A stretch of DNA of 42,841 nucleotides. Origin: a virus (lineage: Duplodnaviria; Heunggongvirae; Uroviricota; Caudoviricetes). Positions 1 to 42,841 of the stretch are shown here, in pieces. The translations under genes and the position numbers were made by a program. The notes below the pieces were generated by a model that was given only the letters and a program-made list of their open reading frames with translations, was not told the DNA's origin and did not search any database. Positions within the stretch are counted from its first letter, which is position 1; the number at the start of each line of letters is the position of its first letter. The DNA lies in the IMG/VR virus record IMGVR_UViG_3300030019_000001; one strand, given 5' to 3'.

Positions 1-391
1 TAACAAGTTTATCAAATGCAGAATAATTCACTTTACCAGTAAGTTGAATATAACCCCTTCCGCAATATTTATAACCATCACCAGATGCTTCATCTCCATT
101 ACCCATTCTATTTGCATATGCTCTACTCGCGATTTTATCTGGTTTTCTAGCATATGATTCATTCAACGTACCAGGAAAATATTTAGGAAATGTTGACTTT
201 AATGCAGCAGCAGAATAATTCAAATTTTCTTTCACTGCTGAAAAATTCATACTCTCATGAGCACACTGAGATAAAAAATGACACAATCTAAGTGATGTTG
301 TTATATTAAATTTTGTTGCAGTTTCAGGTATTTGTGCCAACACTACATCTGGAACGTGTCCTTTCAATTTATTAATAATGTTTTGGTCCAT
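1..391 (-). CDS. Glycoside hydrolase family 19-like lysozyme/chitinase (N-terminal ~130 aa; the C-terminus lies upstream of the window start)
   Basis: Reverse-complement translation from the ATG at about 391 gives MDQNIINKLKGHVPDVVLAQ...LCHFLSQCAHESMNF...YANRMGNGDEASGDGYKYCGRGYIQLTGKVNY. This reproduces the GH19 catalytic-core motifs (AHES, YANRMGNG, GDGxxYxGRGxIQLTG). It is not in the ORF track because it is truncated by the window edge. Confidence 0.75.
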   Translation of the reverse strand, partial: MDQNIINKLKGHVPDVVLAQIPETATKFNITTSLRLCHFLSQCAHESMNFSAVKENLNYSAAALKSTFPKYFPGTLNESYARKPDKIASRAYANRMGNGDEASGDGYKYCGRGYIQLTGKVNYSAFDKLV

Positions 392-482
392 AATTTATTT
401 ATTATTTTTTATATATAATGTATATATTATTTTTTTATTACATAAAATAGTTGTATATTTGCAAAATATAAAAACTGAAGTC

Positions 483-737
483 ATGAAAAGATTAAATAAA
501 TTCAATGAGAATTTATTATTAAAAAAATACGTATATAAATACGATGATTATTACTTTTATATTGATGATGTTATTGGCGAAATGTTAGTATTGGACATAG
601 AATATGCTAGAACATTTTCAGAAAAAGAAATAAAATACTACGATATGGATAAAACTATCAATGAATATGATATGATATTGAATCAAGAAGATGAAGAAAT
701 AGAAATCACACACACATTTGAAAAAATAGAATTATAA
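483..737 (+). CDS. Hypothetical small acidic protein (85 aa from the ATG at 483). The track ORF 378-737 starts inside AT-rich promoter-like DNA that overlaps the divergent lysozyme start.
   Basis: Open frame; MKRLNKFNENLL... start; ATGA overlap region with the next gene. Confidence 0.4.
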   Translation: MKRLNKFNENLLLKKYVYKYDDYYFYIDDVIGEMLVLDIEYARTFSEKEIKYYDMDKTINEYDMILNQEDEEIEITHTFEKIEL

Positions 738-740
738 TTA

Positions 741-1391
741 ATGATAACAAATTTTAAAAATTTTAATATGAATGAATCTCTATCAAATTTTGATTTGAGC
801 AAATTGGTAACAATAATAGCAATCAATAAAGATCCAGAAGGTAACTGGATTTATAAGACAGACAACAGGATAGAATATATTCTACCAAAAGAACAAGCAG
901 GTAAATTGACATTGATAGATGACAAATTTGCAAACTTTGTAAACTCAGGACACCCAATAACTAAATATTTTGAAACGACTGATGGTAATATCATATCATA
1001 TGTTGCAAATTTCGCAGTTGATGCAGTGGCTTTAAGAGAGGGTAGAGTTTATCTGATAGAAAGGCAAGACGGTAGGGGTTGGGCTTTACCAGGAGGCTTT
1101 ATTGATGCAGGAGAAACACCACAGCAAGCCGTTCTCAGAGAACTAAATGAAGAAACAAAGGCAAAGAGTGATGATATAAAAAACATTGAACCTTTACCTA
1201 TGATTAGAACTAATGATCCTAGGGAAATAAACTTTTTTACATTTCCATTTGTCATTCACATAAAAAACACATCTGAACTATCATTTGATGATGATGCAAA
1301 AAGTGGAAAGTGGATGTTATTAAATAGGGCATCAAAATCACAATTAGCATTCACTCATCACAATGACATTCTAAAAAAAGTATCATTCTAA
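741..1391 (+). CDS. NUDIX hydrolase (possible mRNA-decapping or nucleotide pyrophosphatase type)
   Basis: Nudix box GGFIDAGETPQQAVLRELNEETKA (GX5EX7REUXEEXGU) preceded by REGRVYLIERQDGRGWALPGG. The N-terminus MITNFKNFNMNE carries the recurrent N-terminal motif. Confidence 0.8.
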   Translation: MITNFKNFNMNESLSNFDLSKLVTIIAINKDPEGNWIYKTDNRIEYILPKEQAGKLTLIDDKFANFVNSGHPITKYFETTDGNIISYVANFAVDAVALREGRVYLIERQDGRGWALPGGFIDAGETPQQAVLRELNEETKAKSDDIKNIEPLPMIRTNDPREINFFTFPFVIHIKNTSELSFDDDAKSGKWMLLNRASKSQLAFTHHNDILKKVSF

Positions 1392-1393
1392 TC

Positions 1394-1729
1394 ATGAAAA
1401 AAGTTTATAAATTTGAAGAATATTATAATTACACAAATGATAAAGCTCCAACTTATAACATAGGAGATTATATTCTTGTTTCTAAACAATTAACGAAAAA
1501 AACATACCTAAAAGGCAAATTTATAATTGAAGAAATCGAGTATATAGACTATCTTGATGAATATCAATATGTTGCTTGGGATGGAGTAAAATCGCCAACA
1601 AATATTGGTCAAATTGCAATAATAAGTGGAAAAAGATGTGTATTAGATAAAGACATTAAAAGAAAACTCACACCAGCAGAAATTGAAGAATTTGAGGTTA
1701 GAAAAAATACAAAAAAATACAATATCTAA
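1394..1729 (+). CDS. Small protein, terminal-cassette family A (MKKVYKFEEYY... IGDYILV ... KNTKKYNI-stop)
   Basis: N-terminal MK..K.FE motif, K(V/I)GDY(V/I) motif, C-terminal KKYNI. Paralogous to 28082-28429 and 28426-28767. Confidence 0.6.
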   Translation: MKKVYKFEEYYNYTNDKAPTYNIGDYILVSKQLTKKTYLKGKFIIEEIEYIDYLDEYQYVAWDGVKSPTNIGQIAIISGKRCVLDKDIKRKLTPAEIEEFEVRKNTKKYNI

Positions 1730-1740
1730 TTAGATATTGT
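1719..1740. terminator. Perfect 22-nt palindrome ACAATATCTAATTAGATATTGT spanning the stop of 1394-1729 and lying just before the stop of the convergent gene 1747-2223
   Basis: Read directly from the sequence; it sits between convergent stops. Confidence 0.5.
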
Positions 1741-1746
1741 ATTTTT

Positions 1747-2223
1747 TTATAAATTAAATTTTAAAGTATCTTTATAAAAATTAAAATGCTCCACATTCAC
1801 ATCAGAAATAATTTTGTTTATATCATTCTGTTTAATAACAGTTGAAAAACTATAATACTCGCCATAATCTTCTTTTGATGACATAAGATGTCTTAAAAAT
1901 AATAGAGCAGTGTTCCATTTATCTTTATGATATGTTTTTACTGATTTACCCCAATGAAAATCTATTTTAATATCAGTATTGTTGGTTATAGTAAAAAGAA
2001 TATAAAAAATAACATCAAATTCTGAAGTAGGATAACTAAATCTATTAATAGTTATCATATATTCATAATCAGGAGGAGAATTAGTCGAATAAAACAAGTT
2101 ACTATCAGCACTCTTCAAAAATTCAACAATTTTATCACCTAACTTAATTACTTTATAGTGAGTATCAAGGTGAGATAAAAATTCTTCAGTGTAGACTACA
2201 TGTTCTTCATATTTTCGAATCAT
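1747..2223 (-). CDS. Hypothetical protein with C-terminal ...KFNL (terminal-cassette group B)
   Basis: 158-aa ORF; C-terminus DTLKFNL-stop; start MIRKYEEH overlaps the stop of the upstream paralog via TGATTTATGA. Confidence 0.5.
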   Translation of the reverse strand: MIRKYEEHVVYTEEFLSHLDTHYKVIKLGDKIVEFLKSADSNLFYSTNSPPDYEYMITINRFSYPTSEFDVIFYILFTITNNTDIKIDFHWGKSVKTYHKDKWNTALLFLRHLMSSKEDYGEYYSFSTVIKQNDINKIISDVNVEHFNFYKDTLKFNL

Positions 2224-2226
2224 AAA

Positions 2227-2703
2227 TCAAATATTGAATTTTTTTGTATTATTTGAAAAATCATACTCCTTGATTGATAATTTTGTTATTAAATATGGGA
2301 TATCATCAATATCAACTGAACCACAAAAAGTATAATATTGTCCAGTTATATCATATGGTAAAAGTATATTTTTAATAAACAATAAGAATTTTTCACATCT
2401 TATCATATCTGTTATACTATTACCACTTTTAACTTCTATAGTAACATATGGATCATAAATAGAATATGAATCATATTCAACTAATTCAGATTCACAATTT
2501 TTAATCTCAAATGTAATGTAAAAAATTTTACTAAATGTATAATTGTCTTTATAAAAAATCAACTGATATTTATCATCTGAAAACCATTTTGATTCACAAT
2601 TAATATGCTCACCTTTCATTATATGTAAAAAAGTTCTAAGTATAGTTTTTGCTAATTTTTCTATATTATTATTTAAATTATACCTATTATAACTATCTAT
2701 CAT
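2227..2703 (-). CDS. Hypothetical protein with C-terminal ...KKFNI (terminal-cassette group B)
   Basis: 158-aa ORF of the same length as its neighbour; C-terminus NNTKKFNI-stop. Confidence 0.5.
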   Translation of the reverse strand: MIDSYNRYNLNNNIEKLAKTILRTFLHIMKGEHINCESKWFSDDKYQLIFYKDNYTFSKIFYITFEIKNCESELVEYDSYSIYDPYVTIEVKSGNSITDMIRCEKFLLFIKNILLPYDITGQYYTFCGSVDIDDIPYLITKLSIKEYDFSNNTKKFNI

Positions 2704-3500
2704 TTCAATTTATTTATTTTATCCTGAGATTTTTTGATTGAAATTTCAGCAGACTTTATTCTATCTTGTTTCCAATTTATATTTCTTTTTTTCCAATTAT
2801 CAATTCTACTATCAACATATTCTTTATTTCCTTTTTCCCAACTTTCTTTTGTGTTGTTCTGTTTAGCATAAGAATCAGAACTCAATGTTTCCCAAGTAGT
2901 CAATAAATGCCTACCATATTCTTCTTTAGATAATAAAATAAATATTTCTTCATCAGTCAATTTAATTGATTCTGAAATTTCTTTTTCACAAGAAGAAATT
3001 ATTGTTTTGTCATATTCTATATCCTTTTGAAGTTTTTCAATTTTATTTAATTTCTTAATTTTTTCTGAATAAAGAGAAGTCAGTTCAGAATTGTTAGTTT
3101 GAGGTAAAGTAGTTTTTGTGATATATCTATAATGAGCTTTTTGAATATTATAACCACCTGCAATTATAACTTCAGTAGAGAAATCATGAAGAATACCATC
3201 TCTTTTTATTTCTGAAATAATCTCCAAATTTCCTTTGTTGGAATATCTAGTTCTCAAATTAACAAGTTTATCTGTGGGTTTAGTATATTTTTCAATTGAT
3301 TTAACCAAATCAAATATTAAATATAGTAGAGTATTTTCTTTTTGAAATTCTGTGAAATACCTACCAGTTTCTTCAAAAAAACTTTCTTCGTATTTAATCA
3401 GTAAATCCTCCAATGTTGGTTCTATTATAGTAATGATCTTTTCAATTAGCTCATTTTTATGATTCATAACCGAAAAACTATTATAATTTAGAATGCTCAT
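2700..3500 (-). CDS. Hypothetical protein (266 aa, K/E-rich, predicted coiled-coil segments)
   Basis: Long ORF with an ATG start; overlaps its neighbour by 4 nt. Confidence 0.5.
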   Translation of the reverse strand: MSILNYNSFSVMNHKNELIEKIITIIEPTLEDLLIKYEESFFEETGRYFTEFQKENTLLYLIFDLVKSIEKYTKPTDKLVNLRTRYSNKGNLEIISEIKRDGILHDFSTEVIIAGGYNIQKAHYRYITKTTLPQTNNSELTSLYSEKIKKLNKIEKLQKDIEYDKTIISSCEKEISESIKLTDEEIFILLSKEEYGRHLLTTWETLSSDSYAKQNNTKESWEKGNKEYVDSRIDNWKKRNINWKQDRIKSAEISIKKSQDKINKLK

Positions 3501-3585
3501 GATAATATTTTTTAATTATTAATTATATACAAAGATAATACTTAATCATGTGATAATCAAAAATGTTTTTATATTTTAAGAATTT

Positions 3586-4818
3586 TTAATCAATGTTACT
3601 ATTAATATACAAAGTCTCAACGTTTTTCAATTTTTTAGTTGACGTGGAGTCATCTTTATTATCATATATCACATCATTTTTCAATGAATTATCAACTTTT
3701 TTAGACTCATTATATAATTTTTCCATCACTAATTTATTATTTACTATAACATTATCTTCAAATAATTTTTCATTATTTAATTTATTATTTACTATAACAT
3801 TATCATCAAACAATTGTTCATTATTTAATTTGTTATCTGAAACTGCATTTTTATATAAATCTTCATTGGTTAATTTATTATTTACTATAAAATTATCATC
3901 AAATAATTTTTCATTGTTTAATTTGTTGCTCACTAAAACTTTACCGTCAAATAATTGTTCATTGATTAATTTGTTATCTGAACCTATATTTTTATATAAA
4001 TCTTCATTAGTTAATTTATTATCTAAAATTGTATTTTTATATAAATCTGCATTAGTTAATTTGTTGGTAGAATCTATATTTTTATATAAATCTGCATTAG
4101 TTAATTTGTTGGTAGAATCTATATTTTTATATAAATCTTCATTAGTTAAATTGTTGGTAGAATCTATATTTTTATACAAATCTGCATCAGTTAAATTGTT
4201 GGTAGAATCTATATTTTTATACAAATCTTCATTCACTAATTTGTTATCTGAACCTATATTTTTATACAAATCTTCATTCACTAATTTGTTATCTGAACCT
4301 ATATTTTTATATAAATCAGCATTTATTAATTTATTATCTGAACCTATATTTTTATATAAATCTTCATTTGTTAATTTGTTGACTGAATCTATATTTTTAT
4401 ACAAATCACTATTAGTTAATGAATTATCTATTTTATTATTATTGTATAATATTTCATTTTTTGGAGTTTTAATTATATCTATATTATTAAATAGTGATTT
4501 ATTACCTGGTGTTTTAATCACTGATACATTATTAAATACAATTTCTTTATTTGGTGTTTTATTCCTTTCTACAATCAATTCAGATTTTCCAGTCACATCA
4601 TCATTTACACCAAATTTATACATGGATTTATTTGGAGTATTGGTTCTTCCTGTGACAATCTCAGAATAACCTGTAACATCACCCAAATTTTTTATTCTGG
4701 TTATTTTTGAAACTGGTTGAGTATATACAGTTTCTTTATTCGGTGTTAATCCTAATAGTCCATGATTATTAACAATAATTTTATCAATTACATTATCATT
4801 TTTACTTTTTTTACCCAT
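3586..4818 (-). CDS. Tandem-repeat protein with about 20 copies of a 15-aa unit (consensus L-T-N-E-D-L-Y-K-N-I-D-S-T-N-K) plus degenerate N- and C-terminal repeats
   Basis: Translation shows NEDLYKNIGSDNKLV / NADLYKNIDSTNKLT repeated. The DNA has 45-nt tandem repeats. Confidence 0.7.
   Translation of the reverse strand: MGKKSKNDNVIDKIIVNNHGLLGLTPNKETVYTQPVSKITRIKNLGDVTGYSEIVTGRTNTPNKSMYKFGVNDDVTGKSELIVERNKTPNKEIVFNNVSVIKTPGNKSLFNNIDIIKTPKNEILYNNNKIDNSLTNSDLYKNIDSVNKLTNEDLYKNIGSDNKLINADLYKNIGSDNKLVNEDLYKNIGSDNKLVNEDLYKNIDSTNNLTDADLYKNIDSTNNLTNEDLYKNIDSTNKLTNADLYKNIDSTNKLTNADLYKNTILDNKLTNEDLYKNIGSDNKLINEQLFDGKVLVSNKLNNEKLFDDNFIVNNKLTNEDLYKNAVSDNKLNNEQLFDDNVIVNNKLNNEKLFEDNVIVNNKLVMEKLYNESKKVDNSLKNDVIYDNKDDSTSTKKLKNVETLYINSNID
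3633..4470. repeat. Coding 45-bp tandem repeat array (about 18-20 copies, most perfect around 3990-4400)
   Basis: Repeated ...tctatatttttatataaatct(g/t)cattagttaatttgttggtagaa... units are visible in the sequence. This produces the spurious antisense ORF 3593-4669. Confidence 0.8.
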
Positions 4819-5263
4819 TTCCGTTTAATTTTCTTTTCTTAATCATTTCTTCAATATATTGATCTGTAGGTAATTTAATATTTGGATCTATTTTTTTAAT
4901 AGTTTTATCAGAATTATCTTTAATACCTTCTTTTTCATTAATCTCTTTTACTATAGAAGCTAAATAATTTTCTGGACTCATTCTAGAATCATCATCAGTA
5001 TATATCATAGAATAAATAGTATCATCATTAAATATATAAAATTCTTTTGATGATAAAGTAAAATCTTGATAAAATATTAATTTTCCTATTGAACCATATG
5101 TCATAACTTGTGTACCTGTCATTTCCAAATATTTATTCATGAATGGATCTTTAATTCTAACAGTTTCTTGCTTCAAATCAATAAAATTAACACCCAAATC
5201 CATTTTAAATATTGGAATCTTTCTAAATATATTCAACATTTGTGTGTTTGATACTATTGTCAT
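4811..5263 (-). CDS. Hypothetical protein (150 aa)
   Basis: ORF with an ATG; 8-nt overlap with the downstream gene. Confidence 0.45.
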   Translation of the reverse strand: MTIVSNTQMLNIFRKIPIFKMDLGVNFIDLKQETVRIKDPFMNKYLEMTGTQVMTYGSIGKLIFYQDFTLSSKEFYIFNDDTIYSMIYTDDDSRMSPENYLASIVKEINEKEGIKDNSDKTIKKIDPNIKLPTDQYIEEMIKKRKLNGNG

Positions 5264-5814
5264 TGTGTATAAACATTATCTTTTAAATCATTTTGATCTG
5301 TTCCCTTATCATCTGATTTGTCTTTCAATTGACCTAATTTATCAATAATAAAATCTTCTTTTATATCTTCAACATCAACTTCTTCTACCAATTCACCCTT
5401 TTCTTCCATTTCATCATTGAATTGGTGAATTTTAAGCAATATTTTATTTATTTCTAATGCTTTACCTTCAGCTGGAGTTTCAACAGGAGCAGCTCCTTGT
5501 TCTTGTGATTGAGAATTATCAGAACCTTTCATCTCATCAAGTCTAACCATAAATATAACTCTATATCTAAAAAACGAATCCTCTTCTTCAGAATCTTTAT
5601 CTTTAGTTTCTTCAATAGGTTCAGAAAAATTAAAAATTAAAAATTTTTCCATTGGATTAGAATTTGAAATATCTATTTGTCCATCTAATGAGCAACCTTG
5701 AGCAGCTAATGAACCTTCATTAAACCATCTTTCAATTTGAGATTTCAATTCTTTAAAAAACACTGTTATTTTATAATCAGCAGATTCTACATATTCTTCA
5801 AAAAGTTTTTTCAT
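5260..5814 (-). CDS. Hypothetical acidic protein (184 aa, D/E-rich C-terminal half; N-terminus MKKLFEEYVES)
   Basis: ORF with an ATG; it carries the MK..FE-type N-terminus. Confidence 0.5.
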   Translation of the reverse strand: MKKLFEEYVESADYKITVFFKELKSQIERWFNEGSLAAQGCSLDGQIDISNSNPMEKFLIFNFSEPIEETKDKDSEEEDSFFRYRVIFMVRLDEMKGSDNSQSQEQGAAPVETPAEGKALEINKILLKIHQFNDEMEEKGELVEEVDVEDIKEDFIIDKLGQLKDKSDDKGTDQNDLKDNVYTQ

Positions 5815-5897
5815 TTATAATTATTATTATTTTAAAGTATATATAAAAAACACATCATAGAAAATAGTATAATTAAAAATTAATATATAATAGTCAT

Positions 5898-6221
5898 ATG
5901 AAACACATCAAATCATTTGAAGAAAAAATAAATAAAATATCAATAGATGAATTAAAAAATCATGGAATATCAAAAGATTCACCATTTTTGATTAGTGATA
6001 ATGAAAAATTACCAAAAGATACTAAATTTAAAATTGGAGATCATGTTAAAATAAATACAAATAACAATGAATATATCTACAAAATAGAATATTATTGTAT
6101 TGAAACTAAAAAATATACTTGCTTCATAACAATAGACACATTTTCAAGACAATGGATATATGAAGATGAATTAGAATTGGTTCCAGATTATGAAATATCA
6201 TCAAAAAAATTCAACATATGA
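5898..6221 (+). CDS. Small protein, terminal-cassette family A (MKHIKSFEE ... KIGDHVKI ... SSKKFNI)
   Basis: N- and C-terminal cassette; the stop TGA overlaps the next ATG (AACATATGAAA). Confidence 0.6.
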   Translation: MKHIKSFEEKINKISIDELKNHGISKDSPFLISDNEKLPKDTKFKIGDHVKINTNNNEYIYKIEYYCIETKKYTCFITIDTFSRQWIYEDELELVPDYEISSKKFNI

Positions 6222-6586
6222 AATATATTAAGAAATATGAGAACATAGATGAACATGTTAATGCAGAAGGTAAATTTTGGGAAATAAATACAGATGAACC
6301 ATATTTTGAAATCTCATTAAATAAACTTGGTTTTGATGAAGAGTTAAAGGAAAAAATATATGGAATGAATAACTCCTACATAAAAAATAGTGGATTAGTT
6401 TATATTTATATTATTAAAACAAATTTATCATACTTAGGCACATCAGTAACATGGAGTCATGTTACTGATTTCATAAAAGATACTGCAATAGAAAACGGTA
6501 ACAAATATATGGGAAAAGTTGAAATAACCGAAGATGATATTAAAAAATGGAATCTAATTAAAAAGACACAAAAATTCAACTTATGA
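6218..6586 (+). CDS. Small protein, terminal-cassette family A (MKYIKKYEN ... KKTQKFNL)
   Basis: Same cassette; ATGA overlap on both sides. Confidence 0.6.
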   Translation: MKYIKKYENIDEHVNAEGKFWEINTDEPYFEISLNKLGFDEELKEKIYGMNNSYIKNSGLVYIYIIKTNLSYLGTSVTWSHVTDFIKDTAIENGNKYMGKVEITEDDIKKWNLIKKTQKFNL

Positions 6587-7215
6587 AATACTTAAAAACA
6601 TATGAAGAAGGAATATCATCAGGTAATGCATCTGGAAAGGCAGGAGTAGGTTCGATTCCGTTTGGTAGAGGATATATGCAATCTGGTGGTAATAATGGAG
6701 CCAGTGGCATTGTATTCACTGCTGTTGGAGAACCATCATTCACCACATATAAAAGTATGAAGCATTCAAAAAAAGAATTAAAAGAGAAAAGAAGAAGACT
6801 TAGAATGTTCAAGAAATTCAGAAATGAAGGATTCATATCAGAAAAAATAGATGATTCTGGTTGGAATTGGGGAATAGTAAACAATGATAAAAATATTGGA
6901 AAATATATTATAATGAAAGATTCTGAAGAGTATTCATTCGCTTCAACCAAAGGAATAAGAAAAGAATTAGATACATTTGTTCAGAATAATACCGGAGAAA
7001 TAGTTTTATCAAGAAAATCAGCAGTTGGAATTTCTTATTTGATAAAATATGAAAATATACCAGACAATTTGAAAGAGCAATTTAAATCTTGCAATTTTTT
7101 AAATGATGAAGAAAATATATATTTACCTATAATAAAAAGACATAACAAAATTGAATTTATAGGTTCAAAAGAAGAATGTGAAATTAAAATATCAACAAAA
7201 AAATACAATATATAA
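6583..7215 (+). CDS. Terminal-cassette family A protein (210 aa; MKYLKTYEE ... Gly-rich GNASGKAGVGSIPFG ... ISTKKYNI)
   Basis: Cassette termini; shares the Gly-rich G..G.GSIPG segment with 7218-7610. Confidence 0.6.
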   Translation: MKYLKTYEEGISSGNASGKAGVGSIPFGRGYMQSGGNNGASGIVFTAVGEPSFTTYKSMKHSKKELKEKRRRLRMFKKFRNEGFISEKIDDSGWNWGIVNNDKNIGKYIIMKDSEEYSFASTKGIRKELDTFVQNNTGEIVLSRKSAVGISYLIKYENIPDNLKEQFKSCNFLNDEENIYLPIIKRHNKIEFIGSKEECEIKISTKKYNI

Positions 7216-7217
7216 AT

Positions 7218-7610
7218 ATGAAAAAATTTGAAGAATTTATGAAAGAAGATGCGTGTGCCACTCTCGGTAACACAGGAGGTATGGGCGCTATTGTAGCTGC
7301 TCAACCAGGAAGTATTCCTGGAACTCAAGGTACCACTGGCTCTGGTGATATTAGTCAAACTCTTGCCACATATTCTAAACCTGCTATAAATATGAAAAGA
7401 CATAAGAAAAACAAGAAAAATAAACTAAGAAAAGTAGAATCATTTGATGGTTTCATGAAGGAAGAAAATGAGATAATAGATAATTTCACAGCAAGATATT
7501 ACGACAATTATGATGACGAAGAAGAACCAAGTTATGAAGTAAATTTACAAGACATAGAAGAAAACAATATCAAAAAAATTCAAATGTACGAAAAAGATGA
7601 AAATAAATAA
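7218..7610 (+). CDS. Family A-related protein (MKKFEEFMKE ... GNTGGMGAIVAAQPGSIPGTQG ...) lacking the KFN(I/L) end
   Basis: Paralogous N-terminal half with 6583-7215. The C-terminus KDENK overlaps the next ORF by 14 nt, so this may be a frameshifted or fused family member. Confidence 0.45.
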   Translation: MKKFEEFMKEDACATLGNTGGMGAIVAAQPGSIPGTQGTTGSGDISQTLATYSKPAINMKRHKKNKKNKLRKVESFDGFMKEENEIIDNFTARYYDNYDDEEEPSYEVNLQDIEENNIKKIQMYEKDENK

Positions 7611-7893
7611 ATTTAACCAACTAAATGAATCAGATGAAATATCATACAATAAATCATTAGGATATGATAACTCAATGTTTGATAGTCTATCTGAATTGTA
7701 TAAATTATGGACAGACGCTGAAGGCTTATCTCATTTTTCAGCGGATGAATACGGATCAGAAGATTTGACAGATAAACAAATAGATTATTTAGAAAATTTT
7801 AATGATTTTTTGGAATTAACTCAAGACTTTGAACAAGATTATCATGAAAATGGTTATGCTTTAATTAAAAAAACAAAAAAATTTAACTTATAA
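7597..7893 (+). CDS. Small acidic protein ending ...KKTKKFNL (family A C-terminal cassette); the N-terminus MKINKFNQLNE contains an internal KFN remnant
   Basis: ORF; C-terminal cassette. Confidence 0.5.
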   Translation: MKINKFNQLNESDEISYNKSLGYDNSMFDSLSELYKLWTDAEGLSHFSADEYGSEDLTDKQIDYLENFNDFLELTQDFEQDYHENGYALIKKTKKFNL

Positions 7894-7999
7894 AATATGG
7901 ATAGCATAAGATCAAAATATCAGAAATATGGTGTTAAAAATTATTAAAGTGATAAAATACGCATCAAGTTTTTATATCACCGTAAATTAATATCAATTT

Positions 8000-8887
8000 T
8001 TATTTTTTATTCATATGAAAACAAATCTCGTTTAACCAACCACTTTTATATGATTTAGAATACGCACTAATAGATTTCATATAAAATTCAGATCTAGTCT
8101 TATATTTTAATGCTTCTATTTGACATAATTCTTTTGTCCAATAACCATTTGGTTTTACTAATGGTGTCATATGCAAACATATTTCTTTTAACCATTTATT
8201 TTTTAATGAAATTGTATATGCTGATGCTGATTGTTTTTTAAATTCAACTTTTGTATTAAATTTATTTGCTTCTATTTGACATAATTCTTTTGTCCAATAT
8301 TTTTTACCACCTGTTCCTCCTGTTTTACACTTATTTAAAATTTTCCAATCATTATTTTTATATTTATTAACATAATCCTCTTCTAATATTTTTGATAAAT
8401 AAACATCAATATATTCACTTAATTTTTTAAATTTATAATTATTATTTTTTTGTATATGTTCATAAACTGAGCCTTTTCTTAAATGTTCATTAAATCGTCT
8501 ATCTAAATCACAAGTCAATCCAATATATGCATAGTTATCAGAAAATTCATAAACATAAATACATCTTTTATATAAATCACCCATACACTTCATATGTGAG
8601 CATATTTCATCTATCCATCCATATATTAATGATTTACCATAAATATAACTTGAATTTTTCCTAAATTCATTTCTACTATTAAACTTCAAAGATTCTTTTT
8701 GACAAAAATCTTTTGTCCAGATATATGATTTATTTTTTCTCATATGAGCACAAACATCAAATATCCAATTATTTCTAATTGAGATTCCATATACTTGTTT
8801 ACATTTTATCCTAAATTCTTTTTTAGTTTTATATTTTAATGCTTCTTCAGTGCATTTTTCAATAGTCCATATTTTTTTATCTATCAT
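8000..8887 (-). CDS. GIY-YIG family endonuclease (homing-endonuclease-like) with two N-terminal and two C-terminal ~43-aa W.(K/E).C..E(A/S)LK(Y/F)..R.EF.......Y.....W..EIC.HM repeats
   Basis: Core CIYVYEFSDNYAYIGLTCDLDRRFNEHL (GIY...YIG...R...E). Repeats WTIEKCTEEALKYKTKKEF..., WTKDFCQKESLKFNSRNEF..., WTKELCQIEANKFNTKVEF..., WTKELCQIEALKYKTRSEF... Confidence 0.8.
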   Translation of the reverse strand: MIDKKIWTIEKCTEEALKYKTKKEFRIKCKQVYGISIRNNWIFDVCAHMRKNKSYIWTKDFCQKESLKFNSRNEFRKNSSYIYGKSLIYGWIDEICSHMKCMGDLYKRCIYVYEFSDNYAYIGLTCDLDRRFNEHLRKGSVYEHIQKNNNYKFKKLSEYIDVYLSKILEEDYVNKYKNNDWKILNKCKTGGTGGKKYWTKELCQIEANKFNTKVEFKKQSASAYTISLKNKWLKEICLHMTPLVKPNGYWTKELCQIEALKYKTRSEFYMKSISAYSKSYKSGWLNEICFHMNKK

Positions 8888-8983
8888 ATAAGTTATTTTT
8901 AAGTATATATTAAAAACTAATTATCATAAACTAAATAAAATAAAAATAATTAATTTTATATATAATAAAAATAATTAATTTTA

Positions 8984-9532
8984 ATGAAACACATCAAATC
9001 TATACATGAACATGGAATTAGAGATGAATACACAAAAATTGGTATTAAAAAATATTATACTGATAATAAAGAAACATATATTAATCCGCATGAAGATAAT
9101 ATCAAATTAGTATTGAATTGGTGTTTAAAAAAAATTAATATAACAAACTTTATTGATTTGTCATGTGGCAATGGAGAAATAACCAAATATTTATCTAAAA
9201 ATGGAATAATTGATGCAATTGGCACAGATCCATATTTTAATAATATTTATACAAAAAAAACAGGAAATGAATGTTTAAAACTTTCATTCGAGGATATAGC
9301 AATACATGGATTAAATTTACACAAACAAACAATTATCTGTTCGTATGCACTTCATCTATGCACCAACTCATATTTTAATCAGTTGATGTATAATTTATCA
9401 TTAAACTGTAAATATTTCATTTTAATATCACCAAGTAAATACCCAATCATCACAGAAGATTATTTTGAATTTATTGATGGAATAATTATCAATAGAACAC
9501 ATTGTAAAATATATAAAAGTAAAAATAATTAA
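8984..9532 (+). CDS. Putative class-I SAM-dependent methyltransferase-like protein
   Basis: Motif I-like IDLSCGNGEITKYL, then IIDAIGTDP and IICSYALH. N-terminus MKHIKSIHE. Identification rests on the motifs only. Confidence 0.4.
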   Translation: MKHIKSIHEHGIRDEYTKIGIKKYYTDNKETYINPHEDNIKLVLNWCLKKINITNFIDLSCGNGEITKYLSKNGIIDAIGTDPYFNNIYTKKTGNECLKLSFEDIAIHGLNLHKQTIICSYALHLCTNSYFNQLMYNLSLNCKYFILISPSKYPIITEDYFEFIDGIIINRTHCKIYKSKNN

Positions 9533-9601
9533 ACAATAACATTTTTTCTAAACAATTATAATAAAAATTCATATAATATTATAAAATAAAAATATAATAT
9601 A

Positions 9602-10594
9602 ATGGACTATAATAAGGATTATTATAAAGATCTAGGATTAAATAAAGATTCATCTGATGAAGAAATCAAAAAGAAATATCGAAAATTAGCATTAAAACAC
9701 CATCCAGATAAAAATCAAGGTGACAAAAATAGTGAGGAAAAATTCAAAATCATATCAGAAGCATATGAAGTATTATCTGACGATACAAAAAAGCAAGAAT
9801 ATGACACAAGAAGTCCTAATGGTAAATCATATTCATCATTCAATTCAAGTTTTTTTGGTGGTGGGCAAGACATATTCTCTCATTTCTTTGGTGAAAATAG
9901 TCCATTTGGTAATTTTTTTAGATCAGAAGAATTCACTGAGCAATTAGATATCAGTATAAATGTCAATATAGATTTTAAGCAAATATACAAAAATGATAAA
10001 ATTACAATAAAATATAAGAAATTTATAAATTGTGATGAATGCGATGGCACAGGATTTGATAAATCTGGAGAATCATATGATTGTGTTGTATGTGATGGTA
10101 CAGGAATAAATAACAACAGAGATTGTGAATATTGTCAAGGAACTGGAAAAATACACAGCGGAAAATGTAAAAAATGTAATGGAGAAAAAGTAATCATAAA
10201 AGAAACAGAACTACTTTTACAAAATATTTCAGAAATTAGGGGATCAAACAGAAATGTTCAATATGGTTATGGTAGTCAATCAAAATACTACAAAGATAAA
10301 GTAGGTAGCCTAATTTTAAATATAAACAGTATAAATAACAGTAAATGTAACATTATAAATAATTATGATTTGATATCAACATTAGACATACACTTTCAAG
10401 ATGCTATTGATGGAAACAAAATAAATTATACACACGTTGATGATTCAAAATTAGAAATAAAATTACCAAATAAAACTAAAAATAACGACACAATAAAAAT
10501 AAAAGAAAAAGGTTTATTGAAGCAGGATGGTAAACGTGCAGATTTATATTTAAAAATAAATATAATCATAGACTATGATAAATTAAATATATAA
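9602..10594 (+). CDS. dnaJ: DnaJ/Hsp40 type-I co-chaperone (J domain, G/F region, four CxxCxGxG zinc-finger repeats, C-terminal domain)
   Basis: [33 protein letters not shown] (HPD), a FGG/FF-rich linker, then [32 protein letters not shown]. Confidence 0.85.
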
Positions 10595-10613
10595 ATAAAA
10601 ACAATTACATAAT

Positions 10614-10898
10614 ATGAAAAGAAATGATTTTGAAGTAGCAGCGGGCTTATTATATAGAATTAATAATACAGAAAAAACAATTTTTGAATTACAGGCAATC
10701 AACAAATGCAATGAATTTAAAATAATAGGAATAAATTCAATCAATGGTTTCAGAGTTGGAGATGTTGAACTAAACACAGGTGATATATCAACTGAAGTTT
10801 TCTCTCAAGATATTCTTGAATATTTCATAAATACTTTAAATTTGGAACTAAACGAATTAAGAGAAAATTTTGATAAGTTATTTTCAAACGAAGAATAA
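10614..10898 (+). CDS. Hypothetical protein (94 aa)
   Basis: ORF with an ATG; it ends immediately before the large inverted repeat. Confidence 0.45.
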   Translation: MKRNDFEVAAGLLYRINNTEKTIFELQAINKCNEFKIIGINSINGFRVGDVELNTGDISTEVFSQDILEYFINTLNLELNELRENFDKLFSNEE

Positions 10899-10903
10899 TA
10901 TTT

Positions 10904-10956
10904 AATATAAGCCATATGACTTATATTAACACAATATAAGTCATATGGCTTATATT
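10904..10956. terminator. Perfect inverted repeat with 24-nt arms AATATAAGCCATATGACTTATATT / AATATAAGTCATATGGCTTATATT around an AACAC loop, exactly between the convergent stops at about 10898 and about 10960
   Basis: Read directly; each arm is itself a near-palindrome centred on CATATG, and AACAC...GTGTT flank the second arm. It is likely a bidirectional 3'-end or terminator hairpin. Confidence 0.65.
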
Positions 10957-10959
10957 GTG

Positions 10960-11448
10960 TTAATTTTCTTTTTCATTATCAAATATTTCTTGTAATTTAA
11001 GTTTACGTACAATTCTTTTAGAATCAGATAATATTTCATCTTTTGATTTATAACAAATAATATTATTCAAATCAACATATAATCTATCACAGCATATTGA
11101 ATGTCTACGATATGAACGATTATCATAAGGTATATAATCATCATAATACATTGGTTTACATATTATATAATTAAGATCAAATTTAAGTAAATATCGATAT
11201 TTAGGTTTGATTTTTGTTATTATTTCAGAATAAATATCATTCCAATCTTCACCTATTTTAGAATTTATAAATTCTTCTAAAGGTTTAAAATTATAATTGT
11301 GATATCTATTGTAATATATGCAATTTATTGATTGATGAGTAGGCAAATCTGAAAACAAATCAATATTATTATTACGTCTTGTTTTTGTGTATTGTTTATC
11401 TATACTTGTATTTCTACATTTTCTATATAAAAATTTATCTTTAAGCAT
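10960..11448 (-). CDS. Hypothetical protein (162 aa, Cys/Tyr-rich)
   Basis: ORF with an ATG. Confidence 0.45.
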   Translation of the reverse strand: MLKDKFLYRKCRNTSIDKQYTKTRRNNNIDLFSDLPTHQSINCIYYNRYHNYNFKPLEEFINSKIGEDWNDIYSEIITKIKPKYRYLLKFDLNYIICKPMYYDDYIPYDNRSYRRHSICCDRLYVDLNNIICYKSKDEILSDSKRIVRKLKLQEIFDNEKEN

Positions 11449-11462
11449 AAATAGTCAAATTT

Positions 11463-11909
11463 TTATGACGCCTTAATAATATCTCTATATTTTGCGGCGT
11501 TTTCATAATCTTCTACTTTCACGCAATTCAACATTTTTTCATTGAGAATACCTTGTTGTATACCACGTATTTCAGGAACATCATATTTATAGTTTTCAAT
11601 AAAATCTTGAAATATATTAAAATATTTTTCAGTTTCACGAATAACATCATCCTTATTTAGATTAGCTACGTTAAACATATCTATCATATCAGCGTGTTCA
11701 CTGACTTTTTTCATTTTATTATATACATCATAAGCATCAATCATTAGTTCATCAATATGAAGATATTCAACATCAACAAAATCATTAGTAACATAATCAG
11801 ATTTTTCAAGCAACTGCTGATGATTAAATTTCCTATGTTCAAACAATAAAAATGTTTGTACCCAAAAAATAAGAGTTCTAACGTCATTCACATTAATCTT
11901 TGTTTTCAT
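11463..11909 (-). CDS. Hypothetical protein with a C-terminal UVR-like motif (VEDYENAAKYRDIIKAS)
   Basis: The C-terminus matches the UVR-domain consensus (E.YE.AA..RD.I) seen in UvrB/UvrC and the ClpC middle domain. Confidence 0.45.
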   Translation of the reverse strand: MKTKINVNDVRTLIFWVQTFLLFEHRKFNHQQLLEKSDYVTNDFVDVEYLHIDELMIDAYDVYNKMKKVSEHADMIDMFNVANLNKDDVIRETEKYFNIFQDFIENYKYDVPEIRGIQQGILNEKMLNCVKVEDYENAAKYRDIIKAS

Positions 11910-11924
11910 AATTTTTAAAAATTT

Positions 11925-12338
11925 TTAAATTGTTATTATTTTTTCAAATGTTTTTGATATTTCTTTTTCAATAATTTCATCAATTATAATTAATTCTTTA
12001 AAAGACAAATTATTAAGAATATTATTCAAATTATATGAATTTAATGAAGTTATTTTATCTGTTAGTTCATTAACGAATGGAATCTTTTTCAATCTTTTAA
12101 GTTTATCAACTCTTTCTTTTTTTATATCTGGGTCTGGAATTAATTTACCAGCTTTATATAAATCTATCAATTCTTTACTTTCTCTTAATCCTAATTTAGA
12201 ATAATCTCTCATCATTTTAACAGACAGAATATAATTAGTATTTAATAAACAATACTCAAATTCAGATTTATGTTCAAATAAAATTTTTGAACCTAATATC
12301 AAAGACTCATCACTCAGAAAAGCATTACAATTAATCAT
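11925..12338 (-). CDS. Hypothetical protein (137 aa) containing a KLGLRESKELIDL segment
   Basis: ORF; the motif resembles the L7/L12-CTD and ClpS-fold signature GLGLKEAKDLV. Weak evidence. Confidence 0.4.
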   Translation of the reverse strand: MINCNAFLSDESLILGSKILFEHKSEFEYCLLNTNYILSVKMMRDYSKLGLRESKELIDLYKAGKLIPDPDIKKERVDKLKRLKKIPFVNELTDKITSLNSYNLNNILNNLSFKELIIIDEIIEKEISKTFEKIITI

Positions 12339-12410
12339 ATATTATATTTTAATAATTGTATATATCTATTTACTTCACAAAGATAATACATTATTTTCAA
12401 ATATCAAAAA

Positions 12411-12722
12411 TTAATTGAATATTTTTTTCAATTTCTTTTTTCTTAGCATTTTTATACCGCCAATAACTTCTACATTATTAAACTTAAATTCTTCATTCTC
12501 ATTTTTTTTAGAAATATATAATGTACTATACATAACCAGCAAAAAATATTTCTCTTTAAAAAGTGGATGATCTTTTTTTATCTTATTTTTCATTTGAAAA
12601 ATTTTCAATTGAAATAAATAAGTAATAAAAGCTTCACTTTTCAACGATAATTCTATAGGACTTTTATTTTTTATATGAAAATCAACATCCTTAATGAAAT
12701 CATATAATTGATAGTTAGACAT
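12411..12722 (-). CDS. Hypothetical protein (103 aa)
   Basis: ORF with an ATG. Confidence 0.4.
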   Translation of the reverse strand: MSNYQLYDFIKDVDFHIKNKSPIELSLKSEAFITYLFQLKIFQMKNKIKKDHPLFKEKYFLLVMYSTLYISKKNENEEFKFNNVEVIGGIKMLRKKKLKKIFN

Positions 12723-12729
12723 AAATTTT

Positions 12730-13923
12730 TTATTCTGAATAAATATTAGGATAAGATGTCAAATAATACAAATTTGATTTTTGCTTAATTAATATATCAT
12801 CTGAAGGTTGATAACCTAATTCACCATTATTAAATACCACATTATTAAATATACCACAAAAAAATAATCCATTATTTATTATTCCACCTGTCCAAAAACC
12901 GTTCCACCAAGCACCATTATTAAATACTCCGTCTGTCCATATACCCTCAAGCCAGGCTCCATTATTAAAATCACCGTTTAAATGAGTACCACCATACCAA
13001 GTACCATTATTCCAAGTGCCACCAGACCATATCGTTCTATTATGATTATCTGATATTGACGTTAATCCTGATTGAACATTCAATCCTGAATGAAATTCAC
13101 CGTTATAAAATGTTCCATCATGCCAAATAACAGATGGAAAATCCAATTCTGTTGTTCCTGACACAGGCCAAGATCCAAATCTACTTAGTATATTTGGATC
13201 TGTTTGATTAAATTCTCCTTTCCACCAATGGCAAGAAGATGATGATGAAGTACCCAATGATTGAACAACATTTGGATTACCAATAAAATCACCACCATTA
13301 AATTTACCTCCCCACCACTCACAACCTTGAAATGTACCATTTAAAAATGTACCATTAAGCCATTCACTATTATAAAAAATTCCATTTTTAAATATACTAT
13401 CTGTATCATAATAGCTCAGCCAAACAGAATTACGAAAAACTCCATTATGAAAAACTCCTGATTCCCACCTTGTGTCATAATAAATAATTTCACTGTTTAA
13501 CATTTGAAACCAATCTTCCTTTAGAATATCAGAACCAAAATAACCATTAAAAAATTCTCCTCTTCTCCAAATACCTCTTCTAAATTGTGAATATATTGGA
13601 TTATTTTTCTCTATAATTCTAATATTTCTTTGTAATAATTGATTTGTATCAAAACGATATGAATAAAATTTACCATTCTTCCACTCACCATCTTCCCATA
13701 TACCAGAATACCATGTACCATCTTCCCATTCACCTGCTTTCCAAGTACCAGAATACCAAACCAATCCATAGTCATCTTGACCTATTATTGCATTTTCAAT
13801 AATTGCATTCAATAACCAAATATATTTTCTTTTAATAATATCTGGTGTTAAACCATCAATCATAACACAATTTAATAATGCATCAGAATAATTGGTTATA
13901 TTATAAATATTTGTTGTTGCCAT
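12730..13923 (-). CDS. Trp/Gly-rich repeat protein (MORN-like G.W..G.F.NG units repeated more than 15 times)
   Basis: WYSGTWKAGEWEDGTWYSGIWEDGEWKNGKFY ... GVFHNGVFRNSVW ... NGTFLNGTFQGCEWWGGKFNGGDF ... GGTWNNGTWYGGTHLNGDFNNGAWLEGIWTDGVFNNGAWWNGFWTGG. Confidence 0.6.
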   Translation of the reverse strand: MATTNIYNITNYSDALLNCVMIDGLTPDIIKRKYIWLLNAIIENAIIGQDDYGLVWYSGTWKAGEWEDGTWYSGIWEDGEWKNGKFYSYRFDTNQLLQRNIRIIEKNNPIYSQFRRGIWRRGEFFNGYFGSDILKEDWFQMLNSEIIYYDTRWESGVFHNGVFRNSVWLSYYDTDSIFKNGIFYNSEWLNGTFLNGTFQGCEWWGGKFNGGDFIGNPNVVQSLGTSSSSSCHWWKGEFNQTDPNILSRFGSWPVSGTTELDFPSVIWHDGTFYNGEFHSGLNVQSGLTSISDNHNRTIWSGGTWNNGTWYGGTHLNGDFNNGAWLEGIWTDGVFNNGAWWNGFWTGGIINNGLFFCGIFNNVVFNNGELGYQPSDDILIKQKSNLYYLTSYPNIYSE

Positions 13924-14011
13924 ATGAACCTATATATAAAAAAAGTTCATTTAAAATAAAACATATATTAAAATAATAACTAAATAATAAAAATTAAATT
14001 AGAATATAAAC

Positions 14012-14362
14012 ATGAAAAAAACATTATTTATTGATATTGATGGTACATTATTTAAGCACAAAGGAAATTTATCAAATATACTTTTTGAAGAATCAGAGAT
14101 ATTACCAGGAGTAATAGACAAATTAAATAAATGGAACGCAGATGGACATAAAATAATATTAACAACAGGTAGAACAGAATCAATGAGAAAAAGAACTGAA
14201 GAACAATTACAAAAAAATGGAATTTTCTATGATCAATTAATAATGGGACTAACAAGAGGAGAAAGAGTAATAATCAACGACTTAAAACCAAATAATAATA
14301 TGAACACAGCAACTGCAATTGAAATACCTAGAAATGTTGGATTAATAAATGTTAATATTTGA
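14012..14362 (+). CDS. HAD-superfamily phosphatase-like protein, short (116 aa)
   Basis: DxDGT motif I (LFIDIDGTLF) and motif II-like ILTTGR. The protein is shorter than typical HAD enzymes and may be truncated. Confidence 0.5.
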   Translation: MKKTLFIDIDGTLFKHKGNLSNILFEESEILPGVIDKLNKWNADGHKIILTTGRTESMRKRTEEQLQKNGIFYDQLIMGLTRGERVIINDLKPNNNMNTATAIEIPRNVGLINVNI

Positions 14363-14433
14363 TTAATATTTTATTTATATCATTGTAATTAAAATAATTT
14401 ATATTATATTTGCAACAAAAAAATTAATAAATC

Positions 14434-14718
14434 ATGAAAATTTTTAGTATATTCAAGAAGAAAACAGAAGAATCCAAACCAACGACAAAGAAAAAATTCA
14501 TACTTGATGATACATCAAATGTTAAAAAATTCAATTATTGGTTTTGTCATGAATATGAAGGATACGATGGCAGAAAAGGTGCTATAGGAATATTCAAAAG
14601 ACTTGATAAACTATCACCAAATATGATAGAAGATTGGTTTAATCATTTGAATGTAGATTATGAATTCACAGATATATCCAGAATGATAGATTTAATTAGA
14701 TTGAATTGGAGAAATTAA
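14434..14718 (+). CDS. Hypothetical protein (94 aa)
   Basis: ORF with an ATG; followed by a hairpin. Confidence 0.4.
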   Translation: MKIFSIFKKKTEESKPTTKKKFILDDTSNVKKFNYWFCHEYEGYDGRKGAIGIFKRLDKLSPNMIEDWFNHLNVDYEFTDISRMIDLIRLNWRN

Positions 14719-14721
14719 AAT

Positions 14722-14749
14722 AAAACCAAAACAATTAAGTTTTGGTTTT
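14722..14749. terminator. Perfect 11-bp-stem hairpin AAAACCAAAAC-aattaa-GTTTTGGTTTT followed by a T-run, between the convergent stops (about 14718 and about 14756)
   Basis: Read directly. Confidence 0.6.
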
Positions 14750-14755
14750 TTATTC

Positions 14756-15337
14756 TTATACACGAAACCACACACCTTCACTATAATCTACAATATCAAG
14801 TTTATCATATTGATTCAAAACCACAGTTGAATTAGAACCATTCAAAATATCAGAATTATACAAATTTACATTAACCACTGAGCCAACACAAACGATTTTA
14901 ATATTTCTATTAGTTCCAGTTGCTGATGGTAAATAATAATTTAGTGTACTTGAACCAGAAAAAAAGATAATATTACTATCTGTTGTTGTTCCTGTATAAT
15001 CAGTATAAATAGTTTGAAATCCAATTTGAATATTTTTAGTATACAATGTATCATTTGAAGAATCAAAATATAATGTATCATCTGTCAAAAAATCATTTGT
15101 CAAACCAGAATCTTCAATGAAATATAATTGTTTTATTGTATTTTCTCCAACTCTCATCCACACATTTTCATCCACTTCATTAAGAAAAAATTCACCAATA
15201 TAAATATCTGTTGTTCTCCATGCTGGTAATAATGTATGATCATCATGTGATGATCCTAATGCTGGAATTGTAGGAACATCTCCTGGAACAGTATTTCTTT
15301 TTATTATAACTCTACTATATTTTTCAACTTTAGACAT
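14756..15337 (-). CDS. Hypothetical protein (about 193 aa from the ATG; the track ORF extends to a TTG at 15343), Thr/Asn/Ser-rich
   Basis: ORF; the likely ATG is at about 15337. Confidence 0.5.
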   Translation of the reverse strand: MSKVEKYSRVIIKRNTVPGDVPTIPALGSSHDDHTLLPAWRTTDIYIGEFFLNEVDENVWMRVGENTIKQLYFIEDSGLTNDFLTDDTLYFDSSNDTLYTKNIQIGFQTIYTDYTGTTTDSNIIFFSGSSTLNYYLPSATGTNRNIKIVCVGSVVNVNLYNSDILNGSNSTVVLNQYDKLDIVDYSEGVWFRV

Positions 15338-15386
15338 GAACAAATTATTATTTTTATTATATATTATTTTATTAGACTAAAAATAC

Positions 15387-17540
15387 TCACAGAGAAGAAT
15401 CTTTACCACCATCAATCAAAGTATAAAGTAATGGAGGGTTATTTGGTCCAGGTAAAATCACATCTACACCAGAATCATTAACATCACCTAAATAACTACC
15501 ATTCAATCCATTCAATGAATCATCAACACCGCCGTTTAGTAAATTCCAAAAATTTTCCGTTGTATTACCAGATAAAATTGTTAAAGGAACTGGCAATCTT
15601 GATTTTCTATCAGCTCCAATATAAACCAATTCAATTGTTGAAAAATACAAAAGAGGATCAGAATTTTTATCGATATTAGTTCCCAAATTAAATAATTTAA
15701 GAATAAATTCATTATTCTCATTTTCATATAATATTCCAGTTGCATAATTTCTAAAAAAATCATCTAGTACTAATATTTCTGCGTAAGATCTACATATATA
15801 CTTTCTAACATTATCATTTTTTTGAATATACCAATCATATGATTCATTAATATAAACTTGATATAGAATATCTGAGATATTTAACAAACCATCTATATTT
15901 TGAATATAAATTATATCAGTAGCAGGGAAAAAAGGAAAAGAAGAAGGTTTTTCAATTATCATTTCAGTATCATAAACACTATAAATTAAAGATTTTCCAG
16001 TAATTGTATTTCCTGAAACATTAACATATGTATATTCTTTAAAATTATTCAATAATCCTCCTTGAGTGTATATAATTCTAATTCTATCATTATCAGTATA
16101 TTGACATGTAAAACCAGTAAGTAAAAACTGATTGTACAATGAATAATCATATGTAAAACCACTAGGCTCAAGTCTATTTAAGTTATCAAACAATTTATAT
16201 CCAATATATTGATTATGAGTATTAAATGTATAACCTATCCAATTTTCATTATCATTTAATGATATTGTTAATCCATCATAATCGAAATATCTATCATAAT
16301 CGCACATTTTTGCAGTAAAAACTACATTCAAATAATTAATGTCATAACTACCTATTTTAATATCATAATAATCAGAATAAGGAGTATTTGATGATAATTT
16401 ATCAAGAGCGTCATCCCAGCTTATTCCTATATTAAGATTCTCAACAGAAAATGCTTTATTTTTTAAGTCATTTATAACTCTATTTGGAATTGTTTCTTCT
16501 AAAATTAAACATCCATATCTGATATCTTTAACAAAAGTATTTAATGTTAAAACATTCACAGAATTTGAATCTATAGTATAACCACTATAAATATTTAATT
16601 TAATATAATCTCCTATAATACAATCAAAATTTTGTGAATAAGGAACTGAAGTAAATCCTTTAACTACATTATTACTAATTTGACTGGTAATACCAGTAAA
16701 TTCAGAATTAATAGTTAAACCTGATCTAATAATATATGAATCATGATGATAATCTATTCTAACAATCTCAGAAGATAAGTACAAACTATTAACATCAAAT
16801 TCAATTTCAATATATTTTTCAGCATTTGTATTTAACTGTTTTCTTGCAATATCATAATCCGTAAAAAAAATTTTAGATGTGCTTGATGAATCTGAATATG
16901 AACGCTCTAGATCATATTTCACCAAATTTTTAAGAATAAAAGATTTTCCTTCAATAAAATATTTAGCTTCTCCTGTTATTGGAAAATTGTAACCAACATT
17001 CAGCAAAAAAAATTGTTTATCAGAATTATTACCTAGTTTTACACTACAGCTAAATTTATCAGATTTTTCTCTTGTGTTCAAAACATTATAATTTATTAAA
17101 AAATTCTTATTCGAAACTATGTAAATATCATTTTCAGACTCACTTCCAGATTTTTGGTCTTTCAACAAAATCAACTGGCCTGGTTTAATATTAACTCCAT
17201 TTATTTGTGTCCATTGTTTAGATATATCAATATGAGTATCTGCTGCAACATCAACAAATATTATATTTTTAAGAACTCTATCAATTACATCATATTCATT
17301 ATACATATTAACAATTGAATAACCATCTCCTGTTAATAAATTTTCTTTATTATAAATATCTTCTAAACTATTAATATATGTATATGTAACTCCAGTTAAA
17401 TATTTATTAAATCTAAAATAAATATCACCTACTGCAATAAATTTTTCTTCATCATATTTCACTGAACGAGTTTGTTGAACAAATGTTCCATCATCCTGTT
17501 TAATCCAATCAAATTTTCTAGATTTTCTATTTTTTTGCAT
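15387..17540 (-). CDS. Large hypothetical protein (717 aa), Asn/Tyr/Ser-rich, possibly structural
   Basis: Long ORF with an ATG; no recognisable catalytic motif. Confidence 0.55.
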   Translation of the reverse strand: MQKNRKSRKFDWIKQDDGTFVQQTRSVKYDEEKFIAVGDIYFRFNKYLTGVTYTYINSLEDIYNKENLLTGDGYSIVNMYNEYDVIDRVLKNIIFVDVAADTHIDISKQWTQINGVNIKPGQLILLKDQKSGSESENDIYIVSNKNFLINYNVLNTREKSDKFSCSVKLGNNSDKQFFLLNVGYNFPITGEAKYFIEGKSFILKNLVKYDLERSYSDSSSTSKIFFTDYDIARKQLNTNAEKYIEIEFDVNSLYLSSEIVRIDYHHDSYIIRSGLTINSEFTGITSQISNNVVKGFTSVPYSQNFDCIIGDYIKLNIYSGYTIDSNSVNVLTLNTFVKDIRYGCLILEETIPNRVINDLKNKAFSVENLNIGISWDDALDKLSSNTPYSDYYDIKIGSYDINYLNVVFTAKMCDYDRYFDYDGLTISLNDNENWIGYTFNTHNQYIGYKLFDNLNRLEPSGFTYDYSLYNQFLLTGFTCQYTDNDRIRIIYTQGGLLNNFKEYTYVNVSGNTITGKSLIYSVYDTEMIIEKPSSFPFFPATDIIYIQNIDGLLNISDILYQVYINESYDWYIQKNDNVRKYICRSYAEILVLDDFFRNYATGILYENENNEFILKLFNLGTNIDKNSDPLLYFSTIELVYIGADRKSRLPVPLTILSGNTTENFWNLLNGGVDDSLNGLNGSYLGDVNDSGVDVILPGPNNPPLLYTLIDGGKDSSL

Positions 17541-17614
17541 CTATAAACTTTATTTCTTTTGTTGTATATATTAAAAATAAATTATATATTTACAATCTAA
17601 TAAAAATACATCAT

Positions 17615-17863
17615 ATGAAAAATATTAACAAAGGAGATATTGTAACTCAAGATGCAACTTTTTACAAATTTTGGAAATGTCAAAAATTTAAAAGAGAAGT
17701 AATTAGTATTGAAGGAGATATAGCGCGCCTTAAAGATTCAATTACAATTATATTTTACGATGGAACAATATCAGATAAAAATTTCATCAATTTAGATTAT
17801 ATAAAAGTAGATGTATCAGAAACAAGAAAACAAAAATTATTAAAAATAAATGACAGAATTTGA
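17615..17863 (+). CDS. Small hypothetical protein (82 aa; MKNINKGDIVT...)
   Basis: ORF; GD(I/Y)V motif like family A. Confidence 0.4.
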   Translation: MKNINKGDIVTQDATFYKFWKCQKFKREVISIEGDIARLKDSITIIFYDGTISDKNFINLDYIKVDVSETRKQKLLKINDRI

Positions 17864-28081: not shown

Positions 28082-28429
28082 ATGAAATATTTAAAAAATT
28101 TTGAAAATGAATTAACCACTGAATATAAAGTAGGTGATTATGTATCAATTAACTATGATACAAAATCTAACACATTAACAAAGTTGAAGGATTTTGTGAA
28201 TAATTCGATAGGAAAAATAATGTTTATTGATGATAAAAGTATGATTATTCAATATGTTAATATTCCAGATAAAATAAAACATTTTTTTTCTGATAAAAAT
28301 GTTGGAAAAGATAAAATAAAAAATTCTGTATTTTTTTGGAATAAAAATAATACAATAAAAAGATTAGCAACAGATGATGAGATAATAGAATATGAAGCAA
28401 TTAAAAATACAAACAAATTTAACATATGA
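28082..28429 (+). CDS. Small protein, terminal-cassette family A (MKYLKNFENELTTEYKVGDYVSI ... KNTNKFNI)
   Basis: Cassette termini; close paralog of 28426-28767. Confidence 0.6.
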   Translation: MKYLKNFENELTTEYKVGDYVSINYDTKSNTLTKLKDFVNNSIGKIMFIDDKSMIIQYVNIPDKIKHFFSDKNVGKDKIKNSVFFWNKNNTIKRLATDDEIIEYEAIKNTNKFNI

Positions 28430-28767
28430 AGCACTTAAGATTATTTGAAAGCCAACTAAAGCCTAAATATAAAGTAGGAGATTATGTTCATTTAGATATG
28501 GAGCCAGATTTTACTTATGATGATTGCTTAGGACAAATACTTAAAATAGATAAAAACGGATTCATAAACGAACCTGAAGAAACAGATTCAAATAAAAAAC
28601 ATGATAATTATATTAACACATTAAATCTTTACCCATATAAAGTTAAAATATTGGATGGTAAATTCGATGCTGAAGAAGGCTTAATAGATAGATATATGAA
28701 AAAAGATGAAATAGAATATTTTGAGTATTTATTAAAGAATAAAGATACTAAAAAATTTAACATATGA
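28426..28767 (+). CDS. Small protein, terminal-cassette family A (MKHLRLFESQLKPKYKVGDYVHL ... KDTKKFNI)
   Basis: Cassette termini; ATGA overlaps on both sides. Confidence 0.6.
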   Translation: MKHLRLFESQLKPKYKVGDYVHLDMEPDFTYDDCLGQILKIDKNGFINEPEETDSNKKHDNYINTLNLYPYKVKILDGKFDAEEGLIDRYMKKDEIEYFEYLLKNKDTKKFNI

Positions 28768-29021
28768 GCAAATTAATAAATGATATACATAAAATGTTGG
28801 GTTATCTTAAAATAATACAACAATATAATTATTTTTCACAATTAGGAAATGAAGATGATATCGACTATTTAAAAGATAAAGTTGATAATTTATATTATAT
28901 AGATGACACAGATAAACTTATAAAAGATTTTGAATGGTGTGCAGATATGGTAAATCAACTTTATGATCAAGTTGATTCAGAATTTAAAAAGAGAATGTTA
29001 ATCGAAGAACAACTATACTAA
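28764..29021 (+). CDS. Small acidic protein (85 aa; MSKLINDIHK...)
   Basis: ORF starting at the AACATATGA junction; its stop is inside the hairpin. Confidence 0.45.
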   Translation: MSKLINDIHKMLGYLKIIQQYNYFSQLGNEDDIDYLKDKVDNLYYIDDTDKLIKDFEWCADMVNQLYDQVDSEFKKRMLIEEQLY

Positions 29022-29047
29022 AAAAGTCAGATTTAATCTGACTTTTT
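29021..29047. terminator. Perfect 12-bp-stem hairpin AAAAAGTCAGAT-tta-ATCTGACTTTTT bridging the two convergent stop codons (29019-29021 and 29050-29052)
   Basis: Read directly; A-tract and T-tract symmetric arms. Confidence 0.65.
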
Positions 29048-29049
29048 AT

Positions 29050-29523
29050 TCATCTACCATATCTTTCACCAGGATATTTCTTATCTATTTCTTTAAACAT
29101 ATCATAAGAACGTTTAAATAATTCAAATTTATTTTCTATGAAATCGTCTACATCTTCTTTTGTTGAACTAACAATATCAAAATGATTTTTAATAGATTGT
29201 GGAAGATTGTTCATGTAATTCCTTATCTGATCTGTACTATAGTTAGGAAATTTAGGATTATAATCATTTACTGCTCCAATTAAAGCATTAACAGTATATT
29301 GATCATTGTAGTTTTTCAATAAATCACCCATTAGATTTATTTTTCTTTCTTCATTTTTTTCTCTTTCCACAGTATAAGCGTTTGATGTTATTCCTTTTAC
29401 GCTTGGATTTTTTTCAAATTCTTCATCAGAAATCTTTTTTTTGTGATTACCACCAATATCACCACCCTGAGGAAATTCAATTTTTTCTTTTACATATTCG
29501 CCAAAATCTACTAATTTTTTCAT
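29050..29523 (-). CDS. Hypothetical protein (157 aa; N-terminus MKKLVDFGEYVKE)
   Basis: ORF with an ATG. Confidence 0.45.
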   Translation of the reverse strand: MKKLVDFGEYVKEKIEFPQGGDIGGNHKKKISDEEFEKNPSVKGITSNAYTVEREKNEERKINLMGDLLKNYNDQYTVNALIGAVNDYNPKFPNYSTDQIRNYMNNLPQSIKNHFDIVSSTKEDVDDFIENKFELFKRSYDMFKEIDKKYPGERYGR

Positions 29524-29542
29524 TATTATTTATGTTTTTTTT

Positions 29543-29887
29543 TTATATATTAAATTTATTTGTAGTGAATAAAAAATTCAACTCATCAAAAGTTTTTATC
29601 ATCCAATTATTTCTATTAGCCCATTGGTGATCATTGTATTTGTGTATTACAATATCTAATCTATCGTTGGCTAATTCAATTGTAGTAAAACTTTCAATGT
29701 TGGTATTTTTCTTTTTAAGGATATCTATATTACTTGAATCAATTTTGTCAGTAAGAACAAATTCTTCAATTCCAAGAATTATTTTATATAATATAAAATA
29801 ATCTCCTTCATCTGGTTTGAATAAAACTAAGAAATATTTTTCTTTTTCTTTTTTTCTTTTAAATATATTAAATTTTTCAATTATCAT
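29543..29887 (-). CDS. Terminal-cassette group B protein (about 115 aa from ATG MIIEKFNIFKRKKEK...; ends FTTNKFNI). The track ORF extends to a TTG at 29932, through a duplicated copy of the start region.
   Basis: C-terminal KFNI; the N-terminus lies inside a 52-bp tandem duplication. Confidence 0.5.
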   Translation of the reverse strand: MIIEKFNIFKRKKEKEKYFLVLFKPDEGDYFILYKIILGIEEFVLTDKIDSSNIDILKKKNTNIESFTTIELANDRLDIVIHKYNDHQWANRNNWMIKTFDELNFLFTTNKFNI

Positions 29888-29950
29888 AATTATATATTTT
29901 CTTTTTTCTTTTAAATATATTAAATTTTTCAATTATCATAATTATATATT
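29856..29950. repeat. Two direct copies of a 52-bp unit (ttttcttttaaatatattaaatttttcaattatcataattatatatt) duplicating the 5' end and start codon of gene 29543-29887
   Basis: Copy 1 is at about 29856-29898 and copy 2 at about 29908-29950. Each contains the reverse-complement ATGATAATTGAAAAATTTAATATATTTAAAAG. Confidence 0.8.
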
Positions 29951-30373
29951 AAATTTTCTTGTTGATATTATCCATGATGGAGTATAATTTACAGCATTTA
30001 AAAATAAATAGTATGAAAAAATGAAATATGAACTTTTCCAAACCAGTGATGTTTTATTTGTATATTCTTCTATTTCATAATATAATTTTGGTGTTTCTTC
30101 TATTTTCGTTATCACAGAATCTAATGTATATTTTTTTACTTCTCTTTGTATTTTTTTATTTGTTTTTTTATTATCTGTTTTCCAAATATATGGATATTTA
30201 TACATAAATATTAATAGTGCGAATTCATCATAACAAGAATATGGTATACCTCTATATGTGAAACTATCAGTTATATTTTCTTCATATTTCTTTTTATATA
30301 TTTCTTCATAATTATTTAGAAATTTTTCAGTATCAGAACTAATTTTTATAGAGGAATTTATTTTTGAGTTCAT
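29942..30373 (-). CDS. Hypothetical protein (143 aa) ending ISTRKFNI (terminal cassette)
   Basis: ORF with an ATG; C-terminal KFNI immediately followed by the duplicated start region of the next gene. Confidence 0.5.
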   Translation of the reverse strand: MNSKINSSIKISSDTEKFLNNYEEIYKKKYEENITDSFTYRGIPYSCYDEFALLIFMYKYPYIWKTDNKKTNKKIQREVKKYTLDSVITKIEETPKLYYEIEEYTNKTSLVWKSSYFIFSYYLFLNAVNYTPSWIISTRKFNI

Positions 30374-30455
30374 ATATTATTTTTATTTATAATTATATTT
30401 CGCAAAGATACAAAAAAAATATAACCTTTACTAATAATTATCATCTTTTATATTA

Positions 30456-30893
30456 TTATAAGTTGAATTTATTTGAGATTCTTGTTAAATTCATTTCATT
30501 GATTACTTTTTTCTGTTTTTCTGTAATATTACCATAAATAGTAAATGATGATTTATTGTCAACATGGTAAATATAATTATCATTTGTAGTTAATATTAAT
30601 GATAATAGAACAAATATTCTTTTCTTGTGTTGTAAAGTGCCTTGATATCCAGTCGTACACTCTGTTATGGTGTTGATTCTACCTTTAACTATTTGAGGTA
30701 CATCTATAAAAATATTTTTTTCTTTATCATAACAATTCTTACAATTAAATTCAACTAATGTATCAACTATCAACAAATTACTAAGAAATTTTTTAATTTT
30801 CGTGTAACTACCAGAATAGTAATTTAACAAATCATTTAGTATGAATGTTGTTTCGGTTTCTGTATTTTCAAATATTTTGAAATTTATAATCAT
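30456..30893 (-). CDS. Terminal-cassette group B protein (MIINFKIFENTE ... EFNCKNCYDKEKN ... TIYGNITEKQKKVINEMNLTRISNKFNL)
   Basis: Clear paralog of 31308-31727 (same N-terminus, CxxC, TIYGNI and C-terminus). Confidence 0.6.
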   Translation of the reverse strand: MIINFKIFENTETETTFILNDLLNYYSGSYTKIKKFLSNLLIVDTLVEFNCKNCYDKEKNIFIDVPQIVKGRINTITECTTGYQGTLQHKKRIFVLLSLILTTNDNYIYHVDNKSSFTIYGNITEKQKKVINEMNLTRISNKFNL

Positions 30894-30894
30894 A

Positions 30895-31311
30895 TTAATT
30901 AATTTTTTTCCTTAAATAATTAAAAACAATTTCAAAAAATATCAGTTTAATTGAAAATGCCAACATAACAAACCAAATAGATGTATTCAATGTGATTATA
31001 ACAGATGCAAGAATCATAGTTATTTCAGATATAAACCAAAATAAATGCCATGCATCAGTAAACACAACAAAAATAGTAGTACTTCCTATGAATTTTTCTC
31101 CATTTAATGGATTGGCATTTTTATATTTATTGAGAGACCCCAATCCTTGTTCCCAAAATTTTGGATTTAATTTATATTTTAAATATAATCTTGACTTGTA
31201 AAATAAATTAGGAGAAGATGATATATCAGTTATAGATTTAGATATACCAGATATTAATAATAAAAAAAGTATTATTAAAATGTTTAAAATTGCTGAAGTA
31301 GTTAGTATCAT
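30895..31311 (-). CDS. Predicted multi-pass membrane protein (138 aa) embedded between two group B paralogs
   Basis: Hydrophobic segments MILTTSAILNILIILFLLLISGI and ITMILASVIITLNTSIWFVMLAFSIKLIFF; its start overlaps the KFNI-TGA of the upstream gene. Confidence 0.5.
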   Translation of the reverse strand: MILTTSAILNILIILFLLLISGISKSITDISSSPNLFYKSRLYLKYKLNPKFWEQGLGSLNKYKNANPLNGEKFIGSTTIFVVFTDAWHLFWFISEITMILASVIITLNTSIWFVMLAFSIKLIFFEIVFNYLRKKIN

Positions 31312-31727
31312 ATGTTAAATTTATTTGCTTGTCTTTTTATATTAATATCATTTATTATTTTTTTTATATCACCAGGAATATTTCCATAAATTGTCATCTG
31401 AGAATTTGTGTCTACTATATGACTAAATTTTATTCTTTTCAATCTCAATGTTAAGTATATATGTTTAAGATCATAATTAAATCCATAACTTCTACCGTTT
31501 ATAATTCCTTTATGATGTTTATTTGAATGTATAAAATTTGTAACACCATTTATATCATCTGTACATTTATTACAATTAAATTCAACAATGTTATTGTTGA
31601 AATTAAATAATTTGAAAATGAAATTTCGTATTGAATCTTCATGACTATCAAAGTAATCTACAATATCATCCAATACCAATGTGACTTTATCATCTGAGTT
31701 CTCGAATAATTTGAATTCTGTTATCAT
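31308..31727 (-). CDS. Terminal-cassette group B protein (MITEFKLFENSDD ... EFNCNKCTDDING ... TIYGNIPGDIKKIINDINIKRQANKFNI)
   Basis: Paralog of 30456-30893. Confidence 0.6.
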   Translation of the reverse strand: MITEFKLFENSDDKVTLVLDDIVDYFDSHEDSIRNFIFKLFNFNNNIVEFNCNKCTDDINGVTNFIHSNKHHKGIINGRSYGFNYDLKHIYLTLRLKRIKFSHIVDTNSQMTIYGNIPGDIKKIINDINIKRQANKFNI

Positions 31728-31741
31728 GCTGATATATATAA

Positions 31742-32920
31742 TTATTTGAATTTGTTTTTTAATACTTGATATTGAGATTTAACAGAATAATAAGACCTAT
31801 TTAATTTTTTAGCACAACATTTTATTCCTATATGATAATTTTCAATTAAAAAAATAATATCATCTTCTGGCCATGAATTTTTTCTTTTTTTTGCTATCAT
31901 ATGAGAGCATATATCTTTATACCATTCATTTTTAATTGCAGATGCTGCTGCACTACTATTGTTTTTTAGAAAATCATCTTTATAAATATATTTTGATGCC
32001 TCGTATTTACATTTTTCATATGTCCAAAATTTAGCAGATCCTCCTAATGTACTTTTTTTGTTAGTATTTAATAATTTCCAATTATTATTTTTGTATTCAT
32101 TCATATAATATTCTTCCAATTTCTGTGCTTCTGATTTATTAATATAGTCAGTTAATTGTATCAATTTATATTTATTGCTTGCTTTTTGTAAATGTTTGTA
32201 AATTGGACCTTTTTTAATATGCTCCTGCTCTCTAATTTTTATATTATATGTCAATCCAATATATGCACAATTATCATCAAATTCAAAAGCATAAATACAT
32301 CTAAATTCTTTACTACCAATTTTTATCATATGTGAACAGATATCATTAGATATATTATTTACATTTGAAAAATTATAAGCACCTCTATATTTTTTTTGAA
32401 AATCATTTCTACTATTACACTTTAATGCTTCTTCTTTGCATTTATCATAATTCCAATAATTATTAACATAAGTCATATGATTACAAATTTTTTCTATCCA
32501 TTTTTTTGAAATAGATATTCTATATGCACTAGCATCATTTTTTCTAAAATCAGTTCTGGTTAAATATTTTAATGCTACTTCTTGACATTTTTCTATTGTC
32601 CAGTAATTATTAGGTTTATGACTTAAATTCATATGAGAACAAATACTATTTAGCCAATTATTTTTTAATGACTTATTATATGCAGTTGCTTCATTTTTTT
32701 GAAAATCTGATATAGAATTATAATTTAATGCTGCTTCTTGACATTTATTGTGTGTCCAATGTCCTGGAGTATTAATTTTATATTTCATATGTGAACAAAC
32801 AATATTTAAATATTTATTTTTTACACAAGCATTATATGCTAAATTATCTAATTTTTTAAAATCACTTCTATATTCATATTTTAATGCTGCTTTTTGACAT
32901 ATTTCTAATGTCCATTTCAT
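31742..32920 (-). CDS. GIY-YIG family endonuclease (homing-endonuclease-like) with four N-terminal and one C-terminal ~43-aa W..E.C..(A/E)AL.Y..R.DF.K...AY.....W...IC.HM repeats and a C-terminal helix-turn-helix-like tail
   Basis: Core FRCIYAFEFDDNCAYIGLTYNIKIREQEHIKKG. Repeats WTLEICQKAALKYEYRSDF..., WTHNKCQEAALNYNSISDF..., WTIEKCQEVALKYLTRTDF..., WNYDKCKEEALKCNSRNDF..., WTYEKCKYEASKYIYKDDF.... Tail NSWPEDDIIFLIENYHIGIKCCAKKLNRSYYSVKSQY. Confidence 0.8.
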   Translation of the reverse strand: MKWTLEICQKAALKYEYRSDFKKLDNLAYNACVKNKYLNIVCSHMKYKINTPGHWTHNKCQEAALNYNSISDFQKNEATAYNKSLKNNWLNSICSHMNLSHKPNNYWTIEKCQEVALKYLTRTDFRKNDASAYRISISKKWIEKICNHMTYVNNYWNYDKCKEEALKCNSRNDFQKKYRGAYNFSNVNNISNDICSHMIKIGSKEFRCIYAFEFDDNCAYIGLTYNIKIREQEHIKKGPIYKHLQKASNKYKLIQLTDYINKSEAQKLEEYYMNEYKNNNWKLLNTNKKSTLGGSAKFWTYEKCKYEASKYIYKDDFLKNNSSAAASAIKNEWYKDICSHMIAKKRKNSWPEDDIIFLIENYHIGIKCCAKKLNRSYYSVKSQYQVLKNKFK

Positions 32921-33089
32921 AGTTTTTATTGTTTATTTTTTAATAATTTATTATATATTATAAAACAATTAATGTTTTTGATCATATAAAATAAAGTTAA
33001 ACTATAAATATTTTGATTTATGAAATAAATTCATTATATTTGTAAAAATATAAACTTAAAAATAAAATAAAATAATATTAGATAAATAT

Positions 33090-36000
33090 ATGAAAATTGC
33101 TCACTTAGCTGATGTTCACATTAGAAACCTTGAAAGACATGAAGAATATAATGATATTTTTCAAAAAATAATAAAAAAATTACGCAAAATTACACCAGAT
33201 AGAATTGTTATTGTTGGTGATTTATTTGAAAGTTATATTGAAATTTCAAATGAAGCTGAAATTATAGCTGGAAATTTCTTAAATGAATTATCAAAAATTG
33301 CTAAAGTTATAATAGTTCGTGGTAATCATGATATTCGTAAGAAAAATTTAAATAGAATCGACAGCATAGAAACTGTAGTTAAACTAATGAATAATCCAAA
33401 TGTTACTTATTATGATAAAACTGGATTTTATGATGATAAGCAAGATAACAATTTTGTTTGGGTTGTTTATGAACACTCAGATAAAGACAACGATCCATGG
33501 AAAAATATTAAAAAATATGATGGTAAAATATATATTGGGTTATTTCATGACCCAGTTTTAAATGTAACATCAAATACTGGTAAAGTTTTTAATGATGCAA
33601 ACAAGTACAAAAATATGAATTATTTTAATAATAATGATTTTGTGCTAATAGGTGATATCCACAAGCGTCAGTATTTAAGAAATGATAAATCTGCTGCATA
33701 TTGTGGCTCAACTATACAACAATCATATGGTGAAACAATTGAAAATCATGGTTTTTTATTATGGGATATAAAATCACCATCAGATTTTGATGTCACTGAA
33801 TATGATATTGACAATGAACACACTTTCATAAATCTTTATATTGATGAATCATCAGATTATGACAATTTAAATTTGTCTGCTGATAAAATTGGAACAGATA
33901 CTGAAATTAAAGTTCATTGGAAAGAATATTCATCAATTATAAATACTGTTAATGAAAAGAAAATAAGAGATTATATTAAAAATAAATTTAGCACAACTAA
34001 AGTTATTTTTGAAAAAGTTTATTTATACACAGATATATTATCATCAAAAATGCTATCAGAATCAATTGATTTGACTGATACTGAAACACAGAAAGAAATA
34101 TTTAATGAATATTTAGAAGAGCAAAAATACAAAAAAGATGATATTGAATCTATTCTTAAAATTGATGATATAATAAATAGTAGAGTTCAATTGGTAGAAT
34201 GCTTAAAAAATACTGAATGGAGTATTGATAAATTCTGGTTTAGTAATTTTAAATCTTATGGAGATGATAATGTTATAGATTGGGCTGATATTAATGGAAT
34301 TGTACAAATTCATGGAGAAAATCAGGAAGGTAAAACAACTATTTTAGATGCACTTACTTATATTCTTTATGGTAAGACTACGACAACATTAAGTCCTGAA
34401 AAATTTGGAGATTCAAGATATATAAATAACAAAAGAGATTTAGATTATGTTAATGGTGGTGCAATTATTAATTCAAATGGTAATAAATTCGTTATTCAGA
34501 GAAAGACAGAAAGAGTTTGGAATAAGAATCACACGGCATTAACAAGCTGTCCTACATCATTGGATTTTTATAAAAGCGAGAATATTTGTGAAGAAAATAA
34601 ATTAACAGATGAAATTAAAGCTAAGACTCAAAAAGAATTGGACTCTATTTTAGGAGATTTGAAAGATTTTATTAGATTGTCATTCACTAATGCTGATAAT
34701 TTAAATGATTTATTATCAGAAAATAGAAGTGTATTTATGGATAACATCATCAGAGATGCTGGTTATGATATTTTTGAAATTAAATTGAATGAATTTAAAG
34801 AATATAAAAAAGAATTAGTAGAAGAAAAATTAATAGTAAATATTCAAGATTCTGAATCTCGTGTGAAAGAATTGAATACTGAAATTATTGATATTAAAGA
34901 TATTATTGATACTAATAATTCTGATATTGAGAAGCATGAAAAAGAATTATCTGATTATAATACAGATAGAGATAATTTAAATAAAAAATTAAATAATATT
35001 GATTTATCAATGTTAACTTTTAATGAAGATTTAAATTTGAATACCATCAACAATTATGAATCTAAAATTGAAGAATCTAAAATTCAAAGCACAATTTTAG
35101 ATAGAGACATTGATAAATTACCTACTGAATTCGATTCATCTAAACTTGATGAATATAAAATTAAATTGAAGCAAACGAACTTGAAAATTTCTGAACGAAA
35201 AGATGAAATTTCAAATTTGAAAACTTCATTATTAGAATCTGATAATAAAATAGATAAAGTTAATATTAAAATTGATGAATTAAAACAATCTGAAATTAGA
35301 AAAATATCATCAAAAATAAATGCAAATGATTTACAAATTGAAGTTATTAAAAATAATAAATCTAATATCATAAAGGATGAAATAAAAAAAATAACATCAG
35401 AAATTCAAGAATTAGAATTAAATTTAAAAGAATTATCATCTAATATAAAATTATTACAAAAAGATGGAGTTAACGCTAAAAATTCAAATGAGGAATTAGA
35501 TAAAGAAATAGAAACATTCAAAAATTCAAAATCTTGTCCTAGCTGTGGTAGAGATTATGATAAAAATGATCCAAAATATTCAGAACACTTAGCTCATTTA
35601 GAAGATAAAATTAAAAGTCTTGAAATTAAAAAAGAACCAAATTCTTTGATAATTAAAGATTGTATATTAAAGTATAAAGATTTAAAAAATGAATCTATTG
35701 AATGTAATACAAATATTCTTAATTTGGAAGACATGAAAAAAAGGTTAATTCAAGGAGAATACCCTGATGATATATTATCTAAATTGAAAGAAATTGGTAG
35801 CAGTAAGAAGTTGACTCAAGACAATTTAGATTTAAATAAATTAATAGAAAAAATTGAGAATAACATATTTGATGAATCTGAAACATTAAATGAAAATATT
35901 GAGAAAGGGAAAGAACTAATAAAAAACATAGAAAAAGGCAAATTAGATACATCAATTGTAATAAAAAATATTGAGTCTGAATTGAAAAATTTTAATGTTG

Positions 36001-36845
36001 AAGGTATAGATGATGATATTTCAATTGAGGAAACTAAGAAAGATAATTTTGAGTTAAGAAACAGAAAAATGTCAAATAGAGATAATATTATTTTATCAAT
36101 CGAAAATTTTAATTTTAAAATAAAAGAACTAAAATTAGAAATAGAAAAATATCAAGAATATAAAGTTAAAATAGATGAAAATAAAATTATTCAATTATCA
36201 ATAGATGATGTGGATAATAATATTAAAGTCGTTAAAGAACAAATAAAAAATTTATCACAAATAAATATAGAAATGGAAAAAAATATTATACTCAAAGAAA
36301 ATGATATTTTTATAATTTCAACTAAGATAAAAAAATATTTAAAACAAAAGAAAAAAGATGAGTTATTAAAGGAGTATCAAAAATGTATTAGTCGTGATGG
36401 ATTACCTACTTTTTTATTGAAAAAGTCTATTCATTTAATTAATAAAGAATTGAATGAATTATTAATAAATGTTAATTTTACATTATTTTTTGATGATAAT
36501 TTAAATTTAAGGCTTAGTGCAGATGATAGGCTAGATTCCAGTCAAAATGCAATTGAAAGTTCTGGAAAAGAAAGAACATTTTGTGCTCTTGCATTGAAGA
36601 TAGCATTACGACAAATAAATGTCAAATCAAAATCTACGTTTATTGTATTGGATGAAATTATGGGTAAATTAATTGATGGTAAAAAAACAAAATCTGTTCA
36701 GCAATTTTTAGAATTTATTGATGAGTTGAAAAATAAAGTAAATAAAATTGTAATTATTGAACAGGTGCATAGTATAAATTTTGATGCATCAATTGAAGTT
36801 GATAAAGACGAAGAATTAGTTTCTCACTTAGAATTAGTTTATTAA
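33090..36845 (+). CDS. Single-chain Mre11/SbcD nuclease fused to a Rad50/SbcC ABC-ATPase with a coiled coil and CxxC zinc hook (1251 aa)
   Basis: Phosphoesterase motifs HLADVH, VGDLFE, RGNHD, GLFHD, IGDIHKRQ in the first ~230 aa. Walker A GENQEGKTTILDALTYILYGKT. Long K/E/N-rich coiled coil with zinc hook SKSCPSCGRDY. Signature-like SSGKERTFCALAL, Walker B FIVLDEIMG, H-loop VIIIEQVHS. Confidence 0.8.
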   Translation: MKIAHLADVHIRNLERHEEYNDIFQKIIKKLRKITPDRIVIVGDLFESYIEISNEAEIIAGNFLNELSKIAKVIIVRGNHDIRKKNLNRIDSIETVVKLMNNPNVTYYDKTGFYDDKQDNNFVWVVYEHSDKDNDPWKNIKKYDGKIYIGLFHDPVLNVTSNTGKVFNDANKYKNMNYFNNNDFVLIGDIHKRQYLRNDKSAAYCGSTIQQSYGETIENHGFLLWDIKSPSDFDVTEYDIDNEHTFINLYIDESSDYDNLNLSADKIGTDTEIKVHWKEYSSIINTVNEKKIRDYIKNKFSTTKVIFEKVYLYTDILSSKMLSESIDLTDTETQKEIFNEYLEEQKYKKDDIESILKIDDIINSRVQLVECLKNTEWSIDKFWFSNFKSYGDDNVIDWADINGIVQIHGENQEGKTTILDALTYILYGKTTTTLSPEKFGDSRYINNKRDLDYVNGGAIINSNGNKFVIQRKTERVWNKNHTALTSCPTSLDFYKSENICEENKLTDEIKAKTQKELDSILGDLKDFIRLSFTNADNLNDLLSENRSVFMDNIIRDAGYDIFEIKLNEFKEYKKELVEEKLIVNIQDSESRVKELNTEIIDIKDIIDTNNSDIEKHEKELSDYNTDRDNLNKKLNNIDLSMLTFNEDLNLNTINNYESKIEESKIQSTILDRDIDKLPTEFDSSKLDEYKIKLKQTNLKISERKDEISNLKTSLLESDNKIDKVNIKIDELKQSEIRKISSKINANDLQIEVIKNNKSNIIKDEIKKITSEIQELELNLKELSSNIKLLQKDGVNAKNSNEELDKEIETFKNSKSCPSCGRDYDKNDPKYSEHLAHLEDKIKSLEIKKEPNSLIIKDCILKYKDLKNESIECNTNILNLEDMKKRLIQGEYPDDILSKLKEIGSSKKLTQDNLDLNKLIEKIENNIFDESETLNENIEKGKELIKNIEKGKLDTSIVIKNIESELKNFNVEGIDDDISIEETKKDNFELRNRKMSNRDNIILSIENFNFKIKELKLEIEKYQEYKVKIDENKIIQLSIDDVDNNIKVVKEQIKNLSQINIEMEKNIILKENDIFIISTKIKKYLKQKKKDELLKEYQKCISRDGLPTFLLKKSIHLINKELNELLINVNFTLFFDDNLNLRLSADDRLDSSQNAIESSGKERTFCALALKIALRQINVKSKSTFIVLDEIMGKLIDGKKTKSVQQFLEFIDELKNKVNKIVIIEQVHSINFDASIEVDKDEELVSHLELVY

Positions 36846-36849
36846 AAAC

Positions 36850-36883
36850 AAAAAAAGAGTAGATTTTTATCTGCTCTTTTTTT
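36850..36883. terminator. Hairpin AAAAAAAGAGTAGAT-tttt-ATCTGCTCTTTTTTT (15-bp stem with one G:U pair) between the convergent stops at 36843-36845 and 36885-36887
   Basis: Read directly; it looks like a classic intrinsic terminator with a trailing T-run and is also symmetric. Confidence 0.65.
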
Positions 36884-36884
36884 A

Positions 36885-37286
36885 TTAAACTATTTCAATT
36901 GTGATTTTGATTCCTTTTTTTTGTGCTGCTATCATATTGTCACATACTTTATTCATCCAAAATCTAGAATTTGTAACTTCTCCTTTAACTTTATTTTCTC
37001 CTACAATTACACAACCTGATGTAGATGTTTCATTTATTCCATTATGAATACGAATACCATCAAATCCTGGTACATCTATTAATAAAGGTAGTAATCTTTT
37101 GAATCTATTTGACATGTTTACAATTACTTTATATTTTCCAATTGGAATTGCAGTTTTGTCTTTTATTTTAATATTTCTAACAACATCTTCAATAGTGTCA
37201 CAAATATATATACCGTTTTCATATAGTTTACCTATTGTATATTTATCATTGTGAAATATTCTACATAATTTATATTCTAAATTCAT
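36885..37286 (-). CDS. Hypothetical protein (133 aa) with a His/Cys motif IRIHNGINETSTSGCVIVG reminiscent of L,D-transpeptidase-like (YkuD-fold) cysteine hydrolases
   Basis: ORF with an ATG; identification rests on a weak motif only. Confidence 0.45.
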   Translation of the reverse strand: MNLEYKLCRIFHNDKYTIGKLYENGIYICDTIEDVVRNIKIKDKTAIPIGKYKVIVNMSNRFKRLLPLLIDVPGFDGIRIHNGINETSTSGCVIVGENKVKGEVTNSRFWMNKVCDNMIAAQKKGIKITIEIV

Positions 37287-37301
37287 ATTTACTTATTTTT
37301 T

Positions 37302-37628
37302 TTAGTCAACGTAATCAAAAACATAATCCTCATCAACATAAGTAGTACTATTATTTTTTTTGGTATACCCTCCACTATTATAGCTACTTCTAAAATGATT
37401 ATTCATGTTATTTTCAGTCATATAATATAGTCTAAATTTTTCATTTAATTCCCATATTTTTTGTTCTTGAATTCTTTGCTTTTCAAGTTTATGATATTTT
37501 TCGTTCTCAATTTCCTTATACATATCATCAAGATTCATCATAATAATATTTTTTATTTTTCTTTTGTTTATATATAAATATTTTTTTATTTTTATTGAAT
37601 ATATTATAATATTAACATTTAATAACAT
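37302..37628 (-). CDS. Hypothetical protein (108 aa)
   Basis: ORF with an ATG. Confidence 0.4.
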   Translation of the reverse strand: MLLNVNIIIYSIKIKKYLYINKRKIKNIIMMNLDDMYKEIENEKYHKLEKQRIQEQKIWELNEKFRLYYMTENNMNNHFRSSYNSGGYTKKNNSTTYVDEDYVFDYVD

Positions 37629-37711
37629 TTTTAAAAATTATATATAAAATGGATAGTTTTTATTTTTTGTTCCTAATATACCATTACTTTGATAATGTAT
37701 ATCAATCATTA

Positions 37712-39352
37712 TTATAAATGGATTAGTTGTTGTACCCCTGTTATAGTAGGTATACTATTTACATTTAATGCAATTTCAATAATTCCATCAATTTCTAATA
37801 ATGATGTATTTAAATGAGTTGAATCTCCACCTATATTACTTAATTTGATTTCATCTATAAAATGTCCCCATCTTGGACGATCTGTTGTTCCTGTTACAGA
37901 AATTGTTTGTGGTATAGTCAATTCAGAATTGAATGTTTGTCCTGATTGGTTATAACCTTTACTGTAATTTACATAATAGTTTAATGCAAATGTTCCTGAA
38001 ATTGCTGTACCATTATGACTCCAATGTGTGTGTAAATATATATCAGAGTTTGGTAAATAATCATGTGGCATATGATATGTAATATTATCTATCTTATCAT
38101 TAACTTGAAATGTATAATTAAGTATATTAGTTCCTCTTAACGGTGATAATGAAGGAGCAGTAGATCCACCAACCCTTGGTATTATCTGACCGATTAAATC
38201 TTTATATCCAAATGTCGGTGTTGTATTGTCTATCATTATACCTGTTCCTGACAACTTTGGTAATATTAAATTACCATTTAAATTTAATAATGAATTATGA
38301 TATGTTAATCCACTTTCAACATTTACATTTGGAGATGATACATTTAATGTAAGTAGTCCATAATTCGTTGTACCATTTAATGATACTGTTCCTGAACTTC
38401 CTGATGTTCCATTGGTTCCTGAACTTCCTGATGTTCCATTGGTTCCTGAACTTCCTGACGTTCCATTCGTTCCTGATGTTCCATTTGTGCCTGAACTTCC
38501 TGATGTTCCATTTGTTCCTGACGTTCCATTTGTTCCTGACGTTCCATTCGTTCCTGATGTTCCATTTGTGCCTGAACTTCCTGATGTTCCATTTGTTCCT
38601 GATGTTCCATTTGTTCCTGACGTTCCATTTGTTCCTGACGTTCCATTCGTTCCTGATGTTCCATCTGTTCCTGAACTTCCTGATGTTCCATTCGTTCCTG
38701 ATGTTCCATCTATTCCTGATGTTCCATCTATTCCTGATGTTCCATCTATTCCTGATGTTCCATCTATTCCTGATGTTCCATCTGTTCCTGAACTTCCCGA
38801 TGTTCCATCTGTTCCTGAAATTCCTGATGTTCCATCTATTCCTGATGTTCCATCTATTCCTGAAGGACCAGGAGCACCATTTAATGATACATTCCAAAAA
38901 TTATATGTTCCGCTACCAATAGATGAAGTAATATTTGAAAATATTTCACCTGTTATTTTATTATATGATAATATATAATTTATCATTAAATTTGATGAGT
39001 CATGTGTTATTATAATATCTTGTCCTGTAGATAATGATAAATTAGGCTCAACAAAAAATGATATTGTACCTCCTGTTGATATTTCTAATGTATTATTCGA
39101 AAATGTAGTATATTTATCTCCACTTAATCCATTTGTTCCTGAACTTCCATTTGTTCCTGAACTTCCATTTGTACCTGATGTTCCATCTGTTCCTGATGTT
39201 CCATCTGTTCCTGAACTTCCATTTGTTCCTGAACTTCCATTTGTTCCTGATGTGTGAGAAATGCCAGATAGAGATTCTAAATATGAAAAATTACCGTCCA
39301 TTTCGGTTATAGTTAATCTTTCTCCTTTTTGTTGTCTTAAAATTAAACTCAT
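37712..39352 (-). CDS. Collagen-like triple-helix repeat protein (two G-X-Y blocks, about 45 and about 150 residues, of GT(S/N/D)G(S/T)SGT type) with a C-terminal globular domain of about 230 aa
   Basis: GTNGSSGTDGTSGTDGTSGTNGSSGTNG... and GPSGIDGTSGIDGTSGISGTDGTSGSSGTDG... runs. Repeats at the DNA level generate four spurious overlapping ORFs. Confidence 0.8.
   Translation of the reverse strand: MSLILRQQKGERLTITEMDGNFSYLESLSGISHTSGTNGSSGTNGSSGTDGTSGTDGTSGTNGSSGTNGSSGTNGLSGDKYTTFSNNTLEISTGGTISFFVEPNLSLSTGQDIIITHDSSNLMINYILSYNKITGEIFSNITSSIGSGTYNFWNVSLNGAPGPSGIDGTSGIDGTSGISGTDGTSGSSGTDGTSGIDGTSGIDGTSGIDGTSGIDGTSGTNGTSGSSGTDGTSGTNGTSGTNGTSGTNGTSGTNGTSGSSGTNGTSGTNGTSGTNGTSGTNGTSGSSGTNGTSGTNGTSGSSGTNGTSGSSGTNGTSGSSGTVSLNGTTNYGLLTLNVSSPNVNVESGLTYHNSLLNLNGNLILPKLSGTGIMIDNTTPTFGYKDLIGQIIPRVGGSTAPSLSPLRGTNILNYTFQVNDKIDNITYHMPHDYLPNSDIYLHTHWSHNGTAISGTFALNYYVNYSKGYNQSGQTFNSELTIPQTISVTGTTDRPRWGHFIDEIKLSNIGGDSTHLNTSLLEIDGIIEIALNVNSIPTITGVQQLIHL
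38400..38880. repeat. Coding 9/18-bp (G-X-Y) tandem repeats of the collagen-like gene (the major block; a minor block is at about 39121-39255)
   Basis: ggaacatca/ggaacgtca/ggaacatcagg units repeated. Confidence 0.8.
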
Positions 39353-39355
39353 ATT

Positions 39356-39395
39356 TTTTTAATGTTTTTTAATGTTTTTTAACTTTTTTATTAAT
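39356..39395. repeat. Three to four tandem copies of a 10-bp unit (TTTTTTAATG) immediately upstream of the collagen-like gene start
   Basis: atttttttaatgttttttaatgttttttaactttttta read directly. Confidence 0.6.
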
Positions 39396-39672
39396 GTTAT
39401 TTTATTTTTAAATTAAAAATATAATAGAAACAATCACTAAAATATAATATTTTTTTTGATTGTGGTGTTTTTATGATATATAATTTGTTGATTTTTCATT
39501 TAATGACAAATTACACTGATTTAAATGAGTTTTTATTCTATTATAGATAAAAAACGTTTTCCACATAATATATATAATTTTTCATAAATATATTTGAATC
39601 AGTAATAGCAATAAACTTTTTAAAAAATAAATAGTATAATTAGTTATGATTAAATAAAAATAATACGATTGA

Positions 39673-39894
39673 ATGGGTTTTATAAGAACTATTAAAGGAG
39701 ATGATGGTAAACCATATATTTCATTAGAAGATTTAATTGGAGAAGTTGAAGAGGCTAGTAATTTTAGTATTGAATACAAGAATGAGGGTAAGAAAAAAAT
39801 AGATTTCGTTGAAATTATATTATCCACTTTACATAACATGGAAAAGGAATATTACGAAAAATGTTTATTTAGAAGAAATGATGATAAATTATGA
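39673..39894 (+). CDS. Hypothetical small protein (73 aa)
   Basis: ORF with an ATG in a long AT-rich intergenic region. Confidence 0.35.
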   Translation: MGFIRTIKGDDGKPYISLEDLIGEVEEASNFSIEYKNEGKKKIDFVEIILSTLHNMEKEYYEKCLFRRNDDKL

Positions 39895-40102
39895 CAGGAC
39901 AAGCAGTAAATATAACTATGAGTGATTCATATTGTGATATATTTAGTATAAATTTTACTTATAATCAGACAATTGAATATATTATTGAAATAATATCATA
40001 AAATGTTTTGTTATTAGGAAAAAATGTTGTAAATTTGCACTATCAATTACAATAGATAATTAAATAAACTATATAGTAAAGTATATACATATATAATAAG
40101 TT

Positions 40103-40396
40103 ATGGAGAAAATAAAAACAAAATCATTGGAAGACATTTTATCAGAAAATGGTATTTCTAGTAATACTGAAGAAGAGTATAAATTAATATTGTGGAATGA
40201 TGATGTGAATTCATTCGAATGGGTAATAACTTGTCTAATGGCATATTTAAAATTTTCATTTGAAAGAGGTCAAGCATCAGCTTATAATGTTCATCTTATA
40301 GGTAAAGATATTATTAAAACTGGCTCAAAAGAATCATTGGAGCCTTACAAAAAATTATTAGAAGAGAAAGGATTATCTCTCACAATAGAACAATAA
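40103..40396 (+). CDS. clpS: ClpS-like ATP-dependent Clp protease adaptor (N-degron recognition)
   Basis: YKLILWNDDVNSFEWVITCLMAYLKFSFERGQASAYNVHLIGKDIIKTGSKESLEPYKKLLEEKGLSL aligns with the ClpS core [24 protein letters not shown]...A.QLML.VH..GKA. Confidence 0.8.
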   Translation: MEKIKTKSLEDILSENGISSNTEEEYKLILWNDDVNSFEWVITCLMAYLKFSFERGQASAYNVHLIGKDIIKTGSKESLEPYKKLLEEKGLSLTIEQ

Positions 40397-40397
40397 A

Positions 40398-40676
40398 ATG
40401 AAAAAAAATACAATAGATTATATTTTGTATATTTATACTACTTTTATATTAAAAAATAAAAGTGGTGATATTTATAAAAAATGGGCAATTCCATTTATGA
40501 CATTATTAGAATGGACATATAATTTGTACATTTTTATTTTCGCTTTAATATTATACTTACCATTTTTATTGATTTCAATGACTATTGGCGAAAAATTGAA
40601 AATTAAGAAATTTCAATTAATGAGAGAAATTGTCAAATATAATAACATAACAAATAACAATAATAAAATTAATTAA
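40398..40676 (+). CDS. Small predicted membrane protein (92 aa) between clpS and clpC
   Basis: Hydrophobic helices [13 protein letters not shown] and [22 protein letters not shown]. Confidence 0.4.
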
Positions 40677-40680
40677 GCCT

Positions 40681-42841
40681 ATGAATTACTCGAAAGAAGT
40701 AGAAGAAGTTATTAAACTAAGTAAGGGAATTGCAATTATTATTCAATCTAACACAATCAGGCCTGAGCATTTATTCTTAGCAATGATAGATGAGGAATAT
40801 TCTGAAGCATCTAATATAATGAGAGATTTAAATCTCAATATTAATGCTATCAAATCAACAATTCGTGATTGGTCTAAAGATTTACAAAAACAGAATGGTT
40901 TGAATTCTCTTAGAAAGAATGCTTCTATTCCATTAGAATTAGAAACTGAAAAAATTCTAAAAGAATCTGTGGTTTTTGCCAAATCAATGGACTCAGATGA
41001 AGTTTGTATTGAGCATGTTTTTTATGCAATATTGGATAATAATAATAACCTTGTTTCAGATTTATTTAATAAATCACCTGAAATTTTAAGAAGTTTAAAA
41101 AACAAATTAAAAAATGAAGAAGATGAACTTAATATTAATGATGAATTAGAAAATAGTAACATGGACGAAGAACAAGAACAAGAAGTAAAAGGAAAGAGCA
41201 AATCAAAAACTAAATTGATTGATCAATTTGGTACAAATCTGACCAATCTTGCAAAAGAAGGTAAACTTGATCCAGTAGTAGGACGTGCAGATGAAATTAA
41301 AAGAATCTCACAGATTTTATCAAGACGTAAGAAAAACAATCCTGTTTTGGTAGGAGAACCTGGAGTAGGAAAATCTGCTATTGTAGAAGGATTGGCTCAG
41401 TTAATCGTAGATGGACTTGTTCCTGAAAATTTACAGGATAAGAAAATTATTACTCTTGATATGGGTTCTTTAGTAGCAGGAACTAAATATCGTGGTGAAT
41501 TTGAACAAAGATTAAGAGGTATTGTCAAAGAAATGGAAGAAAATCCTGACATTATTCTTTTTATTGATGAAATTCATACTATTATAGGTGCTGGCTCAGC
41601 CCAAGGTTCACTCGATGCTTCCAATATGTTGAAACCAGGATTAGCAAGAGGTACATTTAGATGTATTGGTGCTACTACACTTGAAGAATATCGTAAGTAT
41701 GTAGAAAAAGATGCTGCATTAGAACGTAGATTTCAGAAAGTTGTTGTTGAGGCAACCAGTAAGTCAGAAACTTTAGAAATTCTGAAAAATATAAAAAAAC
41801 AATATGAAGATCATCACAAAGTTACATATACTGATGATGCATTAGAAGCTTGTGTTAATTTGTCTGGTAAATATATATCAGAAAAATTCTTTCCAGATAA
41901 GGCAATTGATGTTCTTGATGAGGCTGGCGCTATGGTTCACGTTAATGGTACAAGTGCTATTCCTGTAAAAATTGTTGAACTCAGCAAAAAAATAAAAATA
42001 TCTATTGTGGAAAAACTTGATTGTATTTCAAATCAGAAATATGAAATTGCTGCTGAACATAGAGATAATGAAAAACAATGGAAATCTGAACTTGAAACTG
42101 AAAAAGAAACATGGAGTCAATCACATTCTGATAATCGTCCTTTGGTAACACAACAGGATATAGCTGAAGTTGTTGCTCTTATAACAAAAATACCTGTAGA
42201 TAATGTTTCTGTTGATGAAAACAATAAGCTTAAATATATGGCTAATAAAGTTAAAACTATTGTTATTGGACAAGATGAAGCAGTTGACAAAATAGTTCAA
42301 TCAGTTAAGAGATCAAGAGTTGGTATAAATAGTCATGATAAACCAGTTGGCACATTTATTTTCTCAGGACCTACTGGAGTAGGTAAAACATATCTTGCTA
42401 AAATTATGGCAAAGGAGTTATTTGGTTCTGAAGATGCTATGATTAGAATTGATATGAGTGAATTTATGGAAAAATTCTCAGTATCTAGATTAGTAGGAGC
42501 ACCTCCTGGATATGTTGGATATGAAGATGGTGGTAAATTAACTGAAGCAGTTAGACGTAAGCCTTATTCTATTATTCTTCTTGATGAAATTGAAAAAGCT
42601 CACCCTGATGTTCAAAATATCCTTCTTCAAGTGTTGGATGATGGTGTATTGACAGATAGTAATGGACGTAAAGTCGATTTTAAAAATACTATTATTGTTA
42701 TGACAACAAATGCTGGTTCACGAAAATTGAAAGATTTTGGTACTGGTATTGGATTTGGACTTAATAAAAATAATCAAGACTCTAAAAATTCAGTTCTTAA
42801 AAAAGAATTAGAAAAAGTTTTTAGTCCTGAATTTTTAAATC
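40681..42841 (+). CDS. clpC: ClpC/ClpA-class Hsp100 unfoldase, partial (at least 720 aa; the 3' end is beyond the window): Clp N-domain repeats, AAA+ D1, a short middle domain with a UVR-like motif, and AAA+ D2 with an IGF ClpP-docking loop
   Basis: [15 protein letters not shown] (Walker A, D1), [15 protein letters not shown] (Walker B), [15 protein letters not shown] (UVR-like), [14 protein letters not shown] (Walker A, D2), [26 protein letters not shown], and GTGIGFGL. It is not in the ORF track because it runs off the window. Confidence 0.9.

Follow-up and report, generated by a model that had tools for sequence, protein, structure and literature searches.

Introduction

The closest described counterpart of the sequences analyzed here is the capsid-targeting sequence (CTS) of bacteriophage T4, a 10-19-residue N-terminal propeptide common to the otherwise unrelated, rapidly diversifying proteins IPI, IPII, IPIII and Alt (Mullaney & Black 1996; reviewed in PMC9026906, PMC3012670 and PMC5694885). 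It starts with M-K-x-aromatic/aliphatic-(K/Q)-x-F and ends in a Glu after which the prohead protease cuts. Its hydrophobic positions 4 and 7 are important for targeting, residues 8 and 10 act in processing, and Alt is processed at both ends (PMC9026906). As read from AF158101, IPI starts with MKTFKEF, and IPII and IPIII start with MKTYQEFIAE. In the giant phages phiKZ, 201phi2-1 and SPN3US, a gp21-like protease cuts head proteins after Glu with few other determinants (PMC5694885, PMC9026906), and SPN3US gp53 and gp54 share their first 15 residues exactly at 34% identity overall (PMC5694885).

Here we analyze a stretch of 42,841 nucleotides (the window; IMG/VR record IMGVR_UViG_3300030019_000001) from the Mahaphage group of huge phages, in which many proteins share an N-terminal tag and, mostly, a C-terminal one. 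Like the T4 CTS, the N-tag opens with the M-K-x-aromatic/aliphatic-(K/Q)-x-F pattern with its hydrophobic positions 4 and 7, ends in Glu, after which a protease would probably cut, and occurs on otherwise unrelated proteins that include an ADP-ribosyltransferase-like one; the lineage also has a gp20/gp21/gp23-type head module. Unlike the CTS, whose sequence is not identical, the short megaphage form has its Glu at position 8, mostly without L/I at P3, and is coupled to a second, C-terminal tag that lacks Glu. Its carriers stand in overlapping tandem arrays and number tens, probably more than 100, per genome against four in T4. With the ejection and inner-body proteins of phiKZ, 201phi2-1 and SPN3US the tagged proteins share paralogy and conserved N-termini; however, the propeptides of that separate phage lineage are mostly longer than 100 residues, without a common short consensus or a C-terminal tag.

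Results and discussion

An N-terminal motif beyond composition

The canonical N-tag has the consensus M-K-[YH]-[IL]-K-x-[FY]-E-[NES] (about 9 residues). A second form (type 2), longer by one residue, reads M-I-x-x-F-K-x-[FY]-E-N, and a near-invariant Glu closes the tag. The initial annotation had described such a start, with a regularity that seemed to exceed composition, on at least 14 otherwise unrelated window proteins, and this observation is partly confirmed. Across the called window proteins (12,497 residues in total), the core hexapeptide [ILVF][KR].[FY]E[EN] is present eight times, always at residues 2-5 of an ORF. Using a PSSM trained on N-termini from other contigs only, picked by their C-terminal motif, eight window N-termini scored 17.0-21.6 bits (6218, 31308, 5898, 741, 30456, 28426, 6583 and 28082; genes are named by their first coordinate in Table 1). 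The top score was 10.8 among 11,209 internal window positions and 2.0 among 145 internal Met positions. Random N-termini drawn from N-terminal composition (n = 200,000) had a 99.9th percentile of 7.6, and none reached 17 bits. The regularity therefore withstands comparison of true starts with all three null sets. In a first pool of 310 ORFs from the window and the first related loci, the N-motif was present on 59 against 2.0 expected from shuffles. Chance likeness from AT-rich codon bias (K, N, I, F, E) might be suspected in a genome of 22-29% G+C in which MK- starts are also common in untagged ORFs. Composition-matched shuffles and random N-termini nevertheless never attain the observed scores and internal occurrences stay at chance level; the shuffle counts and PSSM null scores refute this reading, to which we assign practically no probability.

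The starts of 1394, 1747, 2227, 7597, 29543 and 7218 are weak or shifted, but these proteins belong to the same set by C-terminal motif and orthologues. Adding such degenerate and shifted variants brings the window to about 15 proteins with some form of N-tag, close to the number first proposed. Among the carriers originally named, the NUDIX enzyme 741 holds: the Pfam NUDIX domain spans residues 92-201 (E 3.6e-17), and MI[TIK]x[FY]xx[FY] is retained in orthologues with identities as low as 66%. The methyltransferase-like 8984 drops out, as its start is not extreme (p ~0.03-0.05) and its orthologue starts with MDSIRSKYQKYG; 16 codons of that start persist as a remnant at 7897-7947, separated from 8984 by a GIY-YIG gene. 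Proteins 5260 and 29050 are ambiguous, failing the gapless PSSM (p ~0.01-0.02 for 5260 and ~0.03-0.04 for 29050) and resembling only the long 7218-type form, with YVE and VKE sites; the N-terminus of 5260 is kept in orthologues, within a protein that is 70% identical overall. The Pfam ART-PolyVal match of 19487 (E 4.9e-4) is below the family cut-off.

Table 1. Window proteins with tagged, variant or formerly proposed tagged termini.
Position	Strand	Protein	N-terminus	C-tag	PSSM (bits)	Remarks
741..1391	+	NUDIX hydrolase	MITNFKNFN (type 2)	none	18.4	
1394..1729	+	Family-A small protein	MKKVYKFEE (degenerate)	KKYNI	-1.4	
1747..2223	-	158-aa protein	MIRKYEE (shortened)	LKFNL		Orthologue starts MIIKFEEH or MLRKYNEH
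2227..2703	-	Paralogue of 1747	MIDSYNRYN (type-2-like)	KKFNI		Orthologue starts MIDKYDKYN or MMYNYNCYN
5260..5814	-	Acidic 184-aa protein	MKKLFEEYVE (possible 7218-type variant)	none	0.6	Ambiguous
5898..6221	+	Capped protein	MKHIKSFEE	KKFNI	19.3	
6218..6586	+	Capped protein	MKYIKKYEN	QKFNL	21.6	
6583..7215	+	Capped protein	MKYLKTYEE	KKYNI	17.4	
7218..7610	+	Tag variant, capsid-arm copy, Lys-rich stretch	MKKFEEFMKE			By tblastn
7597..7893	+	Capped protein	MKINKFNQ (shifted)	KKFNL		
8984..9532	+	Methyltransferase-like protein	MKHIKSIHE (not a tag)		-2.8	
19372..19470	-	32-codon mini-ORF	MKYLKMYEG	LKKYN-stop		Read from sequence
19487..19840	-	ADP-ribosyltransferase-like	MIIEFKMYEN (type 2)	none	9.4	p ~4e-4
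28082..28429	+	Capped family-A protein	MKYLKNFEN	NKFNI	17.0	
28426..28767	+	Capped family-A protein	MKHLRLFES	KKFNI	17.5	
29050..29523	-	157-aa protein	MKKLVDFGEYVKE (possible long variant)	none	-2.1	Ambiguous
29543..29887	-	C-tagged protein	MIIEKFNIF	NKFNI		Orthologue start MIVERFNIF
29942..30373	-	C-tagged protein	N-tag lost in this genome	RKFNI		L005 orthologue MITNFKIFEK
30456..30893	-	Capped family-C protein	MIINFKIFEN (type 2)	NKFNL	17.5	
31308..31727	-	Capped family-C protein	MITEFKLFEN (type 2)	NKFNI		

A coupled C-terminal motif

Most carriers also share a C-terminal motif, absent from the initial annotation. This C-tag, [TSA]-x-K-[FY]-N-[IL]-stop (about 6 residues), ends 13 window ORFs, and 13 of the 15 occurrences of [KR][FY]N[IL] in the window are exactly C-terminal. 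In the 310-ORF pool it was found on 70 ORFs against 0.12 expected from shuffles, and its co-occurrence with the N-motif has an odds ratio of 54 (p = 3e-30). Terminal occurrences of the two motifs are enriched 30- to 600-fold, whereas internal ones stay at shuffle level. A set defined by one terminal motif yields the other as its consensus, in both directions. The full pool covers 1,183 ORFs at 138 loci (the window and related contigs, with loci picked for containing tagged genes); 286 of these ORFs have both motifs, 53 the N-motif only, 95 the C-motif only and 749 neither. Across sister clades the N-tag occurs without the C-tag, on proteins of up to 843 aa.

Evidence for selection at the protein level

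Synonymous codons within the N-motif match genome-wide usage (AAA 84%, TTT:TTC 30:4, GAA 91%). At position 4 all three codon positions vary while the residue stays aliphatic, and substitutions are conservative (F/Y, I/L, Y/H). Codon use and conservative changes point to selection on the protein. The ends could alternatively be mainly nucleic-acid features, either translational coupling or re-initiation junctions or short homologies for cassette duplication and swapping. A recurrent junction, AAATTYAAYWTATGAAAYAY, has five window matches against 0.44 expected and lies on at least 115 IMG/VR stretches; an ATGA-type overlap ends 209 of 386 C-tagged genes, and 171 of these overlaps start an N-tagged gene; C-tag codon choice departs from background (Asn AAC 46% against 14%, Ile ATA 85% against 46%); and domains have evidently been shuffled between caps. 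Yet the C-tag is just as present at TAA stops and before convergent neighbours, where there is no following gene, F/Y and I/L/V/M exchanges are tolerated, and the N-tag, with its background codons, recurs inside longer proteins directly before a conserved protein segment. We regard a primarily nucleic-acid role as quite unlikely, and recombination between tag ends as likely a by-product rather than the reason for retention. The downstream promoter or translation element offered in the initial annotation is disfavoured by the same codon, substitution and recurrence data and by the coupling to the C-motif.

The tags cap unrelated domains

Trimming the termini from 434 capped ORFs left middles that fall into 133 BLAST clusters, with Pfam domains Ank, LRR_4 and Methyltransf_24 between the caps and NUDIX behind the N-tag. 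Families A and C are both small β-barrels followed by a C-terminal helix but differ in barrel core, and SH3-like and Sm-like barrels are among the capped domains. Neither of the two AlphaFold models gives the N-tag an ordered structure or places it in contact with the C-terminus; in the model of 28082, pLDDT is below 50 at residues 1-11 and 113-115 around an SH3/KOW-like barrel core. The tags are add-ons to unrelated domains. The description of the carriers as otherwise unrelated is only half right: truly unrelated Pfam domains stand beside several BLAST-detectable paralogues (1394 and 28082, BLASTP E 1.7e-6; 30456 and 31308, E 7e-15), and most carriers share the C-motif as well.

These paralogues, the largest cluster of middles (126 members), the common architecture of families A and C and the tandem, translationally coupled arrays are what one would expect of a single very divergent paralogue family whose ends are structural, serving mutual pairing or oligomerisation, rather than addresses. 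The same ends nevertheless cap ankyrin repeats, LRRs and a class-I methyltransferase, the NUDIX protein and sister-clade proteins carry the N-tag alone, and the models show a disordered tag making no such contact, so that we consider this explanation unlikely.

Individual window genes illustrate the arrangement. Gene 5898 is the first of a translationally coupled array with ATGA overlaps. In 6583 the N-tag leads into an arm-like segment rich in Gly, then a basic stretch and finally a family-A domain, and a homologue of its N-module is fused to a methyltransferase in locus L059. The 59-position profile of the known phage family phrog_9962 matches only the middle of 7597 (residues 27-77, E 1.5e-7), and homologues of 28082 at 36% identity keep both ends. 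Mini-ORF 19372, two ends with almost no middle, is probably a decayed cassette. Window genes that lack a tag encode replication, repair, chaperone and tail-fibre proteins, and the tagged ones are effector-like.

Links to a T4-type head module

The Mahaphage group has a T4-type head module. The module of LR745206 includes a portal matching PF07230 (E 3e-57), a capsid protein of the gp23 type (PF07068, E 2e-26) and a 707-aa protein, encoded immediately upstream of the capsid gene, whose N-terminus aligns to T4 gp21 residues 40-121, including GE.(N/D)HP; the Peptidase_S77 match (E 0.005) is below the Pfam cut-off. The capsid and scaffold comparison covers Mahaphage clades that are sisters of the window's KFN[IL] clade, with capsid proteins 52-76% mutually identical.

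In 7218 a tag variant precedes a copy of the N-arm of the major capsid protein (ATLGNTGGMGAIVAAQPGSIPGT..GSGD) and a stretch rich in Lys. The protein matches the LR745206 capsid protein at 46% identity over 56 aa (tblastn), aligning from its own Met to ...WMSEYAEFHSINE / NAYANASNVSGMGAVVAAQP...GSGD. The 7218 family comprises 165 clusters; [ILF]-x-E-[DNEG] lies between tag and arm in 103 of 135 representative clusters (shuffles: mean 16, maximum 27), with the junction Glu 10-13 residues from the tag Met. Tag-plus-arm modules also recur within longer proteins, behind Lys-rich linkers. The T4 rule calls for L/I three residues ahead of the Glu, where the short canonical tag usually has K or T before its Glu8. 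A hydrophobic-x-Glu within residues 6-16 occurs in no more than about 50% of C-tagged proteins, compared with 28% of untagged ones, which leaves it uncertain whether the short tags are cleaved. A matrix of the megaphage tag ranks IPI, IPII and IPIII first among 36 T4 ORFs, although IPII and IPIII score negative (-5.8) and the likeness to the CTS spans 4-5 residues in a K/F/E-rich context.

A short C-terminal helix or tail suffices to keep a protein attached to the inside of an HK97-fold shell, as in the coat-binding C-termini of phage scaffolding proteins and the C-terminal cargo-loading peptides of encapsulins. The megaphage C-tag has no sequence relationship to P22 or phi29 scaffolds or to encapsulin peptides, but by sequence comparison it is similar to the tail that ends the lineage's own protease-scaffold protein; across clades this protein terminates in ERFKNI, [KN]KRFNK, AK[KR]FKK, AAKFNK or NRFKGI. 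The C-tag matrix places scaffold C-termini above other ORFs of the same loci (median rank 135 of 1,398; MWU p = 4.5e-14, which overstates the evidence because the 78 scaffolds are mutually homologous), with a likeness that spans 3-4 residues in a register shifted by one.

Short, disordered, terminal tags at both ends might instead be proteolysis signals (Clp-type degrons) or serve other sorting, for instance to a phage compartment, so that early proteins are removed or localised in time rather than packaged. Some ClpX recognition signals are N-terminal Met-basic-hydrophobic or C-terminal basic-x-hydrophobic peptides, and the window encodes a ClpS adaptor (PF02617, E 2e-15) and DnaJ. However, nothing ties the motifs to Clp, and the link between tag and capsid arm, the [ILF]-x-Glu junction and the likeness to the scaffold tail would be left unexplained. 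We judge this account improbable.

A proposed model for head targeting

We favour the reading, with a probability of about one in two, that the tags are head-targeting and probably protease-processed addresses on packaged cargo. The interpretation of the initial annotation is partly supported, in that its N-terminal sorting or processing tag is the favoured reading, suggested by the unrelated domains, the predicted disorder, the near-invariant Glu and the resemblance to the T4 CTS and to the propeptide ends of the lineage's own head proteins. The megaphage lineage would attach short linear protein-level address tags to many unrelated cargo proteins. The N-tag would be a CTS-like propeptide, about 8-13 residues long and disordered, by which the protein docks to the scaffolding core of the prohead during assembly; a T4-type prohead protease would then probably remove this tag, cutting C-terminal to the conserved Glu. 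The C-tag, in which [TSA]-x-K-[FY]-N-[IL]-COOH comes after a helix, would mimic the tail of the protease-scaffold protein and give a second contact with the shell interior. Tagged proteins would thus be packaged in the head and delivered into the host together with the DNA.

If this is true, the packaged cargo would include the small barrels, the NUDIX protein and the ADP-ribosyltransferase-like protein of the window and, in relatives, ankyrin, LRR and methyltransferase proteins. About one ORF in four is tagged at the sampled loci, themselves selected because they contain such genes, and packaging on that scale would amount to an unprecedented number of packaged proteins.

Shared peptides at both ends of window proteins

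A very large number of unrelated proteins carry a bipartite terminal tag, a finding that is real and larger than first reported. The N-terminal peptide of about nine residues (N-tag) occurs in two registers, M-K-[YH]-[IL]-K-x-[FY]-E-[NES] and M-I-x-x-F-K-x-[FY]-E-N, of which the latter has one residue more. Its core, [ILVF][KR].[FY]E[EN], was found eight times in the 12,497 residues of called window proteins, each time at ORF residues 2-5. A position-specific matrix was trained on N-termini of other contigs only, picked by their C-terminal motif. Eight window N-termini scored 17.0-21.6 bits and that of 19487 (ORFs are named by first coordinate) 9.4 bits. The matrix maximum was 10.8 over 11,209 internal positions and 2.0 over 145 internal Met positions, and the 99.9th percentile was 7.6 for 200,000 N-termini generated at random with N-terminal composition. 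The N-terminal motif thus stands above composition, as the initial annotation had proposed, when starts are compared with random N-termini and internal Met positions. Among the carriers it had named, the NUDIX enzyme 741 has the tag (18.4 bits) and the methyltransferase-like protein 8984 does not (-2.8; its orthologue begins MDSIRSKYQKYG). The remaining two, 5260 and 29050, failed with the gapless matrix and resemble only a long variant found on 7218. In the region 7897-9532, which includes the start of 8984, a homing endonuclease appears to have inserted and remodelled the gene start (see table).

A second peptide, absent from the initial annotation, is located at the C-terminus. This C-tag, [TSA]-x-K-[FY]-N-[IL]-stop, ends 13 window ORFs, and [KR][FY]N[IL] is exactly C-terminal in 13 of its 15 occurrences in the window. 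Related loci in IMG/VR and metagenomes were found via a protein of family A (a small-barrel carrier family), the NUDIX gene and a junction DNA pattern with at least 115 matching stretches, the contigs being as long as 330 kb. In a first pool of 310 ORFs from the window and such loci the two motifs co-occurred with an odds ratio of 54 (p = 3e-30), and internal occurrences were at shuffle expectation. A pool of 1,183 ORFs contained 286 with both ends, 53 with the N-motif only, 95 with the C-motif only and 749 with neither. When a set was defined by one end the consensus of the other emerged, in both directions, and both ends are kept in homologues at 36% identity. The N-terminal and C-terminal motifs are tightly coupled.

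Coordinates of the features discussed, in the window unless another record is named
Position	Strand	Feature	Remark
1394-1729, 1747-2223		Convergent genes	
1712-1747		Perfect 18+18-nt inverted repeat	AAAAAATACAATATCTAA/TTAGATATTGTATTTTTT; between the convergent genes
3586-4818, 37712-39352		Two long proteins with internal repeats	One with a ~13-residue repeat, NKL(T/V)NEDLYKNI(G/D)S; the other a collagen-like GTSGTNG tail-fibre protein
7897-7947		16-codon remnant of the start of the 8984 orthologue	MDSIRSKYQKYGVKNY, then stop
8000-8887	minus	GIY-YIG gene (PF01541)	Between the remnant and 8984-9532
8984-9532		Methyltransferase-like protein	N-terminus new
40103-40396 / 9602-10594		ClpS adaptor / DnaJ	Both untagged; ClpS phage-encoded (PF02617, E 2e-15); DnaJ full-length (J domain, Zn finger, C-terminal domain)
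15387-17540	minus	717-aa protein	
19372-19470		32-codon ORF	Little beyond N-tag and C-tag
27176-28078		Gene upstream of 28082	No family member
28071-28085		AAATTTAATATATGA (KFNI-stop, other frame)	Precedes the start of 28082
31742-32920		Second GIY-YIG gene	Also adjoins a capped-gene array
L044:699-3029 (IMGVR_UViG_3300009502_001526)		776-aa glycosyltransferase-like ORF	Intein-like insert by eye (...LPLCVPSGKL... to ...ATVHNCEAMACG...)
L044:3384-4244		Truncated gp23-like paralogue, 286 aa	Adjoins the 776-aa ORF
L141:12699-14822 (LR745206)		Protease-scaffold gene	~14 tandem 14-residue units (NIAYSEYLAENLDK), also in homologues
L142 (LR756502:65303-95443)		30 kb of the 642-kb genome, ~60 ORFs	N-tag starts on about a dozen; KFN[IL] C-tag on none

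The tags are carried by distinct protein families

After trimming of the ends, 434 capped ORFs fell into 133 BLAST clusters. Pfam domains between the caps include ankyrin repeats, LRRs and a class-I methyltransferase, and SH3-like, Sm-like, NUDIX and ART-like proteins also carry tags. The N-tag in front of the NUDIX domain is kept in orthologues down to 66% identity, and the match of phrog_9962 to 7597 is limited to the middle of the protein. When ten capped window proteins were scanned with Pfam and PHROG, no family was returned for the ends, and no description of the tag motifs was found in the searchable literature. The earlier description of the carriers as otherwise unrelated is partly supported, by the 133 clusters and the distinct Pfam domains, but some carriers are paralogues. 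Set against these clusters and domains, the explanation that the termini are the structural ends of one protein family is less well supported. In both AlphaFold models the N-tag has a pLDDT below 50 and a C-terminal helix leads into the C-tag; pairing of the termini as beta-strands was rejected on these grounds. The ends behave as add-on linear motifs.

Both ends are selected as peptides

The initial annotation had raised the possibility of a translation element. Synonymous codons in the N-tag occur at background frequencies, and position 4, aliphatic throughout, uses eight codons; an mRNA-level start element (downstream box or translational ramp) is therefore not supported. Replacements in the tags are conservative (F/Y, I/L/V/M, Y/H). 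The C-tag has nucleotide preferences, namely AAC as its Asn codon, and ATA or TTA before a TGA stop. The start of the next gene is overlapped as ATGA by 209 of 386 C-tagged genes, 171 of those starts belonging to N-tagged genes, and the ATA/TTA and TGA preferences fit these overlaps. The Asn codon is AAC in 46% of C-tags versus 14% genome-wide and is still AAC in 34% of those without an overlapping downstream start, so this excess is outside what the overlap accounts for. The C-tag is equally present where no gene follows. Together with the background codons and conservative replacements, this shows that both ends are selected as peptides, with translational coupling as a further influence on the junction.

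That the tags are themselves junction or recombination elements, a reading to which the ATGA overlaps and codon preferences are relevant, is less well supported than head targeting (see below); a junction or recombination effect probably contributes to the spread of cassettes. The KFNI-stop in front of 28082 may be what is left of a deleted cassette. The inverted repeat at 1712-1747 encodes ...KKYNI-stop on both strands, so that the C-tag codons also form a terminator-like hairpin. Recoding or read-through of stop codons was rejected: the standard code leaves the large ORFs open, TGA and TAA are equally frequent after the C-tag, and TGA read-through adds only three residues. A co-evolution test based on lineage-specific C-tag variants was uninformative, as FNI, FNL, YNI and YNL are mixed in most loci, with locus L007 alone uniform.

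The N-tag partly resembles the T4 capsid-targeting sequence

The internal proteins of T4 share a 10-residue capsid-targeting sequence (CTS) that docks them to the prohead core and is cut by gp21 after Glu. Targeting depends on its residues 4 and 7, processing on residues 8 and 10, and the ADP-ribosyltransferase Alt undergoes processing at its two ends (PMC9026906; PMC3012670; PMC10229621; PMC5694885). In AF158101, IPII and IPIII begin MKTYQEFIAE and IPI begins MKTFKEF. The T4 CTS (M-K-T-[YF]-[QK]-E-F ... [IL]-x-E) and the N-tag have M1, K2, a hydrophobic position 4, (K5) and F7 in common, and both are short N-terminal peptides on otherwise unrelated proteins. With the megaphage tag matrix IPI, IPII and IPIII were the top three of 36 T4 ORFs, although only IPI scored positive (+3.6; IPII and IPIII, -5.8). 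Glu8 is invariant in 235 short N-tags selected for the canonical register, and in an independent set defined by the C-tag Glu is the commonest residue at position 8 (269/381). In contrast to the L/I-x-E cleavage site of T4, P3 is K or T in most short N-tags, and a hydrophobic-x-Glu of any kind is close by in only about 50%.

Lineage of the window and the head module of its relatives

The window has a G+C content of 22-29% and densely packed ORFs, which encode an SbcCD-like fusion protein, a RuvC-like resolvase, a collagen-like tail fibre, DnaJ, ClpS, a HAD phosphatase, two GIY-YIG endonucleases, a NUDIX enzyme and an ART-like protein. The repeats of the two long repetitive proteins give rise to long spurious ORFs on the opposite strand and in other frames. 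The only matches of the 717-aa protein were to the 735-kb uncultured phage LR756501/LR756503 and to LR756504, members of the 'Mahaphage' clade with Bacteroidetes as predicted hosts (PMC7162821). No Shine-Dalgarno signal was found 5' of window genes, which fits a Bacteroidetes host. To our knowledge, the window's clade has no cultivated member. Its contigs, which come from peat/wetland samples, include IMGVR_UViG_3300028864_000014 (235 kb), 3300029983_000007 (330 kb) and 3300029982_000010 (222 kb).

The head module was compared in Mahaphage genomes of clades sister to the window's own KFN[IL] clade. The first 49 residues of 7218 (MKKFEEFMKE-DACATLGNTGGMGAIVAAQPGSIPGT..GSGD) match by tblastn a 560-aa ORF of the published relative LR745206. 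PF07068 (E 2e-26) identifies this ORF as a major capsid protein of gp23 type, and its gene is adjoined by that of a T4-type portal (PF07230, E 3e-57). Among cultivable phages, related capsid proteins are found in Flavobacterium phage MaF61, Tenacibaculum phages PTm1 and pT24 and Chryseobacterium phage MA9V. In the alignment the Met of 7218 falls on a Met of the capsid protein ...WMSEYAEFHSINE/NAYANASNVSGMGAVVAAQP...GSGDVGQNLLPVAMK, in which the slash is the equivalent of the T4 gp23 maturation site (LTE/AEIGG...GYNATNIAAGQ). This combination of tag, capsid arm, poly-Lys and variable domain is widespread: a search of 1.84 billion representatives at E <= 1e-3 gave a family of 165 clusters (50% identity). 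The motif [ILF]-x-E-[DNEG] joins tag and arm in 103 of 135 clusters (shuffle mean 16, maximum 27), its Glu 10-13 residues from the tag Met; in length and in its putative cleavage site the long tag follows the T4 CTS. Tag and arm modules are also found within longer proteins, after Lys-rich linkers.

Directly upstream of the LR745206 capsid gene is a 707-aa protein, whose N-terminus has a weak Peptidase_S77 match (Pfam E 0.005). A profile of this N-terminus from 79 sequences could be aligned with residues 40-121 of T4 gp21, GE.(N/D)HP included. The rest consists of coiled-coil repeats and an acidic region, and a phmmer search of this protease-scaffold protein against PDB sequences gave no match. 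Each of its tandem units has [LI]-A-E/N and Y-S-E/Y, so the scaffold looks built for cutting into short peptides. Examined by eye, protease-scaffold starts (MKPVLIVEN in the LR745206 type, MIKNVLIVEN in LR756501) share the M-K and M-I registers and Glu-Asn with the two forms of the N-tag, which is a weak hint. In searches for the window clade's own capsid and scaffold genes, tblastn against 1.1 Mb of loci from the clade gave a truncated gp23 paralogue only, three DNA patterns gave none of these genes (no match, 7218 orthologues only and other clades, respectively), and the 4,235 protein matches were dominated by the abundant LR745206-like group.

The C-tag, scaffold tails and distribution of the tags

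The protease-scaffold ends ...AIMERFKNI in 79 LR745206-like loci and NRFKGI, KRRFNK, [KN]KRFNK, AK[KR]FKK or AAKFNK, but also KRLQR, in other clades. Its likeness to the C-tag spans [KR]-F-[NK]-x with a one-residue register shift, and concerns scaffolds of sister clades. When the 1,398 ORFs of these loci were ranked with an ungapped C-tag matrix, the scaffold tails came in the top ~10% but not first (MWU p = 4.5e-14, with the caveat that scaffolds are mutually homologous). The resemblance of the C-tag to the scaffold tail is suggestive, not decisive. The C-tag is essentially confined to the window's clade of 22-26% G+C. In the published genomes of 642 kb and 735 kb many proteins have an N-tag and no C-tag (MKHLKKFESY, MKYLKIFEDF, MRYLKYFEDL), and MITKYNIFEN begins an 843-aa protein.

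A possible route into the phage head

The best-supported mechanism, to which we assign a probability of about one half, is head targeting in which a protease probably processes the N-tag. This reading is modelled on the T4 CTS and on the lineage's own capsid-protein, protease and scaffold termini. Beside these likenesses, the alternative that the same peptides are degrons or some other address is less well supported. As a tentative extension of head targeting, a two-part N- and C-terminal postal code might load an exceptionally large, fast-evolving, effector-like set, perhaps at least 100 per genome, into the head for co-injection with the DNA. The loaded set would include ankyrin, LRR, ADP-ribosyltransferase, NUDIX and methyltransferase proteins, and the code would consist of copies of the head's own assembly signals, namely the capsid-protein and protease propeptide ends and the scaffold tail.

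Huge phages have hundreds of small genes without known function. Whatever its function, the bipartite tag marks a very large and apparently undescribed protein set, with 434 distinct ORFs in the 1.1 Mb sampled. Should the tags serve in head targeting, patterns of nine and six residues would reveal from sequence alone which proteins the particle carries and which are thus the first to act in the host, and would provide a catalogue of candidate host-takeover and anti-defence effectors. They would also show a CTS-like system scaled up, with a second, C-terminal address added. The tags could label foreign proteins for loading into large capsids, a use to which the T4 CTS has already been put (PMC10229621). 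If the postal code holds true, the packaged 'ejectome' of uncultivated huge phages would be readable from sequence.

Follow-up and report, generated by a model that had tools for sequence, protein, structure and literature searches.

Hairpins at convergent gene junctions of a huge tailed phage are probably bidirectional intrinsic transcription terminators

A strong, nearly perfect stem-loop of 11–24 bp occupies six of the eight convergent gene junctions in the 42,841-nucleotide stretch of DNA analyzed here (the window). We consider it likely, with a probability of roughly 85%, that a huge tailed phage uses these six hairpins as bidirectional intrinsic (factor-independent, Rho-independent) transcription terminators. 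This interpretation, which draws on sequence comparison, is supported by the anatomy of the elements, their placement at the ends of transcription units, their absence between tightly coupled tandem genes, the retention of structure while sequence turns over, and the phage source of the DNA. The initial annotation of the window had offered bidirectional terminators as one of two alternatives – the other being the ‘hairpin rule’ for mRNA 3′-end formation in Mimiviridae – and the evidence favors the former. The six hairpins are listed with folding energies and z scores for the plus and minus strands (+/−).

1711–1748, both strands: T1, 17-bp perfect stem with a 4-nt loop, A7 on the 5′ side and T7 on the 3′ side; −16.0/−19.7 kcal/mol, z −7.4/−8.6
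10904–10964, both strands: T3, two inverted copies of the 24-nt near-palindrome AATATAAGYCATATGRCTTATATT, with AACAC between them and GTGTT after; −33.5/−31.8 kcal/mol, z −10.6/−9.5
14722–14749, both strands: T4, 11-bp perfect stem (AAAACCAAAAC/GTTTTGGTTTT) with a 6-nt loop, an A-rich 5′ flank and a T-rich 3′ flank; −12.8/−12.9 kcal/mol, z −3.7/−4.2
18164–18197, both strands: T5, 15-bp perfect stem with a 4-nt loop; −18.4/−18.8 kcal/mol, z −6.2/−6.0
29021–29047, both strands: T6, 12-bp perfect stem (AAAAAGTCAGAT/ATCTGACTTTTT) with a 3-nt loop; −12.6/−13.3 kcal/mol, z −4.3/−2.5
36847–36886 (stem 36850–36883), both strands: T7, 15-bp stem with a 4-nt loop, A7 on the 5′ side and T7 on the 3′ side; −19.0/−16.8 kcal/mol, z −5.9/−6.3

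The six elements have no sequence in common and share an anatomy: 2–5 G-C pairs in the core, a loop of 3–6 nt and, at five of the six, A/T tracts at the base of the stem (7–9 A in 10 nt on the 5′ side, 6–9 T in 10 nt on the 3′ side). T3, T4, and T5 were detected on both strands by a generic terminator scan. T1 has G-C at only 2 of its 17 pairs and, relative to stem length, is a weaker hairpin than those of classical terminators. Palindromes of like length inside genes mostly lack both the tracts and the G-C pairs. Several pure A/T stems of 9–12 bp also occur inside genes and in other spacers.

All six hairpins lie 0–5 nt from stop codons or overlap them. The hairpins beginning at 10904, 14722, and 36847 sit between both stops, 1–5 nt from each; T4 is placed between stops at 14716–14718 and 14756–14758, and T7 exactly fills the gap between those at 36843–36845 and 36885–36887. 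T1 contains both stops – that of gene 1394–1729(+) atop the 5′ arm, which codes for the C-terminal residues KKYNI*, and that of gene 1747–2223(−) overlapping the base of the 3′ arm. The loop of T5 holds the TAA stop of gene 17850–18182(+), its 5′ arm codes for KKESSE, and the base of its 3′ arm is overlapped by the stop of gene 18196–18462(−). The first base of the T6 stem is the last base of the plus-strand stop, and the minus-strand stop lies 2 nt past the stem.

Much of what the initial annotation said about these elements stands. AT-rich stems of 11–24 bp between or overlapping the stops are an accurate description of the six strong hairpins, and its remark that several are followed by T-runs was an understatement, as in five of six the stem is preceded by an A-run and followed by a T-run. 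It called the stems perfect, which is right for T1 and T3–T6 but not for T7, where one G.U pair on the plus strand is an A.C mismatch on the minus strand. Hairpins were found at or around the positions it gave, though 1719–1740 is only the inner part of 1711–1748, and the hairpin placed at 18168–18194 really spans 18164–18197. Its claim that every convergent gene pair is bridged in this way was too broad: an imperfect hairpin that it counted at about 7950–7985 is at chance level, and a convergent pair that it missed (24470/24483) has no hairpin.

Folding statistics set the six hairpins apart from their surroundings. We compared 61–81-nt junction segments with 200 dinucleotide shuffles on both strands, and obtained folding energies of −12.6 to −33.5 kcal/mol on both strands, with z scores of −3.7 to −10.6 on the plus strand and −2.5 to −9.5 on the minus strand. 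The initial annotation had proposed comparing palindromes with shuffled sequence and convergent with tandem and divergent junctions, and both comparisons revealed enrichment. The window contains ten perfect stems of 11 bp or more (loop 3–8 nt), against 0.78 ± 0.98 expected from 60 dinucleotide shuffles, and convergent zones make up 1.2% of the window yet hold five of nine hairpin sites (binomial p = 3e-8). The best 46-nt folding energy distinguished convergent from all other junctions (Mann-Whitney p = 2e-4), including when only gaps of 10–170 nt were considered (p = 5e-4), with a median of −14.8 kcal/mol at convergent junctions versus −5.5 at tandem ones. Among the seven spaced convergent junctions, six carry a hairpin, whereas a comparable terminator-like hairpin was found at 0 of 41 tandem and 0 of 9 divergent junctions of the window. 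None of the window’s tandem junctions showed a convincing one-way terminator, which implies that almost all units end where genes converge.

Three features lie at or near the two convergent junctions that lack a convincing hairpin.

7950–7985, no strand assigned: weak, imperfect hairpin within the 106 nt that separate genes 7597–7893(+) and 8000–8887(−)
24470–24483, no strand assigned: convergent overlap, where genes 24178–24483(+) and 24470–24787(−) overlap tail to tail by 14 nt
24241–24267, minus strand: candidate one-way terminator, a perfect stem of 12 bp, six of them G-C, then TTTTTATTG

The hairpin at 7950–7985 (−6.1/−6.6 kcal/mol, z −2.0/−0.9) is indistinguishable from chance, with 6 and 34 of 200 shuffles folding as well, and probably does not function as a terminator. 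Position 7942, 8 nt away, is the left edge of a segment (7942–9536) that includes a GIY-YIG endonuclease gene and is replaced in relatives by about 475 nt. No hairpin was found at the 24470–24483 junction (z −0.7/−0.75, dinucleotide shuffles), and the 14-nt overlap is kept in two relatives (L006 and L002). The stem at 24241–24267 is stable (−19.9 kcal/mol, z −4.7) and falls inside the coding sequence of 24178–24483(+), some 205 nt beyond the stop of the minus-strand gene. Conservation is only partial: in L006 the stem carries a single mismatch and the T-run is missing, and in L010 a direct repeat takes its place. It is uncertain that this stem closes the minus-strand unit 25377–24470, and the stem may have arisen incidentally from a repeated SG.T peptide.

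Gene content provides a well-supported case that the window derives from a huge tailed phage, as judged from protein similarity. The window is AT-rich (23% GC) and encodes a GH19 endolysin, a collagen-like tail fiber, and a Mre11/Rad50 fusion (SbcCD). The best matches of the fused SbcCD gene, a 1417-aa protein, and a 717-aa protein are huge and jumbo phages, namely LR756501 (‘uncultured phage’, 735 kb) and Tenacibaculum, Chryseobacterium, and Prevotella phages; overall, the window is most closely related to the 735-kb LR756501, in which canonical GC-rich terminators are present, and to jumbo phages that infect Bacteroidota. Coding sequence accounts for 94% of the window, some start and stop codons overlap as ATGA, all three stop codons are in use, and no Shine-Dalgarno sequences were found in the window.

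The pattern recurs in related IMG/VR and metagenome phage contigs. Counting each distinct junction once and applying a hairpin cut-off of ≤ −11 kcal/mol, we found a hairpin in these relatives at 22 of the 24 convergent junctions whose gap is 12 nt or longer, compared with 23 of 108 tandem, 7 of 38 divergent, and 2 of 17 overlapping convergent junctions (Mann-Whitney p = 6e-10). The tandem-junction hairpins of the relatives are textbook terminators (e.g., AAAACCCTCTGAtttTCAGAGGGTTTTTTATTTG).

Individual hairpins are either kept or exchanged. T5 is retained at the homologous junction down to relatives of 45% amino-acid identity. The T4 stem is identical in a relative of 83% identity (L009), where the loop is inverted from AATTAA to TTAATT. 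Compensatory changes were seen in T5 (GTTCAG/CTGAAC to GTCCAG/CTGGAC in L106) and in T6 (one G-C to C-G change in L006), though this covariation, one pair in each hairpin, comes from very few sequences, and the shuffle control for T6 covariation was not significant (168/500). In relatives of 68–94% identity, the junctions of T1, T3, and T7 instead carry hairpins unrelated to those of the window. In 85–94%-identical relatives, gene 1394–1729 is absent and an unrelated hairpin, AAAAAAAGCTGAAATTTAAATTTCAGCTTTTTTT, directly follows the NUDIX gene. An unrelated hairpin likewise takes the T7 position in L002; T7 is absent from L001/L006 and L003, where the three-gene minus-strand cassette 36853–39635 is missing and the junction is tandem. 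Selection in this lineage appears to act on the structure of the hairpins rather than on their sequence.

T3 is the atypical element. Its hairpin at 10904–10956 has a 24-bp stem and a loop of 5 nt, and an alternative, overlapping hairpin at 10925–10964 is followed on the plus strand by TTTCTTTTTC; there is no A-tract, and the T-run comes only after the alternative hairpin. At the same junction, relatives L009 and L018 have an ordinary terminator, AAAAAGAAAGTCAATCataaGATTGACTTTCTTTTT, of which the window keeps only the 3′ end, TTTCTTTTTCATTATC – by this comparison, the T3 array has overwritten an ancestral ordinary terminator. The two adjacent copies of the T3 unit are the only ones in the window, while related contigs, including one of 235 kb, have the unit at one site each, at a different convergent junction, and an unrelated contig has it in tandem arrays. 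Because it is built from a sequence-specific repeat, T3 may have another or additional role. We regard as improbable, though conceivable, the broader idea that the terminator hairpins also serve as joints for gene-module swaps, with the T3 array a small mobile or protein-bound ‘portable terminator’ and not a locally evolved hairpin.

Two promoter-like motifs complement the hairpins.

407–417(+), 5838–5848(−), 8954–8964(+), 13931–13941(−), 19883–19893(+), 25402–25412(−), and 37639–37649(−): exact copies of the promoter-like motif TTTTATATATA
33012–33042(+), 3530–3561(−), 12378–12408(−), and 40007–40037(+): Bacteroidota-type sigma-A promoter-like motif TTTG-N19-TAnnTTTG

All seven exact TTTTATATATA matches are intergenic and precede a start codon in the same orientation, and a search tolerating one mismatch gives 63 matches versus 27.6 ± 5.7 expected. 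These copies sit at the starts of the transcription units whose ends are the hairpins. Four of the seven full matches to TTTG-N19-TAnnTTTG are intergenic, correctly oriented, and 30–66 nt upstream of a start codon, although the total in the window is not above chance (7 vs 5.9 expected). Promoter-like motifs are located at divergent junctions, not beside hairpins. Together with the nearest relatives, they suggest a Bacteroidota-type host.

The alternative explanations differ in how much of this evidence they accommodate. Short A/T palindromes are common at 23% GC, several pure A/T stems lie elsewhere in the window as noted, and the 7950–7985 hairpin is itself at chance level, but we give almost no credence to chance palindromes in low-complexity AT-rich DNA as the general explanation. 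Chance origin is ruled out for the six strong hairpins by the excess of stems, their concentration in 1.2% of the sequence, z scores reaching −10.6, and replication in relatives. Polyadenylation signals of Mimiviridae that follow a ‘hairpin rule’ were reportedly described by Byrne and colleagues in 2009. The rule is defined by a palindrome that can form a hairpin but has no sequence conservation (Priet et al. 2015, PMC4402537). If it applied here, the DNA would come from a giant virus infecting eukaryotes and the palindromes would direct processing of mRNA 3′ ends, with cleavage by an RNase III-like viral enzyme followed by polyadenylation. The AT-rich genome, palindromes without a common sequence just past stop codons, the lack of Shine-Dalgarno sequences, and the Mre11/Rad50 fusion – an architecture first noted in Mimivirus (PMC3175470) – are all compatible with it. 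However, the large proteins have tailed huge and jumbo phages as nearest relatives, and the endolysin and collagen-like tail fiber also speak against a giant virus. Lack of Shine-Dalgarno sequences is typical of Bacteroidota, too. Hairpins are found only at the ends of transcription units, with none at the 41 tandem junctions, whereas the rule expects them at most genes whatever the orientation of the neighbor, and it does not need the A/T tracts present on both sides. The Mimivirus early promoter AAAATTGA is not enriched in the window (17 matches vs 20.6 ± 4.2 expected) and is not positioned upstream of genes, and a Pfam scan of 20 window proteins detected neither an RNase III nor a poly(A) polymerase domain. 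The hairpin rule is thus close to refuted here, and the taxonomic clue that the initial annotation saw in these palindromes is misleading where it points to giant viruses, the nearest relatives being phages.

It is unlikely that the hairpins are mainly RNA 3′-end stabilizers or processing barriers (REP-like, blocking 3′-5′ exonucleases) and not polymerase stop signals. Stable stem-loops do lie exactly at the 3′ end of each unit’s last gene, T3 lacks classical tracts and resembles a repeated palindromic unit, and one preprint reportedly proposes REP elements as 3′UTR regulators between convergent genes (bioRxiv 10.64898/2026.03.23.713779). Yet a U-tract consistently follows the stem immediately on both strands, which termination needs and exonuclease protection does not, and the hairpins other than T3 are not a repeated sequence family. 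Stabilizer and terminator roles do not exclude each other. Very unlikely, in our judgment, is a role at the DNA level, with the hairpins acting as recombination break-points or cassette boundaries (like T4-type PeSLs or integron attC) or as sites for DNA-binding proteins. Several differences from an 85%-identical relative have an endpoint no more than about 20 nt from a hairpin: the indel 1411–1742 and the cassette 36853–39635 each have an edge on a strong hairpin (T1 and T7), the edge at 14758 is 9 nt from T4, and the edges at 7942 and 26283 adjoin the weak hairpin 7950–7985 and a palindrome at 26230–26262. The inverted T4 loop of a relative implies that a DNA hairpin or cruciform forms in vivo, and the changed location of the T3 unit in relatives and its tandem arrays in an unrelated contig fit such a role as well. 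Cassette boundaries are expected at gene ends anyway, however, and only a function in RNA accounts for the polarity of the A/T tracts and the G.U pair of T7. The cassette 36853–39635 is flanked not by hairpins but by a short imperfect direct repeat (AATTAGTT..TTAAA.AAAA). With no sequence in common, the hairpins offer no homology for recombination, unlike the PeSLs of T4-type phages, which are conserved composite promoter and stem-loop sequences, repeated genome-wide, that provide it (PMC2839356, PMC4122927).

Under the preferred interpretation of bidirectional intrinsic termination, the window would consist of alternating plus- and minus-strand transcription units that start at divergent junctions and end tail to tail. 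A single symmetric element – A-tract, stem-loop, T-tract – would occupy the short gap between two stop codons, and RNA from either strand would form a stable hairpin followed at once by a U-run, at which a bacterial-type RNA polymerase would pause and release the transcript. One DNA element would in this manner close both converging units and block read-through into antisense. Two-way use would require perfect Watson-Crick symmetry, since any G.U pair in the RNA of one strand corresponds to an A.C mismatch in that of the other. The AT-richness of the stems presumably reflects that of the genome, and the length of the stems would offset having so few G-C pairs. We infer both that transcripts end at the hairpins and that the host polymerase is the transcriber; no polymerase gene lies within the window, and some jumbo phages encode their own RNA polymerase. 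The two of eight convergent junctions without a convincing hairpin count against the terminator interpretation.

The hairpins are of value for annotation and classification, as they would mark transcription-unit ends in an uncultivated huge phage of 23% GC. Combined with the promoter-like motifs at divergent junctions, they would give a usable operon map of the window. They imply no new mechanism; they point to bacterial-type factor-independent termination and argue against treating AT-rich palindromes as a giant-virus signature. The lineage may offer a clean natural example of two-way use selecting perfect Watson-Crick symmetry, and of a terminator sequence replaced by an unrelated one with its position kept.

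Among known systems, the Mimiviridae hairpin rule shares with the window an AT-rich genome and consensus-free palindromes just past stop codons, and differs in that the window belongs to a tailed phage, has hairpins at unit ends only and with A/T tracts, and shows neither a Mimivirus promoter nor, in the 20 proteins scanned, an RNase III/poly(A) polymerase module. As in PeSL cassettes, stem-loops lie at the borders of small variable gene modules, and gene content beside several hairpins differs between close relatives, but the window hairpins are unrelated in sequence and not joined to a promoter. T3 alone is similar to REP-like repeated extragenic palindromes, having a near-palindromic unit of about 24 nt in two to three adjacent copies in a convergent-gene spacer; unlike these, its unit is not a dispersed high-copy family and occurs at one site in the window and in each related contig. 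Compared with the bidirectional intrinsic terminators of bacterial and phage convergent genes, the window stems are unusually long and AT-rich (11–24 bp, 2–5 G-C pairs), and three hairpins overlap the coding ends and stop codons of flanking genes. Terminators common to convergent genes reportedly face tighter constraint than one-way terminators (PMC5381666). The window hairpins resemble such elements in their A-tract/stem-loop/T-tract anatomy a few nucleotides from both stops, in their location at the ends of operons and not inside them, and in a structure kept by compensatory changes.

The window holds 8 convergent, 9 divergent and 41 tandem gene junctions. We observed a strong stem-loop at six of the eight convergent junctions – equivalently, at six of the seven convergent pairs with a spacer.

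Hairpins at convergent junctions
1711-1748, stem of 17 bp
10904-10956, stem of 24 bp, with an overlapping alternative at 10925-10964
14722-14749, stem of 11 bp
18164-18197, stem of 15 bp
29021-29047, stem of 12 bp
36850-36883, stem of 15 bp with one G.U pair (A.C on the opposite strand)

The six junction segments fold at -12.6 to -33.5 kcal/mol on both strands, with z-scores of -2.5 to -10.6 against dinucleotide shuffles. Three hairpins (1711, 18164 and 29021) overlap stop codons and the other three fill the space between both stops, as the initial annotation had proposed. Its further claim, that every convergent pair carries a perfect hairpin, is overstated in both 'every' and 'perfect': two of the eight junctions fall outside it, and the stem at 36850-36883 has a G.U pair. 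The 'imperfect' hairpin it placed at 7950-7985 folds no better than expected by chance (z = -2.0 and -0.9), and the eighth convergent junction, which it did not list, is a 14-nt tail-to-tail gene overlap (24470-24483) with no hairpin (z = -0.7).

A generic terminator scan misses the hairpins at 1711, 29021 and 36850, which fail its rule on stem G-C pairs or on a T-rich tail after the stem, and we therefore used purpose-written scans. Both comparison with shuffled sequence and comparison among junction types uphold an enrichment. We counted 10 perfect stems of 11 bp or longer (loop 3-8 nt) in the window; 60 dinucleotide shuffles gave 0.78 +/- 0.98. The 521 nt (1.2%) around convergent junctions hold five of nine hairpin sites (binomial p = 3e-8), and a sixth could be counted if the G.U pair in the hairpin at 36850 were allowed. 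Folding energies (best local value) are lower at convergent than at other junctions (p = 2e-4; p = 5e-4 when matched for gap length), and none of the window's 41 tandem and 9 divergent junctions has a comparable hairpin. The observation is thus real and statistically solid, though overstated. The sole low energy outside convergent junctions, -11.5 kcal/mol at 26217-26262, belongs to an A/T-only palindrome adjoining an inserted gene. Relatives keep neither this 16-bp palindrome (26230-26262) nor a perfect intragenic 12-bp hairpin at 6442-6469, and we treated both as non-functional or unrelated.

In five of the six hairpins the stem is bordered by an A-run on its 5' side and by a T-run on its 3' side; the core has two to five G-C pairs and the loop 3-6 nt. 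Read from either strand, the hairpin is therefore followed directly by a U-run. An example is the element at 18164-18197, whose two strands read CUUUCUUUUAUUUUUU and CUUUCUUUUUUUAGCUUUUUU. Palindromes of 9-12 bp inside genes consist for the most part of A/T only, without such flanking tracts. Consistent with this U-tract anatomy, with convergent placement and with persistence or replacement in relatives, we favour the second reading offered by the initial annotation – that the hairpins are bidirectional intrinsic (Rho-independent) terminators of bacterial type – at a probability of about 0.85. That transcripts end at the hairpins, and which polymerase is stopped there, we infer. A single symmetric element would halt polymerases coming from either side, and such two-way use would favour perfect Watson-Crick pairing, since any wobble pair formed in the RNA of one strand becomes a mismatch in that of the other.

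To the window we compared about 25 related stretches, using automatic gene calls (in agreement with our manual map for 57 of 59 genes), counting each distinct junction once and scoring a hairpin where the best fold reached -11 kcal/mol or below.

Junctions with a hairpin in relatives
Convergent, gap of at least 12 nt: 22/24
Tandem, gap of at least 12 nt: 23/108
Divergent: 7/38
Convergent, overlapping or gap below 12 nt: 2/17

Convergent junctions differ from the others across gaps of 12-170 nt (Mann-Whitney p = 6e-10). Tandem-junction hairpins of relatives look like textbook terminators, a GC-rich stem followed by a T-run, and canonical terminators likewise occur in a 44-kb piece of the 735-kb 'uncultured phage' LR756501; the convergent pairs of this piece mostly overlap and so carry little weight in the convergent-junction statistic.

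At homologous junctions, hairpins are either kept or exchanged. The one at 18164 is kept down to 45% amino-acid identity, with a compensatory change from GTTCAG/CTGAAC to GTCCAG/CTGGAC. At 29021 a relative swaps a G-C pair for C-G; this covariation is not significant in a shuffle control with three sequences, and a metagenome scan for covariation yielded five relatives, limiting the statistics. Unrelated hairpins take the place of those at 1711 and 10904 at the same junctions in close relatives, and at the 36850 junction one related contig has an unrelated hairpin ~80 nt downstream of the stop. Relatives without the three-gene minus-strand cassette 36853-39635 have a tandem junction there and no hairpin. 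This persistence and replacement argues that selection acts on hairpin position and structure, not on sequence. The stem at 14722 is retained with its loop inverted, AATTAA in the window (14733-14738) and TTAATT in an 83%-identical relative; this small inversion implies a DNA hairpin or cruciform in vivo.

The overlapping junction may have a terminator elsewhere. A perfect 12-bp stem with six G-C pairs lies at 24241-24267, inside the coding sequence of gene 24178-24483(+), and is followed on the minus strand by TTTTTATTG. It may be a candidate terminator of the minus-strand unit that ends in the gene overlapping the plus-strand one; relatives keep this stem only in part.

We observed two promoter-like motifs.

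TTTTATATATA, exact copies: 407-417+, 5838-5848-, 8954-8964+, 13931-13941-, 19883-19893+, 25402-25412-, 37639-37649-
TTTG-N19-20-TAnnTTTG, Bacteroidota sigma-A type: 3530-3561-, 12378-12408-, 33012-33042+, 40007-40037+; also 454+, 14405+, 30410-

All seven exact copies of TTTTATATATA, usually preceded by further T residues, are intergenic and upstream of a same-strand start codon, mainly in divergent spacers, making it a candidate phage-specific promoter. The second motif lies 22-77 nt upstream of start codons. Its full -33/-7 pattern has no overall enrichment in the window (7 vs 5.9 expected); the placement of four of the seven matches, correctly oriented in intergenic spacers, is suggestive. 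On this evidence, the transcription units seem to begin at divergent junctions and to close at the hairpins.

The window has a GC content of 22-29%. Under the standard bacterial code 94% of it is coding, and each of the three stop codons is in use. Its 59 called genes form alternating plus-strand and minus-strand blocks, with frequent ATGA overlaps between genes of the same orientation. Scanning the window against Rfam (gathering thresholds) and for tRNAs gave no matches, nor did megablast of 20 kb of it against GenBank phages. Recognisable products include a GH19-type endolysin, a RuvC-like resolvase, a collagen-like tail fibre, a NUDIX protein and two GIY-YIG endonucleases, together with the following.

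3586-4818, 410-aa repeat protein, ~15 tandem copies of N[EA]DLYKNI[GD]S[DT]NKL
9602-10594, full-length DnaJ
12730-13923, 397-aa protein with many G.W..G.[WF] repeats
33090-36845, Mre11/Rad50 (SbcCD) fusion, one 1251-aa protein joining an Mre11/SbcD-like phosphoesterase and a Rad50/SbcC-like ATPase
40103-40396, ClpS adaptor
40681-42841, ClpA/C-type double-AAA unfoldase

The unfoldase gene is incomplete, extending past the window end, and neither repeat protein has a family match. The best tblastn matches of the fused nuclease and of 1417-aa and 717-aa proteins are huge and jumbo phages; the 1417-aa protein is 37% identical across 96% to 735-kb LR756501/LR756503. The other best matches are to 460-640-kb phages and to phages of Tenacibaculum, Chryseobacterium, Flavobacterium and Prevotella. 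An identical copy of the 717-aa protein is encoded on contigs of 0.2-1 Mb from metagenomes, and the close relatives, with 66-94% protein identity, are viral contigs in IMG/VR, the longest 235 kb. These protein matches and large contigs identify the source, on sequence grounds, as a huge tailed phage. The host is probably a member of the Bacteroidota. No Shine-Dalgarno sequences occur anywhere in the window, an absence also consistent with Bacteroidota; with the Bacteroidota-type promoter sites, it is a clue to host phylum.

The strongest hairpin, at 10904-10964, consists of two inverted copies of the 24-nt near-palindrome TATAAGYCATATGRCTTATA, and a T-run follows only its alternative hairpin (10925-10964). 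The unit took over most of an ordinary terminator that relatives retain at this junction. Two relatives have a near-identical unit in three tandem copies at a different convergent junction (14560-14640 in L001), and an unrelated viral contig of 38% GC, L044, carries TATAAGCCATTCGGCTTATA as a tandem array (3690-3800). An IMG/VR scan found the unit in 74 stretches, nearly all single hits in unrelated contigs; these single hits, and the one site per related contig, rule out a dispersed repeat family.

A shared protein ending, ..[TS].K[FY]N[IL]*, occurs on 13 of the window's 68 ORFs of at least 60 aa.

ORFs with the shared ending
1394-1729+, 1747-2223-, 2227-2703-, 5898-6221+, 6218-6586+, 6583-7215+, 7597-7893+
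28082-28429+, 28426-28767+, 29543-29932-, 29942-30373-, 30456-30893-, 31308-31727-

Most start with MK.[IL]K.[FY]E; between the two ends the sequences vary. Two relatives have the ending on 13/42 and 13/47 ORFs; more distant relatives and the 735-kb phage have none. Two of the 13 match PHROGs, each a different family, and a 115-aa member has no tblastn match among GenBank phages. These ORFs may form a large lineage-specific family or share a terminal tag. The 5' arm of the hairpin at 1711-1748 encodes this ending (KKYNI*), and the 3' arm repeats that coding sequence in inverted orientation.

The initial annotation's other reading took the palindromes as a giant-virus signal, the Mimiviridae hairpin rule (PMC4402537). 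This reading fails: the virus is of the wrong kind, tandem genes are without downstream hairpins, U-tracts are present and the AAAATTGA promoter is lacking. The Mre11/Rad50 fusion was first described in Mimivirus (R555) and also occurs in scattered plasmids and phages (PMC3175470). It is not evidence for a giant virus, since jumbo phages have the same fusion. The hairpins may also stabilise RNA 3' ends, possibly alongside termination.

Several indel edges adjoin hairpins, among the segments absent or replaced in a ~85%-identical relative, and hint weakly that the hairpins might act primarily on DNA, as recombination joints.

Variable segments: 1411-1742, 7942-9536, 26283-27171, 30913-31306, 31747-32941, 36853-39635
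Genes in them: GIY-YIG endonucleases (8000-8887 and 31742-32920), a 297-aa Cys-rich gene (26290-27183), a membrane-protein gene
Three-gene cassette, 36853-39635: DUF5675 gene, 108-aa ORF, collagen-like tail fibre

A short imperfect direct repeat, AATTAGTT..TTAAA.AAAA, flanks the cassette, and relatives of the DUF5675 gene adjoining the 36850 hairpin are too distant to trace hairpin with cassette. Cassette edges are, however, expected at gene ends in any case. Taken as bidirectional terminators, the hairpins of this newly sampled huge phage would be of an ordinary, already known type, less unusual than the protein family with conserved termini and the palindromic unit at 10904-10964. They also differ from the PeSLs, the promoter-terminator cassettes of T4-type phages, in a way that counts against recombination joints: PeSLs share sequence with one another, whereas the hairpins of the window have none in common.

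Follow-up and report, generated by a model that had tools for sequence, protein, structure and literature searches.

The DNA at positions 3586 to 4818 of the window, which is the whole 42,841-nucleotide stretch of Caudoviricetes DNA that we analyzed (IMG/VR record IMGVR_UViG_3300030019_000001), truly encodes a protein; this gene comes from an AT-rich phage with a very large genome, of megaphage size. Its product is a tandem-repeat protein from a family that is undescribed, restricted to phages and known from metagenomic contigs of huge phages only. We tentatively favor the reading that this product is an extended, flexible, multivalent late protein of tunable length, either a virion fiber or whisker or another envelope-facing protein. 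Megaphage genomes consist mostly of genes of no known function. Here, one such open reading frame (ORF) becomes a defined family with a clear architecture, a conserved operon of three or four genes (A, B, repeat, endolysin), a promoter that is a candidate for late expression, and rapid variation in length.

Gene and Repeat Architecture

The gene lies on the minus strand, a detail that an initial description made from the letters alone (the sequence-only reading) had not given, and L001, L002 and L004, assemblies made independently of one another, contain it in identical form. That reading had described about 20 tandem units with a 15-residue consensus, some 700 bp of similar 45-nt DNA repeats and more degenerate repeats on either side. 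Our register analysis agrees with this description in all parts: about 21 units make up approximately 79% of the 410-residue protein, the unit table in register returns the same 15-residue consensus, and about 11 degenerate units surround 10 near-perfect ones. Tandem Repeats Finder (TRF) assigned about 714 bp to repeats, with one array of period 45 nt at 3817–4420 (13.3 copies, 81% matches, score 571) and a second array of period 48 at 3707–3977 (5.7 copies). The gene is made up as follows.

3586..4818, minus strand: whole gene of the repeat protein, 410 aa and stop codon (ORF listing, orthologs, dN/dS)
4720..4818, minus strand: conserved N-terminal region, aa 1–33, containing …NVIDKIIVNNHGLLGLTPNKE…, the family signature (invariant residues)
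4564..4719, minus strand: N-proximal region, aa 34–85, poorly repetitive, with DVTG…/…TP.K units (register, alignment)
4420..4563, minus strand: three degenerate KTP units, aa 86–133, KTPxNxxφ[FY]NN… (register)
3970..4419, minus strand: core array of 10 near-perfect 15-aa (45-nt) units, aa 134–283 (TRF, unit table)
3736..3969, minus strand: five variant units of 15 or 16 aa, aa 284–361, of the LNNE[KQ]LFDDNVIVNNK type (TRF period 48, register)
3589..3735, minus strand: about three degenerate terminal units and the conserved C-terminal end, aa 362–410, …KNVETLYINSNID (register, family alignment)
4209..4311, minus strand: two overlapping 58-nt perfect direct repeats, offset by 45, which hold the deletion breakpoint of L003
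4032..4138, minus strand: two overlapping 62-nt perfect direct repeats, offset by 45, the longest exact repeat of the gene

The core units (aa 134–283) have the sequence LTNEDLYKNI[GD]S[DT]NK and share 67–98% nucleotide identity in pairwise comparison, with a mean of 83%. We consider the gene to be real because its frame is kept in more than 12 lineages, its dN/dS is below 1, its repeat periods correspond to whole codons and conservation does not extend to the antisense ORF. This plus-strand ORF (3593–4669) is a stop-free artifact, the frame of which is broken in most relatives.

A Phage-Restricted Protein Family

Related loci were found in IMG/VR by searching with an alignment of the N-terminal motif, which occurs as a single copy in the window and recovered all of them; roughly 40 sequences of the family were obtained in total. 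A scan of IMG/VR with the whole repeat protein as the query gave no match, and word-seeded searches with either the full protein or the family alignment gave none either, with low-complexity words as the probable cause. The repeats seem to hide the protein from word-indexed protein searches, so that the family is easily missed. The contigs that carry family loci come from IMG/VR and from metagenomes; among those returned, the longest measures 242 kb, and the genes that flank the repeat gene in the window are also on record on a 711-kb contig. No members were detected in 185,579 cellular genomes or in 50,697 deposited phage genomes, the latter searched by megablast with the window and by tblastn with three members. 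Pfam, PHROGs, NCBIfam and PDB sequences contained no significant match to the family, and the repeat protein showed no similarity to known structural proteins. An exhaustive phmmer search produced 37 matches, of which only about nine, all short fragments, belong to the family; the remaining matches are to low-complexity repeats of eukaryotes and bacteria that have no relation to it. Three proteins that combine comparable 15-residue units with further domains (P0014, P0031 and P0034) were set aside, since they gave sub-threshold Pfam matches (Pentapeptide_4, LED_rpt) plus DUF2341/LamG and nothing transferable.

Homologs with other repeat numbers, a check suggested by the sequence-only reading, do exist. 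The orthologs are 321–908 residues long and consist of a conserved N-terminus of about 30 residues, 15–51 units and an LYxNSN end. The unit period always corresponds to whole codons (14, 15 or 16 residues), and different periods are at times mixed in one protein. Residues I11, D12, N17, N18, H19, L22 and P26 are invariant in 15 family members, and the C-terminal …K.L[YF]xNSN end is kept across the family. The shared unit core reads L-x-x-E-x-φ-[YF]-x-N, or in fuller form L-x-x-E-x-[LV]-[FY]-x-N-[IV]. In the unit profile, information peaks at the aromatic residue (3.3 bits), followed by Asn at +2 (3.2), φ at −1 (2.8), Glu at −3 (2.4) and Leu at −6 (2.2), and only about 6 of the 15 positions are conserved. 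Leu−6 is replaced by Pro in whole lineages, indels occur at several unit positions, and some lineages, for example L030 (DKHTEPNETLFENV), contain Pro or Gly in every unit. The KTP unit type recurs in orthologs L010 and L011, and other members carry units of about 30 residues (RNKTP…PP[FY]T.F.DYDN) in the N-proximal region. The family proteins are acidic (pI 4.1–5.4), rich in Asn, devoid of Cys and of low complexity.

Gain, Loss and Homogenization of Units

The near-identical DNA repeats had been proposed to recombine, and whole-unit, in-frame differences between near-identical genomes are in line with this proposal. The L003 allele encodes 395 residues instead of the 410 in the window, which corresponds to a deletion of one unit between flanks that are 100% identical in the assemblies. 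The 1188-nt L003 allele shares a prefix of 565 nt and a suffix of 681 nt with the window, which defines a 58-nt ambiguity zone. This deletion, the sole one mapped at the nucleotide level, falls inside the 58-nt perfect direct repeat. Two further allele sets with 100% identical flanks encode 352, 412 or 427 residues and 352 or 367 residues, respectively. All length variants are in frame, and all these differences in unit number are read from short-read assemblies, where an artifact of assembly is possible. Near-perfect 45-nt repeats break such assemblies, and several contigs break off inside the repeat gene.

The proposal of concerted evolution also held up, since the units are homogenized within each genome. 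Units of the NxDL[YF]KN type contain Tyr in 10 of 10 cases in the window, as opposed to Phe in 6 of 6 cases in L010, an ortholog with 55% identity. When 10 proteins were compared, 161 of 261 units had their nearest relative inside the same protein. The array evolves as whole units are gained or lost in frame, by slippage or unequal recombination within the perfect repeat tracts, and as the units are homogenized among themselves (gene conversion). As a consequence of homogenization together with unit gain and loss, the length and sequence of the repeat protein diverge far faster than the flanking genes. Relative to L010, the repeat protein is 55% identical, most neighbors are 76–94% identical and one 158-residue paralog is 52% identical. 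The non-repeat ends gave a dN/dS of about 0.5 (0.41–0.55) in comparison to L010; the values for the two upstream genes (partners A and B, see below), NUDIX and DnaJ are 0.05–0.14, with 0.07 for partner A. A value near 0.5 may also mean that a dispensable protein is under relaxed constraint, in which case it would be no sign of adaptive variation.

Probable Operon and Promoter-like Element

From the overlaps between the genes, we infer an operon with translational coupling, in which the repeat gene is cistron number three. The elements of this neighborhood are listed here.

5260..5814, minus strand: partner A, 184 aa, acidic, no transmembrane (TM) segment (synteny; 4-nt ATGA-type overlap with partner B)
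4811..5263, minus strand: partner B, 150 aa, no TM segment; its stop overlaps the repeat-gene start by 8 nt
5838..5850, minus strand: promoter-like element TTTTTTATATATA, located 23 nt before the first ATG of the operon
2..409, minus strand: endolysin-type gene, GH19 lysozyme-like, cut off by the left window edge (tblastn, 89% identity to L010 13830–14624)

The repeat gene always occupies the third position, after A (184 aa) and B (150 aa). Partner B precedes it directly at every related locus, with overlaps of 8–14 nt in most of them. Across the family, partner B proteins are 46–89% identical, and a distant homolog is encoded by the 735-kb phage LR756501. Neither partner matched PDB sequences, Pfam or NCBIfam; partner B showed a weak match to phrog_471 in 4 of 13 members (best E 8e-4).

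The promoter-like element is enriched in the window, with 28 matches as compared to 8.8 expected, a number that none of 100 shuffles reached. All seven exact copies are intergenic and aimed at the downstream gene, and exact copies also precede virion-type genes at 12730, 15387 and 19911. The TTTTATATATA element precedes a gene assigned to the PHROG category "virion structural protein", as well as genes for proteins of 1417 and 397 residues. By eye, the TTTTATATATA core is found at the same position in 11 of 11 related loci, 8 of which were flagged by a regular expression. Because this promoter class is shared with virion-type genes, the operon is probably expressed late, an assignment for which the shared sequence element is the sole basis. 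The same element is also located upstream of a GIY-YIG endonuclease gene. The Bacteroidota −7-like motif TATCTTTG is not enriched (5 matches, 4.4 expected) and provides a hint at most. No intrinsic terminator was found 3′ of the repeat gene.

Predicted Fold

The sequence-only reading had suggested a beta-solenoid or another defined fibrous fold. AlphaFold2 (AF2), charge–hydropathy analysis and the mixed unit periods lend no support to this idea and weaken it. AF2 returned a mean pLDDT of 30.7 for the single sequence and 34.9 for a 10-row alignment, with values below 50 at 405–410 of the 410 residues; with such shallow input in monomer mode, true disorder and an obligate oligomeric fold would produce the same low confidence. 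The run with the 10-row alignment contained no secondary structure, neither helices nor strands. Two observations had been named as evidence against the proposed fold: a structure prediction without a repetitive fold, which is what we obtained, and homologs that lack repeats, which we did not see in the family. In the charge–hydropathy plot all 10 members tested fall below the Uversky boundary, on the "natively unfolded" side, and the neighboring 150-aa, 266-aa, NUDIX and 717-aa proteins fall above it. Our best guess from these predictions is that the repeat protein is disorder-like and extended instead of a compact monomeric beta-solenoid; it may also be a multimeric fiber that folds on assembly alone.

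A pentadecad right-handed coiled coil was rejected in view of the mixed 14-, 15- and 16-residue units, the Pro and Gly residues within units and the lack of helices in the AF2 run with the alignment. Inspection of the unit profile also argued against EF-hand-like or RTX calcium-binding loops, beta-clamp motifs and SSB-tail motifs, the conserved-residue spacing of which does not fit.

Possible Functions of the Repeat Protein

In the extended late protein that we tentatively favor, the conserved N-terminus would hold the protein in place, possibly on partner B or on the virion, and the array would display a tunable number of identical aromatic/acidic motifs. The number of units would fix reach or valency. 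In many lineages the operon probably runs straight on into an endolysin-type amidase. If the product is indeed a virion fiber or an envelope-facing factor, unit number would be a natural means of tuning host interaction in the largest known phages. The lack of the C-terminal receptor-binding or trimerization domain of most phage fibers and the lack of similarity to known structural proteins speak against this reading.

It is possible, though rather unlikely, that the product is instead an intrinsically disordered late protein outside the virion, multivalent and active together with the endolysin or the cell envelope, in lysis, in lysis timing or in the sequestration of a host or phage partner by way of about 20 identical E-x-φ-[YF]-x-N motifs. 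At 8 loci, from at least five lineages, an Amidase_2 endolysin gene is found 6–19 nt downstream of the repeat gene. In the lineage of the window the GH19 gene at 2..409 is nearby, a candidate replacement for this amidase as judged by its similarity to L010 13830–14624, which matches Pfam Glyco_hydro_19 (4.4e-7). Lysis loci typically show such exchange of one endolysin for a non-orthologous one. The conservation of just some 6 of the 15 unit positions, which recalls short linear motifs, the disorder signature, and the tolerance for unit shuffling and for changes in unit length are also consistent with this function. However, tail-fiber genes just as typically lie next to an endolysin, since they often precede lysis cassettes. 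Furthermore, the outgroup phage LR756501 contains A, B and the amidase, with the amidase straight after B and without a repeat gene, so that the repeat protein is dispensable for this module. We also know of no lysis factor that resembles the repeat protein. None of the three operon proteins contains a TM or signal-like segment (maximal 19-residue Kyte–Doolittle means of 0.23–0.81; membrane control 2.76) or a lipobox, and the family contains no Cys. We could therefore reject a role of any of them as holin or spanin.

We are doubtful that the 15-residue units are the single coils of a regular beta-solenoid, or that they build a trimeric beta-fiber such as a triple beta-spiral; either would make the protein a rigid rod with a length set by unit number. 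Such a rod would account for the regular period and for the conserved aliphatic residues at −6, −1 and +3, and the Asn residues at +2 and +7 could make Asn ladders. Fixed ends around a variable middle also recall fiber architecture, head fiber-like appendages have been described for PTm1 and PTm5, which are distant relatives among the jumbo phages, and the unrelated proteins P0014 and P0031, with a 15-residue D-x-[YF]-K-D-I unit, show clear beta-like alternation and sub-threshold pentapeptide-repeat matches. Against these points stand the AF2 models (pLDDT 31–35) without a repetitive fold and, in the alignment run, without strands, a hydropathy under the folded-protein boundary in every member tested, the mixture of 14-, 15- and 16-residue units, the scattered indels and the lineage-wide exchange of Leu−6 for Pro. 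The hydrophobic residues are spaced 5-4-6, not 5-5-5 as in pentapeptide repeats, and this spacing also misfits the triple-beta-spiral pattern of the adenovirus shaft consensus. Neither the window protein nor the 15 family members gave a pentapeptide match in Pfam at E ≤ 0.1. Most phage fibers carry a C-terminal receptor-binding or trimerization domain, whereas we found no C-terminal globular, receptor-binding or trimerization domain in the repeat protein, in which nothing comes after …LYINSNID.

It would be a long shot to regard the product as a new class of late protein, either a long, acidic, multivalent tether or a factor that disrupts or binds the envelope, together with the co-operonic endolysin in phages of Bacteroidota-type hosts, or an oligomeric fiber with a new Asn-ladder fold that PDB and Pfam do not represent. 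To our knowledge, no spanin-like outer-membrane step has been described for phages of Bacteroidota-type hosts. If true, the envelope factor or the Asn-ladder fold would be a mechanism or a fold so far undescribed.

An internal head or scaffold-type acidic protein in a giant capsid, maybe cut to acidic peptides by a prohead protease, is suggested by analogy to phage T4 and seems highly improbable. T4 core proteins are cut to short acidic peptides, and T4 gp21 recognizes (I/L)-x-E sites. The repeat protein with its acidic pI (4.1–5.4), Cys-free sequence, low complexity and late-type promoter-like element could belong to this type; its conserved N-terminal segment could target it, and a protease could cut at the Glu that is conserved in all units (L-x-x-E). 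However, no capsid, portal or protease gene adjoins the operon, and Leu would occupy P4, whereas the T4 sites have it at P3. The repeat protein is predicted to be non-helical and evolves fast, unlike scaffolds, which as a rule are conserved and helical.

Finally, the idea that the tandem DNA repeat itself is functional (as iterons or as a packaging or recombination site) and the ORF an incidental or decaying, dispensable passenger would suit the highly regular DNA repeats with perfect 58–62-nt tracts, the two open strands in the window and the fairly high dN/dS of about 0.5, but it is largely refuted because the DNA of the units differs strongly between lineages that keep the amino-acid skeleton and whole-codon periods, the non-repeat termini are conserved even where the partners are only 46% identical, coupling to partner B is conserved but the antisense frame is not, and the length variants are all in frame.

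Comparison with Known Systems

The repeat protein, read as an extended late protein, has the same plan as T4 fibritin (wac), a late-expressed accessory fiber: it is anchored at the N-terminus, continues as a rod of repetitive segments and closes with a conserved C-terminal element of very small size. Fibritin folds as an alpha-helical coiled coil and carries a foldon, whereas the Pro/Gly/Asn-rich repeat protein with its periods of 14, 15 and 16 residues forms no continuous coiled coil, and we found no homology between the two. An N-terminal attachment segment and a variable number of approximately 15-residue units are shared with the triple beta-spirals of the adenovirus fiber shaft, reovirus sigma1 and PRD1 P5. 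The triple beta-spiral unit combines alternating hydrophobic residues with a fixed Pro/Gly turn; in contrast, the unit described here has hydrophobic residues at −6, −1, 0 and +3 and no fixed Pro or Gly. Triple-beta-spiral fibers also have a C-terminal knob, whereas the repeat protein has no knob, no profile similarity to these fibers and no AF2-ordered fold.

Short-coil beta-solenoids, such as those of insect antifreeze and bacterial ice-nucleation proteins (12–16 residues), and pentapeptide-repeat beta-helices resemble the repeat protein by their short units, Asn and aliphatic positions and many copies. Unlike these proteins, the repeat protein has no Pfam solenoid match and no Cys or Thr ladders, and its AF2 pLDDT is 31–35, whereas AF2 usually models short-coil solenoids readily. 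Collagen-like and BACON-domain tandem repeats, which occur in tail and surface proteins of phages, vary in copy number and are hotspots of evolution (PMC3368898; PMC6949934). The repeat unit is neither a G-X-Y triplet nor a folded domain of about 80 residues and has no Pfam model, and the repeat protein gave no Pfam Collagen match. Elsewhere in the window, the gene at 37712–39352 encodes a collagen-like repeat protein with a Pfam Collagen match of 1.2e-31.

In-frame gain and loss of units at perfect tracts are features that the repeat gene has in common with disordered VNTR-type coding repeats and contingency-like loci. Disordered VNTR-type repeat proteins are also similar to the repeat protein in the homogenization of their units and in their charged composition of low hydropathy. 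In classical contingency loci, frameshifts turn expression on or off; in contrast, the repeat gene always keeps its frame and alters the length of its product alone.

The Repeat Gene and Its Family

The ORF listing contains a 410-aa frame at window 3586–4818 (−), which overlaps the stop codon of the upstream gene by 8 nt, is 100% nucleotide-identical in three independent assemblies, and evolves with a dN/dS relative to its closest ortholog (locus L010) of 0.41 overall, 0.52 in the non-repeat N-terminus and 0.55 in the C-terminal tail. This minus-strand frame is a real gene. The 358-aa (+) strand ORF opposite is a by-product of the stop-free repeat; in most related lineages the longest antisense open stretch spans only 62–148 aa while the sense frame is intact. 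Register layout of the protein bore out the 15-residue consensus and the approximately 20 units described in the sequence-only reading:

aa 1–33 (−): unique N-terminus
aa 34–85 (−): poorly repetitive stretch
aa 86–133 (−): three degenerate "KTP" units
aa 134–283, window 3970–4419 (−): ten near-perfect 15-residue units, LTNEDLYKNI[GD]S[DT]NK
aa 284–361 (−): five 15/16-residue variants, LNNE[KQ]LFDDNVIVNNK
aa 362–410 (−): about three degenerate terminal units, ending …ETLYINSNID

Tandem Repeats Finder reported a 45-nt period at window 3817–4420 (13.3 copies, 81% matches, score 571) and a second period of 48 nt at 3707–3977, in agreement with the "about 700 bp" of similar repeat DNA noted earlier. 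At the DNA level the core units are 67–98% identical (mean 83%), exact direct repeats reach 62 and 58 nt at most, and G+C content is 21–22% in the repeat region vs ~23% in the window as a whole.

The repeat protein has no significant match in Pfam, PHROGs, NCBIfam or PDB sequences, and 50,697 deposited phage genomes likewise yielded no match, also when less Asn-rich relatives served as queries. When 1.84 billion representatives were scanned exhaustively with phmmer, 37 matches came back; about nine of these (P0015, P0016, P0018, P0020, P0025, P0027, P0028, P0032, P0042) are short pieces of genuine relatives, and the remainder were rejected as unrelated low-complexity repeats. With an alignment of N-terminal regions (A1) as query we retrieved 25 metagenome loci and 12 IMG/VR loci, and no locus from 185,579 cellular genomes. 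The family is all-repeat and restricted to phages. The exact 410-aa product is reported absent from a 15-billion-protein collection, yet identical gene calls are present on contigs L001, L002 and L004; word-seeded searches also recovered no family member. It appears that repeat proteins of low complexity are under-represented in the index.

Full-length orthologs range from 321 to 908 aa. They have in common the N-terminal motif [VI]-I-D-x-[IL]-[IV]-[VP]-N-N-H-x-x-L-x-x-[TK]-P, with I11, D12, N17, N18, H19, L22 and P26 invariant in the family alignment, and a conserved C-terminal end (…K.L[YF]xNSN). As the earlier reading had proposed looking for, homologs with different repeat numbers exist: members carry 15–51 units of 14, 15 or 16 residues, with the protein-weighted profile L(−6) x [NDG] E(−3) x [LV](−1) [FY](0) x N(+2) [IV](+3) [DT] x x N(+7) x, and many also contain ~30-aa units of the type RNKTP…PP[FY]T.F.DYDN. 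At locus L008 an in-frame TAG (2395–2397) replaces the Leu codon (TTG) of other units; the repeats run on in frame beyond it, and database protein P0016 is truncated by it. A sequencing or assembly error might account for this TAG, as might a recent nonsense mutation.

Concerted Evolution and Unit Number

The repeat family is under concerted evolution, as the sequence-only reading had suggested; it is also fast-evolving and varies naturally in unit number among assembled genomes. Units are homogenized within genomes: all 10 NxDL[YF]KN units of the window protein carry Tyr, vs Phe in 6/6 of L010, and in a second unit type this preference is reversed. Among ten proteins compared, the most similar unit lies in the same protein for 161 of 261 units. 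Relative to L010 the repeat protein is 55% identical, vs 76–94% for most neighbours (one 158-aa paralog, 52%), and at similar dS its non-repeat ends show a dN/dS of ~0.5, vs 0.05 (NUDIX), 0.07 (partner A), 0.13 (DnaJ) and 0.14 (partner B).

The proposal that the near-identical DNA repeats act as recombination hotspots is supported by whole-unit differences between assemblies. The L003 allele (395 aa) is short of the window gene by exactly one 45-nt unit, with the deletion breakpoint inside a 58-nt perfect direct repeat (window 4209–4311). Behind 100% identical upstream flanks, L025, L028 and L046 encode 352, 412 and 427 aa, and L012 and L014 encode 352 and 367 aa, corresponding to differences of 4, 1 and 1 units; L022 and L032 have the same length and differ in internal units. 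Judged from the assembled contigs, simple assembly collapse is an unlikely source of these differences because no exact repeat exceeds 62 nt, far short of the assembler k of 141 that can be read from the contig names. Several short contigs (L005–L007) stop at or just inside the repeat gene and many database relatives are fragments, which fits repeats and polymorphism breaking assemblies.

Probable Operon, Promoter-like Element, and Endolysin Locus

In 14/14 related loci examined, the repeat gene is preceded by homologs of partner A (184 aa) and then partner B (150 aa). A and B overlap by 4 nt in 10 of the 11 loci measured, and B overlaps the repeat gene by 8–14 nt in most of the 11. A promoter-like element lies upstream of A:

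Window 5838–5850 (−): promoter-like element TTTTTTATATATA, upstream of partner A
Window 5838–5850 (−), 13931–13943 (−), 17565–17577 (−), 19881–19893 (+), 8904–8916 (−), 405–417 (+), 25402–25414 (−): exact copies of TTTTTWATATATA

With at most one mismatch, TTTTTWATATATA occurs 28 times in the window vs 8.8 expected, a count reached in 0 of 100 shuffles. All seven exact copies are intergenic and directed toward the next gene; the genes behind them include a 717-aa gene (weak PHROG match to "virion structural protein", E 0.0015), a 1417-aa gene and a W-rich 397-aa gene, and a GIY-YIG gene is likewise preceded by the element. The TTTTATATATA core stands ~20–35 nt before the A start codon in 11/11 related loci by eye (regex flagged 8). 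The element is probably a phage promoter class, which would be common to virion genes and the repeat-gene operon, with probably late expression.

The Bacteroidota −7 promoter consensus is TAnnTTTG. Upstream of three genes we found TATCTTTG (window 3530–3537 (−), 12378–12385 (−), 30403–30410 (−)), which we take to match this consensus; such motifs show no overall enrichment in the window (5 matches vs 4.4 expected). TATCTTTG would still suit a Bacteroidetes host, as is predicted for phages >634 kb (PMC7162821).

Peptidoglycan hydrolase genes recur at the locus:

L021 11678–12505: Amidase_2 gene directly after the repeat gene
L047 (LR756501) 6512–7219: amidase gene directly after partner B
Window 2–409 (−): partial GH19 lysozyme-like gene

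At eight loci from at least five lineages (L020, L021, L022, L029, L030, L031, L032, L033) the repeat gene is followed, 6–19 nt on and in the same orientation, by the start of a 275-aa Amidase_2 protein (Pfam 1.2e-9), whose C-terminus looks like a putative peptidoglycan-binding domain. In the window, L010 and L011 this amidase is absent after the repeat gene, and a GH19 lysozyme-like gene lies just beyond NUDIX. In phage LR756501 the A and B homologs measure 201 and 168 aa, and the amidase comes directly after B with no repeat gene between them. The endolysin type at this locus thus differs between lineages, a candidate non-orthologous replacement, and from these positions the ancestral arrangement looks like A-B-(repeat)-endolysin.

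We infer that the repeat protein is functionally linked to A, B and the endolysin locus. A, B and the repeat protein lack a TM segment and were therefore rejected as holins or spanins. A disordered non-virion protein working with the endolysin would accord with this neighbourhood; we consider it somewhat unlikely.

Genomic Setting

The window resembles the genome of a jumbo phage or megaphage. Its flanking proteins have exact copies on contigs of up to 711,471 bp, and a distant partner B homolog occurs in the 735-kb LR756501, part of the set >634 kb reported as Mahaphages with predicted Bacteroidetes hosts (PMC7162821). The window encodes a fused 1251-aa protein (33090–36845 (+)), which combines an Mre11-like phosphoesterase (Metallophos) with a Rad50/SbcC-like ATPase containing a long coiled coil. 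This protein has distant matches in Microcystis phage Mel-JY01, Tenacibaculum phages PTm1/PTm5/pT24, Sphingomonas phage PAU and metagenomic huge phages, and is the best marker tying the window to PTm1, PAU, Mel-JY01 and the LR7565xx huge phages.

Also present are DUF5675, NUDIX, DnaJ, GIY-YIG and collagen-like genes. The 546-aa collagen-like protein (37712–39352 (−); Pfam Collagen 1.2e-31) has long G-T-S/G-T-N/G-T-D triplet arrays, and its gene, with 9/18/99-nt tandem repeats at 38387–38863 and 39128–39250 and GC up to 35%, is a predicted second recombination-prone repeat gene of the window. The 397-aa Trp-/Gly-rich protein (12730–13923 (−)), without a family match, has short G-x-W/W-x-x-G repeats with 15/30/45-nt DNA periodicity; relatives keep it at 62–85% identity, with the same promoter-like element upstream. 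Two GIY-YIG proteins (8000–8887 (−), Pfam 2.1e-5; 31742–32920 (−), assigned by sequence inspection) are flanked by ~45-aa repeated modules W-T-x-E-x-C-x-x-E-A-x-K-[YF], and related phages carry a longer, 614-aa version.

Twelve of 49 window ORFs, often in tandem, end in …K[FY]N[IL]:

Window 1394–1729, 5898–6221, 6218–6586, 6583–7215, 28082–28429, 28426–28767 (+): …K[FY]N[IL] ORFs
Window 1747–2223, 2227–2703, 29543–29932, 29942–30373, 30456–30893, 31308–31727 (−): …K[FY]N[IL] ORFs

Most begin MK-x-[IL]-K-x-[FY]-E-like, as does partner A in resemblance (MKKLFEEY), and together they resemble a large multigene family whose termini are conserved. We take these N-termini to be reminiscent of the T4 internal-protein capsid-targeting sequence. 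A 52-nt direct repeat (29844–29950, 2 copies, 98% match) overlaps the 5′ end of ORF 29543–29932 and the short gap before ORF 29942–30373.

Structure and Function

AlphaFold2 gave no repetitive fold for the repeat protein, either from the single sequence (mean pLDDT 30.7, pTM 0.15) or from a 10-row alignment of relatives (pLDDT 34.9, no secondary structure), so that the beta-solenoid proposed in the sequence-only reading found no support from these shallow inputs. In a charge-hydropathy plot, 10/10 family members tested fall on the disordered side, unlike their globular neighbours. Periods of 14, 15 and 16 residues are mixed within single proteins, unit indels occur at more than one position, and Leu-6 is replaced by Pro in whole lineages; all three speak against a continuous coiled coil, and a rigid solenoid would fit them awkwardly. 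A rigid beta-solenoid or trimeric beta-fibre is unlikely. An oligomeric fibre whose chains fold only on assembly would still be compatible with the three features.

Our tentative best guess is a late protein, extended, flexible and multivalent, which would serve either as a fibre or whisker of the virion or as a factor facing the envelope. The conserved N-terminus would anchor it, and unit number may set its reach or valency. Every family member is acidic (pI 4.1–5.4), Cys-free and almost without Trp, as an acidic internal head or scaffold protein might be, a role that we regard as quite improbable. A DNA-level function or a decaying ORF is hardly credible beside the conserved sense frame.

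Head fibre-like appendages have been described for the distant jumbo-phage relatives PTm1 and PTm5 (PMC8643167); because these phages have no detectable homolog of the repeat gene, they make such appendages plausible, nothing more. Collagen-like repeats (PMC3368898) and the BACON repeats of crAssphage (PMC6949934) are known cases of tandem coding repeats as hotspots in phage surface proteins; what is new here is the previously undescribed repeat family, its unit and its operon.

Follow-up and report, generated by a model that had tools for sequence, protein, structure and literature searches.

Huge phages carry hundreds of small genes of no known role, and the locus described here raises the question of why several such genes, placed in tandem, should begin and end with nearly the same residues. 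The window is the whole 42,841-nucleotide stretch of viral DNA that was analysed (Caudoviricetes; IMG/VR record IMGVR_UViG_3300030019_000001), and the genes lie at positions 5898-7893 within it. A sequence-only reading of this segment had described five plus-strand ORFs joined by a conserved junction, had regarded their termini as a portable cassette on variable cores, and had offered three mechanisms: a peptide signal, a promoter or 3'-end signal embedded in coding sequence, or unequal crossing-over with homogenised junctions. The analysis places the five ORFs, which form a single operon-like array, in a very large multigene family that some of the huge phages possess.

Organization of the five-gene array

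All five ORFs, together with their quoted N-termini, were confirmed (Table 1). Four of them had been said to finish with KKFNI or KKFNL; four do carry an end tag, but the actual endings are KKFNI, QKFNL, KKYNI and KKFNL, so that the motif has to be written K[F/Y]N[I/L]. Similarly, the overlap of the TGA stop with the next ATG, claimed for every junction, holds for two of the four: an ATGA overlap joins ORF1 to ORF2 (at 6218) and ORF2 to ORF3 (at 6583), whereas ORF3 stops with TAA two nucleotides before the ATG of ORF4 (7215/7218), and ORF5 starts 14 nt inside ORF4.

The interiors had been considered mostly unrelated. With the tags trimmed off, a profile of the SH3-like core has no match in ORF2, ORF4 and ORF5 but finds both ORF1 (weakly, with KIGDHV; E 3e-5) and ORF3 (over its C-terminal half; E 1e-10). 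ORF3 consists, in order, of start tag, Gly-rich leader module, basic helix, SH3-like domain and end tag. In its AlphaFold model residues 1-37 mostly have pLDDT below 50, a helix covers residues 63-82, the folded domain occupies approximately residues 100-195, and the terminal helix (196-207) is confident. In ORF4 the start leads into the module ATLGNTGGMGAIVAAQPGSIPG...GSGDI; a stretch of poly-Lys comes next, and the tail is acidic. The Gly-rich segment that ORF3 and ORF4 were thought to have in common proved to be two distinct conserved leader modules.

A Pfam scan of the five ORFs returned nothing above the cut-off, and Pfam and PHROGs searches with these and five other members gave no family that describes them; the sole PHROGs match among the five is that of ORF5 to phrog_9962 (function unknown; E 1.5e-7). 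No ortholog of ORF1 was found among the fetched relatives. Orthologs of ORF2 (72% identity, at the related locus L114) and of ORF3 (71-74% identity, at L114 and L046) were detected, and ORF4 has 60 homologs, many of which start MKKFEEFI(K/A)EDA. The acidic protein encoded divergently next to the array is also conserved in relatives (92% identity at L114). The region between this gene and ORF1 is likely the promoter region of the five-gene operon; a search for sigma-70 promoters revealed no excess.

Table 1. Tagged genes and neighbouring features of the window (CTS, capsid targeting sequence of phage T4).
Feature	Coordinates	Strand	Length (aa)	Termini and other characteristics
NUDIX hydrolase	741..1391	+	216	start-tag-like MITNFKNFN, without end tag; NUDIX E 3.6e-17
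Family member	1394..1729	+	111	MKKVYKFEE ... NTKKYNI; SH3-like core (core profile)
Family member	1747..2223	-	158	MIRKYEEH ... DTLKFNL
Family member	2227..2703	-	158	end tag only (NTKKFNI); core related to that of 1747-2223
Acidic protein	5260..5814	-	184	CTS-like start MKKLFEEYVES; divergent neighbour of array
Intergenic region	5815..5897	.		AT-rich, between divergent genes 5260-5814(-) and 5898(+); holds TATATAAT-like sequence
ORF1	5898..6221	+	107	start tag MKHIKSFEE, end tag SSKKFNI
ORF2	6218..6586	+	122	start tag MKYIKKYEN, end tag TQKFNL
ORF3	6583..7215	+	210	start tag MKYLKTYEE, end tag STKKYNI
ORF4	7218..7610	+	130	T4-CTS-like start MKKFEEFMKED; ends DENK, without end tag
ORF5	7597..7893	+	98	start-tag variant MKINKFNQ, acidic helical core, end tag TKKFNL
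Weak ADP-ribosyltransferase match	19487..19840	-	117	start tag MIIEFKMYEN, without end tag
Family member	28082..28429	+	115	MKYLKNFEN ... NTNKFNI; reference for SH3-like core type
Family member	28426..28767	+	113	MKHLRLFES ... DTKKFNI
Family member	29543..29887	-	114	MIIEKFNIF ... TTNKFNI
Family member	29942..30373	-	143	end tag only (STRKFNI)
Family member	30456..30893	-	145	MIINFKIFEN ... ISNKFNL; paralog of 31308-31727 (E 4e-15)
Family member	31308..31727	-	139	MITEFKLFEN ... QANKFNI

The end motif is abundant across the window

The possibility that AT-rich composition alone accounts for the motif does not agree with its frequency, as AAATTYAAYWTATRA, the DNA form of the end motif, has 11 occurrences in the window where shuffles predict 0.17, and not one of 100 shuffles reached 11. 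In the six-frame translation of the window K[FY]N[IL] is matched 31 times, 16 of them directly before a stop. Of the approximately 55 window genes, 13 end with the full motif, [T/S/A]-x-K-[F/Y]-N-[I/L]-stop; they lie on both strands and in four clusters, and the motif is therefore not limited to 5898-7893. What had been taken for a local feature is genome-wide and, as described in the last section, lineage-wide. One further occurrence was discarded: comparison with the related locus L020 indicates that an out-of-frame EKFNI-stop before gene 28082 is a coincidence of the preceding gene's own last codons.

The tags are maintained as peptides

The start tag exists in several forms, the main one being MKY[I/L]KxFE and the others MIT[K/N]FKx[F/Y]E, MK[I/V][K/E]RFNE and MKKFEEFI. 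The end tag is [T/S/A]-x-K-[F/Y]-N-[I/L] with a free carboxyl end, and its K and N are nearly invariant in the protein; an element of the type K-F-(E)-N recurs in similar form in the start tag and the end tag. Taking as start tag MKY[I/L]KxFE and two variants, 217 ORFs of the fetched stretches carry both tags, 35 the start tag only, 91 the end tag only and 872 neither, which corresponds to an odds ratio of 59 (p ~2e-125).

Among the three mechanisms initially offered, a peptide signal is the best supported. Synonymous codons in both tags vary close to background, and the end tag is kept on isolated members and at convergent gene ends without a downstream gene; the member at 1747-2223, for example, converges with that at 1394-1729 and consequently has no gene downstream of its end tag. 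Furthermore, the tags persist where the cores have dropped to 25-35% identity between lineages. The start tag has pLDDT below 50 in both AlphaFold models, that of ORF3 and that of the 28082-28429 protein (overall pLDDT 78; residues 1-12 below 50), and these predictions suggest that it is accessible and probably disordered. The tags are selected as peptides and are portable between unrelated folds. Some nucleotide bias exists beyond the peptide: Asn is encoded by AAC in 41-58% of cases against an 11% background, and the last codon favours ATA or TTA.

The proposal of a promoter or 3'-end signal within the coding sequence was not borne out. In five of the six cases compared, shuffled controls are more structured than the junction RNA, and structured RNA at the junctions was rejected as well; a search for promoters and terminators gave no excess, and the motif is absent from the upstream regions of genes in general. 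The low structure of the junctions would fit a different possibility, in which the junction is a translational signal for termination-reinitiation, or for programmed -1 frameshifting at A_AAA_AAA that fuses consecutive ORFs, the peptides being by-products. Lys-Lys end tags do give this heptamer in the right frame with the next ORF in the -1 frame, and a natural two-unit fusion protein (P0153) is known. Nevertheless, Lys at -5 is present in only ~22% of members, so that the slippery site is not a family trait, and no stimulatory structure is found downstream; on these grounds programmed frameshifting was rejected as a property of the family. The end tags without a downstream gene and the lack of the motif at gene starts in general also speak against a translational signal, which we regard as exceedingly improbable.

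Whole-gene turnover and the nature of the junctions

Among close relatives the gene content of the arrays changes by gain and loss of entire genes. At the site of gene 28426-28767, where the window and L020 hold two members, locus L108 holds six between flanking genes that are 92-99% identical, while L114 has one extra member and an ORF5 ortholog that carries a nonsense change (GAA to TAA). These observations uphold one half of the unequal-crossover proposal; the other half fails, because junction DNA in the five-gene array is only 74-89% identical over 30-40 nt and has hence not been homogenised. In a broader form of the proposal, the termini are mainly recombination handles, at which whole genes are duplicated, deleted or swapped through short homologous junctions kept alike by gene conversion, as in T4-type regulatory cassettes. 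The differences in copy number fall exactly at gene boundaries, the same ATGA overlap is found at 271 of 366 junctions, the genes abutting or overlapping without a spacer, and the AAC and last-codon biases go beyond the peptide, all of which favours such handles. However, the imperfect identity of the junction DNA, the near-background variation of synonymous sites, the tags of isolated members and convergent ends, their survival beyond core divergence and the near invariance of K and N at the protein level render this explanation improbable.

The cassettes known in T4-type phages as PeSL (promoter-early stem-loop) are intergenic promoter and hairpin DNA bounding small variable genes. The arrays resemble them in that small variable genes are bounded by a repeated sequence that could allow modular shuffling, but here the repeated unit is coding, is kept as a peptide and has no hairpin, no spacer and no excess of promoters or terminators.

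Diversity of the tagged cores

There is strong support for the idea that the termini form a portable cassette on variable cores: the tags co-occur beyond chance and flank SH3-like, leucine-rich-repeat (LRR), ankyrin and other cores. The 325 members fall into 121 BLAST clusters. Pfam matches among 119 longer tagged proteins comprise 23 LRR and 17 ankyrin, and further matches to methyltransferase, NUDIX, NT5C and, weakly, ART-PolyVal (ADP-ribosyltransferase of polyvalent proteins). Both tags are found on SH3-like barrel, LRR and ankyrin cores, and the start tag alone on the NUDIX protein and on the 19487-19840 protein, whose ART-PolyVal match (E 4.9e-4) is below the Pfam cut-off.

Within the fetched DNA the largest group, with 85 of the 325 members, is a single SH3-like family whose conservation extends over the full length; ORF1 and ORF3 belong to it. 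When compared with the PDB, the SH3-like model finds no specific counterpart, its matches being weak ones to barrels of the ribosomal protein eL21 type (TM 0.3-0.4). This group is what would be expected if the members were ordinary paralogs whose termini are the slowest-evolving parts of one ancestral fold, devoid of signal function. Yet LRR and ankyrin proteins with the same tags cannot share a fold with a 100-residue barrel, and the start tag lies outside the folded part in both models, which makes ordinary paralogy very improbable. Alternatively, the termini could be structural, an N-terminal strand pairing with a C-terminal helix or strand of the same protein or of a neighbour to form homo- or hetero-oligomers of array products. 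The K-F-(E)-N element of both tags, the joint production of array products from coupled genes and the confident terminal helix of the ORF3 model would agree with it. Still, in the monomer models the start tag is coil of low confidence, and proteins with only one of the tags exist, and we find a structural role distinctly improbable.

Poxvirus ankyrin-repeat PRANC/F-box families, and expanded gene families in other large DNA viruses, offer a partial parallel, as they also combine variable binding repeats with a conserved terminal element and undergo tandem expansion with varying copy number. They differ in that the conserved part here is a 6-residue end tag plus an 8-residue start tag instead of a 40-residue domain, and in the bacterial host.

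The tags as possible address labels

[quoted passage not shown] Once injected, T4 IPI* and P1 Dar counter host restriction. The T4 sequence is MKTYQEFIAE (PMC8442874), with residues 4 and 7 carrying the targeting function (PMC9026906), and it is the sole common part of otherwise diverse internal proteins (PMC3012670). Alt is an ADP-ribosyltransferase cleaved at both ends (PMC9026906), and in DarB an N-terminal signal of fewer than 30 residues suffices to load a large enzyme into the capsid (PMC9024508).

The starts of ORF4-type proteins recall this signal. ORF4 begins MKKFEEFMKED and its homologs MKKFEEFIAEDA or MKKFKEFIKEDA, for example MKKFEEFIAED; in the homolog P0114, which starts MKKFEEFIAEDA, seven of ten residues are identical to the T4 sequence, and translation of the T4 ip genes gives MKTFKEFTS as the start of IPI. 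An I-x-E cleavage context is common to ORF4-type starts (F-I-K-E, F-I-A-E) and the T4 sequence, and is also present in the variant MITKFKIFE. The main start tag, MKY[I/L]KxFE, has with the T4 sequence a similarity only, consisting of M1, K2, a hydrophobic residue at 3/4, F7 and the following Glu; the hydrophobic residue at 3/4 and F/Y at 7 are kept throughout the tagged family. With K, T or N three residues before Glu, it falls outside the gp21 rule. A resemblance over ten residues could also be convergence in an AT-rich genome. T4 gp20, gp21, gp22, gp23, gp67 and gp68 had no match in the window and ~1 Mb of related loci, which represent part of these genomes; in the phage collection, matches to gp21 were swamped by T4-like phages.

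The reading that we prefer, with somewhat less than even confidence, sees in the tags a kind of address label on phage proteins whose set can change; loading into the capsid and injection would be its most likely use. Each member comprises a short unstructured N-terminal tag, an interchangeable core and a C-terminal tag, and the labels would be read by one common partner. The N-terminal tag would dock the protein to the prohead core, as the capsid targeting sequence does in T4, and the protein would be injected with the DNA, and the arrays would be quickly changing reservoirs from which binder and enzyme effectors are drawn for injection. In addition, the junction, composed of end tag, ATGA and start tag, keeps the mRNA unstructured for coupled translation and supplies short homology for the gain and loss of cassettes.

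As in T4, a short N-terminal peptide is the sole common part of otherwise unrelated small proteins, the cargo includes an ADP-ribosyltransferase (here a weak match) and the loci differ between related phages. Unlike in T4, there is a strict C-terminal tag, the family is larger by orders of magnitude, its cores include LRR and ankyrin, and its main start tag misfits the gp21 rule. P1 DarB is likewise loaded through an N-terminal signal for delivery with DNA, but the Dar proteins lack a consensus signal, tandem arrays and a C-terminal tag. Moreover, since approximately one quarter of the window genes have the end tag, capsid loading would mean very many different packaged proteins.

Known C-terminal recognition peptides include MuA RRKKAI, the SspB tail LRVVK and class II PDZ ligands. 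The end tag, which needs a free C-terminus and presents aromatic-x-aliphatic-COOH after Lys, recalls them, and it is conceivable, although unlikely, that through the tags a chaperone or protease machine (ClpXP, Lon, DnaK/DnaJ or a PDZ-type reader) docks the proteins or recognises them as bearers of degrons, the proteins being adaptors that deliver host proteins to it or lifetime-controlled effectors. Consistent with this are the disordered start tag of both models, the many cores that are pure binding modules (LRR, ankyrin, SH3-like) and a full-length phage DnaJ encoded three genes downstream of the five-ORF array. Against it, the likeness to known degrons extends over 4-6 residues, PRANC/F-box-type adaptor domains are absent from the Pfam scan of the 119 tagged proteins, and the likeness of ORF4 to the T4 capsid targeting sequence is left unexplained.

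Returning to address labels, a stronger version, possible but doubtful, is a previously unrecognised sorting system in huge phages, by which one reader, be it part of the prohead or some other machine of phage or host, recognises MKYIKxFE and free C-terminal KFN(I/L) and routes hundreds of LRR, ankyrin, SH3-like and enzyme effectors per genome, for example into capsid loading and injection. If this were true, the arrays would amount to an effector arsenal that is programmable and greatly exceeds in size any described from phages. If the tags serve capsid loading, the binder proteins injected by these phages would be very numerous and quick to change. Such a repertoire would account for some of their genome size and lead to new anti-defence proteins, and the tags would provide short peptides for loading foreign proteins into large capsids. 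If another reader is involved, the tags would indicate an unknown system of protein sorting or turnover.

Distribution of the tagged family

The tagged proteins are a very large, undescribed family of giant bacteriophages with a short start tag and end tag in common and interchangeable cores. Literature on huge phages, on the Mahaphage clade and a review of jumbo phages make no mention of such a family. The two short tags provide a simple annotation rule for about one quarter of the window genes and for thousands of metagenome clusters. Over 116 IMG/VR stretches match the junction pattern, and tagged ORFs are present in 98 of the 116 that were fetched, in arrays of up to 10 genes; the arrays sit on viral contigs of 100-330 kb. 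In public metagenomes the SH3-like core type alone makes up 2,878 clusters (50% identity), and of its 134 new top matches 130 end in K[FY]N[ILV].

A tblastn search of one SH3-like member against 50,697 phage records gave no match. Among 185,579 bacterial and archaeal genomes the junction pattern was found 13 times, 12 of them by chance; the thirteenth is a 5.7-kb contig of 25% GC in a Muribaculaceae bin, which resembles phage DNA and gives no firm host clue. Contigs of giant-virus bins that match the pattern have no tagged ORFs and were dismissed as chance matches. The relationship to huge phages and the ATGA overlaps that couple the genes point to a bacterial host. In 40 kb sampled from LR756504, a related phage of 636 kb, start-tag-like genes are present and end-tag genes absent. 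The remaining genes of the window are most similar to Mahaphage genomes of 634-735 kb, and the 1394-1729 protein is identical to P0083, which is encoded on a contig of 711,471 bp.

Two portable tags define a large gene family

The five plus-strand ORFs lie where the sequence-only reading had placed them. The C-terminus that it described is shared by four of them as K[F/Y]N[I/L] (KKFNI, QKFNL, KKYNI, KKFNL), ORF4 ending in DENK, and the ATGA overlap claimed for every junction holds for the first two only: the third is TAA, 2 nt and ATG, and ORF5 starts 14 nt inside ORF4. The motif is neither local to the array nor explained by AT-rich composition. The end tag, C-terminal [T/S/A]-x-K-[F/Y]-N-[I/L], closes 13 of ~55 window genes, on both strands and in four clusters (Table); a stop directly follows K[FY]N[IL] in 16 of 31 six-frame matches, and its DNA form, AAATTYAAYWTATRA, is present 11 times vs 0.17 expected.

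At least 116 IMG/VR stretches contain the junction pattern, with as many as ten junctions in succession; many of them belong to contigs of 100-330 kb. Across ~1 Mb of fetched DNA, 322 distinct ORFs end in [FY]N[ILV], with N at position -2 (100%), K at -4 (97%), F (88%) or Y (11%) at -3 and I (52%) or L (46%) at -1. The start tag takes a few related N-terminal forms (MKY[I/L]KxFE, MIT[K/N]FKx[F/Y]E, MK[I/V][K/E]RFNE, MKKFEEFI). The two tags co-occur strongly (odds ratio 59, p 2e-125): of 1,215 distinct ORFs with 60 aa or more, both are present in 217, the start tag only in 35, the end tag only in 91 and neither in 872. These genes make up a very large family whose defining feature is a pair of portable peptide tags; its arrays are unstable and translationally coupled. 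Judged by the junction pattern, this family is essentially missing from 185,579 cellular genomes, and no description of it was found in Pfam, PHROGs or the huge-phage literature searched. Eighteen fetched loci matching the junction pattern, including all five from giant-virus bins, contain no tagged ORFs and were set aside as chance matches.

Table. Features of the window
Feature	Coordinates	Strand	Remark
ORF1-ORF5	5898-6221; 6218-6586; 6583-7215; 7218-7610; 7597-7893	plus	array
Leader modules	6583-6810; 7218-7440		Gly-rich, Lys-tailed
End-tag gene clusters	1394-2703; 5898-7893; 28082-28767; 29543-31727		n=4
Inverted repeat	1709-1747		perfect, 19 nt
Similar palindromes	10898/10960; 14718/14756; 29021/29050		convergent gene ends
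TATATATAA(T)-like sites	5870-5895; 8955-8975; 12724-12745; 25395-25425; 37630-37650		examples
Repeat protein	3586-4818	minus	410 aa
First GIY-YIG endonuclease	8000-8887	minus	
Second GIY-YIG endonuclease	within 31742-32920		
Methyltransferase	8984-9532		
Methyltransferase remnant	7897-7947		16 codons
Membrane-like ORF	30895-31311		138 aa
Fused Mre11-Rad50-like protein	33090-36845		single 1,251-aa product
Collagen triple-helix repeat protein	37712-39352	minus	546 aa; Pfam E 1e-31
DnaJ			full-length
RuvC-like resolvase			
NUDIX hydrolase			
HAD phosphatase			

Selection acts on the peptides

A promoter or 3'-end signal, crossing-over with homogenised junctions and a peptide signal had all been proposed for the motif, and the evidence favours the last. 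In both tags synonymous codon use is near background (F TTT/TTC, K AAA/AAG, E GAA/GAG, I ATA/ATT/ATC), the exceptions being AAC for the invariant Asn (41-58% vs 11% background) and a final codon that favours ending in TA. Genes without a downstream neighbour also retain the end tag, namely the convergent pair 1394-1729 / 1747-2223 and the gene ending at 7893. Promoter- or terminator-like sites are not in excess, ordinary gene starts lack the motif, and in five of six cases junction RNA has less structure than its shuffles (z +1.2 to +2.7), the sixth being near neutral. Moreover, junction DNA within the array is just 74-89% identical over 30-40 nt, which speaks against homogenisation. Selection on the tags therefore acts at the peptide level. 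The reading of the junction as a translational signal is largely contradicted, and its open, AT-only mRNA is plausible as a secondary benefit for coupled translation.

In an AT-only inverted repeat between convergent genes (AAAAAAATACAATATCTAA / TTAGATATTGTATTTTTTT), one arm is formed by the final codons of 1394-1729, with KKYNI and the stop; this repeat may terminate transcription in both directions. A recurring TATATATAA(T)-like sequence, 10-25 nt upstream of the start codons of the first genes of operons, recalls the T4 late promoter TATAAATA and may be a promoter element of the phage.

The cores are interchangeable

The sequence-only reading had named ordinary paralogs, conserved from end to end, as a refuting outcome. 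Such descent is largely contradicted by the cores between the tags, which are interchangeable and of different folds. BLAST sorts the 325 members, once trimmed of their tags, into 121 clusters. The biggest (85 members) is an SH3-like type, vGDYV...nnIGK...Y.NIP, represented by 2,878 clusters at 50% identity among 1.84 billion representative proteins; 130 of the 134 new top matches of this core search bear the end tag, most frequently as KYNL. Within the array, only ORF1 and, in its C-terminal half, ORF3 match the profile of this type. Of 119 longer tagged proteins scanned against Pfam, 23 have leucine-rich repeats (LRR) and 17 ankyrin repeats; methyltransferase, NUDIX and 5'-nucleotidase domains and a weak ART-PolyVal match were also found. 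One database protein (P0153, 243 aa) is a natural fusion of two SH3-like units in which the former end tag, stop and start tag form a decayed linker (..ASKLQVNIISKKLKHLKLYE..).

Two conserved leader modules, SEVSSGNASGKAGVGSIPFGRGY... and ATLGNTGGMGAVVAAQPS.TPG...GSGDIGQ, are widespread in metagenomes (proteins P0094-P0140), alone, fused together, or joined to methyltransferases or other domains. One of the two makes up the N-terminal half of ORF3; in relatives it is joined to methyltransferases or to the ORF4 module, and it behaves like a transferable propeptide.

In AlphaFold models, residues 1-12 of 28082-28429 (pLDDT 78, 81-sequence alignment) and most of residues 1-37 of ORF3 have pLDDT below 50, so the start tag looks like an exposed linear motif. 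The first model continues with a beta core (20-95), a terminal helix (98-112) and a low-confidence tail; the second shows a basic helix (63-82), then a folded domain that starts near residue 100, and a terminal helix (196-207) modelled with confidence. The end tag is modelled at the tip of the terminal helix. Fold searches returned generic SH3-like barrel matches only.

Turnover of the arrays

Gene gain and loss happen at gene boundaries, the part of the crossing-over proposal that stands. Loci L114 and L046, taken from IMG/VR contigs of 95 and 126 kb, both contain ORF3 and ORF4 orthologs (71-90% identity) and lack ORF1. The former also has an ORF2 ortholog (72%), an extra tagged gene (147 aa) between its ORF3 and ORF4 orthologs, and a GAA to TAA change in its ORF5 ortholog. 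A second array holds six tagged genes in locus L108 vs two in the window and in locus L020, beside a flanking 300-aa protein 92-99% identical.

Downstream of ORF5 (7897-9532), the first GIY-YIG gene adjoins a methyltransferase gene whose product has 34% identity to the same-site methyltransferase of relatives, neighbouring genes having 72-92%, and a remnant of the relatives' methyltransferase start persists (MDSIRSKYQKYGVKNY-stop). This swap looks like a homing-endonuclease-linked gene replacement. The new methyltransferase starts MKHIKS, its first 17 nt being identical to those of ORF1. The second GIY-YIG gene and the membrane-like ORF are missing from the otherwise collinear L020, where the tagged-gene cluster directly adjoins the Mre11-Rad50 gene.

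Likeness to T4 capsid targeting

Many of the 60 database relatives of ORF4 start MKKFEEFI(K/A)EDA, followed by the ATLGNTGGMGAVVAAQPS.TPG...GSGDIGQ module and a poly-Lys stretch. The capsid targeting sequence (CTS) of T4 is MKTYQEFIAE (PMC8442874), and translated T4 ipII, ipIII and ipI read MKTYQEFIAEA... and MKTFKEFTS...; the ORF4 homolog P0114 (MKKFEEFIAED) has 7 of 10 residues in common with the CTS, including the I-A-E cleavage context. The targeting function of the CTS is carried by residues 4 and 7 (PMC9026906), and the tagged family conserves a hydrophobic residue at 3/4 and F/Y at 7. The tag variants are linked by two fetched proteins in which the exact T4-like start and the end tag occur together. 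T4 internal proteins, which are basic and diverse outside the CTS, enter the prohead core and are injected (PMC3012670; PMC9026906). We infer that the tags are address labels, most likely for phage proteins that would be loaded into the prohead and then injected, as in T4. However, T4 has no counterpart of the end tag, the commonest start tag misfits the T4 protease rule, tagged genes are very numerous, and no head protease or scaffold was found when T4 head proteins were compared with the window and ~1 Mb of related loci. Alternatively, the tags could serve for docking to a chaperone or protease, as handles for recombination, or in oligomerisation.

Gene content and phage affiliation

The window is AT-rich (GC ~23%) and densely coding, with frequent ATGA stop/start overlaps; no tRNA genes were found in it. 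A conserved 397-aa protein shows 29-39% identity to uncultured huge phages of 735, 642, 636 and 634 kb, the largest Mahaphage-clade genomes, with Bacteroidetes as predicted hosts (PMC7162821), and ORF 1394-1729 encodes exactly the sequence of a database protein (P0083) from a 711,471-bp contig. A phage of ~0.7 Mb is therefore the very probable source of the window.

The Mre11-Rad50-like protein joins an Mre11/SbcD-type phosphoesterase N-terminus to an SMC/Rad50-type P-loop region, normally encoded by two separate genes. Several repeat-derived ORFs overlap one another on both strands in the collagen-repeat region. In the 410-aa protein a 12-residue unit (NKLTNEDLYKNIDS-like) is repeated ~20 times in tandem; the long mirror ORF opposite it is probably spurious. 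Finally, a 5.7-kb contig of a Muribaculaceae bin (CAYVSY010000054.1, GC 25%) carries a tagged gene (..ANKYNL) with an ATGA overlap to the next MKYLKT.. gene; this contig is probably a phage fragment placed in the wrong bin, and it hints faintly at a Bacteroidales link.

Follow-up and report, generated by a model that had tools for sequence, protein, structure and literature searches.

The window analysed here, which is the whole DNA stretch of 42,841 nucleotides with 24% G+C, belongs to a tailed-virus record of IMG/VR (IMGVR_UViG_3300030019_000001). On its minus strand, at 8000..8887, an intact open reading frame encodes a free-standing GIY-YIG endonuclease of 295 amino acids, in which a catalytic core is preceded by two and followed by two copies of a 43-amino-acid repeat unit. 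As originally predicted, this minus-strand gene stands between a plus-strand array of small paralogs, whose products end in ...K[FY]N[IL], and a methyltransferase gene. The latter (8984..9532, plus strand) encodes a class-I SAM-methyltransferase-like protein of 182 amino acids with weak matches to Pfam Methyltransf_23/25. The divergent intergenic region between the two genes (8888..8983) is conserved in two other carrier lineages.

Concerning the virus itself, no tRNA gene was found in the window, and the mimivirus-type early promoter AAAATTGA was not enriched in it (17 found, 20.6 expected). The fused Mre11/Rad50-like protein encoded in the window matches proteins of jumbo or huge phages (Tenacibaculum PTm1, Sphingomonas PAU, LR756508), and PHROG families match the RuvC-like and HNH-like genes of the window. 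This DNA is more likely to come from a very large phage, though relatives have genes for ankyrin repeats as well.

The prediction of a free-standing GIY-YIG endonuclease was borne out by the Pfam match, by the intact reading frame and by the conserved residues of the core. Pfam PF01541 matches amino acids 109-178 (8354..8563, minus strand) with E=2e-5 and a score of 25.1 bits, above the gathering cut-off of 22.6. Y111, Y121, G123, R131, E169 and N185 are each conserved in at least 90% of 120 homologues, and all of them are present in the nuclease of the window. As judged from its sequence the enzyme is probably active, since these residues correspond to the canonical GIY-YIG catalytic set known from I-TevI and UvrC. 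The AF2 model, built on a 120-sequence alignment, has a mean pLDDT of 93.8; its core strands (107-115, 119-125, 151-155) and core helices (128-137, 139-145, 162-178) follow the expected order, with pLDDT >95. Both hallmarks of the GIY-YIG superfamily, namely the motif pair with Arg, Glu and Asn, and a three-stranded sheet with flanking helices, were found in this protein. When the model was compared with the PDB by Foldseek, UvrC GIY-YIG domains alone were matched, with target-normalised TM values of 0.52-0.58 and weak E values of 0.8-2.8. Outside its own family the nearest viral structural neighbours in BFVD are I-TevI-like, SegD-like and intron-associated phage endonucleases. No NUMOD, IENR or HTH domain was matched in Pfam at E<=10 for the window nuclease or at E<=0.1 for the eight homologues scanned.

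The four repeat units lie on the minus strand at 8741..8869 (unit 1, amino acids 7-49), 8591..8719 (unit 2, amino acids 57-99), 8168..8296 (unit 3, amino acids 198-240) and 8012..8140 (unit 4, amino acids 250-292). The predicted arrangement, two units N-terminal and two C-terminal to the core, was recovered in full by the repeat HMM, with i-Evalues of 2e-20, 3e-21, 6e-22 and 9e-23 respectively (range 1e-20 to 1e-23). The units were additionally detected as a four-copy DNA repeat family, and in the AF2 model each of them is composed of four short helices.

It had also been proposed that the gene underwent a very recent internal duplication, the last two units sharing the stretch WTKELCQIEA and about 30 identical nucleotides. 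The shared stretch itself was confirmed, and it is a run of 33 nucleotides at the 5' end of unit 4 (8111..8143, minus strand) that is identical to the one at the 5' end of unit 3 (8267..8299, minus strand). The duplication did not stand: nothing beyond this patch is identical, and over their whole length units 3 and 4 have 63% protein identity and 70-72% DNA identity. The closest homologues, the orthologues P0008 (71% identity) and P0021 (67%), have the same 2+2 layout, and each unit of the window is closest to the unit of the same position in these two proteins (identity of 72-79% for unit 1, 67% for unit 2, 56-70% for unit 3 and 60-72% for unit 4). This position orthology across three lineages rules out a recent tandem duplication of units 3 and 4, and it follows that the 2+2 layout is older than the split of the three viruses. 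In the nuclease gene and its two orthologues the longest identical run in the other 17 of 18 unit pairs is 7-20 nucleotides. The simplest reading is that the 33-nucleotide patch would be a short gene-conversion tract between neighbouring units in the lineage of the window.

For the statistics of the repeat, 668 full-length units were taken from the 120 best homologues. Their consensus is WTKExCxEEALKYxTRxEFxKxSxxAYxxAxxNGWLDEICSHM, and the most conserved positions, which are chiefly aromatic and aliphatic, are W1 (95%), C6 (95%), F19 (95%), Y27 (91%), W35 (92%), C40 (91%), H42 (98%) and M43 (95%). The start-to-start spacing is mostly 52 amino acids, the mean net charge per unit is +2.5, and the relatives carry 0-6 units before and 0-8 units after the core. 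When the unit profile was run against 1.84 billion representative proteins, at least 9,394 clusters (50% identity) were matched at E<=1e-3, 7,124 of them at E<=1e-10, with arrays of up to 18 units per protein; the proteins are uncharacterised and come from phages and from a variety of bacteria. With an exact degenerate pattern for WLDEICSHM the family was also found in bacterial genomes and MAGs of Bacteroidota, Pseudomonadota, Bdellovibrionota and Clostridia.

The possibility that the repeat is a known named domain was checked by HMM and database scans, and no such domain was found in Pfam, NCBIfam or the PDB; in PHROGs the unannotated family phrog_20046 alone was matched (E=1e-59 with the 295-amino-acid nuclease). 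The Pfam matches to the repeat (SERRATE_Ars2_N, DUF5413, DUF7667 and others) were sub-threshold and were rejected as spurious. In the accessible parts of the literature, a coverage which is incomplete and includes a 2006 GIY-YIG survey and a TALE-like repeat screen, no prior description of the repeat was found.

A GIY-YIG core is present in 231 of the 253 repeat-rich proteins examined. In another protein of this set the repeats are joined to a ResIII/DEAD helicase domain (E=1.6e-12), and a further one shows a sub-threshold match of the PD-(D/E)xK restriction-endonuclease type. Since the units are basic and their domain partners are the GIY-YIG core and a helicase, it is plausible that the repeat arms serve as a nucleic-acid-targeting module, and probably as a DNA-targeting one. 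Two further observations were made by eye: in two repeat-rich proteins the non-repeat segment looks MUG113/T5orf172-like (weak Pfam match, E=0.076), and several GIY-YIG repeat proteins have an extra N-terminal Cys/His-rich head of zinc-ribbon-like appearance, with no Pfam match.

A conserved Cys/His pattern had been put forward as the distinguishing mark of the repeat, and each 43-amino-acid unit could accordingly be a Cys2-His mini-domain that needs a metal for folding or for DNA recognition. The high conservation of C6, C40 and H42 speaks for this, and so does their placement: C6 stands at one end of the unit and C40 and H42 at the other, and the models fold the unit into a compact bundle of short helices. 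Nevertheless these three are the sole conserved candidate ligands. Moreover, among 598 distinct units one of the two cysteines alone is missing in 79 and both are missing in 4, which is approximately the expectation for independent loss, and the replacements (L, V or I at position 6; T, S or F at position 40) are typical of buried packing. AlphaFold also folds the unit confidently without metal, which is weak evidence. With cysteine losses that look independent, and with hydrophobic or small residues in their place, a metal site finds little support as the defining feature of the repeat, and we regard it as unlikely; leaving aside the near-invariant His42, C6 and C40 look more like buried packing positions than parts of an obligate metal site.

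The methyltransferase-like partner belongs to a family of 86 proteins with the D-L-x-x-G-x-G motif (SAM motif I). The invariant residues of the family are found in motif I (D58, G62, G64), in D82-P83 and in the triplet N34-P35-H36. The nearest PDB sequences, at weak E values of 1e-2 to 3e-4, are ToxA, BamL and a type 12 methyltransferase, which act on small molecules or peptides or are of unspecified type, together with TehB-like proteins. The DNA-methyltransferase motifs (D/N/S)PP(Y/F) and PC are absent from an alignment of 44 family members. No relatives of the gene were found by a scan of IMG/VR.

The distribution of the nuclease gene was followed in a comparison sample of 28 metagenomic loci carrying the methyltransferase gene (loci are designated by L numbers). 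The nuclease protein of the window occurs in identical form on 15 contigs, the longest of 711 kb, and the seven loci inspected share their context as far as the flanks reach. Among related genomes the nuclease gene proved to be present in three lineages (the window, L016/L008 and L024/L011-14), in which it lies directly upstream of the methyltransferase gene and divergent from it, at a distance of ~100 nucleotides. It is absent from the 15 AT-rich related loci with enough upstream sequence, where the methyltransferase gene is found with neither nuclease gene nor repeat remnant. One of these is L015, whose methyltransferase is the closest to that of the window (82% amino acid identity), and in L019 62 nucleotides alone separate the methyltransferase gene from its neighbour.

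By blastn, the segment which the window has in common with the two other carrier lineages (76-78% nucleotide identity) is a two-gene cassette at 7995..9533, with unrelated flanks. It covers 7995-9521 in the comparison with L016 and 7989-9533 in that with L024, so the homology begins 5-11 nucleotides past the stop codon of the nuclease and ends where the methyltransferase gene ends. In L019, L021, L022, L038 and L011/L024 the methyltransferase gene stands between homologues of the window genes 25430-26143 (RuvC-like) and 27176-28078. The corresponding interval of the window (26143-27176) holds an HNH-like gene alone and no methyltransferase gene, and the nuclease/methyltransferase pair is found ~17 kb away. 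Where an occupied locus (L024) is compared with an empty one (L022), the common DNA upstream of the methyltransferase ATG amounts to 37 nucleotides only.

Two further loci bear directly on how the gene moves. In L038 we see a decayed copy, because just the last repeat is left (matching amino acids 221-292 of the nuclease), fused to codons 119-182 of the methyltransferase gene. In L024/L011 the nuclease gene lies between a full methyltransferase copy and, on its far side, a 56-codon 5' remnant of a methyltransferase gene, whose end falls directly in front of SAM motif I and which overlaps the stop codon of the nuclease gene. The remnant and the full copy are 83% identical and come from different allele classes: the remnant belongs to the MKYIKEYG class and is 90% identical to L020, and the full copy belongs to the MKYIKPIYEYG class and is 93% identical to L022. 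Such a chimera is what would be expected from the recombination of a nuclease-plus-methyltransferase segment into the methyltransferase gene of another genome, and it points to a break in or near that gene.

Three of the features by which homing genes are recognised were found at this locus, namely presence/absence polymorphism, a degenerate copy (L038) and chimeric junction alleles (L024/L011). The original prediction of an intergenic homing insertion holds as far as mobility is concerned, in view of the presence/absence pattern, the decay and the chimera. What finds no support is a simple insertion between array and methyltransferase gene, since the shared unit comprises nuclease and methyltransferase and the latter lies elsewhere in most relatives. 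The methyltransferase-like gene itself is a probable landing gene or co-converted passenger.

Other members of the family have different surroundings. A second paralog of 392 amino acids (31742..32920, minus strand), composed of four units, the GIY-YIG core, one unit and a C-terminal tail, lies in the window with a small paralog gene on one side and the fused Mre11/Rad50-like gene on the other. Its site is empty in L065, where the orthologues of the flanking genes are separated by 78 nucleotides that contain no repeat units. Among Vibrio Schizotequatrovirus-type phages, which are nearly equal in size (~247 kb), the copy number of the family ranges from 1 to 6, and in a Rhizobium phage genes annotated as GIY-YIG nucleases stand on both sides of the primase gene.

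A different account would regard the gene as a resident viral nuclease, acting in the degradation of host or competitor DNA, in recombination or in repair, with repeats that bind protein, RNA, or DNA without sequence preference, and would explain the patchy distribution by genes being gained and lost in the usual way in a part of the genome that is hypervariable. It would agree with the intact orthologues of 67-71% identity and their conserved four-unit layout, which indicate long purifying selection, with the richness of the surrounding region in lineage-specific small paralogs and rearrangements, and with movement of the methyltransferase gene on its own, as in L015 and L017. However, the position of the nuclease gene is constant relative to one gene despite differing wider contexts, and the junction of remnant and full copy is chimeric from two allele classes. 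The clean empty site of the second paralog, the variable copy number among Vibrio phages of near-identical size, and homing endonucleases as the closest viral structural neighbours argue against it as well. We consider this account, taken as a whole, rather improbable.

It could also be supposed that the nuclease works with the methyltransferase-like protein as a pair of the restriction-modification-like or addiction kind, in which methylation protects the carrier and which spreads as a selfish two-gene module. At the methyltransferase locus the nuclease gene never occurs without the methyltransferase gene in the three lineages, loci with the methyltransferase alone are common, as with orphan methylases, and the shared homology coincides exactly with the two genes. 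GIY-YIG restriction enzymes do exist, Eco29kI among them. Cfr42I is described as another (PMC2241918). Against these points stand the lack of DNA-methyltransferase motifs in the 182-amino-acid protein and the nature of its nearest solved relatives, and also the other neighbours (the Mre11/Rad50-like gene, the primase gene) of the second paralog and of the phage homologues. Furthermore, both genes were lost together in L038, and the methyltransferase gene, truncated there and apparently frameshifted in L027, is dispensable, with no sign of post-segregational constraint. Since the partner is not DNA-methyltransferase-like, a restriction-modification pair was set aside and is retained as highly improbable.

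The explanation which we favour, and hold to be reasonably probable, is that the gene encodes a free-standing homing-type GIY-YIG endonuclease whose core is set between two arms of tandem 43-amino-acid four-helix units, and which would work as follows. With its basic arms the protein would bind the DNA to the left and right of the cut site, and the central nuclease, held in position by them, would break an allele that lacks the nuclease gene in a related virus infecting the same cell. In the ensuing repair by recombination, with the carrier genome as template, the nuclease gene and the methyltransferase-like gene next to it would both be copied in. As for the target, we would guess that it is within the methyltransferase gene or shortly ahead of it; two candidate places would be around codon 56, immediately ahead of SAM motif I, and around position -37. 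Occupied, empty, chimeric and decayed sites and a relocated passenger are all represented in this comparison, which makes the history of a homing element in uncultured viruses with giant genomes unusually easy to follow.

Among known systems, the GIY-YIG type II restriction-modification systems (Eco29kI, Cfr42I, Hpy188I) resemble the locus in that a nuclease adjoins a methyltransferase-fold gene and the pair behaves as a mobile unit; they differ in that the partner in the window has no DNA-methyltransferase motifs and resembles small-molecule methyltransferases, and other members of the nuclease family have unrelated neighbours. The likeness to the free-standing GIY-YIG homing endonucleases of phages (T4 SegA-G and the I-TevI/I-BmoI class) is more extended: it includes the core with its Tyr/Tyr/Arg/Glu/Asn set, a stand-alone gene between viral genes and beside a conserved one, the sporadic distribution with degraded copies and co-transfer of flanking DNA, and a modular build of nuclease and separate targeting region, the latter being putative here. 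The usual description of a GIY-YIG homing endonuclease is that of a nuclease at the N-terminus with a DNA-binding region attached at the C-terminus. I-TevI and I-BmoI have an N-terminal nuclease, and their C-terminal DNA-binding region contains a linker, a zinc finger, NUMOD/IENR helices and an HTH (PMC3664794). In the window nuclease, unlike in the I-TevI/Seg class, the core is central (amino acids 105-190) and 43-amino-acid units flank it on both sides, in a number that varies within the family. The protein is a member of the GIY-YIG superfamily and its gene behaves as a homing endonuclease gene would, but its architecture is not the one that defines the I-TevI/Seg class. As far as we could find, a central nuclease between two expandable arrays of an unnamed repeat is a previously undescribed architecture.

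The repeat itself recalls Myb/SANT domains, when set beside the generally known Myb consensus, in its ~52-amino-acid period, its W-T-x-E start, its three spaced aromatics (W1, F19, W35) and its helical nature; unlike Myb/SANT it has neither the three-helix homeodomain-like fold nor a profile match. It is also similar to TALE, PPR and Pumilio repeats, since it consists of short helical units of fixed period with a conserved scaffold and a few hypervariable positions per unit (7, 17, 20, 24, 28, 29 and 31), and the length of the array differs between family members. If the arms bind DNA modularly, the family would amount to a big natural collection of compact, monomeric nucleases with long target sites, and might also supply a new programmable scaffold. 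That the unit is a new modular DNA-recognition repeat, each copy of which reads a short block of bases through its hypervariable positions, is a bold and rather doubtful proposal. If it were true, long target sites would be specified by arrays of 4 to 18 units on the two sides of a nuclease (or a helicase), and nature would have provided a decipherable and re-programmable targeting system comparable to the TALE repeats, already fused to a compact monomeric nuclease.

The methyltransferase-like gene of the window encodes a 182-aa protein and takes different forms in the metagenomic relatives. In locus L015 (2282-3088) the ORF is 268 aa long, its first approximately 9 codons are substituted and unrelated sequence follows the homology region. 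The matches to the gene in L027 (5001-5506) are split over two different frames, and judging from the sequence this copy appears to be frameshifted. Evidently the virus can do without the methyltransferase gene, which undergoes frequent recombination. In L017 (1499-3673) the gene stands head-to-head with a DnaJ homologue and the nuclease gene is missing, whereas the window has it upstream of DnaJ (9602-10594) in a tail-to-head arrangement; DnaJ adjoins the methyltransferase gene repeatedly, in differing orientation.

A 297-aa HNH-like protein is encoded on the plus strand of the window at 26290-27183. Its stronger PHROG match is to phrog_5104 (E=2.5e-21); a weaker one is to phrog_559, a family of HNH endonucleases. 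Its N-terminal ~95 aa are common to proteins of 331-565 aa in the relatives (L022 2794-4206 and 6088-7149; L038 1392-3089; L014 2518-3513), one of which contains DUF7487, and the genes of these proteins sit at varying sites around the methyltransferase gene, in the stretch bounded by the RuvC-like and the 300-aa genes (25430-26143 and 27176-28078 in the window). The genes of the HNH-like protein and its relatives thus resemble another, second family of mobile endonuclease genes, for which the region from the RuvC-like to the 300-aa gene seems to be a hot spot.

The plus-strand gene at 33090-36845 codes for a 1251-aa fusion of a Mre11/SbcD-type phosphoesterase and a Rad50/SbcC-type ATPase, the best phage matches of which come from jumbo and huge phages. 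This gene family is also targeted by mobile elements, since one homologous protein, P0389, carries an intein-splicing Pfam domain. Further along, on the minus strand (37712-39352), a 546-aa collagen triple-helix repeat protein was recognized (Pfam E=1e-31).

Thirteen small genes (98-210 aa), located at 1394-2703, 5898-7893, 28082-28767 and 29543-31727, share a common C-terminal motif, mostly [ST]xK[FY]N[IL], and constitute a large lineage-specific paralog family; among the members examined, none was seen to match Pfam or PHROG. Many of them start with MK(H/Y)(I/L)K, and neighbouring members are often coupled by a stop/start overlap (ATGA). The 182-aa methyltransferase-like protein also begins with MKHIK.

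The element TATATA(T/A)A...AAAAA recurs about 15-45 nt upstream of the start codons of many window genes (e.g. 5815-5897, 8950-8975, 15338-15386, 19841-19900, 25378-25429) and precedes the nuclease gene as well as its methyltransferase partner. A Shine-Dalgarno-like sequence was not visible. The element may represent the promoter type of the virus.

The second GIY-YIG paralog (392 aa) ends, after its last repeat, in a C-terminal tail (aa 346-392; window 31742-31882, minus strand) with the sequence WPEDDIIFLIENYHIGIKCCAKKLNRSYYSVKSQYQVLKNKF. By its sequence this tail looks like a single appended Myb/SANT- or HTH-like helix bundle. The first, 295-aa paralog has no such tail.

Follow-up and report, generated by a model that had tools for sequence, protein, structure and literature searches.

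A 53-nt inverted repeat with self-palindromic arms as a probable two-way terminator between converging operons of a huge phage

Two converging operons of a huge phage meet at a 53-nt inverted repeat, both arms of which are themselves near-perfect palindromes. Its anatomy and context suggest that the repeat is probably an enlarged, lineage-specific transcription terminator common to both operons. We favor this reading because strong hairpins mark most convergent junctions in the same DNA but none of the co-oriented ones with short gaps, and the corresponding slot in related phages holds a terminator. A first reading of the letters alone had also implied a terminator hairpin at a convergent junction, and this part was borne out by the survey of junctions and by the terminators that relatives carry in the same slot. 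The extra roles that it considered gained no support.

Anatomy and setting of the repeat

The window, the whole stretch of 42,841 nt analysed here, has a GC content of 24% and comes from a huge phage with contigs of 405-711 kb that is related to phages of Bacteroidota. Contigs as long as 405 and 711 kb encode exactly the proteins that flank the repeat. The largest protein of the window (1417 aa) aligned over 96% of its length with a protein of a 735-kb uncultured phage, and in part with those of 634-642-kb huge phages, Lak phages of Prevotella, as well as Tenacibaculum and Chryseobacterium jumbo phages. The host phylum is therefore probably Bacteroidota. Shine-Dalgarno-like motifs were nearly absent (1 of 56 genes, against a background of 11%) and leaders were A-rich, in line with the translation system of a Bacteroidota-type host. 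Genes are packed tightly into units with ATGA overlaps, and several gave strong PHROG matches. No near-identical phage was found in GenBank, where a search at low stringency matched the DnaJ gene only. The whole window had no Rfam match at gathering thresholds, and it contained no tRNAs.

The GC content of 24%, the collagen repeats and the frequent strand switches had raised the idea of a giant virus. In Mimivirus, whose genome has about 25% GC, intergenic AT-rich palindromes are likewise common to convergent genes, and by the ‘hairpin rule’ they mark polyadenylation sites. A giant eukaryotic virus was ruled out by the Bacteroidota huge-phage relatives, the PHROG matches and the bacterial-type ribosomal protein S21 encoded in relatives. 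A polyadenylation signal of the hairpin-rule type was ruled out by the ATGA-overlapped operons, which lack co-oriented hairpins.

The window encodes DnaJ (9602-10594), a ClpS-like adaptor (40103-40396, plus strand) and, after one small gene, an 842-aa ClpA/ClpB-type double-AAA+ protein whose gene starts at about 40681 (plus strand) and runs past the window end (counterpart region at 9706-12812 of contig L047); this is a notable chaperone and protease set. A 1251-aa protein (33090-36845, plus strand) joins an SbcD/Mre11-like phosphoesterase to an SbcC/Rad50-like ATPase, the type of nuclease that processes hairpins and palindromes, and a match to a RuvC-like resolvase lies at 25391-26143. Two GIY-YIG proteins (8000-8887 and 31742-32920, both minus strand; both phrog_20046, E about 1e-60) are possibly homing-endonuclease-like paralogs. 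A tail-fibre-like protein with collagen repeats (37712-39352, minus strand) has 546 aa, against 516 aa in L047 (7405-8955), a 405-kb contig otherwise near-identical to the window, which indicates variation in repeat number between populations. The motif AAWTTYAAYWTATG occurs six times (6207-6220, 6572-6585, 28071-28084, 28415-28428, 28753-28766 and, on the minus strand, 31309-31322) where 0.26 would be expected; every time, it lies at a start codon that directly adjoins the stop before it. It reflects the common C-terminus (...KKFNI/L followed by the stop) of small, partly paralogous tandem proteins, of which the genes at 28082, 28426 and 6583, and those at 30456 and 31308, are related to each other.

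The features at and around the repeat are as follows.

10614-10898, plus strand: 94-aa gene, function not assigned, 72-78% identity in relatives
10889-10903, minus strand: tail for minus-strand transcripts, AAAUAUUAUUCUUCG, 3ʹ of the hairpin, overlapping the stop codon of the plus-strand gene
10902-10929, minus strand: alternative 28-nt palindrome, TTAA-(arm A core)-TTAA
10904-10927: arm A, AATATAAGCCATATGACTTATATT, self-palindromic at 11/12 positions around the centre CATATG; its one imperfect pair, read on the plus strand, is a C.A mismatch
10925-10964, plus strand: alternative 40-nt palindrome, ATTAACAC-(arm B)-GTGTTAAT, with 20-nt arms matching at 19/20
10928-10932: loop AACAC of the long hairpin, and also the part that extends arm B leftward into the 40-nt palindrome
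10933-10956: arm B, AATATAAGTCATATGGCTTATATT, the exact reverse complement of arm A, self-palindromic at 11/12 positions
10960-11448, minus strand: 162-aa gene, function not assigned, the last gene of the minus-strand unit 13923-10960
10965-10974, plus strand: T-run TTTCTTTTTC, 3ʹ of the hairpin, within the last codons (EKE) of the minus-strand gene

The 94-aa gene closes a plus-strand unit (8984-10898) of a methyltransferase-like gene, DnaJ and itself. The proteins of the two flanking genes had no family matches in Pfam, PHROGs or NCBIfam.

Most of the structure described in the sequence-only reading was confirmed. The arms are complementary at 24/24 positions around AACAC, each arm is self-palindromic at 11 of 12 positions around CATATG, and AACAC together with GTGTT (10957-10961) does flank the second arm, extending it into the 40-nt palindrome. 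The statement that the repeat fills the gap between the stop codons exactly needed correction. These codons lie at 10896-10898 (plus-strand gene) and 10960-10962 (minus-strand gene), and the repeat takes 53 of the 61 nt between them (10899-10959), leaving TATTT on its left and GTG on its right. The 40-nt palindrome takes in the minus-strand stop codon.

Each unit has the core form ATATAAG[C/T]-CATATG-[G/A]CTTATAT. In arm B the single imperfection is T.G on the plus strand, a G.U wobble in RNA, and by symmetry the first-transcribed unit has the C.A mismatch and the second the G.U wobble on either strand. There are three centres of symmetry, spaced by 14.5 nt. A 29-nt direct repeat was also reported by the repeat-finding tool because two mirror symmetries imply a translation of 29 nt; therefore, only two of the three symmetries are independent.

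The 53-nt repeat is not explained by chance. In 30 dinucleotide shuffles of the window, the longest perfect stem was 9-14 bp, against the 24 bp observed, and the probability that a 24-mer of the same composition is self-complementary at 11/12 positions or better was 2.7e-5. The repeat and both flanks were identical in 12 contigs from 12 independent JGI and ENA metagenome assemblies, and no polymorphism of the repeat was detected across them. The repeat is thus a genuine genomic feature and not an assembly artefact. Because all 12 copies are identical, a covariation test of the new hairpin is impossible.

Folding and termination on both strands

RNA folding gave -37.9 kcal/mol (z -12.7) for the plus strand and -33.7 kcal/mol (z -9.4) for the minus strand, showing a stable stem-loop in the nascent RNA of both, while DNA folding gave -22.1 kcal/mol for each strand. 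The proposal that the repeat folds either as one long or as two short hairpins was right in that both states are real, but they are far from equal. In plus-strand RNA the long hairpin with its extensions reached -37.7 kcal/mol, against -21.6 kcal/mol for the best sum of two hairpins; in minus-strand RNA the values were -32.9 and -22.1 kcal/mol. The long hairpin (-32 to -38 kcal/mol) is thus favored over the two-hairpin state (-22 kcal/mol) by about 10-16 kcal/mol. When the growing transcript was folded stepwise, the long hairpin took over once about half of the second arm was out, and the two short hairpins are transient at most.

The two sides of the repeat differ. On the plus strand, the long stem is lengthened by pairing of UAAUAU with GUGUUA and reaches the T-run TTTCTTTTTC. 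The alternative palindrome 10925-10964 forms an 18-pair hairpin in plus-strand RNA (-20.9 kcal/mol, the value included in the two-hairpin sum above) with the T-run directly 3ʹ. On the minus strand, 10902-10929 forms a G.U-containing hairpin of -10.4 kcal/mol, followed by AUAUUAUUCUUCG. The minus-strand tail starts with 10 nt that are all A/U, with 4-5 U among the first 8-9, and is a poor U-tract.

To place the repeat among its neighbors, a non-overlapping set of ORFs was used and every gene junction of the window was folded. Co-oriented junctions with short gaps or 4-nt overlaps gave about 0 to -6 kcal/mol, which is essentially no hairpin. A strong hairpin was found at most convergent junctions, with -12 to -24 kcal/mol at the others and -38/-34 kcal/mol at the repeat. 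Five other convergent junctions (1711-1748, 14722-14749, 18164-18197, 29021-29047 and about 36853-36883) have the classic bidirectional layout of an A-run, a 10-17 bp stem, a loop of 3-4 nt and a T-run. The repeat forms the longest and most stable hairpin of the window and has no symmetric A-run and T-run. The earlier claim that it is much longer than the other terminator hairpins held, since the perfect stems next in length are 19 bp (1711-1748), 15 bp (18164-18197), 13 bp (29021-29047) and 11 bp (14722-14749).

A consensus terminator scan of the first 20 kb called 9 terminator-like sites against 2.6 expected. The repeat was called three times as a plus-strand terminator, once as 10925-10964 followed by TTTCTTTTTC, and no minus-strand terminator was called there. 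The repeat has a U-rich tract directly 3ʹ of its stem on the plus strand, and it stands after the last gene of a unit, whereas co-oriented junctions with short gaps have essentially no such hairpins.

Termination would then proceed differently in the two directions. Transcripts of the DnaJ operon would form the 24-bp hairpin extended by UAAUAU/GUGUUA, or the hairpin of 10925-10964, in either case with RNA polymerase standing on UUUCUUUUUC, the canonical arrangement for intrinsic termination, and plus-strand transcripts would end intrinsically at about 10964-10975. Transcripts of the minus strand would form the same hairpin of 24-25 bp, followed by the U-poor tail of A/U only. Release in this direction would probably depend more on the very stable stem, and on the weak all-A/U hybrid, possibly helped by head-on collisions of polymerases. 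We speculate that the extra stem length compensates for the T-tract lost on the minus side.

Collision-assisted bidirectional terminators of E. coli were reportedly described by Ju et al. in 2019. In such terminators, convergent genes overlap in their 3ʹ region, and a hairpin there pauses polymerases and gives a defined stop, with no need for a canonical U-tract; the hairpin positions the collisions and termination even without classical U-tracts (Wang et al., bioRxiv 10.1101/2022.10.23.513370). The repeat resembles them in its hairpin and position, but they were shown for E. coli RNA polymerase only, and the plus side of the repeat has the look of a canonical intrinsic terminator. Constraint is stronger on terminators that serve two convergent genes (PMC5381666). 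With intrinsic bidirectional terminators in general, the repeat shares a stable stem-loop between two stop codons that is usable on both strands and a plus-strand T-run, and the classical order of A-tract, stem and T-tract occupies the same slot in relatives and other convergent junctions. It differs in that the A-tract/T-tract symmetry has been lost, leaving the U-poor minus tail, and in that the palindromic arms give two extra folds. A perfect stem of 24 bp, well beyond the 10-19 bp elsewhere in the genome, also counts against a plain terminator, as does the poor U-tract of the minus strand, where the scan made no call.

This stem length is the ground for considering RNase III. It is unlikely that the repeat is a processing or stability element for this enzyme, besides or instead of a terminator. 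In that case, cutting of the 24-bp duplex, or of the duplex between convergent 3ʹ ends, would strip the transcripts of both operons of their protective 3ʹ hairpin and determine how long they last. Bacterial RNase III cleaves efficiently at about 20-22 bp. The repeat offers a perfect duplex of 24-25 bp on either strand, beyond the roughly two turns (20 bp or more) of uninterrupted dsRNA that make a substrate, whereas the other terminators of the window have only 10-19 bp; in addition, if transcripts of both strands ended past the hairpin, they would share a complementary stretch of more than 53 nt. However, no gene for RNase III was recognised in the window, and special processing is apparently not required, because a stem of 16 bp suffices in the corresponding slot of relatives. 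From the letters, an RNase III site would be compatible with the 24-bp stem and would not exclude termination. The sib/tI retroregulator of phage lambda and the RNase III sites of T7 are the systems for comparison. They too have a 3ʹ hairpin of RNase III-substrate length that overlaps a terminator and has alternative folds. In lambda, however, the cleavable structure exists only on read-through transcripts, whereas terminated transcripts of the repeat would already hold both arms.

The same junction in related phages

Homologs of the 162-aa gene had 43-74% identity, and a terminator holds the orthologous position, or lies soon after it, in all the relatives examined but one. In the relatives of 64-74% identity, the gene is 5-10 codons longer and ends inside the terminator hairpin. 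The homologs at 64% (L025), 68% (L026 and L037) and 74% (L036) end with ...EKE[S/N]QS[S/Y]D within a 16-bp hairpin of the A-tract/T-tract type, GAAAAAGAAA[G/A]TCAATC-TT[A/C]T-GATTGA[C/T]TTTCTTTTT. In this hairpin 16/16 pairs are kept, and one pair is changed on both sides from G-C to A-T; with three distinct sequences, this single compensatory change is not significant, being reached in 176 of 500 shuffles. L038 and L040 (49% identity) have different terminators of a hairpin plus a T-run at the gene end, and L027-L029 (45%) have one about 110 nt downstream of the gene. In L030 (43%), the exception, no terminator was evident.

In the window, the 162-aa gene stops at least 5 codons sooner than in relatives, with ...EKEN before the stop codon. 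The A-rich left arm of the ancestral hairpin still codes for protein, and read on the other strand it gives the T-run 10965-10974. In the alignment, the old stem, loop, T-tract and spacer, about 45 nt together, give way to 64 nt in the window (10899-10962), and homology resumes in both coding flanks, including the 94-aa gene. No target-site duplication around the repeat was visible. The alignment indicates that the junction was remodelled in place, rather than receiving an insertion with target duplications. The enlarged repeat appears to be a lineage-specific replacement, since, set against the relatives examined, the window lineage alone has swapped the hairpin. Its closest distinct relative (L036, 74%) already has the simple hairpin, and sample 3300028864 holds both lineages.

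A gene for bacterial-type ribosomal protein S21 lies between the convergent genes in L037 (2184-2378) and L040 (3004-3201), adjoining the conserved terminator hairpin, and is absent from the junction in the window and L025, which marks the junction as a hotspot of gene gain and loss. The contig of L036 (Logan contig SRR30681671_2061483) ends 4 nt past the stop codon, in the right arm of the hairpin, probably as an assembly break at the inverted repeat.

The relatives also bear on a function of the repeat as DNA. Extrusion as a cruciform in replication, packaging or resolution, at an origin, a pac site or a telomere-resolvase-like target, is extremely improbable. A perfect 24-bp repeat with a 5-nt spacer in DNA of 24% GC is predicted to extrude easily (-22.1 kcal/mol per strand), and the phage encodes the SbcCD-like nuclease and the RuvC-like resolvase. 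On the other side, relatives are without the repeat, contigs continue through it with none ending there, no replication, terminase or protelomerase genes adjoin it, and GC skew follows the gene strand and shows no change of its own at 10.9 kb. A replication origin or terminus was likewise rejected as a candidate, as the skew merely tracks the gene strand.

Copy number and the origin of the nested symmetry

The sequence-only reading had suggested looking for other copies of the 24-mer in the genome. With up to 3 mismatches it occurred in the 42.8-kb window at this locus only, and with up to 2 mismatches the half-site matched this locus and two weak chance sites. In about 230 kb of phage loci, up to 5 mismatches returned only the same junction; these loci add 7.8 kb of the source genome, of which ~50 kb of 405-711 kb was covered in all. 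IMG/VR contained no match to the 24-mer, and the 18-mer core had four unrelated single matches there, at chance level.

The 22-mer core had five matches in bacterial genomes, one in an Anaerolineales MAG and four that make up one Cytophagales palindrome family. In the four Cytophagales contigs it appears as ATATAAGCCATATGGCTTATAT, a perfect palindrome with conserved flanks. These belong to an element of about 55 nt near contig ends, GCATTGCCnnCAACrTyyyG-ATATAAGCCATATGGCTTATAT-CyCyTTATT, at 1676-1697 in L031, 1042-1063 in L034, 421-442 in L035 (Chryseosolibacter indicus) and 613-634 in L032 (a Roseivirgaceae MAG). The L031 copy runs across the stop codon of a gene for a 373-aa tyrosine recombinase of the Xer/integron-integrase-like kind; that of L032 follows a superoxide dismutase gene at a distance of 8 nt. 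The Cytophagales element is possibly a REP-like element or a recurring recombination site. The match of its 22-bp core to the phage arms is probably a coincidence, because the likeness does not extend past the palindrome, and a search of the phage loci found no recombinase.

These searches weigh on the suggestion that the repeat binds a protein or recombines, with the 24-mer palindromes as sites of a dimeric protein or as core sites of a tyrosine recombinase with 8-bp arms, 29 bp apart. Near-perfect palindromic units are the usual form of dimer sites, and the core palindrome occurs in Cytophagales, once by the Xer/integron-integrase-like gene, while the likely host phylum is also Bacteroidota. 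Inverted arms around a centre of 6-8 bp, as in recombinase core sites, are present as well, but this is a weak sign that any palindrome would give. We nevertheless regard such a site as very unlikely. The motif is single-copy in the window and the roughly 230 kb of loci even at up to 5 mismatches and was not found in IMG/VR. When the recombinase of L031 was used as a tblastn query, neither the window nor any of the phage loci had a match below E = 1, no recombinase families were found among neighboring proteins, and no alternative junction from inversion or excision was seen, with identical flanks in the junction-spanning contigs among the 12 assemblies. In a palindrome of 22 bp just 11 positions are independent, and a chance match among the many palindromes of 596 Gb is plausible.

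As to binding alone, the repeat stands between two stop codons rather than at a promoter, and 29 bp from centre to centre (about 2.8 helical turns) would place the sites on different faces of the helix. Both flanking genes are kept in relatives without the motif, which makes it unlikely that the repeat serves them as an operator or target. The flanking proteins were also rejected as DNA-binding partners, having no Pfam, PHROGs or NCBIfam matches and being encoded in the motif-less relatives. The additional role as a protein binding or recombination site, raised in the first reading, thus found no support in a single-copy motif with no recombinase and no rearranged junctions.

A related idea makes the triple symmetry itself functional, as a bistable RNA/DNA module. 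The short hairpins would terminate in each direction, and refolding into the 24-bp form would create a site for RNase III or for a protein or recombinase. On each strand, the promoter-distal unit would be the G.U-containing short hairpin beside its own tail, and the protein or recombinase site would be common to the Cytophagales palindrome family near the integron-integrase-like gene. If true, termination of the two convergent operons would be coupled to transcript decay or to a host factor. We consider such a module quite unlikely.

A miniature mobile element similar to REPIN or BIME, an inverted REP-like doublet inserted in the terminator slot with its transposase elsewhere, is highly improbable. 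REPINs are about twice as long as the 53 nt of the repeat, which counts against it. Their topology is otherwise the same (PMC3337134, PMC3116915): two imperfect palindromes in inverted order with a short spacer, foldable as one long or two short hairpins, and two inverted palindromic units with a spacer, together forming a hairpin, are indeed present here. REPs also occur in 3ʹUTRs and between convergent genes, and can be terminators or stabilisers (bioRxiv 10.64898/2026.03.23.713779). The presence of the repeat in one lineage, with co-occurring relatives lacking it, agrees with such an origin. However, a genome with REPs or REPINs has tens to hundreds of them, together with a cognate RAYT transposase, whereas the repeat was single-copy in the sequence searched, so that multiple copies were not found in the ~50 kb of source genome, and the shorter core had only the four unrelated chance-level matches in IMG/VR. 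No transposase was matched among about 40 of the roughly 60 window proteins compared with family libraries. The lack of a target-site duplication also speaks against it, as sequence was replaced and not added.

The nested symmetry of the repeat probably reflects how it was made. Arm A is the reverse complement of arm B even at the two positions that break the symmetry. An inverted copy is favored because a direct duplication would have made A identical to B. The pattern is probably the mutational footprint of a reverse-complement copy made by template switching during replication. A pre-existing imperfect palindrome, for example 10925-10964, would have been copied in reverse complement beside itself. 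Such a switch would make the perfect long stem in a single event, and a second function would not be required.

Template switching can generate perfect stems in one event (Monttinen and Loytynoja 2022, PMC8794818). The repeat resembles the hairpins formed by this route, also known from quasipalindrome correction, in having arms that are exact reverse complements, symmetry-breaking positions included, and in being a multi-base replacement confined to one lineage. It differs in that the ancestral single-unit state was not recovered; no intermediate form was found among the homologs, and for this reason the template-switch origin stays a reconstruction.

No new class of element is indicated by these results, which point to ordinary biology in an unusual shape. 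The repeat would be a clean natural example of how one terminator gives way to another in the genome of an uncultivated huge phage, and a test case for stem length against U-tract quality in very AT-rich systems of the Bacteroidota type. Its internal symmetry records its probable making, and illustrates a template-switch route to long perfect stems in phage genomes.

Follow-up and report, generated by a model that had tools for sequence, protein, structure and literature searches.

Unstable tandem duplications are classical features of phages T4 and lambda, and translational coupling and upstream-ORF (uORF) relays are familiar from bacterial and phage operons. Microhomology-mediated or slippage-type tandem duplications (MTDs) occur at a subclonal level and can be reversed rapidly (Dan et al., bioRxiv 10.1101/2020.03.03.972455). 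T4-type phages contain promoter/stem-loop (PeSL) cassettes that mediate modular gene shuffling (PMC2839356, PMC4122927), and T4 internal proteins carry a capsid targeting sequence (CTS; reviewed in PMC9026906).

The locus described here is a tandemly duplicated gene start in a 42,841-nucleotide stretch of viral DNA (IMG/VR record IMGVR_UViG_3300030019_000001; hereafter, the window). Like an MTD, it is a short, spacer-free, head-to-tail duplication that coexists with a one-copy form on an identical background, and its precise loss in one step restores the original sequence. Unlike an MTD, it has only 2 nt of microhomology at the inferred endpoints, its product is inexact, with one extra 1-nt change, and it occurs in a wild phage population instead of a culture. 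Its ancestral stop-2 nt-ATG junction is typical of coupled operon pairs and, as in uORF relays, a short ORF begins 2 nt past the upstream stop and ends overlapping the real start. In contrast to such relays, however, this uORF is a duplication accident that is unconserved in relatives; moreover, the host type apparently does without Shine-Dalgarno sequences, so the E. coli rules may not transfer.

The neighbourhood also recalls PeSL cassettes, in the short conserved borders of small accessory genes in hyperplastic regions and in gene-sized indels between close relatives that fall exactly at such borders. However, the conserved border is here coding (C-terminal K[FY]N[IL] and N-terminal tags) and was not the crossover site of the duplication, and the early sigma-70 promoter with a stem-loop or terminator that marks a PeSL-type gene border is absent. 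The duplication is ordinary in kind: a slippage-type event in a fast-evolving accessory block.

Source genome

The window has a G+C content of 22-29%. Its 1417-aa protein (19911-24164) can be aligned across 96% of its length to LR756501, a 735-kb huge phage genome (PMC7162821); weaker matches come from jumbo phages of Prevotella, Tenacibaculum and Chryseobacterium. In addition, an identical stretch is found on a contig of 404,781 bp (L011). The relatives of the 1417-aa protein and the length of L011 identify the source as a huge phage with a genome of at least 405 kb, whose host is probably a member of the Bacteroidota. Across all window gene starts, a Shine-Dalgarno core precedes 2 of 54 genes, where chance alone would give 3.6; at positions -20 to -10, A makes up 60-70% of the leaders. 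Shine-Dalgarno-independent starts, A-rich leaders and the nearest phage relatives are all consistent with a Bacteroidota-type host.

Architecture of the duplicated gene start

Tandem Repeats Finder identifies a repeat at 29844-29950 with a period of 52, 2.0 copies, 98% matches and a score of 207. The two copies (Table 1) are direct, head-to-tail and spacer-free; an exact run of 49 nt at offset 52 is followed by 11 nt at offset 53. Apart from two coding repeat arrays, this 49-nt run is the longest fixed-offset run in the window, whereas 100 sequences simulated with a first-order Markov model gave longest runs of 13 on average and 17 at most. These results confirm the original prediction of a 52-bp tandem duplication of a gene start, which was also correct in placing it directly after the KFNI-stop of the upstream gene, where KFNI-TAA is followed by TT and ATG1. 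Of the limits then given, 29856-29950, the end stands, but the start lies slightly inside the repeat, which begins at 29844-29847. Similarly, the start is indeed repeated, but over more than the "about 11 codons" first counted: the exact coding match between copies comprises 12 full codons plus 2 nt, the 13th codon, for Lys, being AAG in one copy and AAA in the other.

Table 1. Features of the duplicated gene start and of related motifs in the window (ATG positions are given as read on the minus strand)
Feature	Position	Strand	Remarks
Block of small genes	29050-32920	-	
114-aa gene, start duplicated	29543-29887	-	MIIEKFNIFKRKKEKEKYF...TTNKFNI; true start ATG2 at 29887
A/G-rich run AAAAGAAAAAAAGAAAAAGAAAAA	29836-29860	-	Codons 10-17 of the 114-aa gene; contains the right breakpoint and the 1-nt homopolymer difference
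Downstream copy of the unit	29847-29898	-	Core 29850-29898; similarity extends to 29844 with a 1-nt indel
Decoy ORF	29877-29939	-	ATG1 at 29939, 20 codons (MIIEKFNIFKRKKKIYNYDN), stop TGA 29877-29879
ATG2	29887-29885	-	
Extra (upstream) copy of the 52-nt unit	29899-29950	-	Exact core 29902-29950
ATG1	29939-29937	-	
Upstream 143-aa gene	29942-30373	-	From the ORF list; ends ...STRKFNI = AAA TTT AAT ATA TAA, stop 29942-29944
AAATTTAATATAT, KFNI-stop of the 143-aa gene	29944-29956	-	
AAATTTAATATAT, the two gene-start copies	29915-29927, 29863-29875	-	
AAATTTAATATAT, end of the 114-aa gene itself	29545-29557	-	
AAATTTAATATAT, fifth site	28071-28083		
K[FY]N[IL]-stop gene ends	1729, 1747, 2227, 6221, 6586, 7215, 7893, 28429, 28767, 29543, 29942, 30456, 31308		

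The duplicated unit takes in the last two codons and the stop of the 143-aa gene, the 2-nt spacer TT that separates this stop from ATG1 and recurs inside each unit, and the beginning of the 114-aa gene, whose first 12-13 codons encode MIIEKFNIFKRKK in both copies. The extra copy reads AAT ATA TAA TT ATG ATA ATT GAA AAA TTT AAT ATA TTT AAA AGA AAA AAG AA; read on from ATG1, the sequence reaches AAG AAA A, after which AATATATAATT and ATG ATA ATT recur (minus-strand reading). The copies differ in one homopolymer, which is A6 in the extra copy and A7 in the downstream copy. The downstream copy bears the functional start of the 114-aa gene, and its right-hand sequence, A7 G A5 G A5, is that of the one-copy allele. 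The decoy ORF that begins at ATG1 is out of frame with the 114-aa gene (52 mod 3 = 1); its last base falls 11 nt beyond the A of ATG2.

One-copy and two-copy alleles in the population

Alleles were counted in contigs obtained by exact look-ups of the two flanking proteins, the junction being taken from each contig; the population set comprised 16 contigs from 15 samples (L002 and L012 derive from one sample). A two-copy junction identical to that of the window is present in 10 contigs from nine samples (L002/L012, L003, L004, L005, L006, L010, L013, L014 and L015), with both the JGI and the ENA-MEGAHIT pipelines represented. Four contigs (L001, L009, L011 and L016) carry a one-copy allele (..AAT ATA TAA TT ATG.. 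and then A7 G A5 G A5), which makes the two-copy allele the majority form (9/13 samples). The flanks of the one-copy contigs are 99.98-100% identical to the window, with no mismatch over about 20 kb in L011 and three over 18.6 kb in L001. Only alleles of one and two units were seen in the 15 population contigs and the window, with the 114-aa ORF intact in both; the many length alleles of a contingency locus or phase-variable repeat were not found. Exact-pattern scans for the junction and the unique flank gave no match in IMG/VR or the JGI metagenome collection.

The comparison of related genomes, proposed as a check when the repeat was first noticed, proved decisive, both alleles being found. 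The two-copy allele is real, because its junction k-mers cannot come from one-copy reads. Two Logan contigs built with k=31 (L007 and L008) both stop at 29921, which is exactly 31 nt from the last unique base, 29951; a break at this position is expected of a repeat branch, where the core has two different left contexts in the reads. The one-copy contigs are very probably real as well, since they could be built only from k-mers in which one core connects the left and right flanks. Because the flanks are essentially identical between alleles, the difference is a polymorphism within a near-clonal population.

Two assembly-based explanations would undo part of this picture. The first, raised as an alternative from the outset, is that an assembler expanded a single-copy sequence and that the phage has no second copy; the region is of low complexity (about 90% A+T), and two Logan contigs break within the repeat. 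However, the novel junction AAAAAAGAAAATATATAATTATG is identical in 10 contigs, nine samples and two assembly pipelines instead of being limited to one of them, a de Bruijn assembler is unable to make junction k-mers that are absent from the reads, the 107-nt array is shorter than both the read length and k=141, and the Logan break is where a true repeat predicts it. An artefact is thus refuted for the two-copy form, its probability being negligible. Conversely, the population might be fixed for two copies and the one-copy contigs (assemblies ERZ27248700, ERZ27248704, ERZ27249138 and ERZ27249838) might be MEGAHIT collapses, in which case the polymorphism would be unreal. All four are indeed MEGAHIT contigs (k141_), none of six JGI contigs is one-copy (Fisher test on allele counts by pipeline, p ~0.05), and the one-copy path is a valid walk in a low-k graph of the two-copy sequence. 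Yet at k >= 51 a collapse needs k-mers running from the left flank through the 49-nt core to the right flank, which a pure two-copy population lacks; L002, L006 and L014, from the same MEGAHIT series, are two-copy; and the one-copy set includes otherwise perfect contigs of 404 kb and 22 kb. Such a collapse is therefore very unlikely, and the two alleles are treated below as segregating.

Outgroups and direction of change

Distant relatives of the 114-aa gene were collected by a protein search and a locus search. In L021/L022 (71% amino acid identity) and L023 (46%), the junction is KFN[IL]-TAA-AA-ATG in one copy. In the L020 group (74-75%), two paralogues of the 114-aa gene, A and B, stand in tandem with TAA-TT-ATG between them; the junction of the 143-aa gene with A has a 15-nt spacer and a GTG start. 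Orthologues of the 143-aa protein, with 142-143 aa and ending in KFNI or KFNL, occur in L020 and L023, and its C-terminus only was recovered from L021/L022. The duplication is absent from all three related lineages (L020, L021/L022 and L023). These comparisons show that in the ancestral arrangement KFN[IL]-stop is followed by 2 nt and the ATG of the 114-aa gene. Because all outgroups are one-copy, the duplication is derived, limited to the window lineage and still segregating there.

Origin of the duplication

All tandem duplications of 40-69 nt of the one-copy allele were enumerated against the two-copy allele. None reproduces it: the two-copy allele lies at an edit distance of 1 from an exact segment duplication. 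The closest approach is to duplicate 53 nt and then remove a single A from the A7 of the upstream copy. This duplication has three equivalent registers, corresponding to a microhomology of 2 nt (AA), which is no better than chance in a sequence of 78% A+T and falls short of the approximately 4 nt or more at both ends that would characterize a simple tandem duplication. The right breakpoint lies in the A/G-rich run AAAAGAAAAAAAGAAAAAG and the left at the AAT of KFNI. Conversely, deleting 52 nt gives back the exact one-copy allele in each of 50 registers, as precise loss of the unit of a simple tandem duplication should. A 60-nt duplication between a 5-nt AATAT pair was rejected, since it predicts a 60-nt period and needs at least two further deletions.

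The locus is best explained as a recent, segregating tandem duplication of slippage type in a near-clonal natural population of a huge phage (probability approximately 0.75). Judging from the product alone, slippage or template switching in replication would have used the AA microhomology to copy a 53-nt segment reaching from the last two codons of the 143-aa gene to the A/G-rich run at codons 13-15 of the 114-aa gene. A later loss of one A from the A7 of the upstream copy would have produced the present 52-nt period; this second event must be assumed because the allele is not an exact duplication. Reversion would take one step, since a single 52-nt deletion regenerates the one-copy allele, and the present one-copy genomes may be either ancestral or revertants that lost the 49-nt exact repeat.

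Expected effect on translation

Between 28900 and 31000, promoter-like sites are fewer than in shuffled sequences and no terminators were found. A role of the unit as a duplicated promoter was rejected, because the promoter and terminator scan did not rise above shuffles. The RNA of the one-copy junction has a predicted folding energy of -2.6 kcal/mol (z = +1.6) and is less stable than 196 of 200 shuffles. In the two-copy RNA, both start regions are predicted to pair (-7.6 to -10.1 kcal/mol), no better than in shuffles (z ~-1.2 to 0); the AAUUAUGAUAAUU of each copy is palindromic and self-complementary, with weak pairing predicted between the copies. The context of ATG1 is the same as that of ATG2 from -11 to +38, and the two should be equivalent as start sites because Shine-Dalgarno sequences are unused and leaders are A-rich.

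The 2-nt stop-start distance and the predicted lack of structure in the one-copy RNA fit translational coupling of the 143-aa and 114-aa genes. In the two-copy allele, the real gene would remain intact but be preceded by a perfect decoy start. Translation begun at ATG1 would yield a peptide of 20 residues and terminate 11 nt into the 114-aa gene, so that the 2-nt coupling would be replaced by a short-ORF relay. The expected result, inferred from these features, is a modest, at most moderate, change in the expression of a dispensable accessory gene, near neutral in effect. The decoy ORF is missing from all one-copy alleles and from the three related lineages, and thus shows none of the conservation expected of a regulatory uORF or leader peptide.

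The KFNI motif

The 13-mer AAATTTAATATAT occurs five times in the window (0.25 expected), including the upstream stop and the inside of the gene start, so the resemblance at the DNA level between the gene start and the KFNI cassette, on which the original prediction had remarked, is real. At the protein level, K[FY]N[IL] ends 13 of the 56 window genes (0.012 expected), and its one internal occurrence is at the N-terminus of the 114-aa protein. The codons of KFNI vary synonymously (TTT/TTC/TAC, AAT/AAC and ATA/ATT/ATC/TTA), and convergent genes, which have no downstream gene, also end in a KFNI-type motif. Because of this synonymous variation and these convergent genes, KFNI is mainly a protein-level motif and offers little DNA homology.

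A fast-evolving gene block

Homologues of the 114-aa protein are few: a search of 5.8 billion proteins yielded only four, with 45-99% identity, and paralogue B of L020 is 43% identical. The four homologues and L020 B begin with MI[IV]E[KR]FNIFK and start 2 nt after the upstream stop (the spacer of L020 A being 15 nt); in the alignment, conservation is highest at the two ends, MI.E.FNIFK.K at the N-terminus and TNKFN at the C-terminus. Neither Pfam nor PHROGs has a family for the 114-, 143- or 157-aa proteins, and the AlphaFold model of the 114-aa protein is unusable (pLDDT 46.6, from a five-sequence alignment). A suggestion that the protein P0004 is an A/B chimera formed by unequal crossing-over was not supported by segment identities. 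As to the paralogues, L020 has A and the extra B, L023 the B type only and the window the A type only.

Several contigs carry disrupted genes in this region. In L003, the 114-aa gene is frameshifted by a deletion of 23 nt (29766-29788), which removes one arm of a perfect 12-nt palindrome (29778-29789/29791-29802). In L013, the 143-aa gene is cut short by a nonsense mutation (Y130*, at 29984) and the GIY-YIG gene lacks 4 nt (32175-32178); in L005, the 139-aa gene has a nonsense mutation (E4*, at 31718). Relative to the window, the loss-of-function variants of L003, L005 and L013 cluster in 29543-32184, whereas the background is otherwise clonal. The small genes of the block are 54-75% identical to their orthologues in the L020 lineage, compared with 95-96% for neighbouring genes. 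From these sequence comparisons, the 114-aa gene is evidently dispensable, and the block as a whole appears to be a dispensable or fast-evolving accessory region under relaxed constraint.

Gene-sized differences between the window and L020 lie exactly at gene borders (window 30895-31311, 26290-27183 and 31742-32920). A 138-aa membrane-like gene is inserted after a KFNI-stop/ATG overlap, with ATGAT repeats on its flanks, and the HNH/DUF723 and GIY-YIG endonuclease genes are absent from the L020 lineage.

Alternative origins of the two-copy allele

Three other histories would account for the allele differently. The extra copy might be the remnant of a lost paralogue, left when a tandem duplication of the entire 114-aa gene was followed by an internal deletion that spared only the first 13 and the last two codons of the upstream copy. 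The end sequence would be indistinguishable from that observed, and L020 does have tandem A and B genes with the same 2-nt junction. This route, however, would take two large events in addition to the 1-nt change, and would require the first 49 nt of the paralogue to be identical, whereas A and B of L020 differ at several positions within the first 45 nt; furthermore, no intermediate with two full identical copies occurs in the 16 population contigs (15 samples) or in contigs of the three related lineages. It is exceedingly improbable. The original prediction had instead seen in the repeat the kind of event to be expected if the junction cassette is a hotspot of recombination or duplication; on this reading, unequal recombination at the KFNI-stop/ATG cassette would have generated the repeat. 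It is true that the left breakpoint falls within the final KFNI codons, that the duplicated gene start contains 13/14 nt matching the motif, that the A-to-B junction of L020 is also TAA-TT-ATG, and that paralogue B and the 138-aa gene are present or absent between lineages exactly at such junctions. However, the two KFNI 13/14-mers of the one-copy allele are 29 nt apart, so unequal exchange between them should yield a 29-nt duplication and not a period of 52/53, and the right breakpoint is in the A/G run. None of six other KFNI-type junctions covered by the 15 population contigs is polymorphic, the only differences in 108 kb of pairwise coverage outside the collagen-like array being 11 SNPs and three indels, and none of five homologous junctions in the three related lineages is duplicated. 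In addition, synonymous variation leaves only short DNA runs common to different genes. The hotspot is therefore unsupported and highly unlikely as the source of this duplication; over a longer time scale, the whole-gene gain and loss exactly at such junctions is a weak hint of such activity.

A third possibility is that the extra copy was selected as a regulatory change, acting as a uORF or leader that uncouples or attenuates translation of the 114-aa gene or gives this gene a more A-rich leader. Its rise would then be credited to an advantage of lower or independent expression, for example in escaping a host defence that senses the 114-aa protein. The decoy ORF does overlap the real start, the start regions can pair, initiation is Shine-Dalgarno-independent with A-rich leaders, and independent knock-outs of the 114-aa gene and two neighbours occur on the same background; the two-copy majority could reflect selection or hitch-hiking. 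On the other hand, the uORF has no counterpart in any related lineage, the predicted structure is weak and not above shuffles, and relaxed constraint explains the clustered loss-of-function variants equally well. Selection is accordingly considered unlikely, and a near-neutral, slippage-type duplication is retained as the preferred explanation.

Terminal tags

Many of the K[FY]N[IL] genes also share a beginning, either MK[YH][LI]K.[FY]E or MI[IT].FK.FEN. When 1.84 billion proteins were searched with a profile of the paralogues of about 110 aa, 144 cluster representatives matched. Of the 138 small ones, 124 have K[FY]N[ILV] at the C-terminus, in most cases as KYNL; all 10 profile matches that were looked up are unnamed or "hypothetical" metagenome proteins. 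In L027, a distant phage contig with 24% G+C, 13 of 40 genes carry the tag, including two at positions called as ankyrin-repeat genes and one encoding a 442-aa protein. The K[FY]N[IL] observation covers the window plus L020, L026 and L027. A search with tblastn of a tag-family representative against GenBank phages gave no match, and nothing relevant was found in the literature on KFNI in phage or on KYNL. The two terminal motifs thus have the look of a pair of tags, so far undescribed, that are attached to unrelated domains.

In a confident AlphaFold model of a 115-aa KFNI paralogue (pLDDT 86), residues 1-10 are predicted to be disordered and the tag follows the C-terminal helix. Foldseek comparison of this model gave only weak SH3-like/eL21 matches (TM ~0.4), from which no function can be inferred. 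Like the T4 CTS, the N-terminal tag comprises about 10 residues, is common to otherwise unrelated, fast-evolving small proteins and, in the window family, is predicted to be disordered in this model. By analogy, the CTS may serve as a lead, and a lead only; to our knowledge, the C-terminal K[FY]N[IL] tag has no counterpart in T4.

The duplication might also be read as the footprint of a cassette architecture, in which the tags act at the protein level and, since they adjoin one another at gene junctions, also supply short homologies for gene duplication, insertion and loss. This is quite unlikely. If it were true, a quarter to a third of the genes in this A+T-rich huge phage clade would be small, fast-evolving cassettes with terminal address tags, M-K-[YH]-[LI]-K-x-[FY]-E or M-I-[IT]-x-F-K-x-F-E at the N-terminus and K-[FY]-N-[IL] at the C-terminus, which would serve, for instance, as signals for targeting to the virion or for processing, comparable to the T4 CTS.

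Other observations in the window

Four further features concern gene ends and repeats. A 300-aa gene ends in NRKI-TAA (window 28064-28084), where the DNA reads GAAAAATTTAATATATGA; with one A less in its A5 run, it would end in RKFNI-TGA overlapping the next ATG. The L020 lineage has the same out-of-frame NRKI state, which represents either a DNA motif kept in another frame or an old frameshift. In P0007, a homologue of the gene at 28426-28767, the stop after KFNI has been lost and 27 more residues are read (..KFNIWANYLMIY..), a sign of turnover at such gene ends. A spacer-free inverted repeat at 1708-1751 (22 nt, 95% complementary) lies between the convergent genes 1394-1729 (+) and 1747-2223 (-); its left arm consists of the KKYNI-stop codons, and the repeat, which overlaps the ends of both genes, probably acts as a bidirectional terminator. 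Finally, a collagen-like (G-X-Y) protein (37712-39352, minus strand; repeats at 38388-38863 and 39128-39250) is 546 aa long in the window and 516 and 483 aa long in the otherwise identical contigs L011 and L002, respectively; either the number of repeats varies in what is probably a fibre gene, or the array has collapsed in assembly.

Significance

The duplication alone matters little, being a small and probably near-neutral indel. The assembly is right at this locus, and the 114-aa gene should be annotated from ATG2 (29887), not from ATG1 or an in-frame TTG. The two alleles provide a marker for tracking sub-populations of an otherwise clonal huge phage across samples, and the two-copy form is a natural test case of a decoy start placed before a tightly coupled gene pair in a Shine-Dalgarno-free system. 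The widespread C-terminal K[FY]N[IL] tag is more interesting than the duplication itself. The wider value of the locus is that it draws attention to an accessory block with rapid turnover and to a superfamily of terminally tagged proteins, as yet undescribed, in huge phages.
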